NCBI GenBank assembly: GCA_018819285.1
Contig: JAHJQM010000010.1
Span: 10,930-74,929 of the forward strand
Direction: 5' to 3'
DNA: 64,000 nt
Origin: Candidatus Omnitrophota bacterium
GTDB lineage: Bacteria; Omnitrophota; Gorgyraeia; Gorgyraeales; Gorgyraeaceae
Shown here: positions 1 through 64,000 of the stretch, one piece after another
How the letters are laid out: each line of letters opens with the position of its first letter
Numbering within the stretch: the stretch's first letter is position 1
Program-made: the position numbers and the translations under genes
Notes under the pieces: model-generated
The model's database searches: none
Told to the model about the DNA's origin: nothing
Seen by the model: only the letters and a program-made list of their open reading frames with translations

Positions 1-663
1 CATAATGAAAACTGGCACGCAGGGGTGATGGGTATTGTTGCTTCCAGGATATCAGATAGATTTAACAGGCCAGCGATCCTTATTTCAACTAAAGACGGTA
101 TAGGAAGAGGCTCTGGGAGGTCTATTGAAAATTTCCATTTATTCGAAGCACTCAGCAGCTGCGAGGAATTCTTAAAAGAATACGGAGGGCACCAATATGC
201 GTGTGGCCTGACTATACTTGAAAAAAATCTGGCTGGATTTATAAAATTGATAAATGAATTAGCTGTCAACACCATGACAACAGAAGATTTAATCCAATCG
301 CTTTGTATTGATATGGATATAGAGTTAAACATGCTCGATTATAAAATAGCAGAGGATATAGCGAAGCTTGAACCTTTCGGAGAAGGAAATCCTGAGCCGA
401 TATTTTGTTCCAGAAATCTGAGATTAGCTCAGCCGTTGAGGGTATTGAAAGGAGAGCATATTAAATTTCAAGTTACTGATGGTAAGAAAAATTTTGAGGC
501 AATAGGGTTTGGGATGGCTAGGGATAGCGATATAGAACTTGCGCTGAGAAATAATATTATGTTTGATATGGCTTATACTGTTTCGCTTAATAATTGGCAG
601 GGTGTAAGTACTGTTCAGCTGAAGATAGAGGATATCAAGCCTTCTGGACCTTGCCGGCTTTAA
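1..663 (+). CDS. recJ: single-stranded-DNA-specific exonuclease RecJ, C-terminal part (5' end lies outside the window)
   Basis: ORF stays open to position 1. Translation (…GIVASRISDRFNRPAILIS…GGHQYACGLTI…) matches the RecJ DHHA1/OB-fold C-terminal region. Confidence 0.8.
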   Translation, partial: HNENWHAGVMGIVASRISDRFNRPAILISTKDGIGRGSGRSIENFHLFEALSSCEEFLKEYGGHQYACGLTILEKNLAGFIKLINELAVNTMTTEDLIQSLCIDMDIELNMLDYKIAEDIAKLEPFGEGNPEPIFCSRNLRLAQPLRVLKGEHIKFQVTDGKKNFEAIGFGMARDSDIELALRNNIMFDMAYTVSLNNWQGVSTVQLKIEDIKPSGPCRL

Positions 664-862
664 GGCAGGATGTGCATATCTTTATTGTTTTTACAGTGCC
701 TTTTACAATAATCTTAGCAGCCTGCAGATTAGGCATAAATCTTCTTCGGTTTACTCCTGTTATCTTTAATCCTACGCCGCCTTTTGCTTTTGCCAAACCT
801 CTTCGCGCAATGGTTCTTCCCGCTATAGGCCTTTTTCCGCATATTTCACAAACTTTTGACAT
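635..862 (-). CDS. rpmB: 50S ribosomal protein L28
   Basis: MSKVCEICGKRPIAGRTIARRGLAKAKGGVGLKITGVNRRRFMPNLQ… is a typical L28. The internal ATG at 862 was chosen over the longer ORF start at 913. Confidence 0.85.
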   Translation of the reverse strand: MSKVCEICGKRPIAGRTIARRGLAKAKGGVGLKITGVNRRRFMPNLQAAKIIVKGTVKTIKICTSCLKAGKVQKA

Positions 863-997
863 GTATAAATCTCCTTTATTTGTATAATGATTTAGGTTAG
901 AATAATAGCACAATATAATTATATATGCAAGGAGAATTTCTAATCAAATTTAAACAAACTCTAGACTTAAAGCCAAAGAATATTTTATTTCTATAAA

Positions 998-2638
998 ATG
1001 AAATATCAAACTATTGCGGATAAAAATATAATAATCTATTTTATTTTAATAATATCTTTAGGTTTCGTTGTTTATTTTAATTCTATAAACAGTGGCTTTA
1101 TCTGGGATGATCATCTTCTAGTTAAGGATAATCTTTACATAAGAAATTTGCCTAACATAGGGAAGTTTTTTAGCGGGGCTATATCTACGGATACTAATAC
1201 AAAGTATTTTTTTTATCGCCCCCTTCAGATGGTTAGTTATGCGATAGAGTATTCATTGTGGAAATTAGACGCTAGGGGGTACCATCTTGTAAATATCTTT
1301 TTACATATTTCAGTAGCTTTCGCTATCATTTGGTTTATTAATATTCTTTACGCTGATATCTTTCTGGCATGCCTTACAGCTATTCTATTTATCGTTCATC
1401 CTGTACATATAGAATCAGTAAGTTATATTTCCGGACTTTCAGATATGTTAGGGGCGTTATTTATCTTTATTTGTCTATCCCTTTATATACGCTCGAAATC
1501 TTATGCAATTATTGGACTAACTTATATTGCCGCATTATTATCTAGGGAGACAGGCTTAATTCTTCCGGCATTAATTTTAATTTATCACTTTGCTTTCAAG
1601 AAAAAAATTAATTTTAAACATTTTCTTTTTATTTTGGAAATAACTTTTACCTATATTTTATTAAGGGTTATTTTTTTAAAGCCAGAAATAATTTATTTTA
1701 CCAGTATTTTTCAAAGGGTTTTGGGTTTTTTTGCAGCTTTAACTACGTATTTTAGGCTGTTAGTATTTCCGCTTGACCTGCATATGGCATATGGGCTAAA
1801 AACATTTAGCTTGATCAACGCTAATGTAATAACAGGCTTTTTAATATTTGTTTTTCTTTTGTTTTATGCCTTAAAGAAAAAGAAAGATAACGAATTGATT
1901 TTTTTCTCTATTTTCTGGTTTTTAGTTGCGCTTTTACCGGTCTCAAATATTTATCCAATCAATGCTTATATGAGCGAGCATTGGTTGTATGTTCCATCGA
2001 TAGGTTTTTTTCTAATTTTGGCAAAAGGCCTAGTGTGTTTATACAAAAATAAAAATTTTTATCCTATTGCCATTATTTCTATCGTGACTCTATTAACTAT
2101 TTATTCTCTCTTGACTATTAGGCAGAATGAATATTGGAAAGATCCTGTATTTTTTTATAAAAGGACATTAAAATATGCTCCTCATGATTTGAGATTGTAT
2201 ATTAATCTTGGTAATGCGTATGCTGACACAGGTAAATTTCAGAAGGCAATATACTGGTACAAAAAAGCATTGATACGCGCGCCTAATAATTGGAAATTAT
2301 ATCTTAATCTAGGTGCAGCGTATGCTGATATGGGTAGATTGCAAAAGGCAGTACGCTGGTACAAAAAGGCATTAAAAATAAACCCGGATTCTATAAGTGT
2401 TTATAATAACTTAGGAGTGTTGTACATACGTCTTGGCAAATGTAAAGAGGCGATATCGTCATACAGGAAAGCATTAGAAATAAATCCAGATTATGCCAGG
2501 GCATATTTTGGTTTAGCTGAAGCTTATTTTTATGATAAGCAATATAATCTAGCTATTAAATATTGCGATGAAGCAGTTAAGTTTAAATACAATGTTCCAA
2601 AAGAATTTTTAGATATGTTGAACTCATATAGAAAATAG
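998..2638 (+). CDS. polytopic membrane protein with C-terminal TPR repeats (PMT_2/DUF1736-like glycosyltransferase-family-39-type N-terminal domain)
   Basis: About 10 predicted TM helices followed by at least four 34-aa TPR units (AYADTGKFQKAIYWYKKAL… repeated). Confidence 0.6.
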   Translation: MKYQTIADKNIIIYFILIISLGFVVYFNSINSGFIWDDHLLVKDNLYIRNLPNIGKFFSGAISTDTNTKYFFYRPLQMVSYAIEYSLWKLDARGYHLVNIFLHISVAFAIIWFINILYADIFLACLTAILFIVHPVHIESVSYISGLSDMLGALFIFICLSLYIRSKSYAIIGLTYIAALLSRETGLILPALILIYHFAFKKKINFKHFLFILEITFTYILLRVIFLKPEIIYFTSIFQRVLGFFAALTTYFRLLVFPLDLHMAYGLKTFSLINANVITGFLIFVFLLFYALKKKKDNELIFFSIFWFLVALLPVSNIYPINAYMSEHWLYVPSIGFFLILAKGLVCLYKNKNFYPIAIISIVTLLTIYSLLTIRQNEYWKDPVFFYKRTLKYAPHDLRLYINLGNAYADTGKFQKAIYWYKKALIRAPNNWKLYLNLGAAYADMGRLQKAVRWYKKALKINPDSISVYNNLGVLYIRLGKCKEAISSYRKALEINPDYARAYFGLAEAYFYDKQYNLAIKYCDEAVKFKYNVPKEFLDMLNSYRK

Positions 2639-2671
2639 CTTAAGATAATATAATGTGCAAGAAAAATAGAT

Positions 2672-3595
2672 ATGATAGACTATATTAAAAAAGCTTATAA
2701 ATTAATGGAATCGTGCAGGCTTTGTCCGCGTAAATGCGGAGTTGATAGATTGAAGGGCCAGACGGGATTCTGTAAAGCAGGGAAGTTGCCGATGGTTTCA
2801 AGTTTTCACGCTCATTTTGGCGAAGAGCCTCCAATCTCAGGCAGGAACGGCTCAGGTACGATATTTTTTACGCATTGCAGTCTCAGGTGCGTATTCTGTC
2901 AGAATAATCCTATAAGCCAGTTAGGCCAGGGCAAAGAAACAAGCGCAGAAGAACTAGCAGTCATGATGCTGAGATTACAGACAGAAGGCTGCCATAATAT
3001 AAATTTTGTAACGCCTACTCACTATATACCGCAGATGTTGGAAGCGATATTTATTGCAAGAGATAAGGGTTTGAAAGTTCCATTAGTTTATAATTGCGGC
3101 GGATATGAATCAGTAGAGGCCCTGGAGATTTTAGACGGGATAATTGATATATATATGCCAGATATGAAATATTCCGACAATACATCAGCTAAAAAATATT
3201 CAAATGCCCCGGATTATTTTGAGGTTAATAAAATTGCAGCAAAAGAGATGTACAGACAAGTAGGAGGTTTAAAGATGTATAGAGGCATTGCGAATAAAGG
3301 AATTTTGATAAGGCACCTTGTATTGCCTGAGGATTTAGCTGGCAGTCAGAAAATATTTGAATTTATCGCTAATGAGTTATCGCCAGATACATATGTTAAT
3401 ATAATGGCGCAATATTATCCGTGCCATTCAGCAAATAAATTTCCAGAAATAGACCGCAGGATCACTGCCAGAGAATACATAGAAGCGATCAAATTAGCTG
3501 AAAAAGCAGGCCTCAAAAACGGCTTCAGGCAGGTTATGAGTACTATAAAACGCAAACGTATCCCAGAATGGACTGACAACCTGAAAATAAGTTGA
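2672..3595 (+). CDS. radical SAM protein, PflX family (COG1313, putative activating enzyme)
   Basis: CPRKCGVDR…GFC N-terminal Cys cluster. GEEPPISGRNGSGTIFFTHCSLRCVFCQN radical-SAM motif. Confidence 0.75.
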   Translation: MIDYIKKAYKLMESCRLCPRKCGVDRLKGQTGFCKAGKLPMVSSFHAHFGEEPPISGRNGSGTIFFTHCSLRCVFCQNNPISQLGQGKETSAEELAVMMLRLQTEGCHNINFVTPTHYIPQMLEAIFIARDKGLKVPLVYNCGGYESVEALEILDGIIDIYMPDMKYSDNTSAKKYSNAPDYFEVNKIAAKEMYRQVGGLKMYRGIANKGILIRHLVLPEDLAGSQKIFEFIANELSPDTYVNIMAQYYPCHSANKFPEIDRRITAREYIEAIKLAEKAGLKNGFRQVMSTIKRKRIPEWTDNLKIS

Positions 3596-3622
3596 CACTC
3601 TAACATTGTCAGAGTGTCAACT
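3589..3622 (+). repeat. REP-like 35-bp palindromic hairpin element, copy A (AAGTTGACACTCTAACATTGTCAGAGTGTCAACTT)
   Basis: Seen in sequence. The TGA inside AGTTGAC is the stop codon of the upstream radical-SAM gene. One of 7 near-identical copies in the window. Confidence 0.9.
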
Positions 3623-5707
3623 TATAGGATGATGGGTATGAAAGATTTAAATATTTCTGCAAGATTTGTTAAGGGCGTCGGGCCTTCCAGGTTAAGTACA
3701 TTGAGCCATCTAGGCATAGAGACTATATATGACCTTCTTTATTGTTTTCCGCGCAGGCATGAGGACAGGAGCAGGATCAAGAAGATAACTGAGATAAGGC
3801 CTGGAAATTTTGAAACAATAAAAGTAAAGGTGCTTACCTTTGGAGACCGCATGTCAAAAAAAGGCATGAGTATATTTCAAGTGGCTGTCGGAGATTCTAC
3901 CGGGGTAGTTCACGCTACATGGTTCAATCAGCCGTATATGAAAGATAAATTTAAAATAGGCCAGGAATTGATTTTATATGGAAAGGTGGAAAAATATAAT
4001 TATCTGCAGATAAATAATCCTGAATACGAAATCTTAACTGGCACAAAAGAAGATTTTGTACATATAGCGAGAATTGTGCCTGTATACCCGCTTACTGAAA
4101 GTTTGAACCAGCGATGGTTCAGAAATATTATGAAATTTACAGTGGATAATTATGTGGACGAGGTTAGAGAGATATTGCCGTTTGAGATGCGCAAAAGAAA
4201 CAATCTCATGATACTTAAAGAAGCTGTGAGAAATATCCATTTTCCAGTGAGTGATTTGGTTCTGAAAAAAGCCAGGGAAAGGATTATATTTGACGAGTTT
4301 ATGATATTACAGACAGGTATTGCGTTAAAAAGAGCTAGTATCAAGATAGATTTGAGCGGTTATAGCCATAAATTGGAAGGCGACCTGATAGGCAAATTTA
4401 AAAATAATATGCCGTTTCAATTAACAAAAAGCCAGTCAAAGGTGATAAGAGAAATAGAAGAAGACATGAAGAGCCAAAAGCCGATGAATAGGCTTATACA
4501 GGGAGATGTTGGCAGTGGGAAAACAATAGTGGCTTTATATGCGCTTATTCTGACTGTTCAAAATGGATACCAGGGCGCTTTGATGGTTCCCACAGAGATA
4601 CTCGCAGAGCAGCATTATAGAAATATAAAGACATTGATAAAGCCTCTTGGAATAAATGTAATGCTTTTATCGGGAGATTTAAAAGAAGAAGAGCGCAGGC
4701 GCAGGCGGCAGATGATAGAAACAGGCGAGGCAGATATTATCATAGGCACTCATGCCCTTATTCAAGAAGGAGTCAATTTTAAAAAATTAGGCCTTGCAGT
4801 AATAGACGAACAGCACAAATTCGGAGTCATGCAAAGGGCAATATTAAAATCAAAATCACAAAATCCAGATATACTTGTTATGACAGCGACTCCTATACCA
4901 AGAACTCTGGCATTGACTGTTTATGGAGATATGGATGTGTCAACAATAGACGAATTGCCTCCTGGTAGAGGCGGCGTCAAGACGTTTTTCTTCGAAGAAA
5001 AAAATAGAGACAAAGCTTATAAGATCGCAGAAGAGGAAATAAAAATAGGCAGGCAAGTTTATATAGTTTATCCTATCATAGATGAATCAGAGAAATCAGA
5101 TTTGAGAGCAGCTATTAAGATGCATAAAGATCTGAGCCAGCGTTTTACTGATTTAAAAATAGGGCTTTTGCATGGAAGGATGAAATCAAAAGAAAAAGAG
5201 ACGGTAATGTGCGATTTTAAAGACCGTAAAATAGATATGCTGGTTTCAACCGTAGTTATAGAAGTAGGCGTGGATATCAGCAATGCCAGCGTGATGATTA
5301 TAGAGCATGCCGAAAGATTCGGGCTTAGCCAACTGCATCAATTAAGAGGTAGAATTGGAAGAGGTAAGCACATATCTTACTGCATATTAGTCAGCGAACC
5401 AAAGACAGATGATGCAAAACACAGGTTAAGCGCTATGCTGAATACCCAAGATGGTTTTAAGATAGCGGAAGCTGATCTTGAAATCAGAGGGCCTGGAGAA
5501 TTTTTCGGCACAAAGCAGCATGGCCTTCCTGAATTGAAGATAGCCAATATAGTAAGGGACAGGGATCTGTTAGAACTTGCTAAAGCAGAGGCATTTGATT
5601 TAATTAAAAGAGACAGGTTTTTAAGATTACCTGAAAACAGATTGATAAGAGATAGCCTTTTGTCTAAATTTAGCAAGGAAGACTTAGAACTGGCTTCAGT
5701 AGGATAA
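3614..5707 (+). CDS. recG: ATP-dependent DNA helicase RecG
   Basis: Wedge domain, DEAH-type helicase motifs (GDVGSGKT, DEQH) and a C-terminal helicase domain; 697 aa. Confidence 0.9.
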   Translation: MSTYRMMGMKDLNISARFVKGVGPSRLSTLSHLGIETIYDLLYCFPRRHEDRSRIKKITEIRPGNFETIKVKVLTFGDRMSKKGMSIFQVAVGDSTGVVHATWFNQPYMKDKFKIGQELILYGKVEKYNYLQINNPEYEILTGTKEDFVHIARIVPVYPLTESLNQRWFRNIMKFTVDNYVDEVREILPFEMRKRNNLMILKEAVRNIHFPVSDLVLKKARERIIFDEFMILQTGIALKRASIKIDLSGYSHKLEGDLIGKFKNNMPFQLTKSQSKVIREIEEDMKSQKPMNRLIQGDVGSGKTIVALYALILTVQNGYQGALMVPTEILAEQHYRNIKTLIKPLGINVMLLSGDLKEEERRRRRQMIETGEADIIIGTHALIQEGVNFKKLGLAVIDEQHKFGVMQRAILKSKSQNPDILVMTATPIPRTLALTVYGDMDVSTIDELPPGRGGVKTFFFEEKNRDKAYKIAEEEIKIGRQVYIVYPIIDESEKSDLRAAIKMHKDLSQRFTDLKIGLLHGRMKSKEKETVMCDFKDRKIDMLVSTVVIEVGVDISNASVMIIEHAERFGLSQLHQLRGRIGRGKHISYCILVSEPKTDDAKHRLSAMLNTQDGFKIAEADLEIRGPGEFFGTKQHGLPELKIANIVRDRDLLELAKAEAFDLIKRDRFLRLPENRLIRDSLLSKFSKEDLELASVG

Positions 5708-5744
5708 ACAACTGTGCTCAAGACCAGGTCTTGAGCACAGTTGT
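5708..5744 (+). repeat. perfect 17-bp-stem palindrome ACAACTGTGCTCAAGAC-CAG-GTCTTGAGCACAGTTGT (family 2, copy 1); likely recG terminator
   Basis: Seen in sequence immediately after the recG stop. Shares a 20-nt core with the element at 47789-47834. Confidence 0.85.
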
Positions 5745-5760
5745 TAGAAAGTAAATAGAT

Positions 5761-6324
5761 ATGAAAATAGTAGCAGGTGAATATAAAGGCAGGATCATAG
5801 ATATGCCGGTTGGAATAAGGCCTACGTCTGATAAAGTAAGAAAGTCTTTGTTTGAGATACTCAAAAATCAGATTGGAGGAGCAAGTTTTTTAGATCTTTA
5901 TTGCGGAAGCGGAGCAATAGGCATAGAGGCATTGTCGCGCGGCGCAGAAAAAACCGTATTTATTGATAATAATCATGGTTGTATCCCTGTCTTAAAAAAA
6001 AATCTGAATAAGATAGGAATTTCGCAAACTTCATATGACATATATAATAAAGATTGTATAAATGGTATAGGCATACTTCAAAAGTCAGGGGCTTCTTTTG
6101 ATATTGTATTTCTTGATCCTCCTTATTACATGGGCTTGGCTAAAAATACCTTGATAGAACTATCCAATTGTGATATACTAACGCCTAATGTTTTGGTTAT
6201 AGCAGAGGTATTTAAGAAAGAAAGTCTTCCTGAAGTATTGGGCAATTTCAAGAAAACCAAGTCGTATAAATACGGCGATACGCTATTGGAATTTTATGAA
6301 AAATATAGCCATATATCCAGGTAG
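5761..6324 (+). CDS. rsmD: 16S rRNA (guanine966-N2)-methyltransferase RsmD
   Basis: LDLYCGSGAIGIEALSRGA SAM-binding motif and DPPY motif; 187 aa. Confidence 0.8.
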   Translation: MKIVAGEYKGRIIDMPVGIRPTSDKVRKSLFEILKNQIGGASFLDLYCGSGAIGIEALSRGAEKTVFIDNNHGCIPVLKKNLNKIGISQTSYDIYNKDCINGIGILQKSGASFDIVFLDPPYYMGLAKNTLIELSNCDILTPNVLVIAEVFKKESLPEVLGNFKKTKSYKYGDTLLEFYEKYSHISR

Positions 6325-6772
6325 TTTTGACCCTATTACGTATGGGCATTTGGACATCATAAAAAGGGCAATCAAAATATTTGATAAAGTTATTGTAGCA
6401 GTGGCGCATAATAGCGAAAAAGACCCCCTTTTTAATGTTTCTGAAAGAGTCGAACTTTTAAAAAAGGTTACCAGAGGCATTAAAGGTGTTGAGATAGATG
6501 ATTTTCAAGGCCTAGTAGTAGATTATGTGAAAAGCAAAAAATCTAAAGTTGTCATAAGAGGACTCAGGATGATTTCAGATTTTGAATTTGAGTTTCAGAT
6601 GGCGCTTACAAACAGGAAACTTTCTAAAGATGTTGAGACAATATTCATGATGCCATCAGAGGCATATTCTTATCTGTCTTCAAAATTAATAAAGGAAGCT
6701 GCTAGCCTTGGAGCAAATTTAAAAGGTTTTGTGCCGGCATTTGTTGAAAAAGCAATAAAAGCGAAATTATGA
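6296..6772 (+). CDS. coaD: phosphopantetheine adenylyltransferase
   Basis: MKNIAIYPGSFDPITYGHLDII… (T/HxGH nucleotidyltransferase motif); 158 aa. Conserved rsmD-coaD gene order. Confidence 0.9.
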   Translation: MKNIAIYPGSFDPITYGHLDIIKRAIKIFDKVIVAVAHNSEKDPLFNVSERVELLKKVTRGIKGVEIDDFQGLVVDYVKSKKSKVVIRGLRMISDFEFEFQMALTNRKLSKDVETIFMMPSEAYSYLSSKLIKEAASLGANLKGFVPAFVEKAIKAKL

Positions 6773-7782
6773 ACTTTTTAGAAAAGATATACGAACGTGG
6801 CCGTAAGGCGAAGAAAAAGATTCTACTATCAGAACCGCACGATGAAAGAGTTCTTAGGGCCATAGAGAGTATTTTAAAATCCGGGATTTGTGTGCCTGTT
6901 CTGATAGGCGATCATGAAGAGGCAAATGGAGTGGCAAAAAAACAAGGGATAGATTTGAAAGGACTGGAGATAATAGATAATAAAAAATCAAAAGATTTGG
7001 ATAAATATGTAGCCTTATATTGCGAAAAACGTAAGCACAAAAAAATTAGTTCCGAAGATGCATTAAAAATAATCACAGAAAATCCTGTTTTTTACGCCAG
7101 CCTTATGGTTAGCGCTGGAGATGCAGATGGATCTGTGGCAGGCGCTTCTATAACTACCCGTGATGTTGCAAAAGCGGCTATCTATTGCATAGGCCCAGCA
7201 GAGAATATAAAAACAGTTTCGAGCTCAACGCTTTTAATACTGGACGATAAGACTCTCGGGTCTAACGGTATCTTTATATATGCTGATGCAGGTATCGTGC
7301 CTGATCCAACTGCAGACGAGCTGGCAGATATTGCAATATCAAGCGCAAGGATGGCAAAGATACTATTAGATGACCAGCCAAAGATTGCGATGTTGAGTTA
7401 CTCAACTAAAGGCAGCGGCGGCTCTAGTAAAAGCATACAGAAAGTCCAAGAAGCTACAAGGATTGCAAGAGAGAGAGAGCCTGACTTACTCATAGAAGGA
7501 GAAATACAGGTCGATTGTGCAGTAGTGCCGGAAGTAGCTCATAGAAAAGACCCTAATTCCAGAATTAAAGGCAGAGCAAATATTTTTATATTTCCAAATT
7601 TAGATGCCGGAAATATTTCATATAAATTAACTCAACGCCTTGCAAAAGCGCGCGCTATAGGACCGCTTCTCCAGGGTCTTCAGAAACCAGCCAGCGACCT
7701 GTCGCGCGGCTGCGATTTTCAGGATATTATAGATGCAGTTGCGATAACAGCTGTCAGGGCACAAGGCGGGTTATTAGTTTAG
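6769..7782 (+). CDS. pta: phosphate acetyltransferase
   Basis: PTA_PTB family similarity along the full length; 337 aa; immediately upstream of acetate kinase. Confidence 0.85.
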   Translation: MNFLEKIYERGRKAKKKILLSEPHDERVLRAIESILKSGICVPVLIGDHEEANGVAKKQGIDLKGLEIIDNKKSKDLDKYVALYCEKRKHKKISSEDALKIITENPVFYASLMVSAGDADGSVAGASITTRDVAKAAIYCIGPAENIKTVSSSTLLILDDKTLGSNGIFIYADAGIVPDPTADELADIAISSARMAKILLDDQPKIAMLSYSTKGSGGSSKSIQKVQEATRIAREREPDLLIEGEIQVDCAVVPEVAHRKDPNSRIKGRANIFIFPNLDAGNISYKLTQRLAKARAIGPLLQGLQKPASDLSRGCDFQDIIDAVAITAVRAQGGLLV

Positions 7783-7785
7783 AAC

Positions 7786-7852
7786 TAATTCCTTAGCTAA
7801 TTTACACCCGCTAAAGTTCTTTGACGGGTGTAAATTCAGAGGTGACTATACA
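7786..7852 (+). promoter_or_regulatory. conserved 5' leader cassette L1, copy 1: TTAATTCCTTAGCTAATT + 10-bp-stem hairpin (TTTACACCCG…CGGGTGTAAA) + AAATTCAGAGGTGACTATACA, then TTG start of ackA
   Basis: Seen in sequence. The same flanking motifs recur at 21901-21983 and 52021-52099. Confidence 0.7.
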
Positions 7853-8896
7853 TTGTTAATTCTTGTTTTAAATAGCGGGAGTTCTTCAATAAAATACAAG
7901 CTTTTTGATATTCAAGTTAGTTCGGAAAGGCTTTTGGATAAAGGGCTTTTAGAGAGGATAGGAGAAAAGATCCCTAGCCATAAAGAGGCTATTAATATTA
8001 TATTAGATAAGGCAGGGTCTAAGATAGATGCTGTGGGCCACAGGGTTGTGCATGGAGGCGACAGATTCAAGGAGTCTATTTTAATAGATGATAATGTTAT
8101 AAAAGCGATAGAGGATTTTATTGAACTGGCGCCGCTGCATAATCCGCCAAGCCTATTGACAATAAATGAATCGAGGAAAATACTCTCAAATATTCCCCAT
8201 GTGGCTGTATTTGATACAGCTTTTTATTATGACATGCCTGAGTATGCGTATTTTTATGCGATCCCCTATAAATTTTATGAAAAGTATAAGATTCGTAAAT
8301 ATGGTTTTCATGGAACCAGCCACAGATATGTATCTGAACAGGCAGAGCGTCTTTTAAAGAAGCCTTTAAATGAACTCAAGCTTATTACATGTCACCTTGG
8401 GAATGGGTGCAGCATAACCGCTGTAAAAAACGGCAAGGCAATTGATACAAGCATGGGTTTTACTCCTCTAGAAGGCCTTGTGATGGGCACGCGTTCAGGC
8501 GATCTGGACCCGGCTATCATACCTTATATAATGGAAAAAGAAAATATAGATGTAAATGCAGTTATGGATATTCTAAATAAAAAAAGCGGACTTTTAGGTA
8601 TTTCCGGGTTAAGCAACGACATGCGTGAACTGATGAAAGAAAAAGGCGCAAATAAAAAAGCAAAATTGGCGTTGGATATTTTTATTTACAGGATAAAAAA
8701 ATATATAGGTGCTTATATGGGCGTAATGTCAGGATGCGATGCAGTGATTTTCACAGGGGGCATAGGAGAGAATAACCCAGGCCTTATTGAGGAAATTTGT
8801 AAAGGCGTCGTTTCAAAGGAGACAAAGACCCTGGTGATTCCTACAGACGAAGAATTGATGATTGCCCGGGACACCTATCGCATTGCAGTAAGTTGA
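7853..8896 (+). CDS. ackA: acetate kinase (TTG start)
   Basis: LVLNSGSSSIKYKLF N-terminus and a C-terminal …VIPTDEELMIARDT… motif. TTG start 8 nt after a GAGGTGA Shine-Dalgarno. Confidence 0.85.
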   Translation: MLILVLNSGSSSIKYKLFDIQVSSERLLDKGLLERIGEKIPSHKEAINIILDKAGSKIDAVGHRVVHGGDRFKESILIDDNVIKAIEDFIELAPLHNPPSLLTINESRKILSNIPHVAVFDTAFYYDMPEYAYFYAIPYKFYEKYKIRKYGFHGTSHRYVSEQAERLLKKPLNELKLITCHLGNGCSITAVKNGKAIDTSMGFTPLEGLVMGTRSGDLDPAIIPYIMEKENIDVNAVMDILNKKSGLLGISGLSNDMRELMKEKGANKKAKLALDIFIYRIKKYIGAYMGVMSGCDAVIFTGGIGENNPGLIEEICKGVVSKETKTLVIPTDEELMIARDTYRIAVS

Positions 8897-8924
8897 CACT
8901 CTGACATTGTCAAAGTGTCAACTT
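8890..8924 (+). repeat. REP-like palindromic hairpin element, copy B
   Basis: AAGTTGACACTCTGACATTGTCAAAGTGTCAACTT followed by ATTTTG. Its internal TGA terminates ackA. Confidence 0.9.
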
Positions 8925-8935
8925 ATTTTGAAAAT

Positions 8936-9373
8936 ATGAAAATATATGTCGATAAGATACCAGAAGGCGGACTAGAATTATCCGAAAAGATCCAACCGGA
9001 AGCGCTTTTAATAGATACGGAAGGCATAAATTTTATTAAACCTATAGATGTAAAGGCGGATGTTTCAAAGATTTGCACTGAGATTTTTGTGGATGTTGCG
9101 CTGGAAACGTATGTAGAATACACATGCGGGAAATGCCTTAGCAAATTTGAAGATATTTTTAGAAAAAAGTTTAACATGGTACAGGAGGTCAGGCCTGCGG
9201 AAGTAGTGGAACTGGACGATGAGATAAGACAGGAGATAATACTAGATTGTCCTGTGAAAATTATTTGTAAAGCTGAATGCAAGGGGCTTTGTCCTAATTG
9301 CGGACAGAATCTAAATACAGGGGATTGTGGTTGCGAACATAATGGGCCGATTGAGAATCGGCCTCTACATTAA
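8936..9373 (+). CDS. yceD: YceD/DUF177 family protein (large-subunit rRNA accumulation protein)
   Basis: C-terminal CxxC…CPNCGQNL…CGC cysteine cluster. Conserved position directly upstream of rpmF-plsX. The ATG at 8936 was chosen so the start does not overlap the REP hairpin. Confidence 0.7.
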   Translation: MKIYVDKIPEGGLELSEKIQPEALLIDTEGINFIKPIDVKADVSKICTEIFVDVALETYVEYTCGKCLSKFEDIFRKKFNMVQEVRPAEVVELDDEIRQEIILDCPVKIICKAECKGLCPNCGQNLNTGDCGCEHNGPIENRPLH

Positions 9374-9383
9374 ATCTTGCTTT

Positions 9384-9430
9384 GTCCCGCCCTTTTGGCG
9401 GGCTACTAAGAAGACTCGCCAAAAGGGCGG
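9384..9430 (+). promoter_or_regulatory. GC-rich alternative-hairpin element in the yceD-rpmF spacer (CCCGCCCTTTTGGCGGGC … CGCCAAAAGGGCGGGG)
   Basis: Two 15-nt segments are exact reverse complements. Each can also fold locally, giving mutually exclusive structures. Confidence 0.5.
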
Positions 9431-9457
9431 GGCTTCGCAAAATATGGAGGTTACAAA

Positions 9458-9658
9458 ATGCCTTTACCGAAAAGAAGACATTCAAGTTCAAGACAGGGTA
9501 AAAGAAGAGGTTCTCAGAAAGTCCACGTGCAAAGCATTGCCATGTGTCCTAATTGCAAATCACCCAAATTGCCTCACCGCGTATGCAGCGTATGCGGCTA
9601 TTACAAAGGCAGGCAAGTGATACAGATTAAAGAGAAGAAGAAGAGGGAGAAAAAATAG
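9458..9658 (+). CDS. rpmF: 50S ribosomal protein L32
   Basis: MPLPKRRHSSSRQGKRR…CPNCKSPKLPHRVCSVCGYYKG; 66 aa. Confidence 0.9.
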   Translation: MPLPKRRHSSSRQGKRRGSQKVHVQSIAMCPNCKSPKLPHRVCSVCGYYKGRQVIQIKEKKKREKK

Positions 9659-9705
9659 TTTTTATTTTTGAGTTATCATTTATTGTTGCACAATGAGGGT
9701 TTTAT

Positions 9706-10707
9706 ATGATTAAGATTGCCCTTGATGCCATGGGTTCCGATAATGCCCCGTTTTCAGACGTAGAAGGAGCTGTTTTAGCAGCCCGTGAATTTAATTACGA
9801 GATTACATTGGTGGGGAATCAGGATTCAATAAAAAAAGAGCTCGAAAAATACAAACCCATTCCTTCCAATATATCAATACATCATGCCTCTGAAGTTATT
9901 GGAATGCATGAGCAGCCTGTTTTAAGCGTAAGAAGAAAAAAAGATTCATCTATAGTTAGTCTCTCTAATCTTGCAAAAGAGAAAAAGGTAGATGCAATAG
10001 TAAGCGCTGGCAATACCGGAGCCATGGTATGCGCTGCAACGCTTAAATGCAGGCTTCTTCAGGGCATAGAAAGGGCTGGGATAGGGATTGTTATGCCTAC
10101 TCTTAAAGGCCCTATAGTGATGATAGACGGAGGCGCTAATATAGATGCTAAACCATCTCATCTTTTACAATATGGCATCATGGCCAGCGCTTATTCAGAA
10201 TATATACTTAATAAAAAATCTCCGAGAGTAGGGCTTTTAAATGTAGGCGAAGAAGAATCAAAAGGCACAGGTTTTCTAAAGGAAACTTACAGCCTTCTTG
10301 AGTCTTCAGGGCTTAATTTTATAGGCAATGTAGAAGGCAGGGATTTTTTTGTTGGCGATTGTGATGTAATAGTATGCGATGGGCTTGTGGGCAATGTAGC
10401 TTTAAAGGTTACTGAAGCAGTTGCTCATGCGCTTGGAGAAATGCTTAAGAAAGAATTAAAGAGCAGCTTCTTGTCCGCAGTGGGAGCTCTGCTGGCTAAA
10501 AATGCTTTCATGTCAATGAAGAAAAAAATGGATTACGCTGAGCATGGCGGGGCTCCGCTTCTCGGGGTTAACGGTGTATGTATAATAGGACATGGTTCAT
10601 CGAATCCTAAGGCAATAAAAAACGCTATTCGAGTTGCAGGAGAAGAGGTAGTTAAAAACGTAAATCAGCATATCATAGAAGCGATTGCTATCAGGAAGGA
10701 GCAATAA
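9706..10707 (+). CDS. plsX: phosphate:acyl-ACP acyltransferase PlsX
   Basis: MIKIALDAMGSDNAP… and a full-length PlsX match; 333 aa. Confidence 0.9.
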   Translation: MIKIALDAMGSDNAPFSDVEGAVLAAREFNYEITLVGNQDSIKKELEKYKPIPSNISIHHASEVIGMHEQPVLSVRRKKDSSIVSLSNLAKEKKVDAIVSAGNTGAMVCAATLKCRLLQGIERAGIGIVMPTLKGPIVMIDGGANIDAKPSHLLQYGIMASAYSEYILNKKSPRVGLLNVGEEESKGTGFLKETYSLLESSGLNFIGNVEGRDFFVGDCDVIVCDGLVGNVALKVTEAVAHALGEMLKKELKSSFLSAVGALLAKNAFMSMKKKMDYAEHGGAPLLGVNGVCIIGHGSSNPKAIKNAIRVAGEEVVKNVNQHIIEAIAIRKEQ

Positions 10708-11684
10708 TGGAACAGGCTGGCATACTTGGATTAGGTTGTTATCTACCAGTCATGAAGCTGACAAATAAAGACTTGGAAAAAATGGTTGATACATCAGACG
10801 AATGGATAATGACAAGGACCGGGATTAAAGAAAGAAGGATTGCCCCAAAGGAATTTGCTGCGAGCGATCTGGGAGTGGAGGCTGCCAGAGCTGCCATTAA
10901 AGACGCAGGACTGGTTTCTGAAGACATAGATTTGATTATTGTTACTACAGTAACTGGAGATATGGCATTTCCATCTACCTCATGTATCATACAGGATAAG
11001 ATAGGCGCTTATAACTCAGCCGCATTTGATATAAATGCAGCGTGTTCAGGTTTTATATTCGGGATAATTACTGCGAAACAATTTGTGGATTCAGGACTTT
11101 ATAAAAATGTGCTGGTTATAGGCGCAGAGAAGATGACTAATCTTGTTGACTGGCAAGATCGGTCTACGTGTGTATTGTTCGGAGACGGAGCAGGCGCATG
11201 CGTTATAGGAAAGAGTAAAGATAGACGGATTATCTCTCATTTTATAGGCTGCGATGGTTCAGGCAGTAATCTTTTAAAACTTCCAGCAGGAGGCTCCAGG
11301 ATTCCTACAACAGAAGAGACTGTTAAGGCCAAGCTTCATTTTTTAAAAATGGAAGGCAACGAGATATTTAAGATTGCGGTAAAGGTAATGGCAGATGCTG
11401 CGAATAAGGCAATTACAAAAGCAGGGCTTTTATGCAGCGATATAGATTTACTGATACCTCATCAGGCAAATATAAGGATATTAATGGCTGTTGCAAAAAA
11501 GATGGGCTTGCCGGAAAAAAAGATTTTTCTTAATATAGAAAAATACGGCAATATGTCATCGGCTTCAACAGCTGTTGCGCTGGTAGAGGCAAATAAAGAA
11601 CAGAGGATTAAAAAAGGCGATAATGTCGCGCTTGTTGCATTTGGAGCAGGGTTGACTTACGGAGCAGTAGTCATAAAATGGTAA
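10707..11684 (+). CDS. fabH: 3-oxoacyl-ACP synthase III
   Basis: Active-site AACSGF Cys, C-terminal HQANIRI and GAGLTYG motifs; 325 aa. Confidence 0.9.
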   Translation: MEQAGILGLGCYLPVMKLTNKDLEKMVDTSDEWIMTRTGIKERRIAPKEFAASDLGVEAARAAIKDAGLVSEDIDLIIVTTVTGDMAFPSTSCIIQDKIGAYNSAAFDINAACSGFIFGIITAKQFVDSGLYKNVLVIGAEKMTNLVDWQDRSTCVLFGDGAGACVIGKSKDRRIISHFIGCDGSGSNLLKLPAGGSRIPTTEETVKAKLHFLKMEGNEIFKIAVKVMADAANKAITKAGLLCSDIDLLIPHQANIRILMAVAKKMGLPEKKIFLNIEKYGNMSSASTAVALVEANKEQRIKKGDNVALVAFGAGLTYGAVVIKW

Positions 11685-12613
11685 AAAATATTTGCTTTAT
11701 TTTTCCGGGGCAAGGGTCGCAGTATGTTGGAATGGGAAAAAAACTGTATGATAATTCTCCGGAAGCAAAGGCTATATTTGACCAGGCAGAAAAAATTTTA
11801 CCAGGATTAGATCTGAAGAAGCTCTGTTTTGAAGGCCCGATCGAAGAATTGACACAGACGGCAAATAGTCAAGTTGCGATTTTAACTGCGAGCATAGCTG
11901 CATTACAGGCCTTAGGCTCCGATCTCAAGCCTGTTTTTTGCGCTGGATTAAGCCTGGGAGAATACAGCGCTTTGGTTGCAAGCGGAGTTTTAGAATTTTC
12001 AGATGCTATCCGGCTAGTGAGACGAAGAGGGGAATTAATGGAACAGGCAGCTTTAAATAATCCAGGAACCATGGCGTCTATACTTGGAATTTTCGTAGAA
12101 GATCTGAAAGAAATCTGTAAAAAGACAGACTCTGAGATAGCAAATCTAAATTGTCCGGGACAGATAGTTATATCAGGAAAAAAAGAATCTGTTCAAAAAG
12201 CCATGGCCCTGGCTGAGCAAAAAGGCGCTAAAAAGGCAATTATATTAAATGTAAGCGGGCCTTTTCATTCTTCATTTATGAAAGAAGCTGCAGAGGAGTT
12301 TAAAAAAGAGCTTGGTAAAACAAGATTTTCCAGCCCTAAAGTCTCTATTATAAGCAATGTAACAGCTGATTGTGAAAACAGAGTGGAGTTCATAAAAGAA
12401 AACCTTGTGAAACAATTATACAGCCCTGTGAGATGGGAAGAGTCTATATTGAAAATCAGCCAAGAAGGCTGCGATACGTTTTTTGAGATAGGGCCTGGAA
12501 AGGTGCTAAAAGGGCTTTTGCGTAGAATAAATCCGGAATTAACAGTTTATAATATAGAAACTATAGAAGATATAAAAAACCTTATTTCTATCCCGATCGA
12601 CAAACGGAATTAA
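11678..12613 (+). CDS. fabD: malonyl-CoA:ACP transacylase
   Basis: FPGQGSQYVGMG and GLSLGEYSAL active-site motifs; 311 aa. Confidence 0.9.
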   Translation: MVKNICFIFPGQGSQYVGMGKKLYDNSPEAKAIFDQAEKILPGLDLKKLCFEGPIEELTQTANSQVAILTASIAALQALGSDLKPVFCAGLSLGEYSALVASGVLEFSDAIRLVRRRGELMEQAALNNPGTMASILGIFVEDLKEICKKTDSEIANLNCPGQIVISGKKESVQKAMALAEQKGAKKAIILNVSGPFHSSFMKEAAEEFKKELGKTRFSSPKVSIISNVTADCENRVEFIKENLVKQLYSPVRWEESILKISQEGCDTFFEIGPGKVLKGLLRRINPELTVYNIETIEDIKNLISIPIDKRN

Positions 12614-12626
12614 GAAAGGAATGATT

Positions 12627-13376
12627 ATGTGCGAATTAGTTTTAGAAGGCAAGCTGGCTATTGTAACAGGAGGAGCGAGAGGTATTGGCAAGGAGATAGC
12701 AATGCTCTTTGCAAAACAAGGAGCCAATATCGCCATATGCGATGTAAATCTGGAAGAGGCTGAAAAAACAGCAAAAGAAATACAGGATTCAGGCCGTGAA
12801 AGCCTTGCTTTTAAGGTTGACGTTACTGACCAAAGCCAAATACAGGACATGGTGGATAAAATTCTTGACAAATTCAATAAAATAGATATACTTATTAACA
12901 ATGCTGGCATAACAAAAGACAATCTTCTTCTAAGGATGTCAGAAGAGGAGTGGGATAAGGTAATAGCAGTAAACCTTAAAGGCACTTTTCTATGCACGAA
13001 GATAGTTTCAAAGGTTATGCTCAAGCAGCGTTTTGGCAAGATAGTTAATCTTGCGTCGATCATTGGAATCATGGGCAATGCAGGCCAGGCAAATTACGCA
13101 GCTTCAAAGGCAGGTATAATAGGACTTACAAAAAGCGTGGCAAAAGAACTGGCTTCGCGTAATATATGCGTAAATGCAATAGCCCCAGGATTTATAAAGA
13201 CAGACATGACAGCCAGATTGGCTGAAGAGGTCCAGAAGAAAATGCTTTCCGTGATCCCTCTTGCAAGATTTGGCGAAGCAAAAGATGTGGCGGATTTAGC
13301 AATATTCCTTTCGAGCGAAAGCTCTTCATATATAACAGGCCAGGTGATACAGGTAGATGGCGGAATGGTGATGTGA
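12627..13376 (+). CDS. fabG: 3-oxoacyl-ACP reductase
   Basis: GKLAIVTGGARGIGKE Rossmann motif, NAG and YxxxK (YAASKAG). Start set at the second ATG (12627) for better Shine-Dalgarno spacing; the ORF opens at 12621. Confidence 0.9.
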   Translation: MCELVLEGKLAIVTGGARGIGKEIAMLFAKQGANIAICDVNLEEAEKTAKEIQDSGRESLAFKVDVTDQSQIQDMVDKILDKFNKIDILINNAGITKDNLLLRMSEEEWDKVIAVNLKGTFLCTKIVSKVMLKQRFGKIVNLASIIGIMGNAGQANYAASKAGIIGLTKSVAKELASRNICVNAIAPGFIKTDMTARLAEEVQKKMLSVIPLARFGEAKDVADLAIFLSSESSSYITGQVIQVDGGMVM

Positions 13377-13482
13377 AAATAAAAAGTTAGTTAAAAGTGA
13401 AAGGTGAAAAATTAAAGGTTTTTACCTTATACTTTAAGCTTTATACCTTTAACCAACATTTGTACTTAAGGAGGAATTAAAC

Positions 13483-13722
13483 ATGGCAGTTGCTGAAAAA
13501 GTAAAATCAATAATAGCAGAGCAGCTTGGCGTGAAGCAAGAAGAGGTGACTCCAGAGGCATCTTTTATAGACGATCTTGGCGCAGATTCTCTTGATACAG
13601 TAGAGCTCGTAATGGCTCTTGAAGAAGAATTTGGCATAGAGATTCCTGATGAAGATGCTGAAAAGATAACCACTGTAGGCGATGCTGTCAAGTATATAGA
13701 AGAAAAAGGCACCAAAAAGTAA
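13483..13722 (+). CDS. acpP: acyl carrier protein
   Basis: [27 protein letters not shown] phosphopantetheine-attachment motif; 79 aa; strong AAGGAGG Shine-Dalgarno. Confidence 0.95.
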
Positions 13723-13802
13723 TATTTTGAATACATGGGGTTAGGAGGGGTATTGAATTGGTTTTTAAATCTCTTCTGACCCTTTATTTTTAAGGACTAT
13801 CT

Positions 13803-15038
13803 ATGAAACGCAGAGTTGTTGTGACAGGGTTGGGTGTGATTTCTCCGATAGGATGCGCTAAAGAGGATTTCTGGACTAACCTTATAAAAGGAAAGAGCGG
13901 CATAGGGCCTCTGACTTATTTTGACGCTAGCCAATATGAATCCCGCATTGCAGGAGAGATTAAGGATTTTGCGCCACACCCTTTTATTTCTGTTAAAGAC
14001 CTCAGAAGAATGGAGAAATTTGTACAGTTTGGCGTAACTGCTGCGAAAAACGCTATTGATGATTCAGGCCTTGACGTATCAAAGGAAGATCCGTATAAAA
14101 TAGGCGTTATAGTGGGTTCAGGAATAGGAAGCCTGAGAATAATAGAGGAAGAGCATAAAGTAATACTTGAAAAAGGGCCATCCCGCATGACCCCGTTTCT
14201 TATCCCAATGCTTATTGTAAATATGGCAGCAGGCCATATATCTATTATGATAGGCGTTAAAGGCCCGAATCTCTGCACTACAACAGCGTGTGCGTCTGGT
14301 TCTCACGCTATAGGTGAAGCAATGAGGATTATTCAATACGGCGACGCAGATGTTATGATAGCAGGCGGAACAGAGAGCTGCATTACTGCTCTTGGTATAG
14401 GAGGCTTTTGCGCATTAAGAGCTCTTTCTACTAGAAATAAGGATCCAGAAAGAGCTTCCAGGCCTTTTGATAAAGATAGAGATGGCTTTGTAATGTCAGA
14501 AGGCTGCGGTATTGTAATTTTGGAAGAATTGGAACACGCAAAGAAAAGAAACGCTAAGATATATAGCGAGATAGTTGGCTATGGCATGACCGGAGACGCG
14601 TATCATATGACAGCGCCGGATCCTGAAGGAAGGGGAGCTTCTAGGTGCATGGTAAATGCGCTGAAAGACGGTAGCCTGAAACCCGAAGATATTTCCTATA
14701 TAAATGCCCATGGCACATCCACAATGCTCAATGATAAAGTAGAGACTATGGCGATAAAGAAAGTATTTGGAAACCATGCAAAAAAAGTAGCTGTTTCATC
14801 TACAAAATCAATGCTAGGCCATCAATTAGGCGCAGCAGGAGCTGTAGAATTTGTCATCTGCTGCCTTTCCATAGAAAGAGGTATTATTCCTCCTACAATA
14901 AACTACGAAACCCCAGACCCAGATTGCGACCTTGACTATGTGCCCAATAAGGCGCGCCAGTTAAAGGTCAATACCTGCCTATCAAATTCTCTTGGCTTTG
15001 GTGGCCACAATGCCACGCTCTGCGTAAAAAAGATATAA
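13803..15038 (+). CDS. fabF: 3-oxoacyl-ACP synthase II
   Basis: KAS I/II fold with active-site Cys (TTACASG) and His-His (HGTST … GHQLGAAG); 411 aa. Confidence 0.9.
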   Translation: MKRRVVVTGLGVISPIGCAKEDFWTNLIKGKSGIGPLTYFDASQYESRIAGEIKDFAPHPFISVKDLRRMEKFVQFGVTAAKNAIDDSGLDVSKEDPYKIGVIVGSGIGSLRIIEEEHKVILEKGPSRMTPFLIPMLIVNMAAGHISIMIGVKGPNLCTTTACASGSHAIGEAMRIIQYGDADVMIAGGTESCITALGIGGFCALRALSTRNKDPERASRPFDKDRDGFVMSEGCGIVILEELEHAKKRNAKIYSEIVGYGMTGDAYHMTAPDPEGRGASRCMVNALKDGSLKPEDISYINAHGTSTMLNDKVETMAIKKVFGNHAKKVAVSSTKSMLGHQLGAAGAVEFVICCLSIERGIIPPTINYETPDPDCDLDYVPNKARQLKVNTCLSNSLGFGGHNATLCVKKI

Positions 15039-15108
15039 ATATCTCCGGCATTATAATCTGACCTTTTTTTAATTGATTTAATAATTCAGTTGGAACTATA
15101 CTGAATTA

Positions 15109-16635
15109 ATGCTCGTCTCTAAATCTACGCCTTTTATTAAGCTGAAAAATCTCAAAATAAAGCCTGATATATTTGAAAAGATCCCTGCCAAAGTTGCATG
15201 CCATTATAAAGTTATGCCAATAAAATTTGAAAAAAATACGCTTATAGTGGCCATAGAAGATCCGCTAAATCTGATGGTTTTGGATGATATAAGTTTATTT
15301 TTAGGATTTAAAATAGTGCCTGTGTGCGCGAGCCTTTCTGATATATTAGAAGCTATTAAAGAGTACTATGGTCTGGGAGCCGAAACAATAGAGGAGATAA
15401 TAGGCGCAGGCGATATGGATAAGGATTTACCAGCGCAAAAAGCCGGGATAGAAAATATAGATGAAATGGCTCAGGACGCATCTGTAGTGAAGTTTGTGAA
15501 TCAGATGCTCGCACAGGCTGTAAAAGATGATGCTACGGACATACATATAGAACCTTACGAAAATGAGCTTAGAGCCAGGTATAGGGTGGATGGTATTTTA
15601 TATGATGTGGCTATACCTCAAAATATAACATATTTTAAATCAGCCATAGTCTCTAGGATAAAGATTATGGCTGATCTGGATATCGCAGAGCGCCGCCTTC
15701 CTCAGGATGGCAGAATAAAGATTAAGGTATCTGGCCAGGAAATAGACCTCAGGGTGTCTATATTGCCCACGCAATTCGGAGAAAGCATAGATATTAGAAT
15801 CCTTATCAGTTCTATGCTTTATAGTCTGGAAAATCTGGGATTATCGCCTGCTGATATCGAGCTATTGGAAAAACTTATAAAAAAGCCGCATGGAATTATT
15901 TTTATTACAGGGCCTACTGGCGGCGGCAAAACTACCACTCTTTATGCGTGTTTATCAAAAATAAATAATAAAGACAAAAAAATCATTACTATAGAAGATC
16001 CTATAGAATACCAGTTAAAAGGCATTACTCAGATACAGGTTCATCCAAAGATAAGATTAGATTTTGCAGCAGGGTTAAGGTCTATGTTAAGGCATGACCC
16101 TGATATTATGATGGTGGGAGAAGTCAGGGATTTCGAAACAGCAGAAATAACGATCAGAGTTGCTTTGACAGGGCATTTGGTATTTAGCACGCTTCATACC
16201 AATGATGCAGCAGGGGGCGTAACCAGGCTTTTAGATATGGGCGTTGAGCCATATCTAGTGGCAAGTTCAGTGGAATGTTTTATTGCACAGAGGCTTGTCA
16301 GGGTTATCTGTCCTGATTGCAAAACCAGGATAGGACCAAATGAAGAAATTTTGAAGGAATTTGGAATTGATAATATAGATAATGGAAAAATTTACGAAGC
16401 GAAAGGTTGCAAATCCTGCAAATTTACAGGATATAAAGGCAGGACTGCGATATATGAGTTTTTAATCATGAAGGATGAAATTCGAGAGATGGTTCTAAAC
16501 CGCTCATCGTCAAGCGAGATAAAAAATAAAGCATTGGAACTTGGAATGCGCACTCTTCGGATGGATGGCTTGAAAAAGATAAAAAAAGGTTTAACTACTT
16601 TTAACGAAGTAATAAGAGTTACTAAAGAGGATTAA
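15109..16635 (+). CDS. gspE: type II secretion system ATPase GspE (PilB-type)
   Basis: N-terminal T2SSE_N domain, Walker A GPTGGGKTTT, Asp and His boxes, C-terminal CxxC…CxxC zinc site; 508 aa. Confidence 0.85.
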   Translation: MLVSKSTPFIKLKNLKIKPDIFEKIPAKVACHYKVMPIKFEKNTLIVAIEDPLNLMVLDDISLFLGFKIVPVCASLSDILEAIKEYYGLGAETIEEIIGAGDMDKDLPAQKAGIENIDEMAQDASVVKFVNQMLAQAVKDDATDIHIEPYENELRARYRVDGILYDVAIPQNITYFKSAIVSRIKIMADLDIAERRLPQDGRIKIKVSGQEIDLRVSILPTQFGESIDIRILISSMLYSLENLGLSPADIELLEKLIKKPHGIIFITGPTGGGKTTTLYACLSKINNKDKKIITIEDPIEYQLKGITQIQVHPKIRLDFAAGLRSMLRHDPDIMMVGEVRDFETAEITIRVALTGHLVFSTLHTNDAAGGVTRLLDMGVEPYLVASSVECFIAQRLVRVICPDCKTRIGPNEEILKEFGIDNIDNGKIYEAKGCKSCKFTGYKGRTAIYEFLIMKDEIREMVLNRSSSSEIKNKALELGMRTLRMDGLKKIKKGLTTFNEVIRVTKED

Positions 16636-16637
16636 TA

Positions 16638-17870
16638 GTGCCTAGGTTTATATATCGAGTAAAAAAAGGGCCAGAGGAAAACTTAGAAGGCGCTATTGAG
16701 GCAGATTCAGAGAATGCAGCTGTTAATAAATTGATCCAATCTGGGTATTATCCTGTATGGGTTACAGAGAAGGAGAGTTTTGTACGAAAATCTTTTATTT
16801 CATACGGGAAGAGTCGAGAAGATTTATATAGGGTAAAGATTAAAACAAAGGAAACGGCTAATTTTACAAGGCGCCTATCAGAACTTTTAGGCTCAGGCCT
16901 TGCGCTTTATAATGCATTAGGTGTAATTGAGAATCAGACGGAAAATAATAATTTAAAACTGATAATAGGGACTGTTAAGAGCCGCATAAAAGATGGAAAA
17001 AAATTTTCAGAGGCATTGGAAAATTATCCTTATATTTTTTCAGAGCTATGCGTAAACCTTGTGCGTTCAGGAGAAGAATCAGGTTTAGTGAACGAGGTGC
17101 TGGAGAATATATCGGATTTCCTGGATAAGGATGAAGATATGAGGTCCAAGGTCATTGTAGCGTTGGCGTATCCTGGCCTGATGGCAATAGTAGGCCTTGC
17201 CACAGTATTTATTCTAGTTATATTCATTGTCCCGAGATTAGTTAATATCTTCATAGAAATGGGCGAAGAGTTGCCGCTGGTGACCAGGATACTTTTAAGG
17301 ATAAGCGATTTCATAAAGGCTTATTGGATTTTATTAATCCTTTTCATGGGAGGCTTGATCTTTTTACTTAAGAGTGGCAAGTTAAACCCTATTGCAAAAA
17401 ATAAAATAGACAGGATCAAGTTAAGATTACCTATTTTAGGAGATCTTGTAAGAAATGTAGAATTTGCAAGATTTTCCAGGACTCTTTCCATGCTTCTCAA
17501 AAACGGGGTTCCGATATTGGATTCTTTAAAGATTACTTCAGGGGTGGTAACAAATAATGCGATAAGAAGAGATATAAGCGCTATTCATAATGATGTTAAG
17601 CTAGGACTGAGTCTTGCTACGGCAATGAAAAAAAGAGAATGCTTTCCTTTGTTTTTAGCGAATATGGCAGCAGTGGGAGAAGAGGGCGGTTTCCTGGATA
17701 AGGCATTGTTTAATATCGCGCGTAATTATGAAATAGAATCAGATAAGACTATGAAAACACTAACAGCTTTTTTGGAGCCGGCTTTTATTCTGATAATGGG
17801 CCTAGTGGTTGGTTTTATAGTAATTAGCATGCTTTTGCCGGTATTTCAGATATCACTGGTAACACATTGA
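16638..17870 (+). CDS. gspF: type II secretion system inner-membrane platform protein GspF
   Basis: Two T2SSF repeats and three TM segments; 410 aa; directly downstream of gspE. Confidence 0.85.
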   Translation: MPRFIYRVKKGPEENLEGAIEADSENAAVNKLIQSGYYPVWVTEKESFVRKSFISYGKSREDLYRVKIKTKETANFTRRLSELLGSGLALYNALGVIENQTENNNLKLIIGTVKSRIKDGKKFSEALENYPYIFSELCVNLVRSGEESGLVNEVLENISDFLDKDEDMRSKVIVALAYPGLMAIVGLATVFILVIFIVPRLVNIFIEMGEELPLVTRILLRISDFIKAYWILLILFMGGLIFLLKSGKLNPIAKNKIDRIKLRLPILGDLVRNVEFARFSRTLSMLLKNGVPILDSLKITSGVVTNNAIRRDISAIHNDVKLGLSLATAMKKRECFPLFLANMAAVGEEGGFLDKALFNIARNYEIESDKTMKTLTAFLEPAFILIMGLVVGFIVISMLLPVFQISLVTH

Positions 17871-17883
17871 AATGGAGGGTTGG

Positions 17884-18300
17884 ATGAAAACTAAAAAAGG
17901 TTTTACCTTGATCGAATTAATGCTGGTTGTAATCATTATTGGCGTGCTCGTTTCAATGGTAGTCCCGAGACTTGTTGGGCGATCAGAAGAGGCCAGAGTA
18001 GCTGCTAGTAAGGCAGATATAAATGCCAACATCTCAGTTGCGTTTGATTTATATGAGCTGGATAACGGAAAATATCCTACTACAGAAGAGGGGCTAAGGG
18101 TATTACTTACAAAGCCTGCTTCAGCTGTAAAATGGAAAGGCCCTTACCTTAAAAAAGAACCCATTGATCCATGGGGAAGAAAATATCTATACAGGTCTCC
18201 AGGCGATCATGTTAGTGATTATGATCTTTATTCTTATGGCCCTGATGGGATAGAAGGCGGAGGAGACGATGTTACTAACTGGGAAGAGGCAAAAATGTGA
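17884..18300 (+). CDS. gspG: type II secretion major pseudopilin GspG
   Basis: Prepilin leader MKTKKG|FTLIELM with E+5. Downstream motifs …KADI…LYELDNGKYPTTEEGL…GPYLKK…DPWG…Y…YGPDG are characteristic of GspG. The ATG at 17884 has a GGAGG Shine-Dalgarno; the ORF opens at 17872. Confidence 0.85.
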   Translation: MKTKKGFTLIELMLVVIIIGVLVSMVVPRLVGRSEEARVAASKADINANISVAFDLYELDNGKYPTTEEGLRVLLTKPASAVKWKGPYLKKEPIDPWGRKYLYRSPGDHVSDYDLYSYGPDGIEGGGDDVTNWEEAKM

Positions 18301-18637
18301 AGGTTTCTTATTGCTTGAGATAATGATAAGCGTTTTAATATTATCTATAGGGGTTGTATCGGTATTGAGTTCTTTCGCAGGTCTAATAAGGGCGACAGAG
18401 CTTTCAAAGAGTTATTTTAAGGCAGGTCTTCTTCTGGAAGAAAAATTGTTAGAGTTTTATAATAGCGATATCGAAGAAGGTATATCAAGAGGAGAGTTTA
18501 GCGATTTTGACAACAGATTTTCATGGGATCTGGATGTGGTTAAATCAGAAGACGGTTTTTGCAAAGAAGTTAGCCTGAAGGTTCTATGGCGCGAAAAAGA
18601 TAAAGAAAAAGATTTATCTGTCTTAACATATATATGA
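18269..18637 (+). CDS. gspI: minor pseudopilin, GspI-like
   Basis: Class III signal peptide (KCEG|FLLLEIM, E+5); ~120 aa; lies between gspG and gspJ-like. Confidence 0.55.
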   Translation: MLLTGKRQKCEGFLLLEIMISVLILSIGVVSVLSSFAGLIRATELSKSYFKAGLLLEEKLLEFYNSDIEEGISRGEFSDFDNRFSWDLDVVKSEDGFCKEVSLKVLWREKDKEKDLSVLTYI

Positions 18638-19224
18638 CACGCAGGTCTTTTGCTCTTATAGAACTTATAATTGCAACTGTGATGCTGGCCATCATAATTG
18701 TTTCCATATACAGCGTTTTTAGCGTGGGTATAAAGGCATGGCGCAGAGGAAGCGAAGGCAGAGATTTTCAGAAAATCAGGATAGGGCTTTTAAGAATGCA
18801 GAAAGAACTGCAAAACTCTTTCTTTTTTTCTGAAGTGCCTTTTAAAGGTGTTTCTAAAGAAATTATTTTTCCGATGGTCATATCCGGAGAGAATAGAGAC
18901 GACGTCTATGTAATTAATTATTATATAGCAGAAGACAGGGGTGACGGATACAGCGCTCTGAAGAAAAGAAAAACTCTTTTTATGGATAATAAGATTCCTG
19001 GAGAGAAAGATGCGGACGAGGTTGTATTTCTGGCGAATTCAATAAATTTTGAATATGCGTATGAATTAAAAAACGGATTGAAGGGTTTTAAATGGAAGGC
19101 TGCGTGGGGAGAATCCCAGAAAAAAAATCCTTTAGCAGTTAAGGTTAATTTTAGTCTAGGAGCAGATGAAGGCGTCTATCATAAGATAATATTTATTATG
19201 CAAGGGGCTTTGGGGATAGAATGA
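18634..19224 (+). CDS. gspJ: minor pseudopilin, GspJ-like
   Basis: MTRRS|FALIELIIA prepilin-type N-terminus; ~196 aa; correct operon position. Confidence 0.5.
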   Translation: MTRRSFALIELIIATVMLAIIIVSIYSVFSVGIKAWRRGSEGRDFQKIRIGLLRMQKELQNSFFFSEVPFKGVSKEIIFPMVISGENRDDVYVINYYIAEDRGDGYSALKKRKTLFMDNKIPGEKDADEVVFLANSINFEYAYELKNGLKGFKWKAAWGESQKKNPLAVKVNFSLGADEGVYHKIIFIMQGALGIE

Positions 19225-20063
19225 AAAGCAAAAAGGCTAGCATATTAATATTTGTTATGTGGGCGCTTATAATTTTATCTTTATTAAGCATAACCGTTTC
19301 TTATAATTCCGCAGCTGATATAAAACTTGCTAAATATGAATCCTTGGGCATAAAATCGTTATATCTTGCAAAGGCCGGAATTGCAAAGATGATAATCGAA
19401 TTGAATAAAGATAAAAATAATTACGATAGCCTTAATGAAGATTGGAATAAAGAAAGGGAGTTTATATTAGGCGGGAGCAAGGTTATATACAGAGCTTGCG
19501 ATGAAGGAGCAAGGCTTAATCTTAACAGTTCAAATTTAAATAAGGAGTATTTAATTAGGCTAGGACTGGATGATGATGTATGTCAGGGGCTGTTGGGTTA
19601 CAGGATTAAAAAAGGAGAAAAGGGCTTCGAGTTTATGGAGGAGTTATTTTTGATAGATGGAATGACGCGAGATATCTATTTAAGCATAAAAGATTATATG
19701 ACAATTTATAGAGGTCTTGGCTCAAGAGTTAATATAAATACAGCTGACGAAAATATTTTAAAAATAGTTTTAGGAGATGACACCTTGATGATAAATAAAA
19801 TAATTACATACAAGGAAGGCAATGATGGCGAAATCTGCACCGAAGATGACGGGATATTTACAGAAGATAATTTCAGTTTTATATTTGAAAATTTTGGAGT
19901 TACACCTGAAGCTATTTTAAATTATCAGACTTTGTTTGATGTGAGCTCAGGATTTTTTAGAATACTGGCAGACGCATCTTTTTCAGAAGATAAGAGTCAG
20001 ATGAAGAGCGTTACGGCAATAGTAGATAAGTTAGGGAAAATTTATTATTGGGAAGAGGAGTAA
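19221..20063 (+). CDS. gspK: minor pseudopilin GspK-like
   Basis: N-terminal TM segment, DEGARLNLNS and VNINTA motifs typical of GspK; 280 aa. Confidence 0.6.
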   Translation: MKSKKASILIFVMWALIILSLLSITVSYNSAADIKLAKYESLGIKSLYLAKAGIAKMIIELNKDKNNYDSLNEDWNKEREFILGGSKVIYRACDEGARLNLNSSNLNKEYLIRLGLDDDVCQGLLGYRIKKGEKGFEFMEELFLIDGMTRDIYLSIKDYMTIYRGLGSRVNINTADENILKIVLGDDTLMINKIITYKEGNDGEICTEDDGIFTEDNFSFIFENFGVTPEAILNYQTLFDVSSGFFRILADASFSEDKSQMKSVTAIVDKLGKIYYWEEE

Positions 20064-20064
20064 G

Positions 20065-21201
20065 TTGGATAAGTCTAAAGATATTTTGATTATACCAAGA
20101 TATCAGGTTGCTTTAAGATTCATAGAGATTCCTTCTACAGATCCTTCTGAGATTAAGAGCATGATGGAATTTCAGACCTTTAAAGAATCGCCCTATCAAA
20201 AGAAAGAGATCATAACAAGCTTCAGAAATATAGGATCTTATAAAAAAGGATTTTCTTGTATAATGCTGGCTATCGCAAAAAGACAGCACATAGAAGAGAT
20301 AATGGCGCAAAATGGGGCAAAGCCGGAGAATATAAGACTGGAGACAGAGCTATTATATTTATACCTCTTAAAAAAAAGCATAGTTAAGCAGGACAAGGTG
20401 AGCTTGGTTATAAATATCCGGAGAGATTATTTAGAAATTATGATAATAGATAATATAAAACCTGTTTTTTCAAGAGGGCTGAGCAGCTTGGAGGGATGGC
20501 TGGAAGAAATAAAGCGGTCTCTATCCTCATACAAAAGAGATAAAAATAATAAAGAAATAGAAAAACTAGTTGTTATGCATAGCTCAAATCTGAGCATGGA
20601 AGATATAAGGTTTAATATAAAAACGTTTTTTTCAATCCCTGCGAATTTTTATGAATATGAAGAGAATTTGAACAGCCTGGATATGCCTCTCGAGGTAGAT
20701 CTTTTGCCAATAGAATATATTGATAAAAGATTGAATAAGGAGAACATAAGGCAGGTTTTCCTGACATATTTTCTTCTACTTATTGTCATGGCCATGCTGG
20801 CATCTTTTTTTATTTTTAAGATCCGGGAAAAAAATAAAACAATTTTAGCGATTTCCGAAAAAACTGATAAAATCCAGAAAGATGCAGACCGATTGAATCT
20901 TTTTCTTAAAAAGACAGGGCTTCTGAAATCTCAGAAGGAAGAAGGTGAGCGCATCGTAAATATTCTAAAAGAGTGTTATGAACTTGTACCGCAGGACATA
21001 TCTCTTGCAGGCTTGGATTATGGCGAAAAAGACATTCTTTATTGTAAAGGTATAGCTAGATATATGCCTAGCGTATTTAATTTCATAAAGGTTCTTGAAA
21101 AATCAAAATATTTCAAAAAGATAGAAGTGAAATACGCGACAAAGAAAGAAATAGAAAATCAGGAGTTTACTGATTTCAGCATAGCATGTTTTACGCATTG
21201 A
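20065..21201 (+). CDS. gspL: GspL-like bitopic assembly protein (cytoplasmic actin-like domain + TM + periplasmic domain); TTG start
   Basis: Single TM around residue 235. Size and position match GspL. GAGGAG Shine-Dalgarno 5 nt before the TTG at 20065. Confidence 0.45.
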   Translation: MDKSKDILIIPRYQVALRFIEIPSTDPSEIKSMMEFQTFKESPYQKKEIITSFRNIGSYKKGFSCIMLAIAKRQHIEEIMAQNGAKPENIRLETELLYLYLLKKSIVKQDKVSLVINIRRDYLEIMIIDNIKPVFSRGLSSLEGWLEEIKRSLSSYKRDKNNKEIEKLVVMHSSNLSMEDIRFNIKTFFSIPANFYEYEENLNSLDMPLEVDLLPIEYIDKRLNKENIRQVFLTYFLLLIVMAMLASFFIFKIREKNKTILAISEKTDKIQKDADRLNLFLKKTGLLKSQKEEGERIVNILKECYELVPQDISLAGLDYGEKDILYCKGIARYMPSVFNFIKVLEKSKYFKKIEVKYATKKEIENQEFTDFSIACFTH

Positions 21202-21202
21202 T

Positions 21203-21712
21203 ATGATTCCTGTAAACCTTTCAAAAAGAGAAAAATGTATTTTTATCATAACGATAATTTTCACTATTATTGCATTATTGTATAATTTTATATTTAAGCC
21301 TGGCCTTATGAAATTACAGATTTTGAATAACGAGATAACAGCTAAAACGGCTATAATGAATAAAGGCATTAGATTGAAAGATAGAAAAGACTCTATTATC
21401 CAGGAATATAATAGGTATGCAAAATCTACTAAAAATATATCCAAGATTTTGAGCGAAGTGGAAAGCTATGCGGATTCTATCGGTATAAAAACTAGCAATA
21501 TAAAACCTGGCCAGGCAATGGAGATGGGGTTTTATAAGGAATATGCTGTAGAGCTTCAGATAGAAGGGGGACTAAAAGATATTATTAAATTCCTATCAGA
21601 GCTTGCGAAACTGCCAACCCTAGCGGTGTTAAAGAAATTTAATTTCAGGCTTATCTCACAAAATCCATCTATTTTCAAAGGCACAATAATCTTTTCCAAA
21701 ATCATCATATAA
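21203..21712 (+). CDS. gspM: GspM/PilO-like protein
   Basis: N-terminal TM followed by a periplasmic domain; 169 aa; lies after gspL-like. Confidence 0.45.
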   Translation: MIPVNLSKREKCIFIITIIFTIIALLYNFIFKPGLMKLQILNNEITAKTAIMNKGIRLKDRKDSIIQEYNRYAKSTKNISKILSEVESYADSIGIKTSNIKPGQAMEMGFYKEYAVELQIEGGLKDIIKFLSELAKLPTLAVLKKFNFRLISQNPSIFKGTIIFSKIII

Positions 21713-21728
21713 CCACAATGTCGCCGTT

Positions 21729-21763
21729 ATGTTACAAAACAAGTCATACTCGTTTTGTAACAT
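21729..21763 (+). repeat. 35-bp palindrome ATGTTACAAAACAAGTCATACTCGTTTTGTAACAT (P3, copy 1)
   Basis: Seen in sequence. 11-bp arms with a conserved 13-nt centre. A second copy lies at 22231-22265. Confidence 0.85.
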
Positions 21764-21777
21764 TTGAAACCGCCCTA

Positions 21778-21806
21778 TACTTGACATTTTGCATATCATG
21801 GTATAT
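21778..21806 (+). promoter_or_regulatory. candidate sigma70-type promoter TTGACA-N17-TATACT
   Basis: Seen in sequence (…cctatacTTGACAttttgcatatcatggtaTATACT…). Lies between the P3 palindrome and the MerR-like gene. Confidence 0.4.
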
Positions 21807-21858
21807 ACTTACTCTCTAAATGGAGAGTAAGCTATCGCTGTCTATATGGATAGTTGTA

Positions 21859-21893
21859 AGTTTACACTCTAACATTGTCATGGTGTAAACTTA
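21859..21893 (+). repeat. REP-like palindromic hairpin element, copy C (variant AAGTTTACAC…GTGTAAACTT with compensatory T/A pair)
   Basis: Seen in sequence. The G:C to T:A double change keeps the stem intact. Confidence 0.85.
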
Positions 21894-21900
21894 TATAAGA

Positions 21901-21983
21901 TTAATTCCTTAGCCAATTGCGCGTCAGCTGCTTCACTTTGCGAAGTAAAGTAGCGGGAGAGAAATTCAGAGGTGATTATACAT
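21901..21983 (+). promoter_or_regulatory. 5' leader cassette L1, copy 2 (TTAATTCCTTAGCCAATT … AAATTCAGAGGTGATTATACA + TTG)
   Basis: Seen in sequence. Confidence 0.7.
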
Positions 21984-22222
21984 TGGAAAAGATATATTTG
22001 ATAAAAGACTTAGCAAGATTGAGCGGGCAGACAGTTTACACGCTTAAATATTATCTGAATATCGGGCTTATTAAGGAGGTCGCTAGAAGCCCTGAGACTA
22101 ATTTTAGGTATTTTGATGATACTACATTAGAAAGATTAAAGAGAATCAGGGAATTGCGTAAAGAGAATAAGTCAATAGCAGAGATAAAAGATATTTTGGG
22201 TTTGACCACTTCAATCGCGTAG
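21984..22222 (+). CDS. MerR-family helix-turn-helix transcriptional regulator (DNA-binding domain only, ~79 aa; TTG start)
   Basis: LIKDLARLSGQTVYTLKYYLNIGLI…RYF is a MerR HTH signature. The TTG lies 8 nt after GAGGTGA, as in ackA. The 21917 ORF in the track reads through the leader. Confidence 0.6.
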
Positions 22223-22230
22223 ATTACCTA

Positions 22231-22265
22231 ATGTTACAAAATAAGTCATACTAGTTTTGTAACAT
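22231..22265 (+). repeat. 35-bp palindrome ATGTTACAAAATAAGTCATACTAGTTTTGTAACAT (P3, copy 2)
   Basis: Seen in sequence, between the MerR-like stop and the gspA Shine-Dalgarno, followed by AAGAGGTTTTTTA. Confidence 0.85.
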
Positions 22266-22281
22266 AAGAGGTTTTTTAGAG

Positions 22282-23112
22282 ATGTCATACTATAGCGTAC
22301 TAAACTTAAATAAAGAGCCGTTTTCAACAAGCCCTGATCCATATTTCTTTTATCCATCTATTTCGCATAAGCAAGCAATGCAAAGGCTTGAAATAGCCGT
22401 CAGATTAAAAAGAGGCCTTAGCGTTATTTTAGGCGATGTGGGCATTGGAAAAACTACTCTTGCAAGAGCCTTTATACAGGAGCTGCACTCTACTAATGGA
22501 GCCATAACTCATATGATATTGGACCCTACCTATGATTCGGAATTTCAATTTGTAACAACCCTCGCTAAGCTTTTCGGAATAAAGGGCTCATTTCGCTCTA
22601 CTCTGGATTATAAAGAAGCAATAGAAAGGTTTTTATTTAAGAAATGCGTTAATGAAAGCCATGTAATATCCCTAATTATAGACGAAGGACAGAAAATGAG
22701 TTTAGCTACATTAGAACTCTTGCGCACTCTTTTAAATTACGAGACCAATGAATACAAGCTTCTCCAGCTTGTTATCATGGGCCAGATGGAACTTTTGCCT
22801 AAACTGCAGCGTATAAATAACTTTTCAGATAGAATTAGTTTAAAATACATACTGAATCCATTGGATTATAATGAGACGAAAAACATGATAGAATTCAGGC
22901 TAAAACAGGCAGGCGCTGCATCGGGCAAGGAGATATTTACAGAAAAGGCAATACTGATGATATATCAATATACTCAAGGTTACCCTAGAAAGATTGCTGC
23001 TGTATGTCATAATCTATTGGAAGAGCTTGTAATGAGAGATAGAAAGATTATTGAGGAGGATCTGGTGAACGAGGTAATAGAAAAGGATAGAAAGGTGGTT
23101 TTGATATCATGA
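22282..23112 (+). CDS. gspA: ExeA/GspA-family AAA ATPase of type II secretion
   Basis: FGL…PF N-terminus, Walker A GDVGIGKTTL, Walker B IIDEGQ; 276 aa; followed by a small bitopic partner. Confidence 0.7.
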   Translation: MSYYSVLNLNKEPFSTSPDPYFFYPSISHKQAMQRLEIAVRLKRGLSVILGDVGIGKTTLARAFIQELHSTNGAITHMILDPTYDSEFQFVTTLAKLFGIKGSFRSTLDYKEAIERFLFKKCVNESHVISLIIDEGQKMSLATLELLRTLLNYETNEYKLLQLVIMGQMELLPKLQRINNFSDRISLKYILNPLDYNETKNMIEFRLKQAGAASGKEIFTEKAILMIYQYTQGYPRKIAAVCHNLLEELVMRDRKIIEEDLVNEVIEKDRKVVLIS

Positions 23113-23633
23113 TAGAGTCTACCCCTGAAGAGAAACTTTTGAATCTTATTAAAAAAGGCCAGTCAAAGGTAAGGTTTGGCAAGGATTTGAAGATATTCAC
23201 AAAGGTGAATATGATATTAATCAGTCTTATAGCAGTAATTACAGTTGTTTTCCTGGCAGATATTTTTATTTTTAAAAAGGACCCTTCGTTAGAGCCTGTT
23301 ATTGTAGGTACTCAACAGACTAAAGCGCCTCAGGCGCTTCAAATGCAACCAGCAGCAGCAGAAAAAATAGAAGAAGATAGTGTAATGGATCATGCCAGCC
23401 TGGATAAAAATATAAATATAAAAAAGATCTCCAAAGAAGAGATTTTGGGGAATCTTAATTTGTTAGGTATTATTACAGGCGATAATAATCAGGCAATCAT
23501 AGAGGATAAAACTTTAAAGAAAACGTTTTTTCTTTATAAAGGCGACTTGTTTGGAGAATTAAAGGTATATGATATAAGAGATAGCGTAGTGATTTTAGAA
23601 TATAAAGGAGAAAAAATAGAATTAAATATATAG
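23109..23633 (+). CDS. gspB: bitopic membrane protein, GspB/ExeB-like (PilP/GspC-HR-like C-terminal beta domain)
   Basis: N-terminal cytoplasmic segment, one TM, periplasmic C-terminus; translationally coupled to gspA. Confidence 0.4.
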   Translation: MIESTPEEKLLNLIKKGQSKVRFGKDLKIFTKVNMILISLIAVITVVFLADIFIFKKDPSLEPVIVGTQQTKAPQALQMQPAAAEKIEEDSVMDHASLDKNINIKKISKEEILGNLNLLGIITGDNNQAIIEDKTLKKTFFLYKGDLFGELKVYDIRDSVVILEYKGEKIELNI

Positions 23634-23669
23634 ATTCCAAACGATTTGTAATATAAATGGAGAAAATAT

Positions 23670-25661
23670 ATGAAAAAACTTATTATCGGCATGCTATTAT
23701 TTCTAGCATTTTCAAGCCTGGTTTTTGGAGCGCACCAGGATGACTCAGATTTGATATCGCTGGATCTAAAGGGTATGGACATAAGGGATGTATTCAAGAT
23801 TTTATCACAGAAGAGCGGGCTTAATATAGCGGTTGATAGCGGAGTGAACGGAACAATCACGCTTTATTTAAAGGATGTGAGCATTATGGATGCCATAAGC
23901 ATAATTGCCTCGACCAATAAACTTGCTTATGAGCAGACAGGCACGCTTATGAGAATTATGAATGAAAAAGATTATGAAAAGGCCTATGGAAAAAGTTTTG
24001 ACGATAAGAAGAGAACAGAGGTTATTAAGCTGAATTACGCTAACGCTGTTGAAGTAGGGCAGGCCTTGAATCAGATGAAGTCTGATATGGGCAAGGTTAT
24101 ACCGGAAGATGTTTCTAACACCATAGTTATAATAGATACTTCTGAGAATATTGTAAAGATGAGAGATGTTGTTTCAAAGATGGATATACGGTTAGTTACA
24201 GAAGTTTTTTCTCTTGATTATGCAAAGGCAGAATTGCTTAAGGATAAAATAGGCGAGATGGTTTCTAAGGGCGCTGGAAGCGTAAGGTTTGACGAAAAGA
24301 CAAACAAGCTTGTAGTTAAAGATACACAGGAGAAGATAGATGATATTCGCAAAGTAATAGATGCATTTGATGAAAAAACAAGGCAGGTCCTGATAGACGC
24401 CAGTATTATCCAGGTAACGCTTTCGGATAAGTATAGTTATGGGATAGACTGGACAAATATAGCAAAGCTTGGAGATATAAGGCTTACAGGCGATACGAAT
24501 CTTAGTACAGGCTTGTCAAATGTAACTCCGTCAACCCTCAGTATAGCTACTACAGGCGGAAATTATTCCGCAATAGTCAGCTTATTAAAAACATACGGAG
24601 AGGCCAATGTTTTGTCAAGGCCCAGGATTACGGTTCTTGACAGACAAGAGGCTAAAATCCTGGTAGGCGCAAAAGAGGTCTATGTTACAAGCGAGGTTAC
24701 AACTACAAGCGGAGGCACATATCACACTACAGACCATGTCCAGTTTGTAGATGTAGGCGTCAGGCTTGCAGTGACTCCAGAGATCAATAAGGCAGGTTTT
24801 GTTACATTGAAGATAAAACCAGAAGTCTCTAGCGCTGATGCAACAAAGACAGTGGAGTTAAAAAATCCTGATGGTTCTACAAGGACAATAGTGCCTTACG
24901 TGACTACTTCTGAAGCAGATACTCATGTTTCAGTGAAAGATGGGTCAACTATAATAATAGGTGGATTAATAAAAGATACCATGGTAGATCATAGAGAAAA
25001 GGTACCTTTTTTAGGGGATGTGCCTTTAATAGGAAAACTTTTTTCTACCAAAGGTAAGACCAAAGAAAAAACAGAACTCGTAATATTTCTGACTCCGCAT
25101 ATTATTGAGGGAGACAAAACTACAGAAGAGACGCAAAGGTATATAGCTGACTGGGATAAAAAGGCGGAAGAGATAAAGATAGAAGAACCGAAGGAGCCGG
25201 AGATTAAGTTATCTAAGCGAGCGCCTGAGAAAAAAGAAAAACAGCTAAAACAAAAGACAGCCACTGGAGAAGTTGCAGCTAAGAAAAAAGGACAACCAAA
25301 ACAAAAATGGGCACCTATTTTAGGTTCAGGGGGTGGCGAAGAATTGGAAGATAGCGCCACAAAATCGTCAGTTACTAATAGGACGCCTTATGAAGAATAC
25401 TATTTAAATATAGGACAGGAAATTAATGATTTAGCAAAACAGGATAAGGATGTTAGCGGGATAAATGGAGAGGTGGAGCTAAAGTTTACGCTGGATAAAG
25501 AAGGTTTTTTAATAAGAGGACCTATAGTGCTCAATCAGCCTGATCTCAGGCTTGTGAGAAGCGCTGTAAAAATCGTAAAAAAAGCAGCGCCATTCAGTGG
25601 TTTTCCAAAGGCGTTAAATAAGGATCAGGCAGATTTTAATGTAGTGGTAAGGTATGAATAA
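23670..25661 (+). CDS. gspD: type II secretion secretin GspD with an unusual C-terminal TonB_C-like domain
   Basis: Signal peptide, N0/STN-like and N1-type domains, a canonical secretin core (…VPFLGDVPLIGKLF…VIFLTPHII), a K/E-rich linker and ~90 aa resembling a TonB C-terminal domain (GEVELKFTLDKEGFL…SGFP). Confidence 0.8.
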   Translation: MKKLIIGMLLFLAFSSLVFGAHQDDSDLISLDLKGMDIRDVFKILSQKSGLNIAVDSGVNGTITLYLKDVSIMDAISIIASTNKLAYEQTGTLMRIMNEKDYEKAYGKSFDDKKRTEVIKLNYANAVEVGQALNQMKSDMGKVIPEDVSNTIVIIDTSENIVKMRDVVSKMDIRLVTEVFSLDYAKAELLKDKIGEMVSKGAGSVRFDEKTNKLVVKDTQEKIDDIRKVIDAFDEKTRQVLIDASIIQVTLSDKYSYGIDWTNIAKLGDIRLTGDTNLSTGLSNVTPSTLSIATTGGNYSAIVSLLKTYGEANVLSRPRITVLDRQEAKILVGAKEVYVTSEVTTTSGGTYHTTDHVQFVDVGVRLAVTPEINKAGFVTLKIKPEVSSADATKTVELKNPDGSTRTIVPYVTTSEADTHVSVKDGSTIIIGGLIKDTMVDHREKVPFLGDVPLIGKLFSTKGKTKEKTELVIFLTPHIIEGDKTTEETQRYIADWDKKAEEIKIEEPKEPEIKLSKRAPEKKEKQLKQKTATGEVAAKKKGQPKQKWAPILGSGGGEELEDSATKSSVTNRTPYEEYYLNIGQEINDLAKQDKDVSGINGEVELKFTLDKEGFLIRGPIVLNQPDLRLVRSAVKIVKKAAPFSGFPKALNKDQADFNVVVRYE

Positions 25662-25702
25662 TTCTCTTGACGTATTAAAGATAATAATATAATCTATCTA
25701 CC

Positions 25703-26653
25703 ATGTTAAAATATCTTATATTATCTATATTATTTATAGTTTTTACACAGCTTGGGTTTGCAGAACCTGTCGGGACTGTTGAAGATAGTAAATCTTCATG
25801 GTATGCGGTAATTGGAACTGAGAATAAAGGCAAAAAACTTTACATGAAAGGAGATCTCTTTTCTCCTGATAAAAATCCCGCAAAGTCTCTCAGGATATTA
25901 GATATAAAAAAGAATAGCCTTGTATTAGAAGATGTGATCTTAAAGAATAGCATTATAGTAAGGCCGGGAGAAAATATCCCAATAGAAGGAGCTGGGATGA
26001 TTTTTGAAAAAACAGTTGAATCCAGCGTATTGGAGTATAATTATAATAAACCCCCTAAAAAATTTACAAAAAATCAGTTAGAAGATTTTACGATAAAAAG
26101 CCTGGAAAAGAAAAAGATCGTGCTGGAAAAGCCTTATAACGCTTCTTCCCAGGTGAAACAACTTTCAAATAAGGAAAAGGAGATTTTTAATAGCCCCAGA
26201 GATCAGGATGCAGATAAAAATGTCATCATAACAGAACTTTTTAATAAAATAGATTCAAAGAAAATAGGCGATAATGTATGGGTGCTGGATAGGCCGAGCG
26301 CTGAATCTGCGATACGCAATGCAGGCGTTGCTCTTATCTCTGCAATAAAAAGAGTTGAACCGAGATACAGGCTGGGAGAAGGCCCAAGCTTAAAATTTAA
26401 CACAGATCTTGGGGCAGCAGTAGTGAATAAAGAAGGGTTTCTGGTACAGAGTATAGCTGTTGCAAAGCTTACAGAGAACTTTGGTATAAGAAAGGGTGAT
26501 ATTATCAAGAGCATAAATGGATACCCCGTGAATAGCCTTCTTGGGATATACAGGGCGTACGAGAATATTACGTCAGATAAAGGCGCCAAGTTTTTAAGTC
26601 TTAATATTGCAAGGGATGGAAAGACGAAGACATTGGTTTATAAAATAAAATAA
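25703..26653 (+). CDS. gspC: GspC-like protein with C-terminal PDZ domain
   Basis: N-terminal signal/TM segment and a C-terminal PDZ (GIRKGDIIKSINGYPVNSL). PDZ-bearing GspC is specific to type II secretion. Confidence 0.5.
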   Translation: MLKYLILSILFIVFTQLGFAEPVGTVEDSKSSWYAVIGTENKGKKLYMKGDLFSPDKNPAKSLRILDIKKNSLVLEDVILKNSIIVRPGENIPIEGAGMIFEKTVESSVLEYNYNKPPKKFTKNQLEDFTIKSLEKKKIVLEKPYNASSQVKQLSNKEKEIFNSPRDQDADKNVIITELFNKIDSKKIGDNVWVLDRPSAESAIRNAGVALISAIKRVEPRYRLGEGPSLKFNTDLGAAVVNKEGFLVQSIAVAKLTENFGIRKGDIIKSINGYPVNSLLGIYRAYENITSDKGAKFLSLNIARDGKTKTLVYKIK

Positions 26654-26660
26654 TAATAAA

Positions 26661-26785
26661 TAGCTAACTAAAAAGTCAAAAGTCAAAAGTAAAAAGTTAA
26701 AATTAAAAAGATACAATACAAAGGAAATAAAGGTTTTGAATTTTTAATTGTAGTTTTGACTTTTTAGTTTTTACTTTTAAGCTAA
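26661..26785. repeat. ~125-nt AT-rich imperfect inverted repeat containing tandem AAAAGTC units (AAAAGTCAAAAGTCAAAAGTAAAAAGT)
   Basis: Seen in sequence. Arms at 26661-26710 and 26741-26785 with a ~30-nt loop. Lies between gspC and bcd. Confidence 0.7.
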
Positions 26786-26809
26786 TCTATTATACAGAAA
26801 GGGGATATT

Positions 26810-27964
26810 ATGGATTATCTATTGACAGAAGAACAGGTAATGATAAGGGATATTGCGAGACAGATTGCACAGGAAAAGATAAAGCCTGTTGCGGCGAAGT
26901 ATGACGCAGAAGGTATTTTCCCGTGGGATATAGTGAAGATAATGGCTGCGAGCGACTTATGTGGCATATATATTGAAGAAAAATATGGCGGAACAGGCGG
27001 AGGAGCCATGGAGCTGGTGCTCGCGACTGAAGAATTATCCAGAGCGTGCGGCGGCATTTCACTTGCTTTTGCTGCAACAGCGCTTGGCACATTCCCTATA
27101 ATTTTATTTGGCACAGAAGAACAAAAAAAGAAATATCTGCCTGATATAGCTAAAGGAAAAAAATTAGCCGCGTTCGGTTTGACTGAAGCAGGCGCTGGAA
27201 GCGACGCAGGCGCTATTGCTACAACCGCAGAGAAAAAAGGCGATCATTATGTTTTAAACGGCACAAAGCAATGGATTACTAATGGCGGAGAAGCAGAAGT
27301 TTATACGGTTGTTGCGTCTACAGACAGATCCAAGGGAGCGCGCGGCGCAGCAGCGTTTATTGTTGAAAAAGGCATGAAGGGTTTTGAATTCGGCAAAAAG
27401 GAAGATAAGATGGGCATACGGGCGTCTGCTACGAGAGAGCTCGTATTTACAGATTGCAAAATCCCAAAGGAAAACCTGCTCGCGAAGGAAGGTATGGGAT
27501 TTATTGTGGCAATGAAAACATTTGACCAGTCAAGGCCAGGAGTAGCTGCACAGGCAGTAGGGATTGCCCAGGGCGCGCTTGATCTGACAGTTCAATATAT
27601 GAAAGAAAGAAAGCAGTTCGGGAAAAGTATAACTAGTTTTCAGGGCCTGCAGTTTATGCTGGCTGATATGGCTACTGAGATAGAGGCATCAAGGGCGCTG
27701 GTGTATGCATGCGCCCGCATGCTTGACAGCGGTAATACAAAGGTTTCAAAAGATTCTGCTATGGCAAAACTTTTTGCTTCTGATGTTGCAATGAAGGTGA
27801 CAACAGACTGTGTACAGTTATTCGGCGGTTACGGCTATATGAGAGATTATCCTATTGAGAAATATATGCGCGACGCAAAGATTACACAGATATATGAAGG
27901 CACTAATCAGATACAGCGCAGTATTATTGCAAATCATCTGATCAAGGAAAGCGCTGCGAAATGA
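26810..27964 (+). CDS. short-chain (butyryl-CoA-type) acyl-CoA dehydrogenase
   Basis: Full ACAD fold; catalytic Glu near the C-terminus (YEGTNQIQ); 384 aa. Confidence 0.85.
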   Translation: MDYLLTEEQVMIRDIARQIAQEKIKPVAAKYDAEGIFPWDIVKIMAASDLCGIYIEEKYGGTGGGAMELVLATEELSRACGGISLAFAATALGTFPIILFGTEEQKKKYLPDIAKGKKLAAFGLTEAGAGSDAGAIATTAEKKGDHYVLNGTKQWITNGGEAEVYTVVASTDRSKGARGAAAFIVEKGMKGFEFGKKEDKMGIRASATRELVFTDCKIPKENLLAKEGMGFIVAMKTFDQSRPGVAAQAVGIAQGALDLTVQYMKERKQFGKSITSFQGLQFMLADMATEIEASRALVYACARMLDSGNTKVSKDSAMAKLFASDVAMKVTTDCVQLFGGYGYMRDYPIEKYMRDAKITQIYEGTNQIQRSIIANHLIKESAAK

Positions 27965-28743
27965 ATGTCATTGTATGTATAAAACAGGTTCCGGATACAA
28001 CAAATGTCAGGATAGACCCTGAGACAAATACCCTGGTACGTTCAGGCGTCCAGAGTATAATAAATCCGTTTGACATGTATGCCATTGAAGAGGCTGTAAG
28101 GCTCAAAGAGAAATTCGGGGGCCTCGTGACTATAGTAACAATGGGCCCTCCTCAGGCAGAAGAGGCGTTGCGCGAGGCAATATCTCTGGGAGGCGATGAA
28201 GCTGTGCTGATTTCAGACAGGGCATTTGCAGGAAGCGATACATGGGCTACCAGCTATACGCTTTCAAAGGCTATTCAGAAAATAGGAAAATTTGACATTG
28301 TAATCTGCGGAAAACAGGCGATAGACGGCGATACTGCCCAAGTGGGGCCTGGCATTGCCGCATTTTTGGATATACCTCAAATAACTTTTGTTAAGAAGAT
28401 AGAAGATATAAAAGATTCTTTCATGCGCGCAGAAAGGATGACAGAAGAAGGTTATGATATTGTTGAATCGCCTTTGCCATGCCTTATTACTGTGGTTAAA
28501 GAAATTAACGAGCCAAGGCTACCTTCTTTAAAAGGCAAGATGAGGGCAAAAAAAATAGAAATTAAAAAACTAGAAGCAAAAGACTTGGACACAGACCCTG
28601 ATTTGCTTGGGCTAAAAGGATCTCCTACAAAAGTCGTCAAGATATTTACGCCTCCTCCGAGAAAAGGCGGCCAGATTTTAGAGGGGGAAGCAAAGGATGT
28701 TTGTGCGAAGTTAGTAGAGTTATTAAAAAGCGAGGTTTGTTAA
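27961..28743 (+). CDS. etfB: electron transfer flavoprotein beta subunit
   Basis: MNVIVCIKQVPDT… ETF-beta family; 260 aa. Confidence 0.85.
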   Translation: MNVIVCIKQVPDTTNVRIDPETNTLVRSGVQSIINPFDMYAIEEAVRLKEKFGGLVTIVTMGPPQAEEALREAISLGGDEAVLISDRAFAGSDTWATSYTLSKAIQKIGKFDIVICGKQAIDGDTAQVGPGIAAFLDIPQITFVKKIEDIKDSFMRAERMTEEGYDIVESPLPCLITVVKEINEPRLPSLKGKMRAKKIEIKKLEAKDLDTDPDLLGLKGSPTKVVKIFTPPPRKGGQILEGEAKDVCAKLVELLKSEVC

Positions 28744-28749
28744 AAGCTG

Positions 28750-28784
28750 TAAGTTGACAAACTAACATTGTCAGAGTGTAAACT
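28750..28784 (+). repeat. REP-like palindromic hairpin element, copy D (degenerate: AAGTTGACAAACTAACATTGTCAGAGTGTAAACTT)
   Basis: Seen in sequence directly after the etfB stop. Confidence 0.7.
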
Positions 28785-28806
28785 TTGGCTAAGCGGAAAA
28801 AGTGTT

Positions 28807-30015
28807 ATGTCAATCAAAGTCATCAATGAAAAATGCGTTGGATGTAAATTATGTGTCAAGTCCTGCCCGTTCGGCGCAATAGAGATCATCAATAAAAAGG
28901 CAGTCATAGACCTTGATAAATGTACATTGTGCGGAGCGTGTATAGAATCGTGCAAGTTTGACGCCATTGTACTTACTAAGCTCAGCCCAACAGACATACA
29001 ATTTCCTAAGAAATTCGATGAATATAAAGATGTGTGGGTATTCTGCGAACAGAAAAAAGGCGTTGTACAAAGCGTTGCATATGAACTTTTGGGCAAAGGA
29101 AGAGAGCTTAGCGATACGCTTGGGAATGAATTGTGCGGAGTTTTATTAGGCGAAAATATGAAGGAGGAAGCGCATAAGATTATTCATAGAGGCGCCGACA
29201 AGGTATATCTTGTGGATTCTCCTGCGTTAAAACATTATCAGGATGAGCCATATTCAAAGGTATTAATTCAATTAATAAAAGAATATAAGCCTGAGATAGT
29301 GCTTTGCGGAGCTAGTTCGACAGGCAGGTCGTTGATATCGCGGGTTGCGATAGGCATTCATGCGGGCCTTACGGCGGATTGTACAGGCCTTGATATAGAT
29401 AAAAAAGAAAGACTTCTATTACAAACCAGGCCTGCATTCGGCGGGAATATTATGGCTACTATTATCTGCCCCAATCACAGGCCTCAGATGTCAACTGTAA
29501 GACACAAGGTAATGAAAGAAGCTGCTGAAAATAAACATCATAAAGGAAAGATCATAGAAAAAAGTTACGACAGTAATATTTATTTTTCTAGAACGAAGCT
29601 TCTTGATATTGTGGAAGAGATAGAGGAGACAGTTAATTTAACAGAGGCAAACGTGATTGTTTCCGGCGGAAGGGGTATGCAATCCCCGGAGAATTTTAAA
29701 CTTATTGAAGGCCTGGCAAAGGCTCTGGGCGGCGCTGTGGGAGCATCGCGCGCTGCAGTTGACAGCGGCTGGAAAACTTATTCGCACCAGGTTGGACAGA
29801 CAGGAAAAACAGTTTGCCCAAAGATTTACATAGCCTGTGGCATCTCTGGCCAGATACAGCATCTTGTGGGCATGCAGTCTTCAGAGATAATAGTAGCGAT
29901 AAATAAAGACCCTTATGCGCCCATATTCAGTGTGGCGACCTATGGGATAGTTGGGGATGTATTTGAAGTTGTACCGGAGCTAACCAGACAATTTAAAGAG
30001 GCGTTAAAAAGATAA
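28807..30015 (+). CDS. etfA: electron transfer flavoprotein alpha subunit with N-terminal 2x[4Fe-4S] ferredoxin domain
   Basis: CVGCKLCVKSCP and CTLCGACIESC ferredoxin motifs, then an ETF-alpha FAD-binding domain. ATG at 28807; the ORF opens at TTG 28768 inside the REP element. Confidence 0.85.
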   Translation: MSIKVINEKCVGCKLCVKSCPFGAIEIINKKAVIDLDKCTLCGACIESCKFDAIVLTKLSPTDIQFPKKFDEYKDVWVFCEQKKGVVQSVAYELLGKGRELSDTLGNELCGVLLGENMKEEAHKIIHRGADKVYLVDSPALKHYQDEPYSKVLIQLIKEYKPEIVLCGASSTGRSLISRVAIGIHAGLTADCTGLDIDKKERLLLQTRPAFGGNIMATIICPNHRPQMSTVRHKVMKEAAENKHHKGKIIEKSYDSNIYFSRTKLLDIVEEIEETVNLTEANVIVSGGRGMQSPENFKLIEGLAKALGGAVGASRAAVDSGWKTYSHQVGQTGKTVCPKIYIACGISGQIQHLVGMQSSEIIVAINKDPYAPIFSVATYGIVGDVFEVVPELTRQFKEALKR

Positions 30016-30016
30016 T

Positions 30017-33000
30017 ATGTATTTCAAATCTATAGAACTATTTGGTTTTAAATCATTCGCCGATAAAACAAGGTTGGATTTTGAGCCTGGTATTACTGCT
30101 ATTGTGGGGCCCAATGGATGCGGAAAATCTAATATTGCAGACAGCATAAAGTGGGTTCTTGGAGAACAATCTGCAAAGGTCTTGCGTGGCGGCAAAATGG
30201 AGGATGTTATATTCAACGGTACCGACGGCAAGGAACCTGTGAGTTTTGCAGAAGTTTCCCTCACGCTTTCCAATCAGGATAGGGCGTTGCCAATAGAATA
30301 TGACGAAGTTACTGTCACCAGGCGTCTCTATCGCTCAGGAGAGAGCGAGTATCTTTTAAATAAAACTCCAGTCCGGCTTAAGGATATAAATGAGCTTTTC
30401 ATGGGCACCGGTATAGGCACAAGCGCTTATTCTATTATTGAACAGGGCAAGATAGATCAGGTCTTGAGCTCAAAGCCAGAAGAGAGGCGCGAGGTTTTTG
30501 AAGAGGCGAGTGGCATTACAAAATACAAGACAAAAAAGAAAGAGGCATTGCGTAAACTGGAAGACACAGAACAAAACTTATTAAGGATAAATGATATTAT
30601 AGTAGAAGTAAAACGCCAGATCAATTCAATAGAACGCCAGGCGAAAAAGGCAGAGCGCTATAAAGAACGCTACGAAGAATTAAGGTCAATTGAGTTAAAG
30701 CTCTCGAGAATAGACCTTGAGATATTGAGGAGTAAGAACTTGAATTCCGAAGGGAATACAAGCGAGTTAAATCAGAAAGAAGCAGAGCTTGATTTGGAGT
30801 TAAATAGATTGTCACGGGATTTATCATTATTAAACAAGGACAGCTCTCATGTGGAAAACAAAAGAGTGAACCTGAAATCCAGAATAGTAGAACTTAATTC
30901 TGAAATTTCAAAAGCCAGCAATAGAATCTCTATGGATAAAGAAAGAGTGGATGAGCTTACAAAGCGCCGCTCAGGCCTTGAGGTTGAGATAAAAAAAAGC
31001 GAAGATATACTTATATCTCAAGAAAAGGAGATAGCGAATCTCAAGGAAAAGATATCTGTGCTGGAAAAGGAAGACAACGAGAGGTTCAGCAAGGTAACAG
31101 AAAAAGAAAAAAGATTTGAAGAAATATCAAAGACAGTAAAAACAAGCGAAACAGCATTGTCCAATTCAAAGGCAAATATCATAGATATTGCTTCAAGACA
31201 GGCGAAGCTGAGAAACCAGGTGGCGAAGATATCCACTACTATTTCAACCCATGACTCAAGGCTCAAGAGGCTGGAATCAGAAAAATCAACTGTCTCAGAG
31301 GAAAAAAATAACCTGCAAGCGAAATTAAACGAAGTCTTGGCAGAAATAACAGCAATTGAAAAAGAAGCAGTCAGTCTTAAGCTAGAAAGAGATTCTGTAT
31401 CCGTCTCCGTATCAGCTATCCGAAGTCATATAAACTCGCTTACAGAAGAATCCAAAAAAATAGAAACACTCCTTGCATCCAATAAATCCAAATTAGAATT
31501 TTTGGAAGAGGCAAGGCTTAGATACGAAGGGTTTTCCGCAGGCGTAAAGGCAATACTTGGAAGCCAGTCAAGGATAGACGGTGTCAGGGATTGCCTTGCA
31601 AATCTGTTAACAGTTAAAAAAGGCTATGAGGTCGCAATAGAAACAGCAATGTCTGAGTATCTGCAAAGCATAGTAGTTGATACCATGGAATCTGTGGATA
31701 AGGCTATAATGTATCTTAGAGAGCATTCATACGGCAAGGCCTCATTTATATATCCAGGGTATTTTAATTCAGCTGATATTGCGCTAGAGGCTGCTGTGGA
31801 TATTAATGACAGCCGCATCCTTGGAAAAGCAGCTGATTTTGTAAATACCGGCGATTCTTATAAAAACATCTTGAGGCATATATTGAAAGATGTTTTTATA
31901 GTAAATGACCTTAAGGATGCAAGGGCCCTGCTGGATAATACCAAGGGGCCTGCAAGGCGCAAGTTTATTACTTTGTCAGGCGAGGTGGTCGAGGATGGGT
32001 TTATAACAGGCGGGAGCTCTAAAAAGGAAGAGCTTGGCCTGATAAATAGAGATGCCAGGATAAATGAGATCCGCCAGGCAATCAGCGAGCTGGAAACGCA
32101 TTTAGGAAAACTTGAAGAAGAAAGGATTGGGAAAGAAAAAGAAGAGGGTGAGTTAAAAACTAAACTTGAAACGCTTACAAACGTAATCAGCGAAAAAAAT
32201 ATACTATTTGCTAATGTCTCCAACCAAAGGTCCAATATAGAGGAAAATATAAAAGGCATAGGAGATGAGATATCGCTTGTGAACCTTGAGATAGATGAGG
32301 TGAATTCTGAAATCTTGATTCTGAAACAGGAAGAAAAGACTTCTCTTAAGACGCTGCTAGAGCTTGAGAATGAAAGCAAGATTAATGAAGAAAGGATACA
32401 TAGTAACGAGATCCTTATAACAGAATGCGCAAAAGAAAGAGAGCAGCTTCTTGTAGAGATTGCAGAGGCAAGGACTGAGCTGGGGTCGCTCGAAAGCAAG
32501 AAGGAAGGCTTGTCGGGCACGTTGAATATACTGGAATCATCTTTGCGCGATGCCAAGAATAATGTAGAGTCCAGAAAGCTGGAAATAACGAGCTCCATTA
32601 AAAAGACGGAAGAGCTAAATATAGAGATAAGAGAATTTGAAAAAAATATAACTGTCCTGTCAGAAGAAGGTTCCGGAAGGGATAAAGAGTTGAACGAGGT
32701 AGAGGCTGTATATTCCGAGATAACAGAAAAAACAGCGTATTACGAAACTAAATCGAAAGAGATAGAAAGCCAGATAAATAATATAAGGTCAAAGATGCAT
32801 TCTGTGGATTTGCAGAAGGCGGAGGTGAATTACGGCATAGAGAATCTGACTCAACGCATAAGGGATGTTTATAAAACTGAGCTTTTGGAATTTCAACTGG
32901 CAGAAGATTGGCAGGCTTTAGATAAGGAAATCCTGAAAAATAATGTAGAGGAAATGCGCAATCAATTGGATTCCATGGGTGCGGTAAATCTGATAGCTAT

Positions 33001-33604
33001 AGAGGAGAATAAAGAGCTTCAAGATAGATTTGTATTTTTGACAACCCAGAGAGATGACTTATTAAAGGCAAAAGACAGCATATTGGAGGCAATTAATAAA
33101 ATAAATAAAACAACAAAAGAGCTCTTTATGGAAACATTCAAGAATATTCAAGTGGAATTCAGAAACTTTTTCAAAATGCTTTTTGGAGGAGGAGATGGAG
33201 AACTTATGCTCCTGGATGATGGCAATGTGCTTGAGTGCGGGATTGAAATAGTCGCAAGGCCTCCGGGGAAAAGACTTCAAAATGTTTCGCTTCTTTCAGG
33301 AGGAGAAAAAGCCCTTACCGCAGTAGCTCTTATATTTGCAATATTTAAAGTAAAGCCAAGCCCATTCTGCGTTTTGGATGAAATAGACGCGCCTCTTGAT
33401 GAATCAAATGTTGACAGATTTTCAAGAAGCCTCGATATGTTTACAAATACATCCCAATTTATCGTTGTAACTCACAATAAAAAGACCATTGATAAGGCTG
33501 ATGTGATGTATGGCATTACTATGCAGCAATCTGGCGTATCAAAGGTTGTTTCTGTGAAATTCTCAGATGCGAAGAAACAGGAAGCGGTAGAGCCGAAGGT
33601 TTAA
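30017..33604 (+). CDS. smc: chromosome segregation protein SMC
   Basis: Walker A GPNGCGKSN, long coiled coils, hinge, and C-terminal LSGGEKALTAVALIFA and Walker B DEIDAPLD; 1195 aa. Confidence 0.9.
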   Translation: MYFKSIELFGFKSFADKTRLDFEPGITAIVGPNGCGKSNIADSIKWVLGEQSAKVLRGGKMEDVIFNGTDGKEPVSFAEVSLTLSNQDRALPIEYDEVTVTRRLYRSGESEYLLNKTPVRLKDINELFMGTGIGTSAYSIIEQGKIDQVLSSKPEERREVFEEASGITKYKTKKKEALRKLEDTEQNLLRINDIIVEVKRQINSIERQAKKAERYKERYEELRSIELKLSRIDLEILRSKNLNSEGNTSELNQKEAELDLELNRLSRDLSLLNKDSSHVENKRVNLKSRIVELNSEISKASNRISMDKERVDELTKRRSGLEVEIKKSEDILISQEKEIANLKEKISVLEKEDNERFSKVTEKEKRFEEISKTVKTSETALSNSKANIIDIASRQAKLRNQVAKISTTISTHDSRLKRLESEKSTVSEEKNNLQAKLNEVLAEITAIEKEAVSLKLERDSVSVSVSAIRSHINSLTEESKKIETLLASNKSKLEFLEEARLRYEGFSAGVKAILGSQSRIDGVRDCLANLLTVKKGYEVAIETAMSEYLQSIVVDTMESVDKAIMYLREHSYGKASFIYPGYFNSADIALEAAVDINDSRILGKAADFVNTGDSYKNILRHILKDVFIVNDLKDARALLDNTKGPARRKFITLSGEVVEDGFITGGSSKKEELGLINRDARINEIRQAISELETHLGKLEEERIGKEKEEGELKTKLETLTNVISEKNILFANVSNQRSNIEENIKGIGDEISLVNLEIDEVNSEILILKQEEKTSLKTLLELENESKINEERIHSNEILITECAKEREQLLVEIAEARTELGSLESKKEGLSGTLNILESSLRDAKNNVESRKLEITSSIKKTEELNIEIREFEKNITVLSEEGSGRDKELNEVEAVYSEITEKTAYYETKSKEIESQINNIRSKMHSVDLQKAEVNYGIENLTQRIRDVYKTELLEFQLAEDWQALDKEILKNNVEEMRNQLDSMGAVNLIAIEENKELQDRFVFLTTQRDDLLKAKDSILEAINKINKTTKELFMETFKNIQVEFRNFFKMLFGGGDGELMLLDDGNVLECGIEIVARPPGKRLQNVSLLSGGEKALTAVALIFAIFKVKPSPFCVLDEIDAPLDESNVDRFSRSLDMFTNTSQFIVVTHNKKTIDKADVMYGITMQQSGVSKVVSVKFSDAKKQEAVEPKV

Positions 33605-34746
33605 GCGCAGATTTTATTTTTGCCAGATCTTTTGGCTTCGTAGAGAGCCCTGTCAGCATAGGCTATCAAATCCTCTTTTTTCTCTCCGTCTTCAGGAAAC
33701 GATGAGACACCTATACTTATAGTTATATTTTTAAGGCCAGGGCTTGTTTCAACAGCCCTTCTTATGCGCTCAGCCAGGATAAGCGCTTCTTCTTTTTTTG
33801 TTATAGGAAGGATTATACCGAATTCTTCTCCGCCATAACGCGCTACTGCATCTATCTTTCTTGAAACATCCCTGAATATTTTCGAAATTTCCCTGATGAT
33901 ACTGTCGCCTGCCTGATGGCCATAGGTGTCATTGAAGACCTTAAAGTTATCTATGTCAATCATAAGAAGCGTAAAGCAAAATTTCATAAGAGAAGATTTT
34001 TTTATCTCTTCTTCCAACAGGTACTGAAAATATCCGTGGTTCCATAATCCTGTAAGAGAATCAGAATTTGAAAGCACCACAGTCTGTTCATAAAGCCTGG
34101 AGTTTTCAATTGCGAGGCCTGCCTGGTTTGCGAACATGGTCAATACTCTAACAGCGTCATTTGTTATGGGGTTTTTGTTAAATCTATTATCCGCCAGCAG
34201 GACGCCTATTACCTTATCCTTTGCTTTTAAAGGCACTGTCACAAATTCGTCCAGATCCAAAATGATGGAAAATTCATTTTTCACTTTTTGTTTTGCCTCC
34301 AGAGTATTGATTATAAAAGGCAGGCCTTCCATGACTGTGAGCGCGATTACTCCTGAATCTTCTCTGATAGGAATTTTTATTGATTTTATTGTCTGATTGA
34401 GCTTGGATTTTTTGAGATTATCGAATTGGGTTTCTATACTTATCAGTTCCTCTAGTCCGATTTTATTTTTCTCTATATGTGTCCAGATTTTAGAAGCATC
34501 TTCTGCGCTGTCAGGGCCTATGCCCATTTTGCCTTCCAGCCGGTTTTCTTTTTCATTCACAAGGAAAAGCATGGCTCTGTTAAAGCTCAGGCCTGCATGG
34601 GATGTGGCAGCTGTAAGTATAATATAGAGAATTTCCTCCAGATTGAGTGTGGTGCGCATGGCATTGCCTATATCATAAAGCATTTCCAACTCAGTCCTTG
34701 TCTTGCTTAACTCTTCCTGGTAATTTTCATTTTCTATATTGGCCAT
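33601..34746 (-). CDS. GAF-domain diguanylate cyclase (GGDEF, GGEEF active site, RxxD I-site)
   Basis: N-terminal GAF; C-terminal GGDEF with RKIDAVARYGGEEF; 381 aa; convergent with smc. Confidence 0.85.
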   Translation of the reverse strand: MANIENENYQEELSKTRTELEMLYDIGNAMRTTLNLEEILYIILTAATSHAGLSFNRAMLFLVNEKENRLEGKMGIGPDSAEDASKIWTHIEKNKIGLEELISIETQFDNLKKSKLNQTIKSIKIPIREDSGVIALTVMEGLPFIINTLEAKQKVKNEFSIILDLDEFVTVPLKAKDKVIGVLLADNRFNKNPITNDAVRVLTMFANQAGLAIENSRLYEQTVVLSNSDSLTGLWNHGYFQYLLEEEIKKSSLMKFCFTLLMIDIDNFKVFNDTYGHQAGDSIIREISKIFRDVSRKIDAVARYGGEEFGIILPITKKEEALILAERIRRAVETSPGLKNITISIGVSSFPEDGEKKEDLIAYADRALYEAKRSGKNKICA

Positions 34747-34794
34747 ATTTTAATTATACCATATGCATCTAATTATGCAAAAGGTAAATAAGGG

Positions 34795-34823
34795 TTGACA
34801 GAAAAGTATAAGTTGGTATAATA
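34795..34823 (+). promoter_or_regulatory. consensus sigma70 promoter TTGACA-N17-TATAAT driving the FMN riboswitch/rib operon
   Basis: Seen in sequence (gggTTGACAgaaaagtataagttggtTATAATac). Confidence 0.7.
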
Positions 34824-34828
34824 CATAT

Positions 34829-34948
34829 AATCTTCGGGAGAGGGTGAAATTCCCCACCGGCGGTACAGTCCGCGAGCTCTCATAAAAGAGGGCAGACTTG
34901 GTGCGATTCCAGGACCGATTGTGAAAGGCTAGATGGTAGAAGATAAGT
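34829..34948 (+). ncRNA. FMN riboswitch (RFN element) aptamer
   Basis: TCTTCGGGAGAGGGTGAAATTCCCCACCGGCGGTA … AGAGGGCAGACTTGGTGCGATTCCAGGACCGATTGTGAAAGGCTAGATGG matches the conserved RFN core; upstream of ribBA. Confidence 0.85.
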
Positions 34949-34964
34949 ATAGTATTTTTATATT

Positions 34965-34992
34965 GCCCGAAGATTTTCTTCGGGCGTTTTAA
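34965..34992 (+). terminator. riboswitch expression-platform intrinsic terminator (GCCCGAAGA-TTTT-CTTCGGGC followed by GTTTTAATT)
   Basis: Seen in sequence between the aptamer and ribBA. Confidence 0.75.
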
Positions 34993-35041
34993 TTACAGGA
35001 ACCTTATCCCGATCGCCGAACGCCGAACGGGAACGGAATGC

Positions 35042-36250
35042 TTGACTGTTATGAAATTCAATACAATACCTGAAATTATTAAGGATCTGAGAAAAGGCAA
35101 GATGGTCATTGTTGTGGATGACGAAGACCGCGAAAACGAGGGAGACCTTGTTATTGCAGCCAGCTTTGCTACGCCTTCAGCGATTAATTTCATAATAAAG
35201 TATGCCAGGGGGCTTGTGTGCATGCCCATGGAAGGCGAAAGGCTCGATGAGCTTGGGCTGCATCCAATGTTTGAGGACAATCAGGATACGTTTAAGACTG
35301 CATGGGCTATCTCTGTGGATGCTAAAAAAAGGACGACTACAGGCATATCCGCTCATGACAGATCAGTTACTGTAAAGGACCTTATAAGCCCTAATACAAA
35401 ACCCGATGATCTTGCAAGGCCTGGCCATGTATTTCCTTTGCGGGCAAAAGATGGCGGAGTTTTAACACGAGCGGGCCATACAGAGGCATGCGTTGATTTA
35501 ATGAAGCTGGCAGGATTGTATCCTGCAGGGGTTATATGCGAGATAATAAATGATGACGGCACCATGGCCAGGCAGAAAGACCTGGCAAGATTTTCAAAAA
35601 AATATAAACTTAAAATATGCACGATTGCCAGTTTAATTAATTACAGGCGGAAATCAGAGAGGCTAGTGACTTGCATTGCCTCCAGCCAAATCCCTACAGA
35701 TTATGGGATTTTTAAATTATATCTTTATGAATCAAGTGTTGATAAATATCAGCATATAGCGCTTGTAAAAGGCGATGTGAAAGGAAAAAGAGATGTTTTA
35801 GTGCGCGTACATTCAGAATGCCTTACAGGCGATATATTTGGCTCTAGAAGATGCGATTGCGGGGAACAGCTTCGTAAGACTATGAAACTTATAGGAGAAA
35901 GACCAAGGGGCGTTCTTTTATATATGAGGCAGGAAGGCCGCGGCATAGGACTGGCGAATAAGATAAAGGCATATACGCTGCAGGATAAAGGCTTTGATAC
36001 AGTAGAGGCAAATGAACAGCTTGGTTTTAAGCCGGATTTGAGGGATTATGGCATAGGCGCTCAAATACTAGCAGACTTGGGATTGAAGACGATACAGCTT
36101 ATTACAAATAATCCGCGCAAGATAGTGGGTTTATCAGGTTATGGACTGGAGGTGGTAAAAAGGGTTCCTATGGAAGTGCAGCCTAATAGCGCTAATAAGA
36201 GGTATCTGGAAACCAAGAAGGAAAAATTAGGACATAAATTGAAATTTTAA
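35042..36250 (+). CDS. ribBA: bifunctional 3,4-dihydroxy-2-butanone-4-phosphate synthase / GTP cyclohydrolase II
   Basis: DHBP synthase N-terminal domain (…DRENEGDL…) plus GTP cyclohydrolase II with the CxxC…C zinc site ([15 protein letters not shown]). The start may instead be the ATG at 35051. Confidence 0.9.
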
Positions 36251-36327
36251 AAGGTCCCTCGCAGCCTGATGAAAAATAATGGCTGCTCGGGATCAAATTT
36301 TGTTTCACAAAATTTGGGAGGTGTAGC
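36250..36327 (+). promoter_or_regulatory. dual-hairpin 5' leader L2, copy 1 (GGTCCCTCGCAGCC…GGCTGCTCGGGATC; CAAATTTTGT-TTC-ACAAAATTTG; GGGAGG Shine-Dalgarno)
   Basis: Seen in sequence. Paralogous to 54184-54277 with compensatory base changes in both stems. Confidence 0.7.
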
Positions 36328-36792
36328 ATGTATAAAGTAATTCAGGGAGAACTTATTGCAAAGGGCAGGAAATTTGGTATCATAGCATCTAGATTCAATG
36401 ACTTTATTACCAACAGGCTGCTGGAAGGATGCGTTGATGAACTTGCAAGACATGGCGCGAAAGATAGCGATATGGAGGTTGTCTGGGCTCCTGGCGCATT
36501 TGAAATACCTGTTCTTGCTAATCATATGGCGAAGAGCAAAAAATATGATTCAATAATATGCCTAGGCACTATAATAAAAGGAGCAACGCCTCATTTTGAT
36601 TATATTGCAAGCGAGGCGTCAAAAGGCATTGCGAATATTTCTTTAAATACAGGCGTGCCTTTGATATTCGGAATAATTACAGCTGATTCAATAGAGCAGG
36701 CAATAGAAAGAGCAGGCACGAAACAGGGCAACAAAGGCCGTGACGCAGCCCGTTCAGCTATTGAAATGGCTAACCTGGTGGCGGAACTTTAA
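36328..36792 (+). CDS. ribH: 6,7-dimethyl-8-ribityllumazine synthase
   Basis: Full-length lumazine synthase match; 154 aa. Confidence 0.9.
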
Positions 36793-36793
36793 T

Positions 36794-37222
36794 ATGCGTA
36801 AACGCACTTTTGCAAGGGAATGCGCTTTAAAGATCCTTTATAGGATAGAGATTTCTAAAGAGTCTGTAGATTCTAGCTTTAAAGACTTCTGGTCAAAAGC
36901 GTCTGAGTCTATAAATAAGGAATCCCATGATTTTGCTGAAACGCTGGTAAAAGGCACATGCGAAAATATTAAGACAATAGATGAGACTATTTCAAAATAT
37001 ACGGATAATTGGGATATCTCCAGGATGGCTGTCATAGACAGGAACATTATGCGCATGTCTATATATGAGATGCTTTATAGAGATGATATACCGCCAAACG
37101 TTTCTATAAACGAGGCTATAGAGCTTGCCAAAAAATATGGGGATGTTGATTCTGGAAAGTTTGTAAATGGGATACTTGATAAAATAAAAAAAGTAGAATT
37201 AAAAGATAAATGGGCAAAGTAG
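36794..37222 (+). CDS. nusB: transcription antitermination factor NusB
   Basis: [16 protein letters not shown]… NusB family. The internal ATG at 36794 was chosen, just after the ribH stop. Confidence 0.85.
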
Positions 37223-38055
37223 CTGACCTTCATGTTCATACAGATGTTTCCGATGGCACCTTTTCTCCTAAAAAGGTTGTTGGATTAGCCAAGCTGGAAG
37301 GCCTGGACGCTATTGCAATAACAGACCATGACACTTGCGCTGCGATTACTCCTGCCATTATAATTGCAAAGGATATGGATATAGAGATTATCCCTGGTGT
37401 GGAATTGACTGCAGAATTGGAAGACGGTGAAATACATATACTGGGGTATTTTATAGACTGGCAGGATAGCTCATTTATAAAAAAACTGGAAGAATTGTGC
37501 AGGGTCAGGGAAGAGAGGGCAAAAGAGATTTTAAGAAGGCTGAGCGAACAGGGCATTGATTTGAAATATGAGGATTTACTGGAAATTGTGGGTTCTAGGA
37601 CTGGCTCTGTGGGAAGACTGCACATAGCAAATCTTTTGTATAAAAAAGGAAAGGTAGCTTGTATTAGAGAAGCATTTACAAAATATATTGGTAATGATTC
37701 GCCTGCGTATGTAAAGAAATTCAAATTATCTCCAAAAGAGGCAGTGGATATGATAAAAGCTGTAGGCGGGGTCAGTGTTCTAGCTCATCCTAAAACAATT
37801 AATATAGAAACTAAACCTTTAAAAGATATTGTAAAAATGCTTGCAGGTGAAGGCATACAGGGTATAGAGGCGTATCATTCAGATCATAATAACAGGGAAT
37901 CATCCGAATTCAAGAAACTGGCAAGCGAATATGGCTTGCTTATAACAGGCGGCTCTGATTGCCATGGGCTTGGGAAAAAAGAGGTACTGCTGGGCAAGGT
38001 AAAGGTTCCGTATGAGCTTGTGGAAAAGCTAAGAGATGCGGCGATAGCAAGGTAA
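37210..38055 (+). CDS. PHP-domain phosphoesterase (TrpH/YciV/RNase AM family)
   Basis: [11 protein letters not shown]… and ITDHDT PHP motifs; 281 aa. Confidence 0.7.
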
Positions 38056-38058
38056 TTT

Positions 38059-39162
38059 ATGAAAAGACATGAATTTTTTATGAGAAAGGTTTTGGATCTG
38101 GCTGAAAAAGGAAAAAGTACTACCAGCCCTAATCCTATGGTAGGCGCGTTGGTCGTAAAGAATGGGAAAATTATAGCAAGCGCTTATCATAGACGGCCAG
38201 GAGGCCTGCACGCAGAGGCTATCGCGCTAAAAAGAATTGGCCAGAAAGCAAGAGGCGCGACGCTTTATGTGAATCTTGAGCCATGCGCCCATTTAGGAAG
38301 AACGCCTCCATGCTCAAAGGCAATTATAAAAAGCGGGATAAAAGAGGTTTATTGCTCAATGATTGACCCAAATCCTTTGAATAATGGAAAAGGCAAAAAG
38401 GAATTAGAGAAAAATGGCGTTAACGTTAGAGTGGGGATTTTAGCTAAAGAAGCAGCAAAGTTAAACGAAGTTTTTATAAAATATGTTACAAAGAAGATGC
38501 CTTTTGTGACAATAAAGGTTGCCGAGTCTCTAGACGGCAAGATAGCTACAAAGACAATGGATTCCAAATGGATTACAGCGGATGAGTCCAGAGATTATTC
38601 GCACAGGCTGCGCAGCGAGATGGATGCTGTGCTTGTGGGCGTGAATACAATAATGAGAGATAACCCTATCCTGACTTCAAGAAAGAATAAATCACCTATA
38701 AAGATTGTGCTAGATTCAAATCTAAGGGTTCCTGAAAGCGCAAAGATTTTTTCAAAGGAATCTCCGGCGCTGAATATAGTGGCAATCCTGAGAAAGTCAT
38801 TAAAGGTCTCGCATATATTAAAAAAAGTGGAGAGATTTAATAAAAAAGGAATTCTCATTATAGCGTGCCCTGGCAAGAATAACAGGATTAACCTGGAATG
38901 GCTTTTAAAAGAGCTGGCAGAACTTGAGATCAGCCGCTTATTAGTAGAAGGCGGAGGAGATACTATAGCAGGATTTTTAGAGCAAGACTTTGTAGATAAG
39001 GCCTTATTTTTCATAGCCCCAAAGATTATAGGCGGCAGAAATGCAGTGACTTCTGTTGAAGGCAGGGGCGTAGAGAAAGTAAGGCAGGCCATAGAACTGA
39101 AAGACATGAAAGTTAAAATGCTTGGCGAAGATATTTTAGTAAGCGGCAGGCCGGTAAGTTGA
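38059..39162 (+). CDS. ribD: bifunctional riboflavin biosynthesis deaminase/reductase RibD
   Basis: CMP/dCMP-type deaminase zinc motif (HAEAIAL … PCAHLGRTPPC) plus a RibD_C reductase domain; 367 aa. Confidence 0.9.
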   Translation: MKRHEFFMRKVLDLAEKGKSTTSPNPMVGALVVKNGKIIASAYHRRPGGLHAEAIALKRIGQKARGATLYVNLEPCAHLGRTPPCSKAIIKSGIKEVYCSMIDPNPLNNGKGKKELEKNGVNVRVGILAKEAAKLNEVFIKYVTKKMPFVTIKVAESLDGKIATKTMDSKWITADESRDYSHRLRSEMDAVLVGVNTIMRDNPILTSRKNKSPIKIVLDSNLRVPESAKIFSKESPALNIVAILRKSLKVSHILKKVERFNKKGILIIACPGKNNRINLEWLLKELAELEISRLLVEGGGDTIAGFLEQDFVDKALFFIAPKIIGGRNAVTSVEGRGVEKVRQAIELKDMKVKMLGEDILVSGRPVS

Positions 39163-39211
39163 CACTCTGACATTGTCAGAGTGTCAACTTACAATGTCAG
39201 AGTGTCAACTT
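39156..39211 (+). repeat. REP-like palindromic hairpin element, copy E, with an extra duplicated half-site (1.5 copies)
   Basis: AAGTTGACACTCTGACATTGTCAGAGTGTCAACTT followed by ACAATGTCAGAGTGTCAACTT. Its internal TGA terminates ribD. Confidence 0.9.
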
Positions 39212-39232
39212 ATATACTAGAGAGAGGAGTTC

Positions 39233-39862
39233 ATGTTTACTGGGATTATTGAAGAAGTTGGCATTGTAAAAGGGATAAATAAAACCGCGACAGGCGCTTT
39301 ATTGAAGATAAAAGCTAGTAAAGTGCATTCCGACGCTAAAATAGGCGACAGTATTTGCGTAAACGGTTCATGCCTGAGCGTAGTTGAAATCAGCGGGAAT
39401 ATTTTAAGTTTTGATGTAGTACCTGAAACGCTTAAAAGGACTGCTCTGGCCCACTTGAAGATTGATTATTCTGTGAACCTGGAAAGAGGCATTAAGGCTG
39501 ATTCCAGGATTGGCGGCCATTTTCTCACAGGCCATGTGGATTACAAGGGCAGCATTATTGATATATCCAGAAAATCAGAAGGCGTTGGTTTTAAGTTGTC
39601 GCTTCCAAAAGAATATTCCAGTTTTGTGGTTGAAAAAGGCTCTGTGGGACTTGATGGCGTTAGCCTTACAGTGGCAAGCGTGACAAAAGAATATTTTACA
39701 GTATATCTTATACCTCATACACTTAAAAGCACTACGTTTTCTATGAAGAAAAGGGGCGATTTTATAAATGTCGAGACAGATATAATAGGAAAATATATAG
39801 CAAAAGATAAAGCAAAAGCCAGCGACTTCAAGGATATTCTAAAGGAATACGGTTATATGTAA
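39233..39862 (+). CDS. ribE: riboflavin synthase alpha subunit
   Basis: MFTGIIEEVG… and an internal repeat of the lumazine-binding domain; 209 aa. Confidence 0.9.
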   Translation: MFTGIIEEVGIVKGINKTATGALLKIKASKVHSDAKIGDSICVNGSCLSVVEISGNILSFDVVPETLKRTALAHLKIDYSVNLERGIKADSRIGGHFLTGHVDYKGSIIDISRKSEGVGFKLSLPKEYSSFVVEKGSVGLDGVSLTVASVTKEYFTVYLIPHTLKSTTFSMKKRGDFINVETDIIGKYIAKDKAKASDFKDILKEYGYM

Positions 39863-39869
39863 CAAGATA

Positions 39870-40910
39870 ATGCCACGCCGAATATTTGTTAAAATATTTT
39901 TTGGGTTTGTAATATTAGTTGTCATATTTTCCGCGACGGTCTATTTTTTTGCTAAACCTGTTCTTCTCTTTATAGCTCAGAAAGAACTTCATAAGATTTT
40001 CAAAGAAAGCTCTGTTCAGGGCATAAAAGTCACGCTTGATTTCGCGGAATTCCAAAATATAAAGATCAGAGAAAAGATGTTTGATGTGAATATTAAAAAG
40101 GCAAGGGTTTATTATGATCTGCGCTCAATATTGAATAAGGAAATAAATAAAGCAGAAGCTATTGACGTAGATTTGAATTTCTATAAAGACGATATAAAAA
40201 TAAAGGCAAGGGCGTCTTTACAATTAGACATGCCTACGAAGTCTATTGATTACATGAAACTCAATATTTCTTCATGTAAGACTAATTTATTTGAGATAGA
40301 AGGGTTGATTCTAAGCGCATCTCAGGGCCAGGATACAGGAGAATTTTACATAAAAGGGATTAATTACAATAACTTAAAAGTAGCTGATGTCATGGGAAAA
40401 AGCGAGTTAAAAGGCAAGTCCCTGTGTATAAAACCTTTATTAATCAGTTTTCTCGGTGGAAATGTGAAAGGAGAATTTAATATTACATTGGACCAGGATA
40501 TAGATTATAATTTAAGCCTTGATACGCAGGGCATGGAGATAAAGAGATTTGTGGATGATATGAAGCTTAACGAGAAATTTAACATGACAGGGAGATTGGG
40601 TGGCGCGTTTTATCTCTCAGGTAAAGGTCAGGATATAAAAGACATAAAAGGCGATTTTAATACAGATGCCCCAGGTGGCGTATTGATTATAAAGGACAAA
40701 ACGTTTCTTGAGAATGTCGCGAAACAGTCAAACCAGCCGCTTGATATAATAGTGGAAAGTTTCAGGAATTACAATTATAATAATGGGATGATAAAGCTTT
40801 TTATGGAAAGCGGGAATATAGGGCTTGATTTAGAATTAGATGGAAGTTCAGGCAAGCGGAGCCTTGCGGTTATTTTGCATGATTTTAACAAAGGAAAGGA
40901 GAGACAATGA
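39870..40910 (+). CDS. membrane-anchored AsmA/YdbH-like protein (short)
   Basis: N-terminal TM anchor. Genomic pairing with a YdbL/DUF1318 gene as in the ydbH-ynbE-ydbL locus. Weak call. Confidence 0.35.
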   Translation: MPRRIFVKIFFGFVILVVIFSATVYFFAKPVLLFIAQKELHKIFKESSVQGIKVTLDFAEFQNIKIREKMFDVNIKKARVYYDLRSILNKEINKAEAIDVDLNFYKDDIKIKARASLQLDMPTKSIDYMKLNISSCKTNLFEIEGLILSASQGQDTGEFYIKGINYNNLKVADVMGKSELKGKSLCIKPLLISFLGGNVKGEFNITLDQDIDYNLSLDTQGMEIKRFVDDMKLNEKFNMTGRLGGAFYLSGKGQDIKDIKGDFNTDAPGGVLIIKDKTFLENVAKQSNQPLDIIVESFRNYNYNNGMIKLFMESGNIGLDLELDGSSGKRSLAVILHDFNKGKERQ

Positions 40911-41479
40911 AAAAATTCTGGATAATATTTATTGCGCTGGCCGCGTTTTTTGGTTGCGCTAGAGTAAGGGTGGAAGCGCCAAAGGAGCCGATAAAACTGG
41001 ATATATCAATGAGATTGGATATATATCAGCATGTGGCAAAGGATATTAACGCAATTGAAGACATTGTTTCTGGTAATGAAAAGAAGCCTAGCGGAAGTAA
41101 ACAGGGAACCTGGTTAGATGTATTTATAAGAGACGCTTATGCCCAGGAATCATTCGGGCCTGAGGTCGAGAAAGCAGCTTATAGCCGCAGGGACAGGAAA
41201 AGTGAATTAGATTCATGGGAGGAAAAGGGAGTTATCGGAGAGAGTAAACTTGGCATGGTTGAAATAAGAGGAAGCGCAGATTCTTCAACCAAGGCTTTAA
41301 TTGATGCAGAGAACACAGACCGCATGGTGATATATAACGCCATTGCAACTAAAAACAGGATTTCTATTGAAGAAGTACAGAAAATGTACGCTAAAAAGCT
41401 TCAGGACGGAGCTAACCCTGGAACACCTATAGAAACTTTAAATGAATCCACGGGCCAGTATGAGTGGAAGGTAAAATGA
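40907..41479 (+). CDS. YdbL/DUF1318-family lipoprotein
   Basis: Signal peptide with Cys (FFGC). C-terminal …ENTDRMVIYNAIA…IEEVQK… motif typical of DUF1318. Confidence 0.5.
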   Translation: MKKFWIIFIALAAFFGCARVRVEAPKEPIKLDISMRLDIYQHVAKDINAIEDIVSGNEKKPSGSKQGTWLDVFIRDAYAQESFGPEVEKAAYSRRDRKSELDSWEEKGVIGESKLGMVEIRGSADSSTKALIDAENTDRMVIYNAIATKNRISIEEVQKMYAKKLQDGANPGTPIETLNESTGQYEWKVK

Positions 41480-42516
41480 TAATAATAGTTAATTTAGTAG
41501 GTTTTTTTATTATAGCTATCCTGATGTTATTTTTTAATAAAAAGGCCAGAGAGTCTGCATTAAAGGAGAACGAAGAAAAGATAAATGTTCTTCGTCGCGA
41601 ATGGGGCGATACGCTTTCTAAGAACACAGAGCTTATTTTAAAACAGCTTAATGAAAGCGCCAAGGTCCAGCAGATAGTAAGCTCCGGCATGGGAGAGAGG
41701 CTTGATAACGCGACAAAGGTTTTCGGCGATGTGAAAAAAAGCCTTGGTTCCCTGGATGAAAAAACCCAGCAGATTTACGAGGTTGGCAAGGATATAGCGA
41801 GTTTACAGGAAATACTCAAGGCCCCTAAGATGAGGGGCGGGCTTGGAGAACTGTTTTTAGAGTCGCTTCTTGAGCAGATAATGCCTTATAAGGATTTTTA
41901 TGAGCTTCAGTATTGTTTCAAGACAGGCGAAAGAGTGGATGCTGCCATCAAGATAGGCAGCAGGCTTGTGCCTGTGGATTCAAAATTTCCACTCGAGAGT
42001 TTTAAACGTTTTGTGGAAGTGACAGGCGATGAGGATAAAAAACGCGCGAAAAGGGAATTTATAAAAGCTGTAAAGACACATATAGATGACATTGCAGCTA
42101 AATATATACTTCCTGACGAAGGTACTTATGATTTTGCCCTTATGTACATACCTGCGGAAAATGTGTATTATGAGACGATCATAAAAGACGAGGTCTTCGG
42201 AGAAGAAAAATCCATATTCAGCCATGCCATATCCAAAAAAGTAATACCTGTATCTCCGAATAGTTTTTATGCGTATCTGCAGGTTATTATCCTTGGCATG
42301 AAAGGGTTGAAGGTAGAAGAAAAGGCGCAGGAAGTGATCAAGATGCTTATTACCTTGAAAGGCTCTCTTGGAAAATTCACAGAGGATTTTGAGATAATAG
42401 GGACTCATCTTGATAATATAAAATCAAGTTATGAAAGGGCAGTAAAAAGTTTAGATAAATTCGAAGACAAGCTACTCTCAGTGGATTCACTGGAAGAAAA
42501 GAAAAAGTTAACTTGA
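41464..42516 (+). CDS. rmuC: DNA recombination protein RmuC
   Basis: N-terminal TM, coiled coil and a conserved RmuC C-terminal domain (…KMRGGLGELFLE…VPVDSKFP…); 350 aa. Confidence 0.8.
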   Translation: MEGKMIIIVNLVGFFIIAILMLFFNKKARESALKENEEKINVLRREWGDTLSKNTELILKQLNESAKVQQIVSSGMGERLDNATKVFGDVKKSLGSLDEKTQQIYEVGKDIASLQEILKAPKMRGGLGELFLESLLEQIMPYKDFYELQYCFKTGERVDAAIKIGSRLVPVDSKFPLESFKRFVEVTGDEDKKRAKREFIKAVKTHIDDIAAKYILPDEGTYDFALMYIPAENVYYETIIKDEVFGEEKSIFSHAISKKVIPVSPNSFYAYLQVIILGMKGLKVEEKAQEVIKMLITLKGSLGKFTEDFEIIGTHLDNIKSSYERAVKSLDKFEDKLLSVDSLEEKKKLT

Positions 42517-42527
42517 AGTTTTAGCAA

Positions 42528-42562
42528 GGTTTGGAACACGAGGCTGTGCCCCGTTCCAAACC
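42528..42562 (+). terminator. hairpin GGTTTGGAAC-N15-GTTCCAAACC after rmuC
   Basis: Seen in sequence; 10-bp stem. No strong T-tract, so terminator function is tentative. Confidence 0.4.
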
Positions 42563-42600
42563 TGTATGAAGCTTTTAAAAATATCCACTTAGATTTGGAA

Positions 42601-42677
42601 CGGGGAGTAGCGCAGTTGGCTTAGCGCGCTTGCTTCGGGAGCAAGAGGCCGGCGGTTCGAATCCGCCCTCCCCGACC
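42601..42677 (+). tRNA. tRNA-Pro (anticodon CGG)
   Basis: Cloverleaf folded by hand: acceptor CGGGGAG/CTCCCCG, D-arm GCGC…GCGC, anticodon stem CTTGC/GCAAG with loop TTCGGGA, T-arm GGCGG-TTCGAAT-CCGCC, discriminator A and encoded CCA. Confidence 0.8.
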
Positions 42678-42749
42678 ACTCTAAAAATTACCCCTTAATC
42701 AAGTATAATATTACCCGGAATAAAGAGGTAATCCAGAGAAAAGGGTTGC

Positions 42750-45040
<2,291 letters not shown>

Positions 45041-45102
45041 CTAACTTTACAAATTGTGCCTGGCACGAATTGTAAAGTTAGAAAGATAGGGAAGGGAGTT
45101 AT

Positions 45103-45597
45103 ATGGTAAAAAATGCATGGATACAGAAATCTATTATAGTTGTTTTGTGCATATGTATTGCAGGGTGCGCGGGGATGCAGAGAAAGTTTACGCGTAAAAA
45201 ACAGCAGGAGGAAAAGCCGTTACCTATTGTTACTACATATGATTATCCAATAGAGCAGAGGGTGGACGAACTTTATAAAAAACGGTTTTTATTCTGGAAA
45301 TCATGGCAAGGGGAATTGATTTACAGGATGGACGACTCTTATAAAAAAAGAACAGAGTGTTATAATGAACTAATGCAGAATTTACTGGAGATGCAGAAAT
45401 ATCTTAATGACGAAAAATATAAAGAGCTGGAAGGTTTTATGGTAGAAATAAAATCAGTAGACCCTGATGTTAAAAAGATAAATTTGACAAACAGCGAGAA
45501 ATACAGAATTACGCAGGTTTTAGAGAAGACAAAACGGCTTATAGATAAAAGATTTTCGTATAGCCACATAAAGGATTTTCTCCAGTTAAGGAAATAA
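45103..45597 (+). CDS. hypothetical lipoprotein
   Basis: Signal peptide with lipobox IAGC; no recognisable domain; 164 aa. Confidence 0.45.
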   Translation: MVKNAWIQKSIIVVLCICIAGCAGMQRKFTRKKQQEEKPLPIVTTYDYPIEQRVDELYKKRFLFWKSWQGELIYRMDDSYKKRTECYNELMQNLLEMQKYLNDEKYKELEGFMVEIKSVDPDVKKINLTNSEKYRITQVLEKTKRLIDKRFSYSHIKDFLQLRK

Positions 45598-45600
45598 AAA

Positions 45601-46209
45601 GTGCTTATCAAGAAAATAGTCGTAGGGCCTCTGGAATCAAATTGTTATCTCGTAGGCGATGAGCATACAAAAGAGATTTTTGTAATAGACCCAGGCGGAG
45701 ATTACAAGGAAATTAAAAGCGTTATAGATAAATACAGCCTGAAACCAAAAGCTGTTATAAATACCCACGGCCATGGAGACCATATAGGCGCCAATAAGGA
45801 GTTCAGTATTCCTGTATGGATACACCGGCTGGACGCTGATTTTTTGATGGATCCTTCTAAAAATCTGTCAGGCGCATTTGGATTTCTTCTTAAAACAAAA
45901 TCTGCTTCAAGATTATTAGAAGATGGGGATATGCTAGATATAGGTAAATATAACCTTGAGGTTATCCACACCCCTGGACATACGCCAGGCTCTATTTGCC
46001 TGAAGGGCGCTGGAGTGATTCTCACAGGAGATACGCTTTTTTGCCAAGGCATAGGCAGGACTGATTTTACATACGGCTCGGAGGAAGATATTACAAGCTC
46101 TATAAAAGAAAAATTGTTCACGCTGGATGATGATTATGTTATTTATCCAGGCCATGGGCCGAGTTCTACGATAGGAAACGAAAAGATTAATAACCCATTT
46201 ATTTTATAA
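45601..46209 (+). CDS. MBL-fold metallo-hydrolase (GTG start)
   Basis: THGHGDHIG metal-binding motif; glyoxalase-II-like; 202 aa. Confidence 0.75.
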   Translation: MLIKKIVVGPLESNCYLVGDEHTKEIFVIDPGGDYKEIKSVIDKYSLKPKAVINTHGHGDHIGANKEFSIPVWIHRLDADFLMDPSKNLSGAFGFLLKTKSASRLLEDGDMLDIGKYNLEVIHTPGHTPGSICLKGAGVILTGDTLFCQGIGRTDFTYGSEEDITSSIKEKLFTLDDDYVIYPGHGPSSTIGNEKINNPFIL

Positions 46210-46221
46210 CTTCTGATCCAT

Positions 46222-47109
46222 ATGGATGAATTAATAGAGCAATTTTTGAGTTATATATCTGTTGAAAAGGGAATGGCGAATAATACACTCAGTTCCTATA
46301 AAAGAGATCTTTGTAAATTCGCTGGTTATTTAAAATCAAAAAAGATTGATTCCATAGATAAGGTCTCCAGGCAGATGATAAATTCATTTATGATGGCTGA
46401 AAAGGACAGGGGGCTCGCTTCTAATTCGGTTTCAAGGGAACTTGCGTGCATAAAGAGTTTTTTTAAGTTTCTTTTAAAGGAAAATATAATCAAAGAGAAC
46501 GCAACAACTATTATAGAATCCCCCAAATTATGGAAAAAACTTCCATTTACTCTGAGCGTGAGCGAGGTTGAGACCTTGTTGAATGCCCCGAATGTCAGAG
46601 ATCTCATGGAGATGAGAGATAAGGCTTGCCTGGAGCTTATGTATGCTACAGGTATGAGAGTTTCAGAGCTTGTAAACCTTAAAATGGATGATATTAATAT
46701 GGGGGTTGGTTTTGCAAAATGTTTTGGAAAAGGCTCAAAGGAAAGGATAGTGCCTTTTGGCAGAAAGGCAAAAGAAAGCTTAGATAGGTATCTGGAAAAA
46801 TCCAGGCCGCAATTTTTGAAAAAGAGTATTTCAAATTATTTATTTTTAACCAGGTTATCTAAGCCTATGTCGCGCCAGACATTCTGGAAGATTATAAAAA
46901 GATATGTAAAGGTAGCCAGGATTAAAAAAAATATTACACCTCATAGCTTAAGGCATTCTTTTGCAACGCACATACTTGAGAGAGGCGCTGACCTGAGAAT
47001 AGTGCAAGAGATGCTTGGGCATGCAGATATCTCTACCACGCAGATTTATACGCATGTAAGTAAAGACAGGTTGAAATCGATTCACCAGAAGTATCATCCT
47101 AGACCATAA
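46222..47109 (+). CDS. xerD: site-specific tyrosine recombinase XerD/XerC
   Basis: N-terminal SAM-like domain (…SYKRDL…) and C-terminal catalytic R…HxxR…Y (HSLRHSFATHIL…IYTHV); 295 aa. Confidence 0.8.
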   Translation: MDELIEQFLSYISVEKGMANNTLSSYKRDLCKFAGYLKSKKIDSIDKVSRQMINSFMMAEKDRGLASNSVSRELACIKSFFKFLLKENIIKENATTIIESPKLWKKLPFTLSVSEVETLLNAPNVRDLMEMRDKACLELMYATGMRVSELVNLKMDDINMGVGFAKCFGKGSKERIVPFGRKAKESLDRYLEKSRPQFLKKSISNYLFLTRLSKPMSRQTFWKIIKRYVKVARIKKNITPHSLRHSFATHILERGADLRIVQEMLGHADISTTQIYTHVSKDRLKSIHQKYHPRP

Positions 47110-47139
47110 AAATACACCTCCAGAGGCGGTGAGGTCCAT

Positions 47140-47781
47140 ATGGCTGACATTTTAAAATCTATACGAAGTTATTTTGAGATGGAAAGGGAAAACGGTATAT
47201 CCGAATATCTTTTTTCATCCAAGTCAAAGGATATCCAGCTGTCTTTGGTTAAAAACCAAGTATTGAATTGCCAGAAATGTCCGTTGGGAAAGATGCGGAC
47301 AAATAGCGTATTTGGTTCAGGCAATATAAACGCAAAGCTCGTATTTGTCGGAGAGGCGCCTGGCCGTGACGAAGATATACAAGGCATACCTTTTGTAGGA
47401 GAGGCCGGCATGCTTCTCACAAAAATAATAGAGGCAATGGGCATTAAAAGAGACGATGTTTATATTTGTAATATTTTAAAATGCCGGCCACCACAAAATA
47501 GAAATCCATTGCCAGAAGAAATCTCTATATGCATAGACTATCTTTACGCTCAGATAGATATGATAAAGCCAAAGATAATATGCGGGCTTGGAAAATTTGC
47601 CAGCCAGACCCTTCTCGGAACAGAGGCGCCTATAAGTAAGCTCAGAGGCAACTGGCGCGAATATAGAGGAATAAAATTTATGCCTACATATCATCCCGCA
47701 TATCTTCTGCGTAATCCCGGGGATAAGAAATTGGTATGGGGAGATATGAAAAAGATAATAGAAGCGTTGAAAGACCACTAA
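47140..47781 (+). CDS. uracil-DNA glycosylase, family 4
   Basis: CxxCPL…, GEAPG and PFVGxAG motifs; 213 aa. Confidence 0.8.
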   Translation: MADILKSIRSYFEMERENGISEYLFSSKSKDIQLSLVKNQVLNCQKCPLGKMRTNSVFGSGNINAKLVFVGEAPGRDEDIQGIPFVGEAGMLLTKIIEAMGIKRDDVYICNILKCRPPQNRNPLPEEISICIDYLYAQIDMIKPKIICGLGKFASQTLLGTEAPISKLRGNWREYRGIKFMPTYHPAYLLRNPGDKKLVWGDMKKIIEALKDH

Positions 47782-47788
47782 TGGAGAA

Positions 47789-47834
47789 GACCAGGACTTG
47801 AGCACAGTAATTGCTGTGCTCAAGACCTGGTCTT
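47789..47834 (+). repeat. 20-bp-stem palindrome AGACCAGGACTTGAGCACAG-TAATTG-CTGTGCTCAAGACCTGGTCT (family 2, copy 2)
   Basis: Seen in sequence between udg and priA. Shares its core with 5708-5744. Confidence 0.85.
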
Positions 47835-47842
47835 GTGAAGAG

Positions 47843-49846
47843 ATGTATGCAGATATAGTTATTAACCGGCCCATAGAAAGGCCTTTTACATATTCTATCC
47901 CGGAATCTCTTAAGGAGGATATTAAGATAGGGAGTATAGTAGAGGTGTCTTTTGGAAACAAGGTAGTTACGGGTTATGTGGTAGGGCTTTCTGATGAATG
48001 CGACATAGAAAAAATTAAGCCTATAAATAGTATTTTTGATAAAACCCTGTGTGTAGATTCCAAGATGCTGGAGCTTACAAAATGGATTTCAACGTATTAT
48101 TATTCTTCCTGGGGAGAGTCGATCTCAGCAGCTATTCCCAGCGTTCTTAAAAAAGGCGCCTCCGGGAAAAGACAAAGAAAAGAAAAACACAATGAAGAAG
48201 AAAAGGAGTTTGAATTTATAGACGGCTCTGATAAGCATCTTATGCCCAATGAAGAACAAAAGCTCGCGCTCGATTGCATAACGAATTCAATAGATGCCAG
48301 GATTCACAGGGTTTTTCTTCTGCATGGCGTAACAGGAAGCGGAAAAACAGAGGTTTATCTTCAATCAATAGCCCATGCCTTAGAGCTCGGGCTTTCCAGC
48401 ATAATACTTGTTCCTGAGATTTCGCTTACGCCGCAGACCGTAGCGCGCTTCAAAGCAAGATTCGGGGATAAAATAGCAGTATTGCATTCAAGGCTTCTCG
48501 GGTCCAAGCGTATTTCTGAATGGCATAGAATAAGTTCAGGCGCAGCCCAGATTGTTATAGGGCCGCGCTCAGCTGTATTTGCGCCTCTTAAAAATCTAGG
48601 GCTGATAGTCGTAGACGAGGAACACGAGACATCTTATAAACAGGAGGATGTGCCCAGGTATAACGCAAGGGACGTGGCAATAAAAAGGGCGGAGCTTTCA
48701 AAAGCTATTGTAATACTGGGGAGCGCCACCCCGTCATTAGAATCTTTTTATGCAGCTAAAAATGGAAAATTTACTCTTATAGAACTCCCTGAAAGGATAG
48801 ATTCCAGGCTTTTACCGGCAGTAGATATAGTAGACATGCGGGAGGAGATGACAAGGGCCAAGAAGATCCCTATATTTTCGCAGAAACTTAAAGAATGGAT
48901 AGAGAAGGATATAGCTGAGAAAAAACAGGTCATACTTTTTTTAAATAGGCGCGGCTTCTCAACATTCATAAATTGCAGAAAATGCGGATATGTCATTAAA
49001 TGCAAACGCTGCAGCGTCAGCCTCACGTATCATTTTGATAAGAAAAAACTTGTGTGCCACCATTGTAATTTTAATATGGCTCCTCCTGAAATCTGTCCTG
49101 AATGTAACGCTAGCTATTTAAAATACTGGGGCCTTGGCACAGAAAAGGTTGAAAGCGAAGCCCACAGGCTTTTTCCGCAAGCCTCTATAGCGCGCATGGA
49201 TACTGACGCTACCCACAAGCGCGGCGCGCACAATAAGATACTTTTAAAGTTTAAAGACGCTCATCTGGATATTCTAATAGGCACTCAGATGATAGCCAAA
49301 GGCCTGGATTTTCCAAAGGTTACGCTTGTCGGAGTTATATCAGCTGACACAGCTTTAAATCTTCCTGATTTCAGGTCAGCTGAGCGCACATTTAATTTAT
49401 TGACGCAAGTTGCAGGCCGCGCTGGAAGGGGCGATCTGGGAGGCAGGGTAATAATACAGAGTTATACGCCTGGGCATTATTCAATCCAGGCATCTAAAAA
49501 TCATGATTACAATACGTTTTACGACAAAGAGATATCACTGCGAAAAGAACTATATCTTCCGCCATTCTGCCATATGGTTAGCTTGACCCTTAGGGGCAGA
49601 AAAGAAGAAAGGGTTTTTAAGGCAAGCTATAATTTAAAGTCCAGCCTTGAAAAAGAAACAAAATCTAAAAATATAGAAATCTTAGGGCCTGCGCCTGCTC
49701 CGATTTCAAAGATGAAGGGCATGTACAGGTGGAGCATATTTTTAAGGTCAGAAACCGCAGGAGATATTACATCTATTTTGAAAAAGGCGCTGGATAAGAA
49801 TAAAAACTCAGGAATTATTATAACAGTGGATGTGGACCCGTCTTAA
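47843..49846 (+). CDS. priA: primosomal protein N' (PriA helicase)
   Basis: Walker A GVTGSGKTEVY, DEEH, Cys-rich zinc region (CRKCGY…CKRC…CHHC…CPEC); 668 aa from the ATG at 47843. Confidence 0.9.
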   Translation: MYADIVINRPIERPFTYSIPESLKEDIKIGSIVEVSFGNKVVTGYVVGLSDECDIEKIKPINSIFDKTLCVDSKMLELTKWISTYYYSSWGESISAAIPSVLKKGASGKRQRKEKHNEEEKEFEFIDGSDKHLMPNEEQKLALDCITNSIDARIHRVFLLHGVTGSGKTEVYLQSIAHALELGLSSIILVPEISLTPQTVARFKARFGDKIAVLHSRLLGSKRISEWHRISSGAAQIVIGPRSAVFAPLKNLGLIVVDEEHETSYKQEDVPRYNARDVAIKRAELSKAIVILGSATPSLESFYAAKNGKFTLIELPERIDSRLLPAVDIVDMREEMTRAKKIPIFSQKLKEWIEKDIAEKKQVILFLNRRGFSTFINCRKCGYVIKCKRCSVSLTYHFDKKKLVCHHCNFNMAPPEICPECNASYLKYWGLGTEKVESEAHRLFPQASIARMDTDATHKRGAHNKILLKFKDAHLDILIGTQMIAKGLDFPKVTLVGVISADTALNLPDFRSAERTFNLLTQVAGRAGRGDLGGRVIIQSYTPGHYSIQASKNHDYNTFYDKEISLRKELYLPPFCHMVSLTLRGRKEERVFKASYNLKSSLEKETKSKNIEILGPAPAPISKMKGMYRWSIFLRSETAGDITSILKKALDKNKNSGIIITVDVDPS

Positions 49847-50415
49847 TTTCCGAATTCGCGTTTGAGGGTTCCAAGGGCATCAAGGTTTTTGAAGGATTTC
49901 AGGACTTCTGTGTCGTTAGGGTTTATTTTAAGCGCTGATTCGTAAGTTGCTTTAGCATTGCGATAGTCTTCTTTTTTTACGTATAACTCTCCAAGTTTTT
50001 TAAGCGTGTCTATATCTTTTGGATTCGCCAGTTTCGCCTCTTCCAGATTATTTATTGCGTGGAGCAGCATTCCTTTTTTATAAAATATATCAGCTATATT
50101 TTTTAATGTTTCAAAGTCATTGGGGTTAGAAGCCATTATCTTTTCAAGTAACTCAAGGCATCCTGGCATATTGCCTTTTTTCAACATGCCATTAGCCTGC
50201 ATTGAAAGAAAAAATTTATTTACTGAACTGGCAATAGAAGGTTTAGAACCTTCTGCTTTCTTTTGAAGCGAAAGGTGCAGATAGCGCCTGGCTTCCAGGT
50301 GGTCGTATCGGGCTGATAGTATCTGAGAAAATAGCTCAATGGCGTAATCGTAATTTTGCTTTTCAAATGCCAGAAGCCCTTTATTGTAAAATTCTTTTAA
50401 TTCCTTTTCATCCAT
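49843..50415 (-). CDS. TPR-repeat protein
   Basis: About five TPR-like 34-aa units; 190 aa; convergent with priA. Confidence 0.55.
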   Translation of the reverse strand: MDEKELKEFYNKGLLAFEKQNYDYAIELFSQILSARYDHLEARRYLHLSLQKKAEGSKPSIASSVNKFFLSMQANGMLKKGNMPGCLELLEKIMASNPNDFETLKNIADIFYKKGMLLHAINNLEEAKLANPKDIDTLKKLGELYVKKEDYRNAKATYESALKINPNDTEVLKSFKNLDALGTLKREFGN

Positions 50416-50484
50416 ATGAAACAATTCTACATTAAGGTTATATGATTGTCAAGATGGAAGAGGTATGGTAAAATAAAAAAGCAT

Positions 50485-50991
50485 ATGGCAAAGTTAGAAA
50501 TAAAAATATATCCAGACCCGGCGTTACGGAAGAAAGCCAGGCAGGCAGGAAAAGTAGGCAACGATGAGCGCAAGCTTGCTTATGATATGATAGAGACAAT
50601 GCGCTCTAGCAATGGGGTTGGCCTGGCAGCTCCTCAGGTAGGCATCAGTAAGCGCATTATAGTTGTAGAAGATATGGTTGGAAATAATAAGATAGCCTTA
50701 ACCTTAATTAATCCTAAGATAACCCAGAAAAAAGGAAAGGTAAAGTTTTGCGAAGGCTGTTTGAGTTTACCAGGCGTTTCCAGCGATGTTATAAGGCCTG
50801 AGTTTATTACAGTAGAGGCGCTTAATCTTGACGGAGATATGTTTAAGATAAACGCAGAAGGCCTTCTTGCCAGGATAATACAGCACGAAACAGATCATCT
50901 GGACGGAATACTTTTTGTAGACAAGATAGGATTTTTGAAGCGCAAGAAGATTATCAAGCAGTTTGGCGCGAAGGTCTGTATGGAATTTTAA
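50485..50991 (+). CDS. def: peptide deformylase
   Basis: GVGLAAPQVG, EGCLS and HETDHLDG motifs. ATG at 50485 (MAKLEIKIYPDP…). Confidence 0.85.
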   Translation: MAKLEIKIYPDPALRKKARQAGKVGNDERKLAYDMIETMRSSNGVGLAAPQVGISKRIIVVEDMVGNNKIALTLINPKITQKKGKVKFCEGCLSLPGVSSDVIRPEFITVEALNLDGDMFKINAEGLLARIIQHETDHLDGILFVDKIGFLKRKKIIKQFGAKVCMEF

Positions 50992-50993
50992 AT

Positions 50994-51028
50994 AAGTTGA
51001 CACTCTGACATTGTCAGAGTGTCAACTT
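50994..51028 (+). repeat. REP-like palindromic hairpin element, copy F (consensus)
   Basis: AAGTTGACACTCTGACATTGTCAGAGTGTCAACTT immediately after the def stop. Confidence 0.9.
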
Positions 51029-51053
51029 ATAATACATTAATTCATAGGGGACT

Positions 51054-51992
51054 ATGCATTTGAAAATAATATTTTTCGGCAGCTCAAATTTTGCTGTACC
51101 TATATTAGAGGCACTTGCTAAGAACGAGAATATTGTTCTTGTGATTACGCAGCCAGACAGGCAAAAAGGCAGGTCTCTTAAGATAGCGCCTACAGCGGTA
51201 AAATCAAAAGCCGGAGAACTTAGGATTGAAACGTTTCAGCCTGTAAGAGTAAATTCCAAGGAATCCATAGAATTTCTTAAAAAATTTAATGCGGATTTGT
51301 TTATTGTAGCAAGCTTTGGCCAGATACTTTCGAAATTAGTACTGAGTTTACCAAAATTATATTGCCTGAATATCCATGCCTCGCTTTTACCGAAATATAG
51401 AGGGGCGGCTCCTATAAACTGGGCTATTGCTAATGGAGAAAAAGAGACAGGCGTAACCATTATGCGCATGAATGAAAAAATGGATGAAGGGGATGTTGTT
51501 CTTAAGGAAATATTGCCTGTAAGCGAACAGGATAACGCTGTTACATTATCCGAAAAACTTTCTATAAAAGGCGCAAATATTTTATTGGATACTATAAGGT
51601 TAATAAGAAACAATGAAGTTGAATTTATAGCGCAGGATCATAGTAAGGCAACTTATGCGCCTAAATTAAAAAAAGAAGACGGCCTGATTAACTGGGCTAA
51701 TAGCGCTGATGAAATCTGCAATAGAATCAGGGCTTTTACGCCATGGCCAGGATGTTTTATCTCGCTGGATAAAAAAATACTTAAGATATGGAAGGCAGGG
51801 CCAATTACGGATTTGATTGATAAAAAGTCAATGCCTGGCACAATATTAGGAGTCAGTAAAAATGGCATACTGGTTAAAACAGGGAAAGGGGCTTTAAAAA
51901 TAGAAGAGCTTCAATTAGAAAGTTCGCGAAGAATGACTGCAAAAGAATTTATAGCCGGTCACAAAAATTTTTCTTGCATAAATAATTTTTAA
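51054..51992 (+). CDS. fmt: methionyl-tRNA formyltransferase
   Basis: Formyl-transferase N domain (HASLLPKYRG) plus C-terminal domain; 312 aa; conserved def-fmt gene order. Confidence 0.9.
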   Translation: MHLKIIFFGSSNFAVPILEALAKNENIVLVITQPDRQKGRSLKIAPTAVKSKAGELRIETFQPVRVNSKESIEFLKKFNADLFIVASFGQILSKLVLSLPKLYCLNIHASLLPKYRGAAPINWAIANGEKETGVTIMRMNEKMDEGDVVLKEILPVSEQDNAVTLSEKLSIKGANILLDTIRLIRNNEVEFIAQDHSKATYAPKLKKEDGLINWANSADEICNRIRAFTPWPGCFISLDKKILKIWKAGPITDLIDKKSMPGTILGVSKNGILVKTGKGALKIEELQLESSRRMTAKEFIAGHKNFSCINNF

Positions 51993-52020
51993 TGATATAA
52001 TTCAACCGTTGTATTAACAG

Positions 52021-52099
52021 TGGGAGTATATTAATTCCTTAACCAATTTTGCCCAGCCGCTATGTGAAGCGACTGGCAAAATTCAGTGGTGACTATACA
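52021..52099 (+). promoter_or_regulatory. 5' leader cassette L1, copy 3 (TTAATTCCTTAACCAATT … imperfect hairpin … AAATTCAGTGGTGACTATACAT + ATG)
   Basis: Seen in sequence. Confidence 0.7.
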
Positions 52100-53129
52100 T
52101 ATGCCAGAATTAAGACGAGATCCTGTAATAGGAAGATGGGTTATAATATCTACTGAGAGGGCTAAAAGGCCGAGCGATTTTAACATCAAGCATGCGGATG
52201 AACCAGAAATGGAATGTCCTTTTTGCGAAGGCCATGAAAAAAAGACGCCTACAGAAATATTTGCAATAAGAAAACCAGGCACAAAAAAAGATACCCCAGG
52301 CTGGAACGTGAGGGTTGTGCCCAGCATAGCTCCGAAATTCAAGATAGAAGGGGAACTTGAGAGGCGCGGAGCTGGGATGTATGATGTTATGAATAATATA
52401 GGCGCCCATGAAGTGCTAATAGAGTCCCCTAAGCACCTTACTGATATATATCAATTATCAGAACTTGAAATACAAGATGTAATTAATGCTTCTATCTATC
52501 GCATCAGCGAACTCGAAAAAGACATTCGTTTTAAATATTGCCTTTTATTTAAAAATCACGGATTGAAAGCAGGAGGCAGTAAGAAAACAAAACACCTCAG
52601 GTCTCAGCTTATCGCAACGCCTGTTACGCCTACAAGAGTCAAAGAGGAACTCAGGGGCTCCATGTTTTATTTCGAATATAAAGAAAGGTGTATTTTCTGC
52701 GACATTATACGCCAGGAAATAGAAACAGGCGCAAGGATCATAATGGAGACAAAAACCATTGTGGCAATTGCGCCTTTTGCTTCAAGGTTTCCTTTTGAGA
52801 TATGGATAATGCCTAAAATTCACAGGGCAGATTTTATGAATATACAGGCTGATGAAATAAAAGATCTGGCAAATGTTTTAAAGACAGTATTTGCTAAACT
52901 TTCAAAGATATTGAACGACCCACCATATAATTATATGCTGCATACAGCTCCTTTCAGGCGGACAAGAAGACCTGGATATTGGCATACGATAGAAGAGGAT
53001 TATCATTGGCATATTGAAGTTATGCCAAGGATAACGCAGGTAGCTGGTTTTGAGTGGGGTTCAGGATTTTACATAAATCCTACTCCTCCGGAAGAAGCGG
53101 CAAAGCATTTACGTGAGGTAATTTTATAA
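52100..53129 (+). CDS. galactose-1-phosphate uridylyltransferase-like protein (HIT superfamily); active-site HxHxQ replaced by H-L-R-S-Q
   Basis: RDPVIGRWVIIS N-terminus and CPFCEGHE zinc motif. Paralog of the next gene; the second (nucleophilic) His is Arg. Confidence 0.7.
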
Positions 53130-54133
53130 TGAGTCAATTGCGAAGAGATCCAATAACAGGAAGATGGGTGGAGATAGCTGTCTCTCATCCAAAAAAATGT
53201 AATGAATTTGACATGAAACCGCAGACTAAGAAAGGCGGGACATGTCCTTTTTGTCCTGGAAACGAAAAGATGACGCCTCCTGAAATAGAGGCAGTTAGAG
53301 GCCTTAAGACAGAGCCTGATACCCCAGGCTGGACAGTCAGAGTTGTCTCTAATAAATTTCCTGCGTTGAAGATAGAAGGAGAGCTGGATAGGCGCGGCAT
53401 AGGTATGTTTGATATGTCAAACGGCATTGGCGCACACGAGGTAATAGTTGAAAATACAGATCATTATAAAAACCTGGCTGACCTGACGCAGGATGAGATA
53501 AGAGATGTGATATCAAAATATAAATCCAGGACCATAGATCTGGAAAATGATGCAAGGTTCAGATATATTTTACTTTTTAAAAATCACGGGGAATCTGCAG
53601 GCGCGTCGCTTGAGCATTCGCATACCCAGCTAGTAGCATTGCCTATTGTGCCTAAGAGGGTTAAGGAAGAATTAAAAGGCGCCCAGAATTATTTTAAATA
53701 CAGAGAGAGATGCGTTTTCTGCGATATGATAGCGCAGGAGCAGCAGGAAAAAGAGAGAATAGTGTTTGAAAATAAACATTTTCTAGCATTTTGCCCTTTC
53801 GTGTCTCGCTTTCCATTCGAGATATGGTTATTGCCAAAATCTCATAGCTCTGAATTTAAATCAATAGATGATTCTGCGATTTACGATATGGCAGGCGCAT
53901 TAAAAGAAGTCCTTGTGAGGTTGAAATTAAGACTTAATGACCCTGCGTATAATTTTATAATTCACACTGCGCCTATTAGAGACGGGGTTTATGAAGAATT
54001 CCATTGGCATCTTGAGATAATGCCCAAATTGACAAATGTAGCTGGTTTTGAATGGGGTTCAGGCCTCTATATAAATCCTTCCTCGCCTGAAATAACTGCT
54101 AAGTGCTTAAGAGAAACGTGCACAGCAAAGTAA
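53129..54133 (+). CDS. galT: galactose-1-phosphate uridylyltransferase-like protein (canonical H-S-H-T-Q active site)
   Basis: RDPITGRWVEIA, CPFCPGNE and SLEHSHTQL motifs; 334 aa. Confidence 0.75.
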   Translation: MSQLRRDPITGRWVEIAVSHPKKCNEFDMKPQTKKGGTCPFCPGNEKMTPPEIEAVRGLKTEPDTPGWTVRVVSNKFPALKIEGELDRRGIGMFDMSNGIGAHEVIVENTDHYKNLADLTQDEIRDVISKYKSRTIDLENDARFRYILLFKNHGESAGASLEHSHTQLVALPIVPKRVKEELKGAQNYFKYRERCVFCDMIAQEQQEKERIVFENKHFLAFCPFVSRFPFEIWLLPKSHSSEFKSIDDSAIYDMAGALKEVLVRLKLRLNDPAYNFIIHTAPIRDGVYEEFHWHLEIMPKLTNVAGFEWGSGLYINPSSPEITAKCLRETCTAK

Positions 54134-54175
54134 AATATAATTCACATTAAGAGTAGAGAAAATAAAATAGGTTAA

Positions 54176-55288
<1,113 letters not shown>

Positions 55289-55295
55289 GTGAGGA

Positions 55296-55470
55296 CATGA
55301 CTTACGGAGTCCGAAGGACGACATAAGTCATATGTCCGAACTTATCCTCGCCATTTTGCGGGGGATTTGAACAAACTAGAAGCCGGTTATTTTAATGTAC
55401 TACGCAAAATGGCAAGGATTAATTCGCGCATTGACTTACGTTCACTCGCTATGCTCGTTCCGTAAGTCAA
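55296..55470 (+). other. ~175-nt intergenic region with nested long-range inverted repeats (GACTTACGGAG…TTCCGTAAGTC; CTCGCCATTTTGCG…CGCAAAATGGCAAGG; local hairpins)
   Basis: Seen in sequence; no ORF. Candidate structured RNA or regulatory region. Confidence 0.4.
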
Positions 55471-55481
55471 GCGCTCACTAA

Positions 55482-56159
55482 ATGGAAAATGCTGAGGCAA
55501 GGGAATTTTCAAAGAAGATACTAGCTATCCAGGAAGAGGAAAGGCATAGGATATCTCGGGATCTTCATGACGAGATAGGCCAATTCTCAGTATCTCTTGG
55601 CTCAGCGTTGAACATAATTGAAAAAGAGATAACGAAACGTAATCTCGATAGCGCCCTCCGCGTAATAAAAGACGCAAAAATAATCTTAGCTAATACAGCA
55701 GAGAAAATCAGAGCGCTTTTTATAGACCTGAGGCCTGCGGAGTTAGGCATGCTTGGACTTCCGTCAGTCTTGCGCGAACTTTTCTCGCATTACACAAAGT
55801 CATATCCTTTAAATATAAAATTCAAAGAAAATATAGGCAATATTCATATAAAGGAAGAGGTGGCGATTACCCTGTACAGGGTAATACAGGAGGCATTTAA
55901 TAATATTGTAAAGCATGCAAAGGCAAGAAATGTAAAGATAGAGTTATTGCTTAAAAAAGGAGAAATAAGTTTTACAATAGAAGACGATGGAATAGGGTTT
56001 GATGCAGAGGTATTTTTCAAAGATATAAACATGGATAAGCTTGGTTTACGTGGGATGAGAGAGCGGGTGGATTTATTGGATGGAAAGTTTTTACTGCAGT
56101 CTAAATCTAAGAATGGGACAAATATAAATGTAACTTTTCCAATAATTGAAGAGGCGTAA
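55482..56159 (+). CDS. cytoplasmic histidine kinase without sensor domain (HisKA_3 + HATPase_c)
   Basis: H-box RDLHDEIGQ; N, G1 and G2 boxes (DDGIGF, GLRGMRER); 225 aa; no TM or input domain. Confidence 0.8.
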   Translation: MENAEAREFSKKILAIQEEERHRISRDLHDEIGQFSVSLGSALNIIEKEITKRNLDSALRVIKDAKIILANTAEKIRALFIDLRPAELGMLGLPSVLRELFSHYTKSYPLNIKFKENIGNIHIKEEVAITLYRVIQEAFNNIVKHAKARNVKIELLLKKGEISFTIEDDGIGFDAEVFFKDINMDKLGLRGMRERVDLLDGKFLLQSKSKNGTNINVTFPIIEEA

Positions 56160-56812
56160 TGATGGCTATAGAAGTAGTCCTGGCGGATGACCATGCGATA
56201 GTAAGACAGGGCTTAAGCGCTGTGATATCTCAGGAACAAGATATAAAGGTTATCAAAGAGGCGTCAAATGGTAAAGAGGTTGTGGATATTGCAAAGAATG
56301 CTTCAGTGGATATATTCATAATTGATATAACCATGCCTATATTAAATGGCCTTGAGGCCTCAAGCCAGATAATGCAGATTAACCCAAGGAATAAAGTAAT
56401 TATACTAAGCATGCATGATAATAGGGCATTTATAGAGAGGGCTTTAAGCCTGGGAATAAAAGGGTATGTGTTAAAAGATTCAGCAGCCGATGAGATTATT
56501 CAGGCCATACGAGTAGTTTACAAGAATGAATATTTTCTTAGTCCTAGGATATCCACATTTGTAATACAGGATTACATTGATTCAAGAGGCCAGAAGATAG
56601 GAGAAAAAAAGATAGTCAGTCTTACTGGGAGAGAAAGAGAGGTTCTTCAACTTATTGCAGAAGGCTATATAAATAAGGAAGTTGCGACACATCTTAAGAT
56701 TTCTTTAAAGACCGCGCTTGCCCACAGAAATAATATAATGCAGAAACTCGGGATACACCGCCAAGCAGACCTCATTAAATATGCACTCAAAGAAGGTATA
56801 ACCACTATATAG
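56159..56812 (+). CDS. response regulator, NarL/FixJ family (REC + LuxR HTH)
   Basis: VLADDH…D phosphoacceptor region. C-terminal LTGREREVLQLIAEGYINKEVA…SLKTALAHRNNIMQKLG. Confidence 0.85.
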   Translation: MMAIEVVLADDHAIVRQGLSAVISQEQDIKVIKEASNGKEVVDIAKNASVDIFIIDITMPILNGLEASSQIMQINPRNKVIILSMHDNRAFIERALSLGIKGYVLKDSAADEIIQAIRVVYKNEYFLSPRISTFVIQDYIDSRGQKIGEKKIVSLTGREREVLQLIAEGYINKEVATHLKISLKTALAHRNNIMQKLGIHRQADLIKYALKEGITTI

Positions 56813-56944
56813 TAACCACTATATATTGTATAGGAAAAAAAGCTCTCTAAAGTAGGTAGTTATACCTATTTACAGATGCTGGGCTTTCTGGTATCATTTG
56901 GGCTCACGCGATTGGTGTCATACGCCAAAAAAAAGGAGGGGGAA

Positions 56945-57220
56945 ATGGCTATTAAGAAATGTTCGTCAAAAAAGGTGATTTTTAAGATAAGCGCGCCAAC
57001 TGCAAAGGATGTGCGCCTGGCAGGAGATTTTAATTCATGGGATGCATCTAGAGCCAATCTTAAAAAATCTAAAGATGGAGTATGGACAAGAGATTTGACC
57101 CTTAAGTCTGGACGTTATGAGTATAAATATTTAATTGACGGCCAATGGCAGAGAGACCCTTTAAATAATCTTTTCATAGTAAACGCTTTCGGTTCAGAAA
57201 ATTCAGTAATCGAGTTATAA
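56945..57220 (+). CDS. stand-alone CBM48/AMPK-beta-like glycogen-binding-module protein (~91 aa)
   Basis: VIFKISAPTAKDVRLAGDFNSWD…GVW…L…G.YEYKYLIDGQW matches CBM48. ATG at 56945 preceded by AAGGAGGGGG; the ORF opens at 56876. Confidence 0.55.
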   Translation: MAIKKCSSKKVIFKISAPTAKDVRLAGDFNSWDASRANLKKSKDGVWTRDLTLKSGRYEYKYLIDGQWQRDPLNNLFIVNAFGSENSVIEL

Positions 57221-57253
57221 GTTTACACTCTGACATTGTCAAAGTGTAAACTT
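57219..57253 (+). repeat. REP-like palindromic hairpin element, copy G (TTTACAC/GTGTAAA variant)
   Basis: AAGTTTACACTCTGACATTGTCAAAGTGTAAACTT. The TAA of the conserved ATAAGTT terminates the CBM48 gene. Confidence 0.9.
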
Positions 57254-57269
57254 ATTTAGGCGGAGGAGT

Positions 57270-58430
57270 ATGCGGATAGCCATATTTTCATGGGAATCTA
57301 TGCATTCTATTTGCGTGGGCGGGGTGGGCGTGCACGTTACAGAACTTGCATGCGGCCTTGAGCGTAAAGGCAATGAGGTTCATGTTTTTACGCGAGCTGG
57401 TAACTCTGATCAGGCATGGTATGAATGCATTCACGGCGTACATTACCATAGATGCCATTTTAACCAGAGCCCTGATTTTGTAGAAGAAATAAACAATATG
57501 TGCCGTTCTTTTGTGAATGCATTTTTCCAAACAGAGAGCGTCACAGGCCCTTTTGATGTGATTCATAGCCATGACTGGCTGACCTCAAACGCAATGGTCT
57601 GGATAAAACAGGTTAGGCCAAGCAAGGCTGTTCTTACTATACACTCAACTGAATATGGCAGGTGTGGAAACAATTTTCATGACGGCGATTCTGCAAAGAT
57701 CAGAGACCATGAAAGACATGGCACATACTGCGCAGACCATGTAATCAGTGTTTCAAATGCGCTTAAGGCTGAAATTCAGTGGATGTATAATGTGCCTGAC
57801 TGGAAGGCGGACGTAGTATATAATGGAGTTAATTACAAGAATTTTGACGGCTGGATAGATCCTGCGGCAGTCCGGCGTTATTATGGAATAGGGCCTATGG
57901 ATCCAATGGTTCTTTTTGTGGGCAGGATTGTTTATCAAAAAGGCCCGGATCTTTTGATAGAGGCTATTTCGCATATACTTAAATATTACAATAATGCAAA
58001 GTTTGTTTTTGTGGGAGACGGAGAGATGCGCTGGGGCGTGGAGGATAGGGCAAAAGAGATCGGCGTTCATCACGCCACAAGGTTTATAGGCTTTAATAAT
58101 GGATGGAAGCTTTCCGATCTTTACAAGGCAACAGACATTGTGTGCATGCCTTCGAGAAACGAGCCTTTTGGAATAGTCTTATTAGAGGCGTGGAGCGCAG
58201 GGAAGCCTGTGGTGGCCACTTCAAACGGCGGGCCCGGGGAAATAATATGGCATGACATAACAGGTTTAAAAGTTTATCCAAATCCTGAATCAATAGCATG
58301 GGGCGTAGGCACTGCGTTTTCAGATTTTGACCACGCAAGGTGGATGGGCGCTAATGGCAGGATTGCAGTTGAAACTGTTTTTTCCTGGGATGCTGTAGCT
58401 GACCAGGTATTGGACATTTATGGCCGTTAA
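57270..58430 (+). CDS. GT-B glycosyltransferase (family 4, glycogen/alpha-glucan synthase-like)
   Basis: N-terminal …VGGVGVHV…; C-terminal E-x7-E region EPFGIVLLEAWSAGKPVVAT; 386 aa; lies in the alpha-glucan locus. Confidence 0.75.
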   Translation: MRIAIFSWESMHSICVGGVGVHVTELACGLERKGNEVHVFTRAGNSDQAWYECIHGVHYHRCHFNQSPDFVEEINNMCRSFVNAFFQTESVTGPFDVIHSHDWLTSNAMVWIKQVRPSKAVLTIHSTEYGRCGNNFHDGDSAKIRDHERHGTYCADHVISVSNALKAEIQWMYNVPDWKADVVYNGVNYKNFDGWIDPAAVRRYYGIGPMDPMVLFVGRIVYQKGPDLLIEAISHILKYYNNAKFVFVGDGEMRWGVEDRAKEIGVHHATRFIGFNNGWKLSDLYKATDIVCMPSRNEPFGIVLLEAWSAGKPVVATSNGGPGEIIWHDITGLKVYPNPESIAWGVGTAFSDFDHARWMGANGRIAVETVFSWDAVADQVLDIYGR

Positions 58431-59670
58431 AAAACCAAAAATTAAAAAAAGAAATTCTATAGAACGCGTTTATAAAGATGGGAGAGAGGCTATTATAAAG
58501 GCTATGAAGAAGAAGCCGCTCCTACAAAAGAAAACTCCGCGAGTAACGGCTACTGTTTCCAGTGTGGTCAAGCCCGCTGTAATTCTAGAAAAAAAAGTAC
58601 AATCAACGCCCATAACAATAAATGAGTACGAACTCCCTTCTTATAACAATACAACAAGGATTACTTTGATAGCAAAAGACCCTTTCTGGGTATATGCTTA
58701 CTGGGAAATTGCCGAGAGTTCAATAGAAGACGTAAAGCGCCAGTTAGGCGGCAACTTGGACGGCACAAGGTTTATTGTCCGTATGTATGATGTGACATAT
58801 AAAGATTTTAACGGGTTTAACGCCAATCATTGGTTTGATATAGAAGTAGGCCGGTATTCAAATAACTGGTATATAAGCTTATGGAATGACAATGTATCTT
58901 ATTGTGCAGATTTAGGCATAGTCCATGCTTCCGGAAGATTTTTCCCGATAGCCAGGTCTAATTTTGTGCATACGCCTCGGTCCAATTCATCTAACAGGTT
59001 TGAAGAGATATGGATGGACCTTGCTCAGGAGCAGGAGCTCTCAGGTGCGCCGACGCCTTGCAATAAAATTAAAGGAGCTGCCTATCCTAAGACAGGTCAA
59101 AGGGTTCAATACGATGCAGCAGGCAGGTTCAGCTACTCTAGCGTATCTAAAAAAAGAAAGCTTTACCTTAGTGAAGCAGATTTAAGAGCGTATTACAGTA
59201 AATTTTCTCCTTTATTGAGAAAACGGTTGTTCTTGCGTATTTCCAGAAAAAAAATATACAAGTATTTATATTCCAAGATGTCAGGCGCAGAATGGCAGGA
59301 CTTGCTTTATTTTAGAAGGCTACATGAGGCAAAATTTGGCAGAAAGATTATGATTGGCGCCTCTGAATTTACATATCTGGGCGGAAGCGAAAATCTTCAA
59401 GGCGGGGCAAGCGAATTTGTCCAGCCGGATAAAAAACGCAAATTCTTTTTTGAAATAGGCGCAGAGCTTATTGTTTATGGCCGCACAGAACCTGACGCAG
59501 AGGTAATGCTTGGGGATAAAAAAGTGGATCTCAAGCCTGACGGAACTTTCAGCATGAGGTTTGCGCTTCCTGATGGGAAAATCCCGTTACCTTTTATAGC
59601 CACTTCAAAAGATAAAATAGATATTAGGAAAATTACAACCCAAGTAGAACGCAACACATCCTATGCATAA
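58420..59670 (+). CDS. DUF4912-domain protein
   Basis: …DPFWVYAYWEI…RMYDVT…WYISLW… central region typical of DUF4912, which is commonly encoded next to GH57 genes; 416 aa. Confidence 0.55.
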   Translation: MAVKKPKIKKRNSIERVYKDGREAIIKAMKKKPLLQKKTPRVTATVSSVVKPAVILEKKVQSTPITINEYELPSYNNTTRITLIAKDPFWVYAYWEIAESSIEDVKRQLGGNLDGTRFIVRMYDVTYKDFNGFNANHWFDIEVGRYSNNWYISLWNDNVSYCADLGIVHASGRFFPIARSNFVHTPRSNSSNRFEEIWMDLAQEQELSGAPTPCNKIKGAAYPKTGQRVQYDAAGRFSYSSVSKKRKLYLSEADLRAYYSKFSPLLRKRLFLRISRKKIYKYLYSKMSGAEWQDLLYFRRLHEAKFGRKIMIGASEFTYLGGSENLQGGASEFVQPDKKRKFFFEIGAELIVYGRTEPDAEVMLGDKKVDLKPDGTFSMRFALPDGKIPLPFIATSKDKIDIRKITTQVERNTSYA

Positions 59671-61288
59671 AGGTTATCTATGTTTAGTTCTTCATGCACA
59701 CCTTCCATTTGTCAGACATCCTGAAGAGGAGAATTTTCTTGAGGAGAACTGGCTCTACGAAGCCATCACAGAAACTTATATACCTTTTATACAAGTTTTT
59801 GAAAAATTAATCGAAGACCATGTGGATTTCCGCATAACAATGTCCCTGACGCCCACCTTGGCGTCCATGCTTCAGGACGAACTCCTTCAAAACAGATATA
59901 TAAGGCATATTGATAAATTAATAGAACTTGCTGACAAGGAGGTCCAGCGCACAGGCTATGACCCTAAATTTCACGGCCTTGCCCTGATGTATTACAGGAA
60001 GTTTGTGGAGACAAGAGAGATATTTATAGATAAATGCAAAAAAGACCTGGTATCCGCATTTAAAAGATTCCAGGATCTTGGATGTGTTGAGATACTTGCT
60101 TCCTGCGCTACTCACGGATTTCTTCCTATATTAGGTGTAAATCCAACTGATGCAGATGCCCAGGTAAAAGTTGGCGTTGAACATTACAGAAAGACATTCG
60201 GCAGGGACCCTGTTGGGTTCTGGCTTCCTGAATGTGGATATGCCCCAGGCATTGACAATTTTTTAGCAGACTCTGGGATTAAATATTTCTTTGTAGATTC
60301 GCATGGAATTGTAAACGCAGATCCAACGCCAAAGTATAGCGTATACGCGCCTTTATACTGCCCTTCAGGAGTTGCCGCATTCGGGAGAGACTGGGAATCT
60401 TCCAAGCAGGTCTGGAGCTCAAAAGAAGGTTATCCAGGAGACCCTGATTACAGGGAATACTATAAGGATATAGGCCATGAATTGGAGTATGAGTATATAA
60501 AACCGTATATTCATCCAATTGGATTCAGGATAAATACAGGGCTTAAATACTGGAGGATAACAGGAGGTACTGATCATAAGGAGCCGTATGTGCCTGAATG
60601 GGCAAAGGAAAAAGCAGCTACGCACGCAGGGAACTTTATGTTTAACCGCGAAAAACAGATAGAGCATATTGCGTATCATATGGACAGAAAGCCTATGATC
60701 ATTTCTCCTTATGACGCAGAATTATTCGGGCACTGGTGGTTTGAAGGCCCGATGTGGATTGATTTTTTGATACGTAAAATTGCGTATGACCAAAAAACAG
60801 TAAAGCTTGCCACGCCGTCAGATTATCTAAGAGAATACCCTGTTAACCAGATGTCGGTTCCGTCAACATCTACTTGGGGTTATAAAGGTTATAATGAGGT
60901 TTGGCTGGAAGGAAGCAACGACTGGATTTACAAACATCTGCATGTTGCAGGCGAGAGGATGAAAGAATTGGCTGAAAGATTTTTCGATTGCATGGAAAAG
61001 GACAAAAATGACCTGGAGAGACGCGCATTGAATCAGGCTGCGAGAGAGCTTCTCCTTGCGCAGGCAAGCGATTGGCCATTTATAATGAAAACAGGCACGA
61101 TGGTAGAATATGCTAATAAAAGGGTGAAGCTTCACATAAATAGATTTACACATATTTACAAGGATATGCTGAACGGCTCTATTGATAAAGAATGGCTTAA
61201 AGAGGTTGAATCAAGGGATAATATTTTTTCTGATATGGATTGTGCTAAATATTATATTCAAAACAAAATAAGTAAAGGAGTGGTATGA
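59663..61288 (+). CDS. glycoside hydrolase family 57 1,4-alpha-glucan branching enzyme
   Basis: LVLHAHLPFVRHPE N-terminus with downstream catalytic Glu/Asp regions (WLPECGY, SPYDAELFGHWWFEG); 541 aa. Confidence 0.8.
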   Translation: MHKGYLCLVLHAHLPFVRHPEEENFLEENWLYEAITETYIPFIQVFEKLIEDHVDFRITMSLTPTLASMLQDELLQNRYIRHIDKLIELADKEVQRTGYDPKFHGLALMYYRKFVETREIFIDKCKKDLVSAFKRFQDLGCVEILASCATHGFLPILGVNPTDADAQVKVGVEHYRKTFGRDPVGFWLPECGYAPGIDNFLADSGIKYFFVDSHGIVNADPTPKYSVYAPLYCPSGVAAFGRDWESSKQVWSSKEGYPGDPDYREYYKDIGHELEYEYIKPYIHPIGFRINTGLKYWRITGGTDHKEPYVPEWAKEKAATHAGNFMFNREKQIEHIAYHMDRKPMIISPYDAELFGHWWFEGPMWIDFLIRKIAYDQKTVKLATPSDYLREYPVNQMSVPSTSTWGYKGYNEVWLEGSNDWIYKHLHVAGERMKELAERFFDCMEKDKNDLERRALNQAARELLLAQASDWPFIMKTGTMVEYANKRVKLHINRFTHIYKDMLNGSIDKEWLKEVESRDNIFSDMDCAKYYIQNKISKGVV

Positions 61289-62607
61289 AAATAAATTCAT
61301 ATTTTGGCATAGCGCTTCATATGCATCAACCAGTAATTCCAGCAGGCGGCTCTGACATCAGGACAGCGAAACTGATTTCTAATTTGCAATATATGATGGA
61401 TCATCAGGATATCGGAGACAATCACAATGCGTCTGTATTTTTGAATTGTTATTCAAGGATAGCTGATTTTGTAAGAGAACTTTCGGGCGAAGGTAAAAAT
61501 CCAAGGATCATGCTGGATTATTCGGGAAATCTTCTTTGGGGCCTTAAGGATATGGGTGAAGAAAGAGTCTTGGATAATCTCAAGCTCGTTACCTGCGATA
61601 AAAAATATTCCGGGTATGTGGAATGGCTCGGGACAATGTTGTCGCATTCCGTGGTCAGTTCTACTCCTGTCCCGGACATAAGACTTCATATAAAAGAATG
61701 GCAGGGTTATTTTGCGTCAATATTCGGACAAAAAGCCCTTAAAAAGGTCAAAGGGTTTTCTAGCCCTGAGATGCATCTTCCGATCCATCCTGATGTGTGT
61801 TTTGAATACATAAAAGCTTTGAAAGAATGCGGATATAAATGGCTCATGGTCCAGGAGCATACGATAGAAAACCTGGACGGCACGTCTGTAAGAAGGCCGC
61901 ATTTTCCACATAAGTTAGTCGCTAAAAATTCTCTTGGAGAAAAGGCAGAGATAACAGTTATTATAAAGACTCAAGGGTCTGATAATAAACTCATTGGCCA
62001 GATGCAGCCATATTACGAAGCCAAGACTTTAGGACATGAGATATACTGCGGTGTTGAACTTCCACCTTTTGTAGCTCAGATAGGGGATGGAGAAAATGGT
62101 GGAGTAATGATGAATGAATTTCCAGAAGCGTACAAGAAGGCTTTTCGAGAAACAGGCTGTGAAGGCACAGCCGGCATGAATGGAACAGAGTACCTTGAAT
62201 TTGTAAAACAGGCTGGTTTGGACGAAAAGTCATTTATGCCTGTACAGCCTATTTCTCAGAGCAAGATCTGGGAATTTTTAAAGGAATATTCTCATGGCGC
62301 AGCTGACAAGGCTATTGAAAAAGTGAAACAAAAATATCCAGGCTTCAGTTTAGAAAAGGCATCATGGACGAACGATAAAGATTGGGTAAAGGGTTACGAA
62401 GATATAATGGATCCCATAATCCAGCTTAGCGCGGCATTTCATAAGAAATTTGACAATAAAAATATAGATAAAGCAAGCCCTGCTTATAAAAAAGCGCTTC
62501 TTTATTTATTATTATCTCAGACAAGTTGCTTTCGTTATTGGGGAACAGGCGTATGGACAGATTATGCAAAGGAGATCTGCCGCAGGGGTATGGAAGCGCT
62601 AAAATAA
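61285..62607 (+). CDS. GH57-like protein (HxHQP motif)
   Basis: IALHMHQP N-terminal motif; 440 aa; family assignment is tentative. Confidence 0.5.
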   Translation: MKINSYFGIALHMHQPVIPAGGSDIRTAKLISNLQYMMDHQDIGDNHNASVFLNCYSRIADFVRELSGEGKNPRIMLDYSGNLLWGLKDMGEERVLDNLKLVTCDKKYSGYVEWLGTMLSHSVVSSTPVPDIRLHIKEWQGYFASIFGQKALKKVKGFSSPEMHLPIHPDVCFEYIKALKECGYKWLMVQEHTIENLDGTSVRRPHFPHKLVAKNSLGEKAEITVIIKTQGSDNKLIGQMQPYYEAKTLGHEIYCGVELPPFVAQIGDGENGGVMMNEFPEAYKKAFRETGCEGTAGMNGTEYLEFVKQAGLDEKSFMPVQPISQSKIWEFLKEYSHGAADKAIEKVKQKYPGFSLEKASWTNDKDWVKGYEDIMDPIIQLSAAFHKKFDNKNIDKASPAYKKALLYLLLSQTSCFRYWGTGVWTDYAKEICRRGMEALK

Positions 62608-62636
62608 ATGTAACAATATTATTTCATACTTTTGCT

Positions 62637-62941
62637 CTGCTCAGGCCAGCAGTTTGAGAGGCCTTTTTGACACGAGCGGGCACGGTGTCTGTTGAGCCAG
62701 GTGGGGCCATTCGGCACTGAATCGTTTCGCCGTCCGCTACGGTTTATGGTTCGTTCTTCTGTCGACTATCGTATTGTCAACCGATCAGAACTCACCATAA
62801 ATCCTTGCGGACTTTTGCCGAAACGATTCTAATGTGCCTCAGACCCCGCCTGGCTCAACAGACGAGCGAGTGTCAAAACGGAGCAAAATTTTTACGCTGG
62901 GAAAATTTTGCGTCCTCGCAAACTGCTGGTCTGGGCAGAGA
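62637..62941 (+). ncRNA. ~305-nt GC-rich nested inverted-repeat element (candidate structured ncRNA or MITE-like insertion)
   Basis: Outer arms CTCTGCTCAGGCCAGCAGTTTGAGAGG (62637-62663) and CCTCGCAAACTGCTGGTCTGGGCAGAG (62915-62941). Further nested reverse-complement blocks lie inside. No ORF of note, and GC content is clearly above flanking DNA. Confidence 0.45.
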
Positions 62942-63032
62942 TCAGGAACATAGCCATTAAAATAGGTCTTAAACAGACTGATTGACAAGGATTTTATTAT
63001 CTGATATAGTCTATAAAACACAAGGAGGAAAG

Positions 63033-63224
63033 ATGATAAAGAAACTGAAGAAAGTCTTATCGCTGGATAATAATGAAAATCGTGTCAGCCGTGAAGAATT
63101 TATGCAGCTTGTCCAGAAAAAGGCATACGAAATTTATGAAAAAAGAGGGTGTCAATCTGGCAATGACCTGGAAGATTGGCTTAATGCTGAAAGGTTAGTG
63201 AAAGAAGACCTTGGAGTAAAATGA
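63033..63224 (+). CDS. DUF2934-family small protein
   Basis: …AYEIYEKRG…GNDLEDWLNAE… motif; strong AAGGAGG Shine-Dalgarno before the ATG at 63033; ATGA overlap with the next gene. Confidence 0.5.
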   Translation: MIKKLKKVLSLDNNENRVSREEFMQLVQKKAYEIYEKRGCQSGNDLEDWLNAERLVKEDLGVK

Positions 63225-64000
63225 TATACTGGGCGCCGCTTCTACATTTTTATCAGCCTCCGACGCAGTCTCATGATGTCCTTGCAAAAATCTGCGAAGA
63301 ATCCTACAGGCCATTAGTAAAAGTATTTAAAGAGCATCCCGAATCCAGGATTACTATAAATATGTGCGGGGTGCTTACTGAAATGCTGGGTATCCATGGT
63401 TATGGGGATGTCGTAACGGGTCTCAGGGAGCTTGGAAAAAGCGGCCAGGTTGAGTTTGTTGAATCTGCAAAATTCCACGCTATACTGCCTTTAATACCAA
63501 AGAAAGAAGCCAGGAGGCAGATAGAATTAAACAGATTAACAAACCTGTCTTTTTTTAAAAATAGCTATAAGCCAAAAGGATTTTTTCTGCCAGAGATGTG
63601 CTACTCCGATGAAACAGCCTCTATCGTAAGAGATATGGGTTATGAATGGGTTATAGTGAGCGGTATTGCCTGCCAAGGAAAATGGCCTATGGATTACGTG
63701 CCAACTTTTAAACTTTCTTCAGGCGCCATAAAGGCATTTTTCAGAGACGATATAGTCAGCAACATGATCAGTTTTAAAAACCTGGACGCCAATGGATTTG
63801 TCTCTAACGTTAAAGGCTTGGGCAAGGGGAAAGAAGATGTATATATAATTACAGCAATGGATGCGGAAACATTTGGCCACCATATAAGAGATTGGGAAAA
63901 GATATTTCTTGGAGCTGTTTACGAAATTATAGAGGATTCAGAAGAGATAAAAGTAATTAATATCAGCGACCTTCTAAAGATATTTCCTGCAGTAAAGACA
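63221..64000 (+). CDS. glycoside hydrolase family 57 protein, N-terminal part (continues beyond the window)
   Basis: LLHFYQPP N-terminal motif and …MDAETFGHH…; the ORF is open to the window end. Confidence 0.7.
   Translation, partial: MIYWAPLLHFYQPPTQSHDVLAKICEESYRPLVKVFKEHPESRITINMCGVLTEMLGIHGYGDVVTGLRELGKSGQVEFVESAKFHAILPLIPKKEARRQIELNRLTNLSFFKNSYKPKGFFLPEMCYSDETASIVRDMGYEWVIVSGIACQGKWPMDYVPTFKLSSGAIKAFFRDDIVSNMISFKNLDANGFVSNVKGLGKGKEDVYIITAMDAETFGHHIRDWEKIFLGAVYEIIEDSEEIKVINISDLLKIFPAVKT

Follow-up and report, generated by a model that had tools for sequence, protein, structure and literature searches.

What is a short palindrome that recurs seven times in 64 kb of a Candidatus Omnitrophota genome, lying so close to the genes around it that several of them end within it? 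The initial annotation of this window (the whole 64,000-nucleotide stretch analysed here) had described a REP-like element that donates stop codons to upstream genes, and had proposed that its hairpin is under selection as an RNA structure, a terminator or a DNA cruciform. Our analysis identifies a known kind of bacterial repeat in an unusual version, which lies so near genes that it often supplies the stop codon. The element is very probably a REP-type, non-autonomous palindromic repeat belonging to a REP/RAYT system of one Candidatus Omnitrophota clade, and the description as REP-like is borne out by a cognate RAYT gene in the same assembly.

The repeat and its copies

In the window the element is a 37-nt palindrome, T-AAGTTGACACTCTGACA-W-TGTCAGAGTGTCAACTT-A, present as seven full copies and one 21-nt partial duplicate (Table 1). 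A pattern search and a profile HMM of 79 copies drawn from four related genomes both returned this set, and neither found isolated half-sites or copies within genes anywhere in the 64 kb. In 100 shuffles there were 0 matches, so that no copy is expected by chance. All copies listed by the initial annotation were recovered, with two starts corrected (21859 to 21858 and 28750 to 28751). The extra T...A pair outside the 35-nt core is found in 63% of the 79 copies, and the next position outward is random.

Table 1. Coordinates of the palindromic repeat in the window.
Feature	Extent	Core	Strand	Context
REP copy 1	3588..3624 (37 nt)	3589-3623	.	radical-SAM gene / recG junction; TGA 3593-3595 is the upstream stop
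REP copy 2	8889..8925 (37 nt)	8890-8924	.	ackA / yceD junction; TGA 8894-8896 is the ackA stop
REP copy 3	21857..21893 (37 nt)	21858-21892	.	partly decayed; outer-stem type AAGTTTAC
REP copy 4	28750..28786 (37 nt)	28751-28785	.	etfB / etfA junction; asymmetric or hybrid
REP copy 5	39155..39191 (37 nt)	39156-39190	.	ribD / ribE junction; TGA 39160-39162 is the ribD stop
Partial copy	39191..39211		.	21-nt tandem duplicate of copy 5 stem positions 15-35; centre A, not T
REP copy 6	50993..51029 (37 nt)	50994-51028	.	perfect palindrome; def / fmt junction
REP copy 7	57218..57254 (37 nt)	57219-57253	.	CBM48 gene / GT4 glycosyltransferase junction; TAA 57218-57220 is the upstream stop

The copies are not equally intact. 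Five have predicted fold energies of -20 to -28 kcal/mol, while copies 3 and 4 are partly decayed (-14 and -13 kcal/mol); the consensus folded as DNA gives -17.1 kcal/mol. Copy 2 carries a single C·A mismatch between stem positions 12 and 24. Copy 3, downstream of pilO, is located within a conserved leader that has a promoter on one side and merR on the other; here relatives have a different palindrome, split arms or nothing. The left arm of copy 4 is the ACAAAC variant also seen flanking the presumed RAYT promoter (see below), and its minimum-energy fold differs from the canonical hairpin. Copy 5 lies in the rib operon downstream of the FMN riboswitch, and together with the partial copy can form a longer hairpin (-40 kcal/mol). 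Copy 7 has orthologues at L026 1746 and L016 1547, both with compensated stem variants.

Stem pairing and strand symmetry

Across the 79 copies, 94.8% of stem positions form Watson-Crick pairs; shuffles give 88.1%, and sliding the partners about 30%. The covariation score of 0.144 (0.044 in shuffles) was matched by none of 500 shuffles. The compensatory change from TTGAC/GTCAA to TTTAC/GTAAA, noted earlier in copies 3 and 7, is real. All double changes are G:C to T:A transversions or the reverse, at stem positions 3, 4 and 6; within loci, arm changes are paired in 18 cases and unpaired in 5, and the inner 11 bp of the stem are invariant in sequence. The hairpin is thus maintained, as had been proposed, but the pattern does not support selection on a sense-strand RNA: mismatches read on the sense strand are A·C in 17 cases and G·U in only 3, so that G·U wobble is not favoured.

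Nor does the element have a strand. The palindrome is strandless except for its centre base, which is T on the + strand in all seven window copies, and to this extent the statement that it always lies on the + strand is literally true. Oriented by the flanking genes, however, the 79 copies divide into 41 with T and 38 with A at the centre. This base also flips between orthologues, and a further contig of this assembly has A in three of its five copies; a fixed orientation is thus unsupported. That copies lie 3' of + strand genes is largely a consequence of genome layout, since 61 of the 65 long ORFs of the window are on that strand.

Stop codons and placement between genes

The earlier reading of stops in all three frames holds, TAA, TGA and TGA being read directly from TAAGTTGACACTCTGA. 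Four window genes upstream of copies have their stop codon within the element: the radical-SAM gene, ackA and ribD end as Ser-stop at its internal TGA, and the CBM48 gene ends at a TAA formed by T(-1)A1A2. The stop of def is a TAA ending two bases before the 35-nt core of copy 6. In the four genomes together the stop codon of the upstream gene lies inside the element for 37 of 79 copies (47%), which upholds the claim of stop donation, and inside or within 15 nt of it for 74 of 79 (94%).

Of 383 co-directional junctions 79 hold a copy, as do 2 of the 17 convergent ones, and the 21 divergent junctions have none; in the window about 11% of junctions (7 of ~64) are occupied. Spacers between co-directional genes have a median length of 55 nt where a copy is present and of 13.5 nt where it is not.

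Spread and persistence of copies

A scan of 185,579 species genomes for the strict core returned 68 further stretches, all in three Omnitrophota MAGs. An asymmetric subfamily (...TGTCAGTTTGTCAACTT) occupies at least 7 non-orthologous loci, the dominant stem type differs from genome to genome, and partial duplications of the element recur. Copies are also present at some loci and absent from their counterparts (L057 1665 versus L034, and L162 11702 versus overlapping genes in the window). From these comparisons the element has evidently been copied between loci, in agreement with the suggestion that it propagates. None of the loci compared gave a clean empty site with target-site duplication; in the case of L057 1665 versus L034 the flanks have diverged.

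At the same time, orthologous junctions retain their copies in genomes that have diverged by about 15–20% in nucleotide sequence. Between two genomes ~85% identical a copy is kept at 14 of 15 comparable junctions, a figure biased upward in that loci were fetched for carrying a copy, and divergence is lower in the stem (41 of 578 positions) than in the flanks (255 of 2040). Retention and slow stem divergence indicate low recent mobility and something that conserves copies in place, be it a host function or homogenisation. Close relatives have a second palindrome family, GTAGGGACAGCACA-W-TGTGCTGTCCCTAC, and at the same junction some palindrome persists in more distant ones.

A RAYT gene bracketed by the repeat

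The initial annotation had advised a search for a REP-associated tyrosine transposase, and this was positive: another contig of the assembly holds a single-copy gene for a RAYT-like HUH/Y1 tyrosine transposase of ~300 aa with a C-terminal HTH, and its counterparts in relatives are bracketed by copies. The protein matches Pfam Y1_Tnp at 36.3 bits (cut-off 23) and NCBIfam REP_Tyr_transpos at E = 1e-15 to 2e-17 over model positions 7-146 of 146, at 57–63 bits compared with an equivalog cut-off of 80, while NCBIfam IS200 gives 16–19 bits. Among 37 homologues N75, H76, H78, Y135 and N139 are invariant and P140 is nearly so (at least 90%); a motif scan located HIHLLL and YTHINPVKKGLV in ORF 3321-4217 of L065. 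The motifs are NH[IL]H, F in place of a conserved W, and YIHxNP, followed by a C-terminal HTH_23/HTH_28-like domain. For the AlphaFold model (mean pLDDT 77.5, core ~90) the best Foldseek match is 4ER8_A, the E. coli RAYT with its REP hairpin (target-normalised TM-score 0.71, rmsd 2.1 Å), and comparison with IS608 TnpA gives an rmsd of about 6 Å.

The locus in the assembly of the window has the order thrC, REP, a spacer containing the presumed promoter, REP, RAYT, REP. Two copies lie upstream of RAYT and one on its stop codon in L065, L153 and L155; L156 has three upstream and one ~25 nt beyond the stop, and in L157, read over 130 nt, there is one upstream and one on the stop. With only about 11% of window junctions occupied, such bracketing is unlikely to arise by chance. 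In all five genomes hom-thrC lies on one side of RAYT, and wherever the locus extends far enough an XRE-type HTH gene and then Tricorn_N lie on the other. The enzymes are about 64–79% identical to that of the window genome and 59–99% to that of PEUD, and the gene is inherited vertically.

The palindrome changes along with the RAYT lineage, differing where the enzyme is more divergent: the flanking palindrome is of type AACTTGAC.../...GTAAAGTT in L156 (RAYT 69% identical to the PEUD query) and AACAACTTGACATTTTAACAATGTTAAAGTGTCAAGTTGTT in L157 (59%). On the RAYT contig of the window's assembly the stem type is that of the window, AAGTTGAC. RAYT P0136 (MBU1328375.1) and the window RibE (MBU1327794.1) both belong to ENA assembly ERZ27247117 from run SRR6514730, and this shared origin and the close nr accession numbers suggest that contig and window derive from one genome.

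Origin and role of the element

In our view a single-stranded-DNA structure recognised by a Y1 transposase accounts better for the hairpin than does a terminator or a sense RNA hairpin. By analogy with E. coli TnpA-REP and IS608 TnpA, the element, when single-stranded, would fold into a stem of 17–18 bp with a 3-nt tip; the RAYT would recognise the inner stem with its loop, which is invariant (ACACTCTGACA-W-TGTCAGAGTGT), and would then cut and rejoin DNA nearby, so that REPs are copied, replaced or homogenised. Such action would account for arms that change together, for the lack of a strand and for a dominant stem type proper to each genome. In a genome this compact, copies may survive only in the gap that separates a stop codon from the following ribosome-binding site, and those falling over the last codons or the stop would be tolerated because the ends of the element hold TAA or TGA in all three frames. 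Stop donation would then be a by-product of this survival filter, without designed function.

The chief alternative is that the element acts in mRNA as an intercistronic stem-loop, either as its main role or as a secondary role co-opted on a REP/RAYT origin, whether by protecting the upstream cistron from 3' exonucleases, by offering an RNase III or processing site, or by slowing the terminating ribosome and so tuning the upstream gene or its coupling to the next. Copies are nearly confined to co-directional junctions and are transcribed within operons, the upstream stop is almost always in or beside the stem, the RNA hairpins are strong, orthologous junctions keep their copies with an inner stem far more conserved than the flanks, and even distant relatives retain some palindrome; in E. 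coli, REPs this near a stop hold up terminating ribosomes and reduce expression (Liang et al. 2015, as relayed in a passage of PMC12306157). We nevertheless judge such a role unlikely, though an additional RNA-level effect on the upstream gene may exist: the centre base shows no bias relative to transcription, A·C mismatches outnumber G·U on the sense strand, compensation proceeds by transversion alone without wobble intermediates, the inner 11 bp are more invariant than a purely structural RNA would need, and the same sequence brackets a transposase gene. The proposal of a Rho-independent terminator or attenuator common to many genes fares far worse and is very improbable. A long, stable stem directly 3' of genes would suit it, and REPs have been reported as terminators in some settings (according to a passage in PMC6006769), but at least 5 T occur in the 8 nt after the stem in just 4 of 79 copies, so that a T-tract is absent as a feature, and the stem base is AT-rich. 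Copies also sit inside obligate operons (etfB|etfA, ribD|ribE after a single FMN riboswitch, def|fmt), the next ribosome-binding site and start usually follow within about 10–25 nt with no promoter between, and convergent junctions seldom carry a copy.

Two further readings were considered. A regulon motif that is not mobile, bound as a double-stranded-DNA operator by a dimeric regulator such as the RAYT HTH or the adjoining XRE-type protein, would explain perfect two-fold symmetry and an invariant core, and the C-terminal HTH of RAYT, its conserved XRE-family neighbour and the two copies flanking the spacer with the presumed RAYT promoter are all compatible with it. Duplex half-sites, however, need not co-vary within a locus as these arms do, the sites lie at gene 3' ends and within operons and never at the divergent junctions that bear promoters, and the flanking genes are functionally unrelated; we regard an operator as very improbable. 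That the element is a MITE of a DDE transposon or an insertion-sequence terminal repeat, unrelated to the Y1 enzyme, seems hardly credible. Its ends, TA...TA, could represent a TA target duplication as in IS630/mariner-type MITEs, and contigs of related MAGs often break at copies, yet the whole 37-nt element is hairpin without internal sequence, position -2/+2 is random, and copies whose 5' end forms a TAA stop lack the A expected after a TA duplication. Searches aimed at Y1/RAYT (motif scan, tblastn) turned up no copy-bounded DDE transposase; copies consistently bracket one gene only, that of the Y1 transposase, in its fixed syntenic place.

Comparison with known systems

As a REP of a REP/RAYT system, the element resembles the E. 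coli REP/BIME family and its TnpA-REP 'REPtron' (4ER8): a short extragenic palindrome spread genome-wide, with many copies near an upstream stop codon, and a single-copy HUH/Y1 transposase flanked by its own REPs, whose modelled fold best matches 4ER8. It stands apart from classic REPs in lacking the 5' GTAG foot (canonical GT[AG]G), in being a perfect single palindrome of 17–18 bp rather than an imperfect hairpin and not occurring in inverted pairs, in its ~300-aa HTH-type RAYT (14% identical to 4ER8 in the Foldseek alignment), and in its overlap with stop codons, 47% of upstream genes ending within it, which is not described for E. coli. The REPIN-RAYT systems of Pseudomonas and Enterobacteria (Bertels & Rainey; PMC3116915, PMC5581495) share with it non-autonomous repeats, a vertically inherited single-copy RAYT, long persistence and a lineage-specific 'master' sequence, but they belong to another host phylum and RAYT subclass, and a REPIN comprises two REPs and a spacer, whereas the Omnitrophota unit is a lone palindrome centred on a single base, perhaps equivalent to a REPIN doublet that has collapsed.

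Similar in form are the 'double-foot' REPs that Quentin et al. (2018, PMC6006769) describe for TnpA-REP subclass 2.4 in Cyanobacteria and Bacteroidetes, fully symmetric hairpins with a foot at both ends. The second family of the close relatives fits this description exactly, whereas the feet of the window family are TAAG/CTTA instead of GT[AG]G/C[TC]AC, and the subclass 2.4 enzyme motifs (NH[IFV]H, WQ, YIxNNP) differ from those of the Omnitrophota RAYT (NH[IL]H, F for W, YIHxNP and a C-terminal HTH). By motifs and architecture, on which its membership would rest, the enzyme appears closest to TnpA-Y1 subclass 2.1 (Bertels group 1, 'TIRYT'), with which it shares NHxH, F for the conserved W, Y[IV]HxNP and a C-terminal HTH. 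Subclass 2.1 has been described as having no REP-like sequences near the gene and as not REP-associated (Quentin et al. 2018, PMC6006769), and the flanking 16-mers reported for these genes are of low abundance only; the Omnitrophota gene, by contrast, is bracketed by an abundant REP. With IS200/IS605 elements (IS608, ISDra2) the enzyme would share, by analogy, HUH/Y1 chemistry and recognition of a subterminal DNA hairpin, but these are its weaker structural and profile matches and, unlike them, the Omnitrophota transposase is not borne between the hairpins as a mobile unit and keeps a fixed syntenic locus.

Results

Copies in the window and their placement

A search of the window with the 35-nt palindrome of the initial annotation recovers five copies with at most three mismatches, against a chance expectation of none, and looser searches add two diverged copies and an extra right arm (Table). 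A profile HMM built from 79 copies, drawn from four related genomes and oriented by their flanking genes, finds exactly seven window copies and one partial one; neither the HMM nor pattern searches detected solitary arms or copies inside genes in the window. Like REP (repetitive extragenic palindromic) elements, it is a short palindrome with many extragenic copies (seven in 64 kb, none expected by chance), whose overlap with genes is limited to the last codons or the stop, with no copy inside a gene body. It is one pair longer than first described, an outer T...A bringing it to 37 nt, and the next position outward is random. Folded as RNA, five copies give -20 to -28 kcal/mol and the decayed third and fourth copies -14 and -13 kcal/mol respectively, and the one-and-a-half copy at ribD/ribE is able to form a -40 kcal/mol structure; as DNA, the consensus gives -17.1 kcal/mol. 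At Rfam gathering thresholds the window contains an FMN riboswitch and tRNA only, with nothing at the REP copies. The riboswitch (100 bits) heads the operon ribBA-ribH-nusB-PHP-ribD-REP-ribE, which places the copy at ribD/ribE within an operon controlled by a riboswitch. REP has undergone partial tandem duplication three times independently, once in the window and twice in relatives, each time with its breakpoint between stem positions 14 and 15 (CTCTG^ACA); this could be a site prone to slippage at the tip of the hairpin, or the place where the transposase described below cuts.

Table. Coordinates of REP copies and associated features (junction genes named by Pfam; L numbers denote stretches of related genomes)
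Feature	Location	Details
REP copy 1	window 3589	radical SAM/recG; 35-mer search
REP copy 2	window 8890	ackA/yceD; 35-mer search
REP copy 3	window 21858	pilO ... merR; looser search
REP copy 4	window 28751	etfB/etfA; looser search
REP copy 5	window 39156	ribD/ribE; 35-mer search
Extra right arm	window 39191-39211	looser search
REP copy 6	window 50994	def/fmt; 35-mer search
REP copy 7	window 57219	CBM48/GT4; 35-mer search
Partial duplications	window 39170-39211; L004 3964-3991; L057 1651-1678	21, 14 and 14 nt
REP presence/absence	L057 1665	L034 instead has two genes overlapping as TAATG
REP presence/absence	L162 11702	window's acyl-CoA dehydrogenase and etfB genes overlap there
RAYT ORF	L065 3321-4217	PEUD01
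FMN riboswitch	window 34826-34948	
Second palindrome	window 5707-5745	directly after recG
Arms related to second palindrome	window 47779-47846	start of priA
Palindromes with second-family feet	L149 9939; L157 10972; L162	REP sites of relatives
Third palindrome	window 21729-21763, 22231-22265; L157 20549-20585	brackets merR; in L157 after pseudouridine synthase gene
GTAG...CTAC family	L149 2224, 6850, 7367; L160 354; L032	in L032 after rpmH
24-nt direct repeat	window 7832-7855, 21962-21985, 52079-52102	weaker at 51038-51061
Two-hairpin leader with promoter	window 21780-21857	upstream of merR
Composite repeat	L009 7280; L032 5567; L004 6667; L001 724; L059 5897; L068 5334; L040 1; L021 7372; L039 7974	PEUD01
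bAvd/23S-rRNA-IVP family gene	L149 90-446	MNVP01, between etfA and smc
etfA/smc boundary	window 30015/30017	genes abut

In the sampled DNA a copy occupies 79 of 383 co-directional junctions, 2 of 17 convergent ones and none of 21 divergent ones. Spacers have a median of 55 nt where a copy is present and of 13.5 nt where it is absent, so that REP lengthens a spacer that would otherwise be minimal by about its own size. The upstream stop codon falls inside the element in 37 of the 79 copies (TAA at -1..2, where -1 is the additional T, in 20; TGA at 5-7 in 12; TGA at 13-15 in five) and inside or no more than 15 nt away in 74, with the ribosome-binding site and start codon of the downstream gene usually following REP within about 10-25 nt. 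The stop codons assigned in the initial annotation were correct: the radical SAM gene, ackA and ribD end at an internal TGA, the CBM48 gene at T(-1)AA, and def 2 nt before the core begins. The ends of the element carry stops in every frame, which helps this overlap, and the apparent 'donation' of stop codons is, we infer, best explained as filtering in a genome that leaves hardly any room between genes. Target duplication of TA or TAA at stops is unsupported, as A follows the 3' TA in only 2 of the 20 copies with a 5' TAA stop.

Stem structure and polarity

Across the 79 copies, 94.8% of stem cells are Watson-Crick paired, compared to about 30% in slid registers. Covariation scores 0.144, which none of 500 shuffles reached, their own score being 0.044. 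Variation is almost confined to stem positions 3, 4 and 6 and is exclusively G:C<->T:A; the inner stem, ACACTCTGACA-W-TGTCAGAGTGT, is nearly invariant.

The initial annotation had placed the element always on the + strand and proposed selection on the hairpin, perhaps as an RNA 3'-end structure, a terminator or a cruciform. The orientation is true of the seven window copies, but it depends on the single central base, which relative to the coding strand is T in 41 copies and A in 38; an orientation to transcription or replication was rejected on these counts. Independently of that claim, 61 of the 65 long ORFs in the window lie on the + strand, and strand asymmetry is strong and uniform (GC skew +0.12 to +0.29, AT skew mostly positive), which suggests that the entire window belongs to a single replichore arm and that its coding strand is rich in purines. 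A Rho-independent terminator does not hold either, because at least five T in the 8 nt after the stem occur in only 4 of 79 copies and copies are found inside operons. Selection on a sense-strand RNA hairpin would leave G·U wobbles, and the mismatches run the opposite way, with 17 A·C and three G·U on the sense strand, an asymmetry that tracks the purine skew of the coding strand; G·U wobble was accordingly rejected as a sign of RNA selection. Taken together, the pairing, the G:C<->T:A variation, the centre base, the mismatches and the missing T-tract describe an intrastrand hairpin without polarity, for which a DNA hairpin or a copying process is a better fit than an mRNA element or a terminator.

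Other classes of repeat were considered. DNA uptake sequences are short motifs that occur singly, inside and between genes, with inverted pairs merely a subset, and this candidate was rejected since no isolated arms occur anywhere in the window. The TTGACA of each arm resembles a -35 box, and on reading the sequence no -10 box was seen at a workable spacing, so a promoter was rejected. As for MITEs or IS terminal repeats, REP lacks internal sequence, the bases at position -2/+2 are random, and searches limited to Y1/RAYT enzymes brought up no autonomous element in about 550 kb from relatives.

Distribution and evolution of copies

The initial annotation also suggested looking in related genomes and for a REP-associated tyrosine transposase (RAYT), and both proved productive. 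The strict core, looked for in 185,579 species with one genome per species, matched 68 stretches, all in three Candidatus Omnitrophota MAGs, PEUD01, JAGVFL01 and MNVP01. The window is about 80% identical in nucleotide sequence to PEUD01 and JAGVFL01 in overlapping parts, and identity between these two is about 85%; in the parts sampled, two related MAGs have about 55 and about 37 REP copies. A metagenome scan with PriA as query returned only relatives of at most 56% identity, none of which has the element, and PilC homologues, used to fetch loci from relatives, gave the pilO-merR region only, without ackA/yceD or etfB/etfA. A literature search found no paper on palindromic repeats in Omnitrophota.

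REP is kept at 14 of 15 comparable junctions between PEUD01 and JAGVFL01, a proportion biased by the loci having been fetched for carrying a copy, and is held at the same boundary of stop and ribosome-binding site across at least 15-20% nucleotide divergence. Among 17 orthologous pairs, including window copy 7, differences affect 41 of 578 stem positions, compared with 255 of 2040 in the flanks; of the stem changes, 18 are paired and five unpaired. The dominant outer-stem type is AAGTTGAC in the window genome, AAGTTGAC, AAGGTGAC and AAGGTTAC in PEUD01, and AAGGTTAC and AATGTTAC in JAGVFL01. A subfamily with asymmetric arms (right arm ...CAGTTTGTC...) is present at no fewer than seven unrelated loci, and this, together with two cases of presence and absence (Table), indicates that REP has been copied. 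No clean empty site was recovered among the compared loci, and insertion itself was not directly observed.

In remoter relatives the palindrome found at a shared junction is not the same. At ribD/ribE MNVP01 has another palindrome, AACAACTTGACAAATCAACA-A-TGTTGATTTGTCAAGTTGTT, which keeps TTGACA...ACAWTGT...TGTCAA with the inner 5 bp swapped compensatorily; decayed or split versions stand there in L151 and L150, and none in L152. The pilO-merR leader of relatives contains AACAACTTTACACTTCAAACAATGTTACAAGTGTAAAGTTGTT in L162, split arms in L161 and nothing in L160.

The RAYT enzyme and its locus

The window encodes no RAYT gene. When about 550 kb from relatives was scanned for motifs, a single ORF, in PEUD01, had HIHLLL and YTHINPVKKGLV (Table). 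The protein matches Pfam Y1_Tnp at 36.3 bits (cut-off 23). Its best family is NCBIfam REP_Tyr_transpos, matched along the full model with 57-63 bits and E values as low as 2e-17; this falls short of the equivalog cut-off of 80 and is far above IS200 (16-19 bits). Its homologues are about 300 aa long with a C-terminal HTH, and nearly all named ones come from Omnitrophota. The HUH motif and catalytic tyrosine are present, with N75, H76, H78, Y135 and N139 invariant in 37 homologues and P140 nearly so (≥90%). An AlphaFold model (pLDDT 77.5, core about 90) has as its top Foldseek match 4ER8_A (E = 1.3e-4, target-normalised TM-score 0.71, rmsd 2.1 Å over 138 columns), the E. coli RAYT bound to a REP hairpin; IS608 and ISDra2 TnpA rank lower, with rmsd of about 6-7 Å, and the protein is thus predicted to adopt the fold of the E. 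coli enzyme. Sequence searches of the PDB gave nothing relevant with phmmer and only weak IS200-family matches with a profile, 4ER8 not being reached, and tblastn against plasmids gave only matches named 'transposase' at no more than about 34% identity, of no aid to subclass placement.

The locus is alike in five genomes, hom - thrC - RAYT, followed where covered by XRE-HTH - Tricorn_N - giant protein, and the RAYTs of genomes sharing these neighbours are about 64-79% identical to that of the window genome. These conserved neighbours, rather than copy counts in complete genomes, point to a single-copy, vertically inherited gene that is not mobile. Like a REPtron, each locus has one to three REPs upstream and one on or next to the RAYT stop. 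L065, L153 (from the window's own assembly) and L155 have two upstream copies of the asymmetric variant around a presumed promoter spacer and one overlapping the stop; L156 has three upstream and one just past the stop; L157 has one upstream in the stretch read and one on the stop. The asymmetric variant folds with a 2x2 internal loop. The most divergent RAYTs (59% identity to the PEUD query in L157, 69% in L156) are flanked by a correspondingly different palindrome. The RAYT of the window's assembly (P0136, MBU1328375.1) lies on contig k141_38198, which carries five copies of the AAGTTGAC type and belongs to the same ENA assembly (ERZ27247117) and run (SRR6514730) as the window contig k141_624214 (RibE MBU1327794.1).

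Other repeats and neighbouring features

A second palindrome family, AACAACTGTGCTCAAGACC-A-GGTCTTGAGCACAGTTGTT, has a 19-bp stem, with related arms (CTGTGCTCAAG) near priA; its AACAACT...AGTTGTT feet are common to palindromes at REP sites of relatives. A third palindrome, ATGTTACAAAACAAGTCATACTCGTTTTGTAACAT, occurs twice around merR and again in a relative, and is either another dispersed family or a MerR operator. Close relatives also carry a 'double-foot' GTAG...CTAC family, GTAGGGACAG[C/G]ACA-W-TGT[G/C]CTGTCCCTAC, including at ribBA/ribH and ribH/nusB. The window lacks this family, at these two junctions as elsewhere (its ribH/nusB junction reads TAATATG); this is a clear presence/absence difference of a second REP family, which probably has its own RAYT.

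The 24-nt direct repeat AAATTCAGAGGTGAYTATACATTG supplies ackA and merR with Shine-Dalgarno, spacer and TTG start, is conserved at merR in MNVP01 (L160), and looks like a common or portable translation-initiation region. Upstream of merR, a promoter (TTGACA-N17-TATACT) and a two-hairpin leader, TACTCTCTAAATGGAGAGTAAGCTATCGCTGTCTATATGGATAG, are conserved in four genomes (window, L160, L161, L162) with no Rfam match, and REP copy 3 follows the leader immediately. A composite repeat of about 110 nt, TTGATAGCATAGGAAATTATATTAACCTTTTTAATCTCAAAATGCCCT-REP-AGCGATAAGACATAAGAAGATCTCTC, is confined to PEUD01, where its nine or more copies occupy longer spacers that separate terminator-like hairpins from promoters; the repeat may represent a mobile unit of larger size or a family of small RNA genes. 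In MNVP01 an additional gene, of the bAvd/23S-rRNA-IVP family, is inserted that is absent from the window.

Discussion

The feature is real and well characterised, and palindrome and enzyme constitute a REP/RAYT system. The hairpin is most plausibly a single-stranded-DNA structure recognised by the Y1 enzyme, which would cleave and rejoin REP in that form. Such recognition would account for the covariation between arms, for the strandlessness, for a core that does not vary, for master types that differ between genomes and for a locus arranged like a REPtron. According to Liang et al. 2015, as given in PMC12306157, translation in E. coli stalls at REPs that lie no more than 15 nt from a stop. 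Strong conservation in place, with almost all copies within that distance, leaves room for a co-opted role in RNA or translation that would have been added to the element and would not be its origin; we regard this role as unlikely. Less probable still, and frankly speculative, is that an HTH-bearing RAYT of a subclass thought to be REP-less maintains genome-wide hairpins as fixed operon marks and more than passengers that the genome tolerates, rewritten in place as its specificity drifts, which would modulate translation termination, re-initiation or mRNA processing.

With this system the range of REP/RAYT widens to Omnitrophota, an uncultured phylum that does not appear in the surveys we read. 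The copies offer material for the question of how perfect palindromy persists, given that nearly all changes are paired G:C<->T:A and that genomes have their own types at the same loci, and for the question of how the ribosome copes with a stop inside an 18-bp stem. For annotation, it matters that these REPs define where many genes truly end, that assemblies of related MAGs break at them, and that they could pass for terminators or regulatory RNAs.

Earlier work describes REPs, REPINs and RAYTs well (PMC3116915, PMC5581495, PMC6006769). The elements of the window family differ from known REPs in lacking the 5' GT[AG]G foot, having T-AAG / CTT-A instead, and from REPINs, which comprise two inverted REPs and a spacer, in being single perfect palindromes with a one-base centre; only the three partial tandem duplicates were seen. 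As single perfect palindromes they come close to subclass 2.4, with its 'double-foot' REPs, though their own feet are TAAG. The enzyme, placed by motif alone, resembles subclass 2.1 or group 1 (NH[IL]H, F for W, YIHxNP, HTH tail). No REPs were found for subclass 2.1 (Quentin et al., PMC6006769), and group 1 RAYTs have only low-abundance flanking 16-mers (Bertels et al.), so that an abundant REP family joined to an HTH-bearing RAYT resembling, by its motifs, a reportedly REP-less subclass is a new pairing. Compared with known REPs, the copies described here also overlap the 3' ends of coding sequences unusually tightly.

Follow-up and report, generated by a model that had tools for sequence, protein, structure and literature searches.

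Why should three genes in one stretch of an Omnitrophota genome, namely ackA, a MerR-like gene and a galT-like gene, begin behind the same modular leader, in which two conserved outer blocks enclose a variable middle? A preliminary description of this DNA proposed a cis-regulatory RNA or a promoter-plus-operator module that would place the three genes in one regulon, with the MerR-like protein as a candidate binder. The observations assembled here, on the 64-kb stretch as a whole ("the window") and on related genomes, point elsewhere: the leader is probably a mobile or gene-converted intercistronic ribosome-binding cassette of a repeat family, rather than a gene-specific regulatory signal.

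The Cassette in the 64-kb Window

The shared leader is real, as both of its blocks have exactly three plus-strand matches each in the window, far above the chance expectations of ~0.09 (5' block) and 0 (3' block). The features are listed in Table 1. The 5' block reads CTAATTCCTTAGCTAATT in copy 1 and TTAATTCCTTAACCAATT in copies 2 and 3, conservation among the three copies has sharp edges that run from (T)TAATTCC to the start codon, and a covariance model scores them at 74, 48.5 and 71.8 bits, respectively. Pfam confirms the downstream genes (Acetate_kinase; MerR_1, 79 aa; GalP_UDP_transf/HIT-type), and the public call for the galT-like gene, of 342 aa, starts at ATG 52101.

Table 1. Cassette copies and associated features in the window
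Feature	Position	Strand	Remarks
pta stop codon	7780-7782		TAG, 2 nt 5' of copy 1
Cassette copy 1	7785..7855	+	fills the pta/ackA gap
5' block	7785-7802		
hairpin	7799-7836		
3' block	7832-7852		
ackA start	7853-7855		TTG
Promoter of MerR-like gene	21781-21809	+	sigma-70-like, TTGACA-17-TATACT, 11/12 match; outside cassette
Palindrome TACTCTCTAAATGGAGAGTA	21810-21829	+	directly 3' of promoter; outside cassette
Cassette copy 2	21901..21985	+	in 5' UTR of MerR-like gene
5' block	21901-21918		
hairpin	21915-21966		lower stem decayed
3' block	21962-21982		
MerR-like start	21983-21985		TTG
Free-standing palindrome ATAAGTTGACACTCTGACA-T-TGTCAGAGTGTCAACTTAT	50992..51030	.	39 nt, perfect; example of palindrome family
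further copies	3587-3625, 8889-8925, 39154-39212, 57217-57255		
degenerate copy	21857-21893		
Short-form copy TTAATTCATAGGGGACTATGCATTTG	51037..51062	+	3' block only; gives fmt its start
Cassette copy 3	52031..52103	+	precedes first galT/HIT-like gene
5' block	52031-52048		
hairpin	52045-52083		
3' block	52079-52099		52079-52100 with last nt before ATG
galT-like start	52101-52103		ATG

Several structural claims of the preliminary description are borne out. The leader lies within transcripts, i.e., in an intercistronic gap or a 5' UTR, its middle varies yet is always structured between conserved outer blocks, and it ends in a real Shine-Dalgarno sequence (SD) and a start codon, TTG for ackA and the MerR-like gene and ATG for the galT-like gene. 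The 8 nt given between GGTGA and the start is correct for the ATG copy (52101), but is 7 nt for the TTG copies (7853, 21983), and the ackA stem is perfect as described, although its length is 12 bp plus 4 inner pairs and not 10 bp. The ORF listing agrees that automatic ORFs (21917.. and 52086..) traverse the leader. An SD-like GGGAG found ~10 nt 5' of copy 3 is possibly the former native SD. The short-form copy at fmt, which is seen only in the window, has 3 mismatches to the 21-mer; its ATG at 51054 is followed by CAT TTG, with the TTG at the position of the native ATG in relatives.

The Repeat Family and the Regulon Reading

A pattern search located the cassette in 5 stretches of two genome-collection MAGs (4 of the 5 in Ca. 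Omnitrophica CG1_02_40_15) and in 36 metagenome stretches, and in no viral sequence. With a covariance model built on 21 copies and a cut-off of E<1e-6, 46 full-length copies were detected among the collected Omnitrophota MAG and metagenome sequences, and not one in the syntenic DNA of 7 relatives (133 kb). Most copies were retrieved by the both-block pattern, which makes the conservation of the blocks partly a matter of construction and would let divergent family members escape. The family is so far confined to a subset of Omnitrophota, and all copies are single, with no tandem arrays. The genes that follow it belong to ~27 unrelated housekeeping families: Pfam assigns AckA, MerR, GalT-like, HIT, L16, L23, L11, NadA, NadE, PanC, MurA, MurI, AccC, TruB, RecR, FtsA, XerD-like, PilZ, POR subunits, AAA_26/DRTGG, sugar transferase and Pta, and the genes include rplP, rplW, rplK, nadA, murA, accC, recR, ftsA and pta. 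Copies at ribosomal-protein genes include some inside the S10 operon.

This list of genes bears directly on the regulon reading, i.e., that an RNA element or operator unites ackA and the galT-like and MerR-like genes and is bound by the MerR-like protein. It is true that three genes in a 64-kb window have the element and that one of them encodes a DNA-binding protein, and there is a precedent in Neisseria REP2, which stands before 14 co-regulated genes (PMC3184786). A three-gene regulon is, however, hard to reconcile with ~27 unrelated families downstream, ribosomal proteins of the S10 operon included, with ~6 copies that are reversed, or with close relatives in which the three junctions are cassette-free while the same genes and the MerR-like regulator are retained. 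The operators of MerR-family proteins are palindromic, unlike the conserved blocks. The MerR-like gene has its own promoter outside the cassette, followed by a separate palindrome, TACTCTCTAAATGGAGAGTA, that is conserved in L007, L015, L034 and L044; because orthologues retain it both where the cassette is present and where it is absent, this palindrome would be the likelier MerR operator, and the proposal that the MerR-like protein binds the cassette loses its support. Nor do we find a promoter-plus-operator module, since the three window copies contain no sense-strand promoter-like site, sigma-70-like ones included, and no terminator-like site; the stems are flanked by U on the 5' side and A on the 3' side, the opposite of a terminator. 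As for a cis-regulatory RNA of a described family, Rfam at the gathering threshold gives only an FMN riboswitch and a tRNA-Pro in the window, and an E-value scan of 7 cassette-bearing loci has nothing near threshold on the cassette. Taken as a whole, the regulon reading seems to us highly improbable.

Filled and Empty Junctions

Much of what can be said of the history of the cassette comes from comparing the same gene junction in different genomes. The pta/ackA junction is empty in 8 relatives with AckA identities of 73-95%; at the MerR site, L007, L015 and L036 have the cassette and L044 and L034 lack it; and the fmt/galT and def/fmt junctions are empty in L052 and L053 (GalT-like proteins 92% and 82% identical, respectively), where fmt has a native ATG AAG ATA and a different upstream sequence. 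Elsewhere, L020 has a cassette at coaD/pta that the window and 7 others lack, L011 has one at an xerD-like site where the window has none, and the panC site carries one in L023 but not in L006. As the window copies and the fmt copy are absent from the same junctions in close relatives, they are recent insertions, and the comparisons show repeated, recent insertion of the cassette into short co-directional gaps, where it took the place of the native spacer and start codon. Some junctions have retained the cassette in lineages that are 10-20% apart in their flanking proteins. The preliminary description had named, as a finding that would undo it, a motif that proved to be a fragment of a repeated or mobile sequence without consistent position; the motif is indeed repeated and recently inserted, but where it stands relative to start codons hardly varies.

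At all six alignable junctions the cassette TTG/CTG coincides exactly with the position of the native ATG/GTG; in the window copies and at fmt, the native ATG has given way to the TTG of the cassette or to ATGCAT-(C/T)TG. No target-site duplication is consistent over the six filled/empty pairs, in which the cassette takes the place of native spacer and start codon without duplicating them; CAT occurs 5' of the 5' block in ~16 of 40 copies, CAT also ends the cassette, and TAATTC is present on either side of the ackA copy. A gene for a RAYT (IS200/IS605-like Y1 transposase) was not noticed among the annotated parts of the window, and no mobilising enzyme for the cassette was found. The term "mobile" is therefore to be read as a putative label, one that is based only on comparing filled with empty junctions. 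Ordinary transposition followed by selection would hardly account for so exact a replacement of codon 1 at 6/6 junctions.

One could imagine the cassette as a "portable gene junction" that propagates itself and is put in place by a dedicated mechanism aimed at the boundary between stop and start codons. The in-frame replacement of spacer and codon 1 in 6/6 cases, the ribosome-binding sites that face outward on both strands, and a cassette centre at which mobile palindromes of a second layer dock would all suit such an element. Were it so, a mobile element would have a translation-initiation site as its niche, and operons of a streamlined uncultivated phylum would be actively rewired from coupled to independent translation, but we regard this stronger version as unlikely.

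Position, Orientation and Start Codons

Many copies are operon-internal, between co-directional genes, and the gap from the upstream stop to the downstream start is usually filled entirely by the cassette. The upstream stop of most operon-internal copies falls within the 5' block (TAA at 2-4, TAG/TAA at 10-12; at least 19 copies) or no more than 3 nt away, the 5' block contains no start codon, and no ORF spans the cassette. Nearly all forward copies place the start at +7/+8 (TTG or ATG) or +2/+3 (ATGCAT) after GGTGA. TTG starts occur at ~16 of 36 cassette junctions, as compared to 5 of 98 background gene calls, and in some copies the start seems to have been upgraded once the cassette was in place, from ATA to ATG or from TTG to ATG. 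Junction groups number ~27 forward and ~6 reverse. Reverse copies have AAGGA 4-13 nt 5' of the ATG, the complement of the 5' block giving a TAAGGA ribosome-binding site, and the cassette supplies a TAG stop; they keep the CWATNCAT end, which has no SD-spacer role there.

Interchangeable Palindromes in a Fixed Frame

The cassette, of ~57-90 bp, consists of a fixed, non-palindromic frame, (T)NAATTCCTTARCCAATTT ... AAATTCAGNGGTGA-CWATRCAT-(N)TG, around an interchangeable, near-perfect palindrome. Its hairpin is closed by a conserved AATT(T):(A)AATT, so that blocks and stem overlap. All 41 distinct cores fold into hairpins of -12 to -34 kcal/mol, with stems of 13-25 bp that are ~97% Watson-Crick and have no bulges; in the window, the galT copy has 9+2+4 pairs, and in the MerR copy the upper 7+4 bp are intact. 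Pairing involves 94% of cells, versus 78% in shuffled and at most 46% in slid alignments, and double-sided changes number 51 versus 15 (as high in 0 of 500 shuffles). At least 8 unrelated core types exist. Orthologous MerR junctions that share an identical upstream flank differ in hairpin type (B or A), and junctions of the DRTGG gene have types E, G and H, of which E (L014) and G (L028) are followed by the same 4-codon mini-ORF, 3' of the cassette. Loop inversions are seen among copies. Cassette cores are found free-standing in the genomes as well, and the 39-nt palindrome that stands free in the window is also nested in cassette hairpins of L013, L005 and L023.

In the same genomes, free palindromes are also placed at stop codons, and other leaders have a hairpin immediately 5' of an SD.

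Three further rivals concern the role of the cassette. One is a selfish or neutral DNA repeat whose palindrome is kept at the DNA level and whose SD and start merely let insertions survive, with no host benefit. Among stem mismatches, G.U (6) is not in excess over A.C (8), so the palindrome may be kept up at the DNA level and not by selection for an RNA hairpin; loop inversions, recent and patchy insertion, outward SDs on both strands and a CWATNCAT end retained in reverse copies also speak for such a repeat. The strong orientation bias (~27 to 6), retention at several junctions despite 10-20% divergence of flanking proteins, and the apparent improvement of starts after insertion argue against it, and we hold it to be a minor contender.

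A second rival, an RNA-processing or stability element likened to phage T7 intercistronic sites, E. coli REP and Neisseria Correia elements, would have the stem act as an RNase III-type site or exonuclease barrier that segments polycistronic mRNA, with the SD secondary. Stems of this length and near-complete Watson-Crick pairing, the strictly intercistronic location within operons, and the free palindromes and hairpin-SD leaders just mentioned are in keeping with it, but it leaves unexplained the conserved non-palindromic blocks, the built-in start and the fixed SD-start spacing. We judge it improbable as the primary role, and it is compatible with, not exclusive of, a ribosome-binding cassette.

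The third is a translational riboregulator or thermosensor, in which base pairs between UUCCUUA (5' block) and GAGG (SD), formed across the hairpin base, would shut the ribosome-binding site until temperature, a protein or an sRNA opens it. The 5' block is indeed an SD complement, and in partition functions the CCUU:GAGG pairing has a probability of ~0.2 and the SD a mean P(unpaired) of only 0.40, the 5' block and downstream sequence both competing weakly to pair with it. Set against this, the pairing is merely 4 bp, one G.U included, copies that carry CAGCGG or CAGTGG disrupt it, inspection gives no covariation between R in TTARCC and N in CAGNGG, and a simpler account of the 5' block is the outward SD of reverse copies. 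A riboregulator is in our view very unlikely.

A Proposed Explanation

We return to the ribosome-binding cassette. At the mRNA level, the 5' block would provide stop codons in two frames, often ending the upstream gene, and the palindrome would fold into a hairpin of 13-25 bp. The 3' block carries a putative 5-7 nt anti-SD match (GAGGUGA) with TTG or ATG 7-8 nt downstream, so the downstream gene would be translated from the cassette's own ribosome-binding site, where relatives appear to use tight stop-start coupling; that this SD is used is predicted from geometry alone, and its predicted accessibility is no more than moderate. When the cassette lies in the less common reverse orientation, UAAGGAAU, complementary to its 5' block, would serve as an outward SD at 4-13 nt 5' of the native ATG, and the TAG stop would come from the complement of the 3' block, so that either orientation may be tolerated. 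The hairpin itself is most likely, if speculatively, an insulator or stabiliser between two cistrons. Cores seem to swap between copies and with the free-standing palindromic repeats of the same genomes, and gene conversion via the conserved blocks is a likely route.

Comparison with Known Systems

Several classes of small repeats were set aside. A MITE was rejected on terminal inverted repeats, which the cassette ends lack: the 5' block TTAATTCCTTAGCC is not complementary to the reverse complement of the 3' block, TGTATAGTCACCTCTG, and the only inverted part is the internal stem. REP palindromes affect mRNA stability (PMC3184786). REP/BIME, ERIC and Correia elements resemble the cassette as transcribed extragenic palindromes able to alter mRNA stability, but their palindrome is conserved, whereas in the cassette the palindrome varies, the non-palindromic flanks are conserved and a start codon stands at the end. 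Correia (NEMIS) elements are reportedly cut by RNase III, as De Gregorio et al. are said to have found in 2002-2003. A 5' GTAG and a RAYT partner are typical of REP, and terminal inverted repeats with TA duplications of Correia and ERIC; the cassette has neither GTAG nor such repeats, and a REP/RAYT-type palindrome was rejected on the missing GTAG and on a palindrome that is the variable part, with its unrelated cores. Integron attC sites share conserved ends around a variable palindromic centre, a location between successive ORFs and one orientation, but were rejected on missing core sites and extrahelical bases: R'' (RYYYAAC) and R' (GTTRRRY) are absent from the cassette consensus by inspection, the stem is closed at its base by AATTT:AAATT, and the genes on either side are not cassettes but syntenic housekeeping genes. 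No intI lies nearby in the window.

A hairpin directly before a standardised ribosome-binding site is also the layout of the RNase III sites between phage T7 cistrons and of synthetic insulators (RiboJ, bicistronic designs). The likeness is a functional analogy only, in that downstream translation is independent of upstream context; the Omnitrophota cassette differs in being natural, multi-copy, chromosomal and recently spreading.

The closest known systems are Neisseria REP2 and mycobacterial MIRU. Neisseria REP2 (CREN) and the Borrelia plasmid IR are interspersed repeats with internal stem-loops and no terminal inverted repeats that lie directly 5' of many different ORFs and carry a ribosome-binding site and initiation codon (Delihas 2011, PMC3184786); both also bear a promoter and two fixed stem-loops, and the REP2 genes are co-regulated. 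The Omnitrophota cassette likewise adjoins ORFs and brings a ribosome-binding site and initiation codon, but it has no promoter and a single stem-loop of interchangeable sequence, is mostly operon-internal, has SDs that face outward on both strands, and precedes genes without a common theme. MIRUs, of 40-100 bp and in ~40-50 copies per genome, are intercistronic in polycistronic operons, overlap flanking stop and start codons with their ends, and have filled and empty sites between relatives (PMC3184786). They form tandem arrays. The Omnitrophota cassette is similarly intercistronic, with ends that overlap the flanking stop and start codons. According to Supply in 1997, MIRUs reportedly contain small ORFs that couple translation; the Omnitrophota cassettes, in contrast, are single, have no spanning ORF, and combine a hairpin with a strong SD.

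A repeat family before unrelated genes

Each of the two conserved blocks of the leader occurs exactly three times in the window, always on the forward strand and against chance expectations of ~0.09 and 0, and both reading and alignment of the three regions show the repeated unit, here termed the cassette, to have sharp boundaries. It consists of a 5' part, (T)TAATTCCTTARCYAATT, a variable, hairpin-forming middle whose stem base is a conserved AATT(T):(A)AATT, and a 3' part, AAATTCAGWGGTGAYTATACA(T), which is followed by the start codon of one of three genes whose identities were confirmed with Pfam (see the table). The preliminary description placed this codon 8 nt after GGTGA, which is correct for the ATG copy; in the TTG copies the two are 7 nt apart. 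Its observation that automatic ORF calls overrun the leader was reproduced in mechanical ORF calling. In ENA the window belongs to a 79-kb metagenome contig (ERZ27247117, k141_624214), and homologues of its AckA and GalT-like proteins are all labelled Omnitrophota. The acetate kinase (347 aa, covering positions 57-346 of the 392-position Pfam profile) is not truncated; the short form is the norm among >100 Omnitrophota homologues.

A gapped pattern requiring both blocks, the source of most copies, which leaves divergent relatives of the family invisible and makes block conservation partly a product of construction, was scanned against species-representative genome, metagenome and viral collections and found 5 stretches in the first (4 of them in Ca. 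Omnitrophica bacterium CG1_02_40_15), 36 in the second, from groundwater and sediment samples, and 0 copies in the third. A covariance model trained on 21 short-hairpin copies detects 46 full-length copies at E<1e-6 in the retrieved sequences, in agreement with a relaxed regular-expression census. According to Pfam, the genes downstream encode ribosomal proteins (L16, between rpsC and rplP; L23; L11), enzymes of cofactor and lipid synthesis (NadA, NadE, PanC, AccC), cell wall and division proteins (MurA, MurI, FtsA), nucleic-acid enzymes (TruB, RecR, a XerD-like recombinase), other enzymes (Pta, pyruvate:ferredoxin oxidoreductase subunits, a HIT protein, a sugar transferase), a PilZ protein and an AAA_26/DRTGG protein. 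They have no functional theme in common, and what had been read as the signal of a three-gene regulon is a repeat family that precedes functionally unrelated genes. No Rfam family matches the cassette at gathering or permissive thresholds, and literature searches brought up no account of the element in Omnitrophota, its closest analogues coming from the general repeat literature. By extrapolation from 3 copies per 64 kb to Omnitrophota genome sizes of 0.86-3.2 Mb (PMC10066038), a genome might hold 50-150 cassettes. One copy, in the retrieved locus L005 (JACROO010000087.1; other L-numbers likewise denote cassette-bearing or syntenic loci), comes from a MAG labelled Nitrospirae, on a contig of 4.3 kb; the host range may be wider, or the contig may have been binned wrongly.

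The MerR-like protein had been proposed as the binder of the shared leader. A more natural candidate for its target is the palindrome TACTCTCTAAATGGAGAGTA, which lies immediately 3' of the gene's sigma-70-like promoter and is kept in orthologues with a cassette (L007, L015) and without one (L034, L044); this palindrome is a candidate autoregulatory operator of the MerR-like gene.

Features of the window and of retrieved loci (window positions unless a locus is named)
Feature	Location	Strand	Remarks
ackA start	TTG 7853	+	gene 7853-8896
MerR_1 protein (79 aa) start	TTG 21983	+	
GalT/HIT-type gene start	ATG 52101	+	
MerR-like gene promoter	21781-21809		TTGACA-17-TATACT, 11/12 match
TACTCTCTAAATGGAGAGTA palindrome	21810-21829		
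Short-form cassettes	51037-51062; L031 near 4781		3' block alone
39-nt perfect palindrome, five copies	3587-3625, 8889-8925, 39154-39212, 50992-51030, 57217-57255		ATAAGTTGACACTCTGACA-T-TGTCAGAGTGTCAACTTAT
Degenerate copy of the 39-nt palindrome	21857-21893		
Further intercistronic palindrome families	5707-5745, 47787-47834, 45041-45081, 21729-21763, 22228-22268		..CTGTGCTCAAGACC.., CTAACTTTACAAATTGTGCC.., ATGTTACAAAA...
DRTGG-gene junction	L014 ~440-400	-	
DRTGG-gene junction	L028 4473-4530		
DRTGG-gene junction	L009 11476-11500		
pta-ackA spacer	L046 9868-10000		133-nt long inverted repeat rich in AACCAA/TTGGTT
pta-ackA spacer	L048 9921-10000		80-nt, GTAAC-rich
pta-ackA spacer	L050 5059-5097		39-nt
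Tandem direct repeat, 66 nt	L003 6400-6520	-	CCCCCCTTCTTTCATTC...GAATGAAGGGGGG hairpin per unit
Small-hairpin and GGAGG leader, gap	54245-54281		
Small-hairpin and GGAGG leader, rpsU-like gene	L009 12930-12970		
Small-hairpin and GGAGG leader	L006 6545-6580	-	
FMN riboswitch	34826-34948		RF00050, 100 bits; upstream of ORF 35042-36250

Filled and empty junctions

Syntenic loci were retrieved via protein identity, and the sample is therefore unbiased with respect to the motif. The pta-ackA junction, which reads TAGAAC[cassette]TTGTTAATTCTT in the window, has no cassette in 8 relatives whose AckA proteins are 73-95% identical to that of the window (e.g., ...GGTTTAAATGATAATTCTT in L051 and TAAAAACTACAAAATGTTAATTCTT in L049), and the covariance model finds none in 133 kb from 7 of these 8. 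Gaps at this junction are 0-10 nt in the relatives other than L046, L048 and L050; in these three the gap, which is a hot spot for unrelated insertions, holds the spacers listed in the table. The MerR site is empty in L044 and L034, and the fmt-galT junction in L052 (92% identical protein) and L053. Conversely, the coaD-pta junction is filled in L020, a xerD-like site in L011 and a panC site in L023, each of them being empty in the window or other loci. At the def-fmt junction, the window's fmt start (ATG CAT TTG) is part of a fourth, short-form copy, which comparison with L052/L053 shows to stand in place of a native GGAAATAGGATGAT-ATG. Six cases can be aligned (ackA, MerR, pta, xerD-like, panC and fmt), and in each of them the TTG or CTG of the cassette stands exactly where the native ATG or GTG would be, with native sequence from codon 2 onward.

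Terminal inverted repeats were looked for in the cassette and are absent. Of the target-site duplications tried (AT, TA, CAT, AATTC and TAATTC), none fits all of the filled/empty pairs: CAT precedes ~40% of the copies and also occurs at the cassette end, and TAATTC stands on both sides of the ackA copy, and neither generalises. The tandem repeat of L003 lies upstream of a phosphoesterase-like gene that in L031 has a short-form cassette instead.

Stop codons, start codons and orientation

Counted from GGTGA, the start codon of forward copies is at +7 (TTG), at +8 (ATG or TTG) or, in the variant CTATGCAT-CTG, which is translated M-H-L, at +2/+3. TTG is the start at ~16 of 36 cassette junctions as compared to 5 of 98 public gene calls on the same and related contigs, and this enrichment argues that the start codon belongs to the cassette. 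At the other end, the upstream gene's stop is very often within the 5' block, either as TAA at block positions 2-4 or as TAG/TAA at positions 10-12, the latter giving a protein that ends in ...LIP*; stops outside the block are usually <=3 nt from it. The cassette therefore fills the entire intercistronic gap. A minority of copies (e.g., MerR and galT) have a promoter upstream and lie within a 5' UTR, and scans for promoters and terminators found no site resembling either inside the cassette. For annotation, genes that follow a cassette would start at TTG or at the ATG of ATGCAT, positions that ORF callers overrun, and upstream proteins may carry cassette-encoded C-terminal residues such as ...LIP*.

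In ~6 junction groups (L008/L025, L016, L019, L031/L003, L039 and L043) the cassette is reversed relative to both flanking genes, a forward to reverse ratio of ~27:6 (two-sided binomial p ~3e-4). Here the complement of the 5' block, AAAUUGGCUAAGGAAUU, presents AAGGA 4-13 nt ahead of the native ATG, and the TAG that ends the upstream gene comes from the complement of the 3' block, so both ends of the cassette have outward-facing Shine-Dalgarno sequences (SDs) and stop codons. The DRTGG-gene junction has a 4-codon mini-ORF (TTG GAG AAR AAA TAA) that begins with the cassette's TTG and precedes the real ATG; this TTG has mutated to TCG in L009, and L030 has no mini-ORF, its cassette adjoining the ATG. 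The mini-ORF may represent an 'unprocessed' state of insertion.

A hairpin with exchangeable cores

The variable but structured middle noted in the preliminary description is found throughout: all 41 distinct segments fold (-12 to -34 kcal/mol), and each forms a single hairpin that AAUU:AAUU closes. In a 21-sequence alignment, standard pairs occupy 94% of cells, versus 78% when shuffled and <=46% when the partner is slid, and double-sided changes number 51 cells versus 15 in shuffles, 0 of 500 shuffles reaching 51. The stems (605 Watson-Crick pairs, 6 G.U, 8 A.C and 4 other) are near-perfect DNA palindromes, and loops or inner parts of the hairpins are found in both orientations. Mismatches were compared for the asymmetry between G.U and A.C that selection on the sense-strand RNA would leave, and there was no G.U excess (6 versus 8). 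The data prove that a palindrome is maintained, but not that the RNA fold specifically is under selection.

Core types recur at non-orthologous junctions, and orthologous junctions often differ in type. The window and L007 share one core at the MerR junction and L015/L036 have another, despite an upstream flank, GTGTAAACTTATATAAGA, that is identical in the window and L015; at the DRTGG-gene junction, L014 and L028 combine the same mini-ORF with different cores, and L030 has a third type. Nor are the cores confined to cassettes, since several recur with identical sequence as free-standing palindromes in other gaps between cistrons. Copies of the 39-nt palindrome lie on or just after the upstream gene's stop in co-directional gaps; this palindrome is free in L020 and L051 and nested in the cassette hairpins of L013, L005 and L023. 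Similarly, the palindrome CTAACTTTACAAAT... at 45041 is of the type that forms the L028 core. Those at 21729-21763 and 22228-22268 flank the MerR-like gene on either side. The cassette thus combines a conserved frame with an exchangeable palindrome nested inside it, and cores would be exchanged by gene conversion through the blocks. Empty frames, in which the 5' block joins the 3' block with no hairpin, are absent from all retrieved DNA, the only short forms being the two in the table.

Proposed function

The cassette is a multi-copy, lineage-restricted repeat of recent insertion between genes, equipped with stop codons, a palindrome and a strong SD with a start codon at fixed spacing. The downstream gene would be translated from this SD and start codon. 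The corresponding junctions of relatives, such as TAAATG or overlapping ATGA, have no SD visible and would rely on stop-start coupling instead, so that insertion would have converted coupled junctions to independently initiated ones. The start seems to improve after insertion by one of two routes, either ATA to ATG (giving ATGCAT), after which TTG drifts to the synonymous CTG, or TTG to ATG. The hairpin plausibly insulates the ribosome binding site (RBS) from what lies upstream, both sequence and ribosomes, or stabilises the mRNA segments on either side; hairpins directly 5' of the SD also occur in other leaders of the same genomes (gap and an rpsU-like gene). In that other design, a small hairpin, AAATTTGC-NNNN-GCAAATTT, abuts GGAGG and has a larger GC-rich hairpin ahead of it.

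Accessibility of the SD is predicted to be moderate (0.40). A switch in which the 5' block sequesters the SD through its anti-SD-like UUCCUU appears unlikely, because the predicted pairing is weak and not conserved; by inspection, the N of CAGNGG displays no pair-forming changes with the 5' block's variable R. The main feature left unexplained is the precision of start-codon replacement at codon 1.

Comparison with known repeats

It appears that in Omnitrophota a repeat can swap the RBS of essential genes wholesale, those for ribosomal proteins included, within the time that separates 95%-identical proteins, turning tight stop-start coupling into SD-driven junctions. In-frame start replacement at independent junctions, together with core exchange, goes beyond the standard MITE, REP and MIRU models. 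A specific mechanism, if it exists, would be new; without one, the cassette is still a clean natural case of a standardised 'hairpin plus RBS' insulator as used in synthetic biology. The closest kinds described are the Neisseria REP2 and Borrelia IR repeats, which precede many ORFs and bring a promoter, RBS and ATG with them, and the mycobacterial MIRUs, which are intercistronic, overlap flanking stops and starts with their ends, and have filled and empty sites (Delihas 2011, PMC3184786). As transcribed intergenic palindromes, REP/BIME, ERIC and Correia elements are analogous in function. The cassette has neither the terminal inverted repeats of MITEs, nor the conserved palindrome and GTAG of REPs, the R''/R' core sites of attC, the tandem arrays and internal ORF of MIRUs, or the promoter of REP2, and, as these are the defining features of those groups, it belongs to no named family and is best termed an 'interspersed intergenic repeat that supplies expression signals'.

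Follow-up and report, generated by a model that had tools for sequence, protein, structure and literature searches.

The gene lying at 23670..25661 (+ strand) of the window, i.e., the whole 64,000-nucleotide stretch of Candidatus Omnitrophota DNA analysed in this work, codes for a secretin that ends in a TonB/TolA-type domain, joined to the channel by a long disordered tether. The arrangement recurs throughout the Omnitrophota, on secretins of the T2SS-like kind as well as the Tad-like one, and represents a new secretin module whose function would be docking. As a whole, this explanation (a T2SS-like secretin carrying a tethered C-terminal domain, CTD, that docks to a general partner in the envelope) is proposed tentatively, and we give it a little under an even chance.

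The ORF runs from an ATG to a stop codon and encodes 663 residues. The protein begins with a signal peptide (aa 1–20, MKKLIIGMLLFLAFSSLVFG|A; 23670..23729, + strand), recognized by sequence reading and by a helix at residues 2–17 of the AF2 model, with a putative cleavage site; sequence reading did not reveal any lipobox cysteine in it. An N0/STN-like domain follows (aa 29–98; 23754..23963, + strand), for which the Pfam scores are weak (21.3 bits for type_II_gspD_N0 and 19.7 bits for STN, both below the Pfam cut-off) and the AF2 fold is beta-alpha-beta-beta-alpha, with a pLDDT of about 80–86. The N-terminal string ELISLDLKG, considered as a possible Ton box, was ruled out, corresponding to strand beta1 of N0 (residues 29–37 in the AF2 model), as is typical of STN/N0 domains. 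Two ring domains of the Secretin_N type (N1/N3-like; aa 114–171 and 176–233; 24009..24368, + strand) were retrieved by Pfam (PF03958, two stretches, 79.4 bits) and are visible in the secondary structure of the model; the secretin has three N-domains. The core, with beta-barrel and gate, spans aa 239–480 (24384..25109, + strand), exhibits long beta hairpins in the model and matches PF00263 over aa 306–480 (E 7.1e-52, 175.8 bits vs. a cut-off of 27.5); beyond it there is a single S-domain-like helix (aa 486–501 in the AF2 model; 25125..25172, + strand), in which Y491 and W495 are conserved in the alignment of the homologues.

This succession of signal peptide, N0, Secretin_N rings, core, and post-core helix is shared with GspD/PulD/ExeD, MshL, and PilQ, and the best Foldseek matches of the full-length AF2 model were PulD, GspD, InvG, and PilQ (E 1e-21 to 1e-17). 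Unlike the T2SS secretins, the protein has three rather than four N-domains, no pilotin-type S-domain, and no lipobox; the solved secretins retrieved by Foldseek, in turn, have neither a long tether nor a TonB/TolA CTD and are all shorter than the Omnitrophota protein. The scores against the NCBIfam equivalogs were below the respective cut-offs for GspD (TIGR02517, 272.5 bits vs. 351.35), PilQ (255.9 vs. 284.35), and MshL (215.3 vs. 250.2). Judged from these profiles, the protein is a divergent secretin placed outside the GspD, PilQ, and MshL equivalogs. The original prediction, i.e., a 663-residue secretin with N-terminal periplasmic domains and a canonical core that continues for about 180 residues, was exact in its ORF coordinates and agrees with the position of the core according to Pfam, past the end of which (aa 480) we counted 183 residues. 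The two peptides on which the prediction had relied were located at aa 503–529 (KIEEPKEPEIKLSKRAPEKKEKQLKQK) and aa 600–662 (GEVELKFTLDKEGF...FNVVVRY).

The last part of this extension (aa 570–663; 25377..25658, + strand) is a CTD of about 90 residues with the elements alpha1-beta1-beta2-alpha2-beta3, reaching the exact C-terminus of the protein with a conserved VVVRYE, and it almost certainly belongs to the TonB/TolA C-terminal superfamily, here carried on a tethered secretin architecture. The resemblance to TonB_C that had been predicted for this segment was borne out by four kinds of evidence and far exceeds chance. Pfam TonB_C (PF03544) scored above its cut-off of 24.6 bits on the isolated tail of 163 residues (28.6 bits, E 2e-6) and on shorter tails of 95 to 104 residues (25.4–25.7 bits), and slightly below it on the full-length protein (23.3 bits); TonB_C scored above TonB_2, and NCBIfam tonB_Cterm (TIGR01352) gave 25.2, below its cut-off of 27.1. 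The same Pfam family was matched independently by 39 of the 41 homologous tails. A profile built on the tails retrieved only TonB-family chains from the PDB sequences (H. pylori TonB-CTD with an E of 3e-5, HasB, and TonB2). Lastly, the AF2 model of the domain (pLDDT 93.7) has the alpha-beta-beta-alpha-beta topology, and its best 21 Foldseek matches were all CTDs of TonB, TolA, HasB, or FusB. The domain thus shares with the TonB CTDs of E. coli, H. pylori, HasB, and FusB the Pfam family, the alpha/beta fold, and the C-terminal edge strand.

In the alignment of the homologues, the mean column identity of the CTD is 63%. Its family motif is PF(P/x)(P/x)FP, with P641 and F642 unchanged throughout and at least 90% conservation at F645 and P646. 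The pattern of conserved glycines, prolines, and Ser-Gly-Phe-Pro that had been read as TonB-like holds as to the likeness; the Ser-Gly-Phe-Pro string itself is, instead, a local variant of this motif. The position of the TonB YP motif, ahead of beta1, is occupied in the secretin clade by (K/R)QDVSG or DKDVSG, and the Pfam TonB_C match begins at profile position 12; since the YP motif is replaced and the match begins late, the surface that binds the Ton box may perhaps not be conserved. More distant fused relatives retain NYP.

The region connecting the helix to the CTD (aa 502–569; 25173..25376, + strand) is a Lys/Glu/Pro-rich tether with low column conservation, disordered from residue 507 to residue 569 in the full-length AF2 model (pLDDT < 50). 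Between the core, ending at aa 476, and the CTD, close homologues contain 18% K, 11.5% E, 10% A, and 7% P, a composition which, together with the disorder, agrees with the linker foreseen after the core and recalls the Pro/Glu/Lys-rich spacer preceding the CTD of TonB. The spacing between core and CTD varies from 42 to 163 residues among the homologues (median 99). The tether is poorly conserved and variable in length vs. the conserved CTD, and both the fusion and the synteny are retained; the CTD is, therefore, under selection. Embedded in the tether is a short motif, KQKWAPILG (aa 544–552; 25299..25325, + strand), revealed by the comparison of the homologues; the consensus of the family is [KR]x[KR]W[TA]P[IL][LF]G. 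Of the 119 close homologues, at least 93 contain the motif and some others a variant of it, and in the free-standing CTD proteins described below it comes immediately behind the signal peptide; hence, a short KWxP[IL][LF]G motif accompanies the CTD.

Some secretins of this family are deposited at NCBI under the title "energy transducer TonB" (P0006, P0065, P0066, and P0115), a reading to which the near-threshold tonB_Cterm score would also lend itself. However, the only hydrophobic helix of the protein is that of residues 2–17, a signal peptide followed by N0 and by a complete secretin, with no N-terminal TM anchor, and because of the lack of a TM helix, the protein is not an energy transducer. 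This, in turn, would imply from the architecture that the CTD cannot be driven by an ExbBD or TolQR motor as TonB and TolA are. Scanning the window ORFs of 100 aa or more did not disclose ExbB, ExbD, TolB, Pal, or any TonB-dependent receptor; tol-pal genes were likewise absent from the ORFs scanned, and exbB/exbD and TonB-dependent receptor genes from the conserved neighbourhood of the related loci. Compared to TonB, where it is carried by an inner-membrane anchor, the CTD resides on an outer-membrane protein that has neither a TM helix nor a motor-binding motif and in which YP has become DVSG; compared to TolA, likewise a protein of the inner membrane, the TM segment, the long helical domain II, and the tolQRB-pal context are all missing, the likeness being limited to the fold of domain III. 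As for the possibility that the extension derives from an assembly error or a frameshift, the same continuous ORF is present in more than 100 independent assemblies (NCBI, JGI, ENA, and Logan) and in 29 species-level genomes. Protein architecture and recurrence refute both the genuine transducer and the artefact, to which we assign a practically negligible probability. "Energy transducer TonB" is a misleading name for several of these secretins in public records, and secretin tails may inflate the number of "TonB" genes counted in Omnitrophota genomes.

The survey of secretins in related genomes disclosed the same extension across the Omnitrophota. The fusion is kept in nearly all of the best 120 homologues (query coverage 96–100%, identity 52–89%), and all the relatives with a source name belong to Candidatus Omnitrophota; the order PilMN-PilO-MerR-ExeA-ExeB-secretin-PDZ is held in about 28 Omnitrophota loci. 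Moreover, secretins of the Tad type (CpaC/RcpA) harbor two TonB_C domains, the sole source-named one being from Omnitrophota, whereas no TonB_C was found on the CpaC proteins of other phyla; the Tad-type secretins with TonB_C do not possess an N0/STN domain. One GspD-like relative has three tandem copies of TonB_C. Where the operon is absent, between fabF and an acyl-CoA dehydrogenase gene, a protein of 150 residues remains (L030; P0128 on three contigs), composed of signal peptide, KW motif, and CTD. The dN/dS of the L030/P0128 pair is about 0.26, and this free periplasmic CTD protein is under purifying selection.

Secretins need help to reach the outer membrane, to insert into it, and to stay fixed in it, and elsewhere they are positioned, stabilized, or assembled with the aid of pilotins, AMIN domains, TsaP, and ExeAB, including the peptidoglycan-binding domain of ExeA. 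Secretin rings typically comprise 12–15 subunits, and solved secretins have their C-terminal S-domain on the outer face of the barrel; with stoichiometry and geometry taken from those structures, every subunit would contribute one CTD, suspended from the outer rim of the channel into the periplasm. There, it would most likely act as a tethered docking module through the beta-strand-augmentation surface typical of the TonB/TolA fold, tying the secretin to another component of the envelope and thereby positioning the channel, stabilizing it, or helping it to assemble. The partner would probably be general to the envelope and not a protein specific to the T2SS, since TonB_C is also found on Tad-type secretins, in tandem copies, and in a free-standing protein where the operon is missing. 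The existence of the free periplasmic CTD implies that the module can function on its own, separate from any secretin, which fits a general partner and, at the same time, weakens the idea that it serves to anchor the secretin. Such a module would parallel the AMIN domains of PilQ, TsaP with its LysM domain, the peptidoglycan-binding domain of ExeA, and the pilotins with the S-domain, all extra secretin modules that plausibly place or hold the channel; its fold, unrelated to theirs, its C-terminal position, and its long flexible tether set it apart from them.

The tether and the KW motif also allow the CTD to be seen as a device for self-association, binding the KWxPILG motif of the neighbouring subunit or the N0/STN region of the secretin. 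A collar under the channel or a clamp on the periplasmic rings would thus be formed, aiding an assembly independent of pilotins. The motif accompanies the CTD in most homologues and in the free proteins as well, neither a pilotin gene (among the secretin neighbours) nor a lipobox was seen, and a tether of about 65 residues, by our estimate roughly 20 nm when extended, could reach N0. The latter is homologous to the signalling domain adjoining the Ton box in TonB-dependent transducers, a kinship that appears here in the weak STN and N0 matches. [quoted passage not shown] On the other hand, about one fifth of the close homologues have no recognizable KW motif, the Tad-type secretins with TonB_C lack the N0/STN target, and the free-standing CTD persists at a locus from which the operon is missing. 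Moreover, the full-length AF2 monomer (pTM 0.40), in which the tether is disordered, docked the CTD and the KW motif onto no other part of the chain. On balance, we consider self-association unlikely.

Upstream of the secretin, the genes for GspE (with an MshEN N-domain), GspF, GspG, a GspI-like and a GspK-like protein, together with another small ORF, extend over 15109..20063 (+ strand; Pfam and NCBIfam). T2SSE, T2SSF, and T2SSG were matched in Pfam; the NCBIfam equivalog was passed for GspG (150.6 vs. 88.85) and slightly missed for GspE (620.9 vs. 630.25), the NCBIfam matches to GspI, GspK, and GspC being weak. They are followed by a PilM/PilN-like fusion (GspL-like, 378 aa) and a PilO-like protein (GspM-like, 169 aa), identified from the PilN and PilO Pfam matches and from their TM segments (20065..21712, + strand), whose genes stay beside the secretin cluster in relatives. 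A gene for a MerR-family regulator (21917..22222, + strand; Pfam) lies inside the operon and occupies the same position in about 24 related loci. Next come a soluble ExeA/MshM-like AAA_22 ATPase (22282..23112, + strand; Pfam, 61 bits), 68–93% identical to its relatives, and an ExeB/GspB-like bitopic protein (23109..23633, + strand; weak T2SSC and T2SSB) with a TM segment at about aa 35–55 and a C-terminal HR-like domain; the ExeB-like gene is always immediately upstream of the secretin in the related loci. Downstream, a GspC-like protein (25703..26653, + strand; PDZ_2 and weak GspC_delta) combines a signal/anchor at its N-terminus with a PDZ domain at its C-terminus, and its gene is 3' of the secretin in most related loci. 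With a secretin encoded together with GspE, F, and G, minor pseudopilin-like, GspL/M-like, GspC-like, and ExeA/ExeB-like genes, as in the T2SS, the operon is best called, on sequence grounds, a T2SS-like (type IV filament) machine, in which GspL and GspM would be represented by the PilM/N- and PilO-like proteins.

The ExeA-like ATPase lacks a TM segment, its hydropathy peaking at 1.08, and Pfam did not recognize a PG_binding domain in it, whereas ExeA of Aeromonas possesses a peptidoglycan-binding domain; an anchoring function is, therefore, otherwise unaccounted for in the operon. The local ExeA/ExeB-like pair presumably resembles the MshM-type short homologues of ExeA. This gap would be filled if the CTD, alone or jointly with the basic tether, bound peptidoglycan directly and fixed the secretin ring to the sacculus, in parallel with the AMIN domains for PilQ and the periplasmic domain of ExeA for ExeD. 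AMIN, LysM, SPOR, and OmpA-like domains are all absent (Pfam) from the secretin and its neighbours, the tether is strongly basic (pI 9.75), and affinity for peptidoglycan has been reported for the C-terminus of E. coli TonB; in addition, the occurrence of the domain on two unrelated secretin classes and in a free protein fits a universal ligand such as peptidoglycan. We regard a direct tether to the cell wall as rather unlikely all the same.

A third possibility is that the CTD captures a box-like strand of an inner-membrane protein linked to a motor, either Ton/Tol/Poc-like or belonging to the GspC/L/M platform. Opening of the gate or assembly of the channel would thus be linked to inner-membrane energy, as in the link between TonB and its receptors, with the domains placed on the opposite partners. 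The composition of the tether, similar to the spacer of TonB, speaks for this coupling, as does the argument that a gene fusion seen in one lineage is often a sign of interaction in others. Precedents exist as well, in that P. aeruginosa depends on PocAB-TonB3 to assemble type IV pili (PMC5285504) and TonB2 affects transformation in A. baumannii (PMC8811193), so that in these bacteria, as in Omnitrophota, a TonB-family part is tied to a secretin-dependent filament machine. However, the TonB paralogue of PocAB-TonB3 is a separate inner-membrane protein with an ExbBD-like motor, while in Omnitrophota the CTD alone is present, covalently attached to the secretin. No motor genes were seen among the window ORFs scanned or in the conserved neighbourhood, inspection by eye of the ExeB-like and PDZ proteins did not reveal any convincing Ton-box-like motif, the YP motif is lost, and a free periplasmic CTD cannot transmit force. 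Mechanical coupling of this kind is, in our opinion, improbable.

A broader "Rosetta stone" or "inverted TonB" view, according to which the CTD binds either an energy-linked partner in the inner membrane or the KWxPILG motif of neighbouring subunits and thereby couples the assembly or gating of the secretin mechanically to the envelope, is quite doubtful too. If true, the contact would be the same long suspected for PocAB-TonB3 and PilQ in Pseudomonas, and an inverted TonB arrangement would be used by two secretin classes in one phylum. The fusion offers a handle on the puzzle of why type IV pilus function depends, in Pseudomonas and Acinetobacter, on TonB paralogues such as TonB3 and TonB2; since the TonB-family domain and the secretin form one polypeptide, tests of their interaction can be designed directly.

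A literature search, including PF03544 and Omnitrophota, did not retrieve any published description of a secretin-TonB_C fusion, and the fusion in Omnitrophota is apparently undescribed. Secretins are not mentioned in a 2025 paper on the evolution of TolA and TonB, and a 2026 preprint on Omnitrophota noted "TonB-domain content" only for two genes flanking giant proteins.

Among the relatives that stand alone with a membrane anchor, the closest (P0148), made up of a TM segment, a Lys-rich linker, and a CTD, is not encoded beside exbBD or tolQR and, hence, gave no hint of a motor. Scanning species genomes with the CTD profile retrieved MAGs of the Omnitrophota type, a part of which bear the label "uncultured Planctomycetia", and, otherwise, only weak matches of 29–32% identity in Sulfitobacter and another alphaproteobacterium, which were taken to be ordinary TonB/TolA proteins.

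The secretin gene at 23670..25661 (+) is an exact ATG-to-stop ORF for a protein of 663 aa, which contains both peptides quoted in the original prediction; stops are abundant on the reverse strand. Probing Pfam with the full-length protein retrieved the Secretin core at aa 306-480 (E 7e-52) and Secretin_N in two stretches (79.4 bits), together with weak N0/STN matches. The protein scores under the NCBIfam cut-offs of GspD, PilQ, and MshL and is therefore a divergent secretin; it belongs to the secretin superfamily but lies outside these three curated equivalogs. The anatomy of the whole protein was drawn from the full-length AF2 model (mean pLDDT 71.7) and from Pfam: a signal peptide (aa 1-20), N0 (aa 29-98), two ring domains (aa 114-171 and 176-233), the secretin core (aa 239-480), a single helix with the conserved Y491 and W495 (aa 486-501), a segment disordered in the AF2 model (aa 507-569, pLDDT <50), and the C-terminal domain (CTD, aa 573-662). 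The last strand, ...F-x-VVVRYE, coincides with the exact protein end, and its residues Y662 and E663 show at least 90% conservation among the homologues.

The tail had been likened to the TonB/TolA C-terminal domains, an assignment on which the Pfam, PDB-profile, AF2, and Foldseek results agree. In the full-length secretin, Pfam places TonB_C (PF03544) at aa 596-662 with 23.3 bits (cut-off 24.6); with the last 163 residues alone the score is 28.6 bits (E 2e-6; same cut-off), and NCBIfam tonB_Cterm gives 25.2 bits vs. a cut-off of 27.1. Furthermore, 120 close homologues were gathered and 41 non-redundant C-terminal tails were aligned (mean column identity 63%); scanned singly, 39 of the 41 matched TonB_C and eight matched TonB_2. 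The profile of this alignment, compared with all PDB sequences, retrieved four chains only, every one of the TonB family: the H. pylori TonB-CTD (5lw8 and 6sly; E 3e-5), HasB, and Vibrio TonB2. AF2 run on the same alignment returned a confident model (pLDDT 93.7, pTM 0.81) with the topology alpha1-beta1-beta2-alpha2-beta3, whose best 21 Foldseek matches in the PDB are all TonB, TolA, HasB, or FusB C-terminal domains, the top one being 6sly (TM 0.69). Thus, the profile match expected by the original prediction was found, and the fold is not that of a SPOR, AMIN, or S-domain. The TonB-typical YP motif is replaced by DVSG in the clade of the window secretin, and NYP is kept in more distant fused relatives. 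The tail belongs to the TonB_C / TolA-TonB C-terminal clan, nearest to Pfam TonB_C by sequence and to TolA III by predicted structure, so that "TonB/TolA C-terminal superfamily" is its safest label. These data show that the tail is a TonB/TolA-type domain, conserved and folded, carried by a flexible tether; its identity as such is solid, and the comparative pattern suggestive.

The stretch between the core and the CTD is rich in Lys, Glu, Ala, and Pro (K 18%, E 11.5%) and measures 42 to 163 residues across the homologues (median 99); the disordered tether (aa 507-569) has a pI of 9.75. Column conservation falls steeply over the tether and recovers in the CTD, and the otherwise variable tether holds one short conserved island, the KW motif [KR]x[KR]W[TA]P[IL][LF]G, which reads KQKWAPILG in the window secretin (aa K544-G552; window 25299-25325, +). 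The motif lies about 25-35 residues ahead of the CTD; at least 93 of the 119 close homologues have it, AF2 leaves it disordered, and it is kept in free-standing CTD proteins. Self-association of the protein through this motif, or through N0, appears decidedly unlikely.

As for the distribution, all the homologues with a source name belong to Candidatus Omnitrophota, with Ca. Gorgyraea, Ca. Saelkia, and Ca. Taenaricola among them, and the tail occurs in 29 species-level genomes, each of them a MAG either of Omnitrophota or with the automatic label "uncultured Planctomycetia". About 28 loci share the order PilMN-PilO-MerR-ExeA-ExeB-secretin-PDZ-acyl-CoA dehydrogenase. A precomputed PF03544 match exists for 29 of the 120 best homologues, and four of these 120 (the full-length secretins P0006, P0065, P0066, and P0115) carry the NCBI name "energy transducer TonB", which they owe to the C-terminal domain; hence, the pipelines saw the domain but gave the proteins a wrong name. 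The CTD profile, used in an exhaustive HMMER search, yielded 1434 cluster representatives (E<=1e-3), and in 34 of the best 150 of these the secretin part is also present. The tail is a phylum-wide, undescribed accessory domain on the secretin, with an architecture already visible in automated annotation; no description of a secretin-TonB_C fusion was found in the literature searched, which omits most subscription journals. Moreover, the tail is exported together with the outer-membrane channel and lacks a membrane anchor of the TonB type, so the name "energy transducer" is wrong, and such names may lead to overcounting of TonB in Omnitrophota genomes. The protein itself is neither TonB nor TolA; that it is a true TonB, or that the fusion is an artefact, has a negligible probability, both being excluded by architecture and recurrence.

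The domain recurs in other arrangements. P0121 (L037 693-3248; 851 aa) is a GspD-like secretin that carries three TonB_C domains in tandem, and P0170 (L038 1851-5126) and P0285-P0288 are Tad-type (CpaC/RcpA-like) secretins of 836-1091 aa, with T2SS-T3SS_pil_N, Secretin, and two strong TonB_C (80 bits), located in an RcpC-secretin-TadZ/CpaF locus; P0170 further has a long region of Lys/Glu-rich repeats and finishes in a TPR-like segment. The sole named Tad-type TonB_C secretin is of Omnitrophota origin, and TonB_C is absent from the more than 100 CpaC homologues of other phyla in the same list. The related locus L030 lacks the entire 11.6-kb T2SS-like operon that separates fabF from the acyl-CoA dehydrogenase gene in the window; a 150-aa ORF stays there (4236-4688, +), its product consisting of a signal peptide followed by KSKWTPLFG, a short linker, and the CTD. 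P0128 (149 aa; L039 358-807; three contigs) has the same design and lies upstream of the dehydrogenase and ETF genes; the motif of these free-standing proteins is KSKWTPLF(G/S), and the two are 58% identical, with a dN/dS of about 0.26. This form looks like a natural deletion that spared only the tail. Related CTDs also occur on the small anchored proteins P0148 and P0174 (about 218 aa; TM helix, Lys-rich linker, CTD), and P0133 (333 aa) is a triple tandem repeat of the domain with no other domain.

In solved secretins, the C-terminal S-domain is found along the outer face of the barrel, and from these structures one CTD per subunit would be expected to be suspended from the channel's periplasmic rim. 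TonB and TolA use their fold to add a partner strand to their own sheet (PMC12204202); hence, a docking module for a partner strand would be the most economical reading of the CTD. Its presence on two secretin classes sharing few other components, and in a free periplasmic form, favours a general envelope component as the putative partner over a T2SS-specific protein. We tentatively prefer a docking module for such a component, with a likely role in positioning, stabilising, or assembling secretins; the operon revealed no pilotin, AMIN, LysM, or peptidoglycan-binding domain, and its ExeA-like protein is soluble, without a TM segment and without a peptidoglycan-binding domain. The nearest functional parallel is PocAB-TonB3 of Pseudomonas, an unexplained requirement in type IV pilus assembly, for which a TonB3-PilQ N0 contact was suggested by the authors (PMC5285504); TonB2 in Acinetobacter transformation is a related case (PMC8811193). 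Coupling to an inner-membrane, motor-linked partner is very improbable. No ExbB, ExbD, TolB, Pal, or TonB-dependent receptor came up when almost every ORF of 100 aa or longer in the 64-kb window was scanned, and neither exbBD nor tolQR adjoins P0148, the one TM-anchored locus examined. Direct binding of the tail to peptidoglycan is unlikely.

According to sequence matches, the secretin gene belongs to a T2SS-like operon, comprising GspE with an MshEN-type N-domain (window 15109-16635, +), GspF, GspG (NCBIfam equivalog, 150.6 > 88.85), a GspI-like gene, one more small ORF, a GspK-like gene, a PilM/N-like fusion, a PilO-like protein, an ExeA/MshM-like AAA_22 ATPase (window 22282-23112, +), an ExeB-like bitopic protein, and a GspC-like PDZ protein. 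The ExeA-like ATPase is 68-93% identical across related loci, second in conservation to the neighbouring acyl-CoA dehydrogenase among the proteins compared, and its top NCBIfam match is the XrtA/PEP-CTERM-associated ATPase, under the cut-off. A MerR-family regulator between the PilO-like and ExeA-like genes (window 21917-22222, +) is held at the same position in about 24 related loci. The block of GspF, GspG, minor-pseudopilin, and GspK-like genes (window 16638-20063, +), between GspE and the PilM/N-like gene, has no counterpart at that position in a related 561-kb contig (L001 5039-7703), where PilM/N directly follows GspE; the make-up of the operon is thus modular from one close relative to another.

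The MshEN-type domain binds c-di-GMP in MshE, and a GAF-GGDEF diguanylate cyclase gene (window 33601-34746, -) lies 17 kb downstream of GspE, syntenic in L001; together, the two genes hint at c-di-GMP control of the machine. The remaining window genes are housekeeping (fatty-acid synthesis, riboflavin synthesis, DNA repair, and glycogen metabolism). A glycogen/alpha-glucan cluster (window 56876-62607, +), preceded by a HisKA_3/LuxR two-component pair, codes for a small CBM48 protein, a GT4/GT5-like glycosyltransferase, a DUF4912 protein, and two GH57-family proteins, one of them with a branching-enzyme C-domain.
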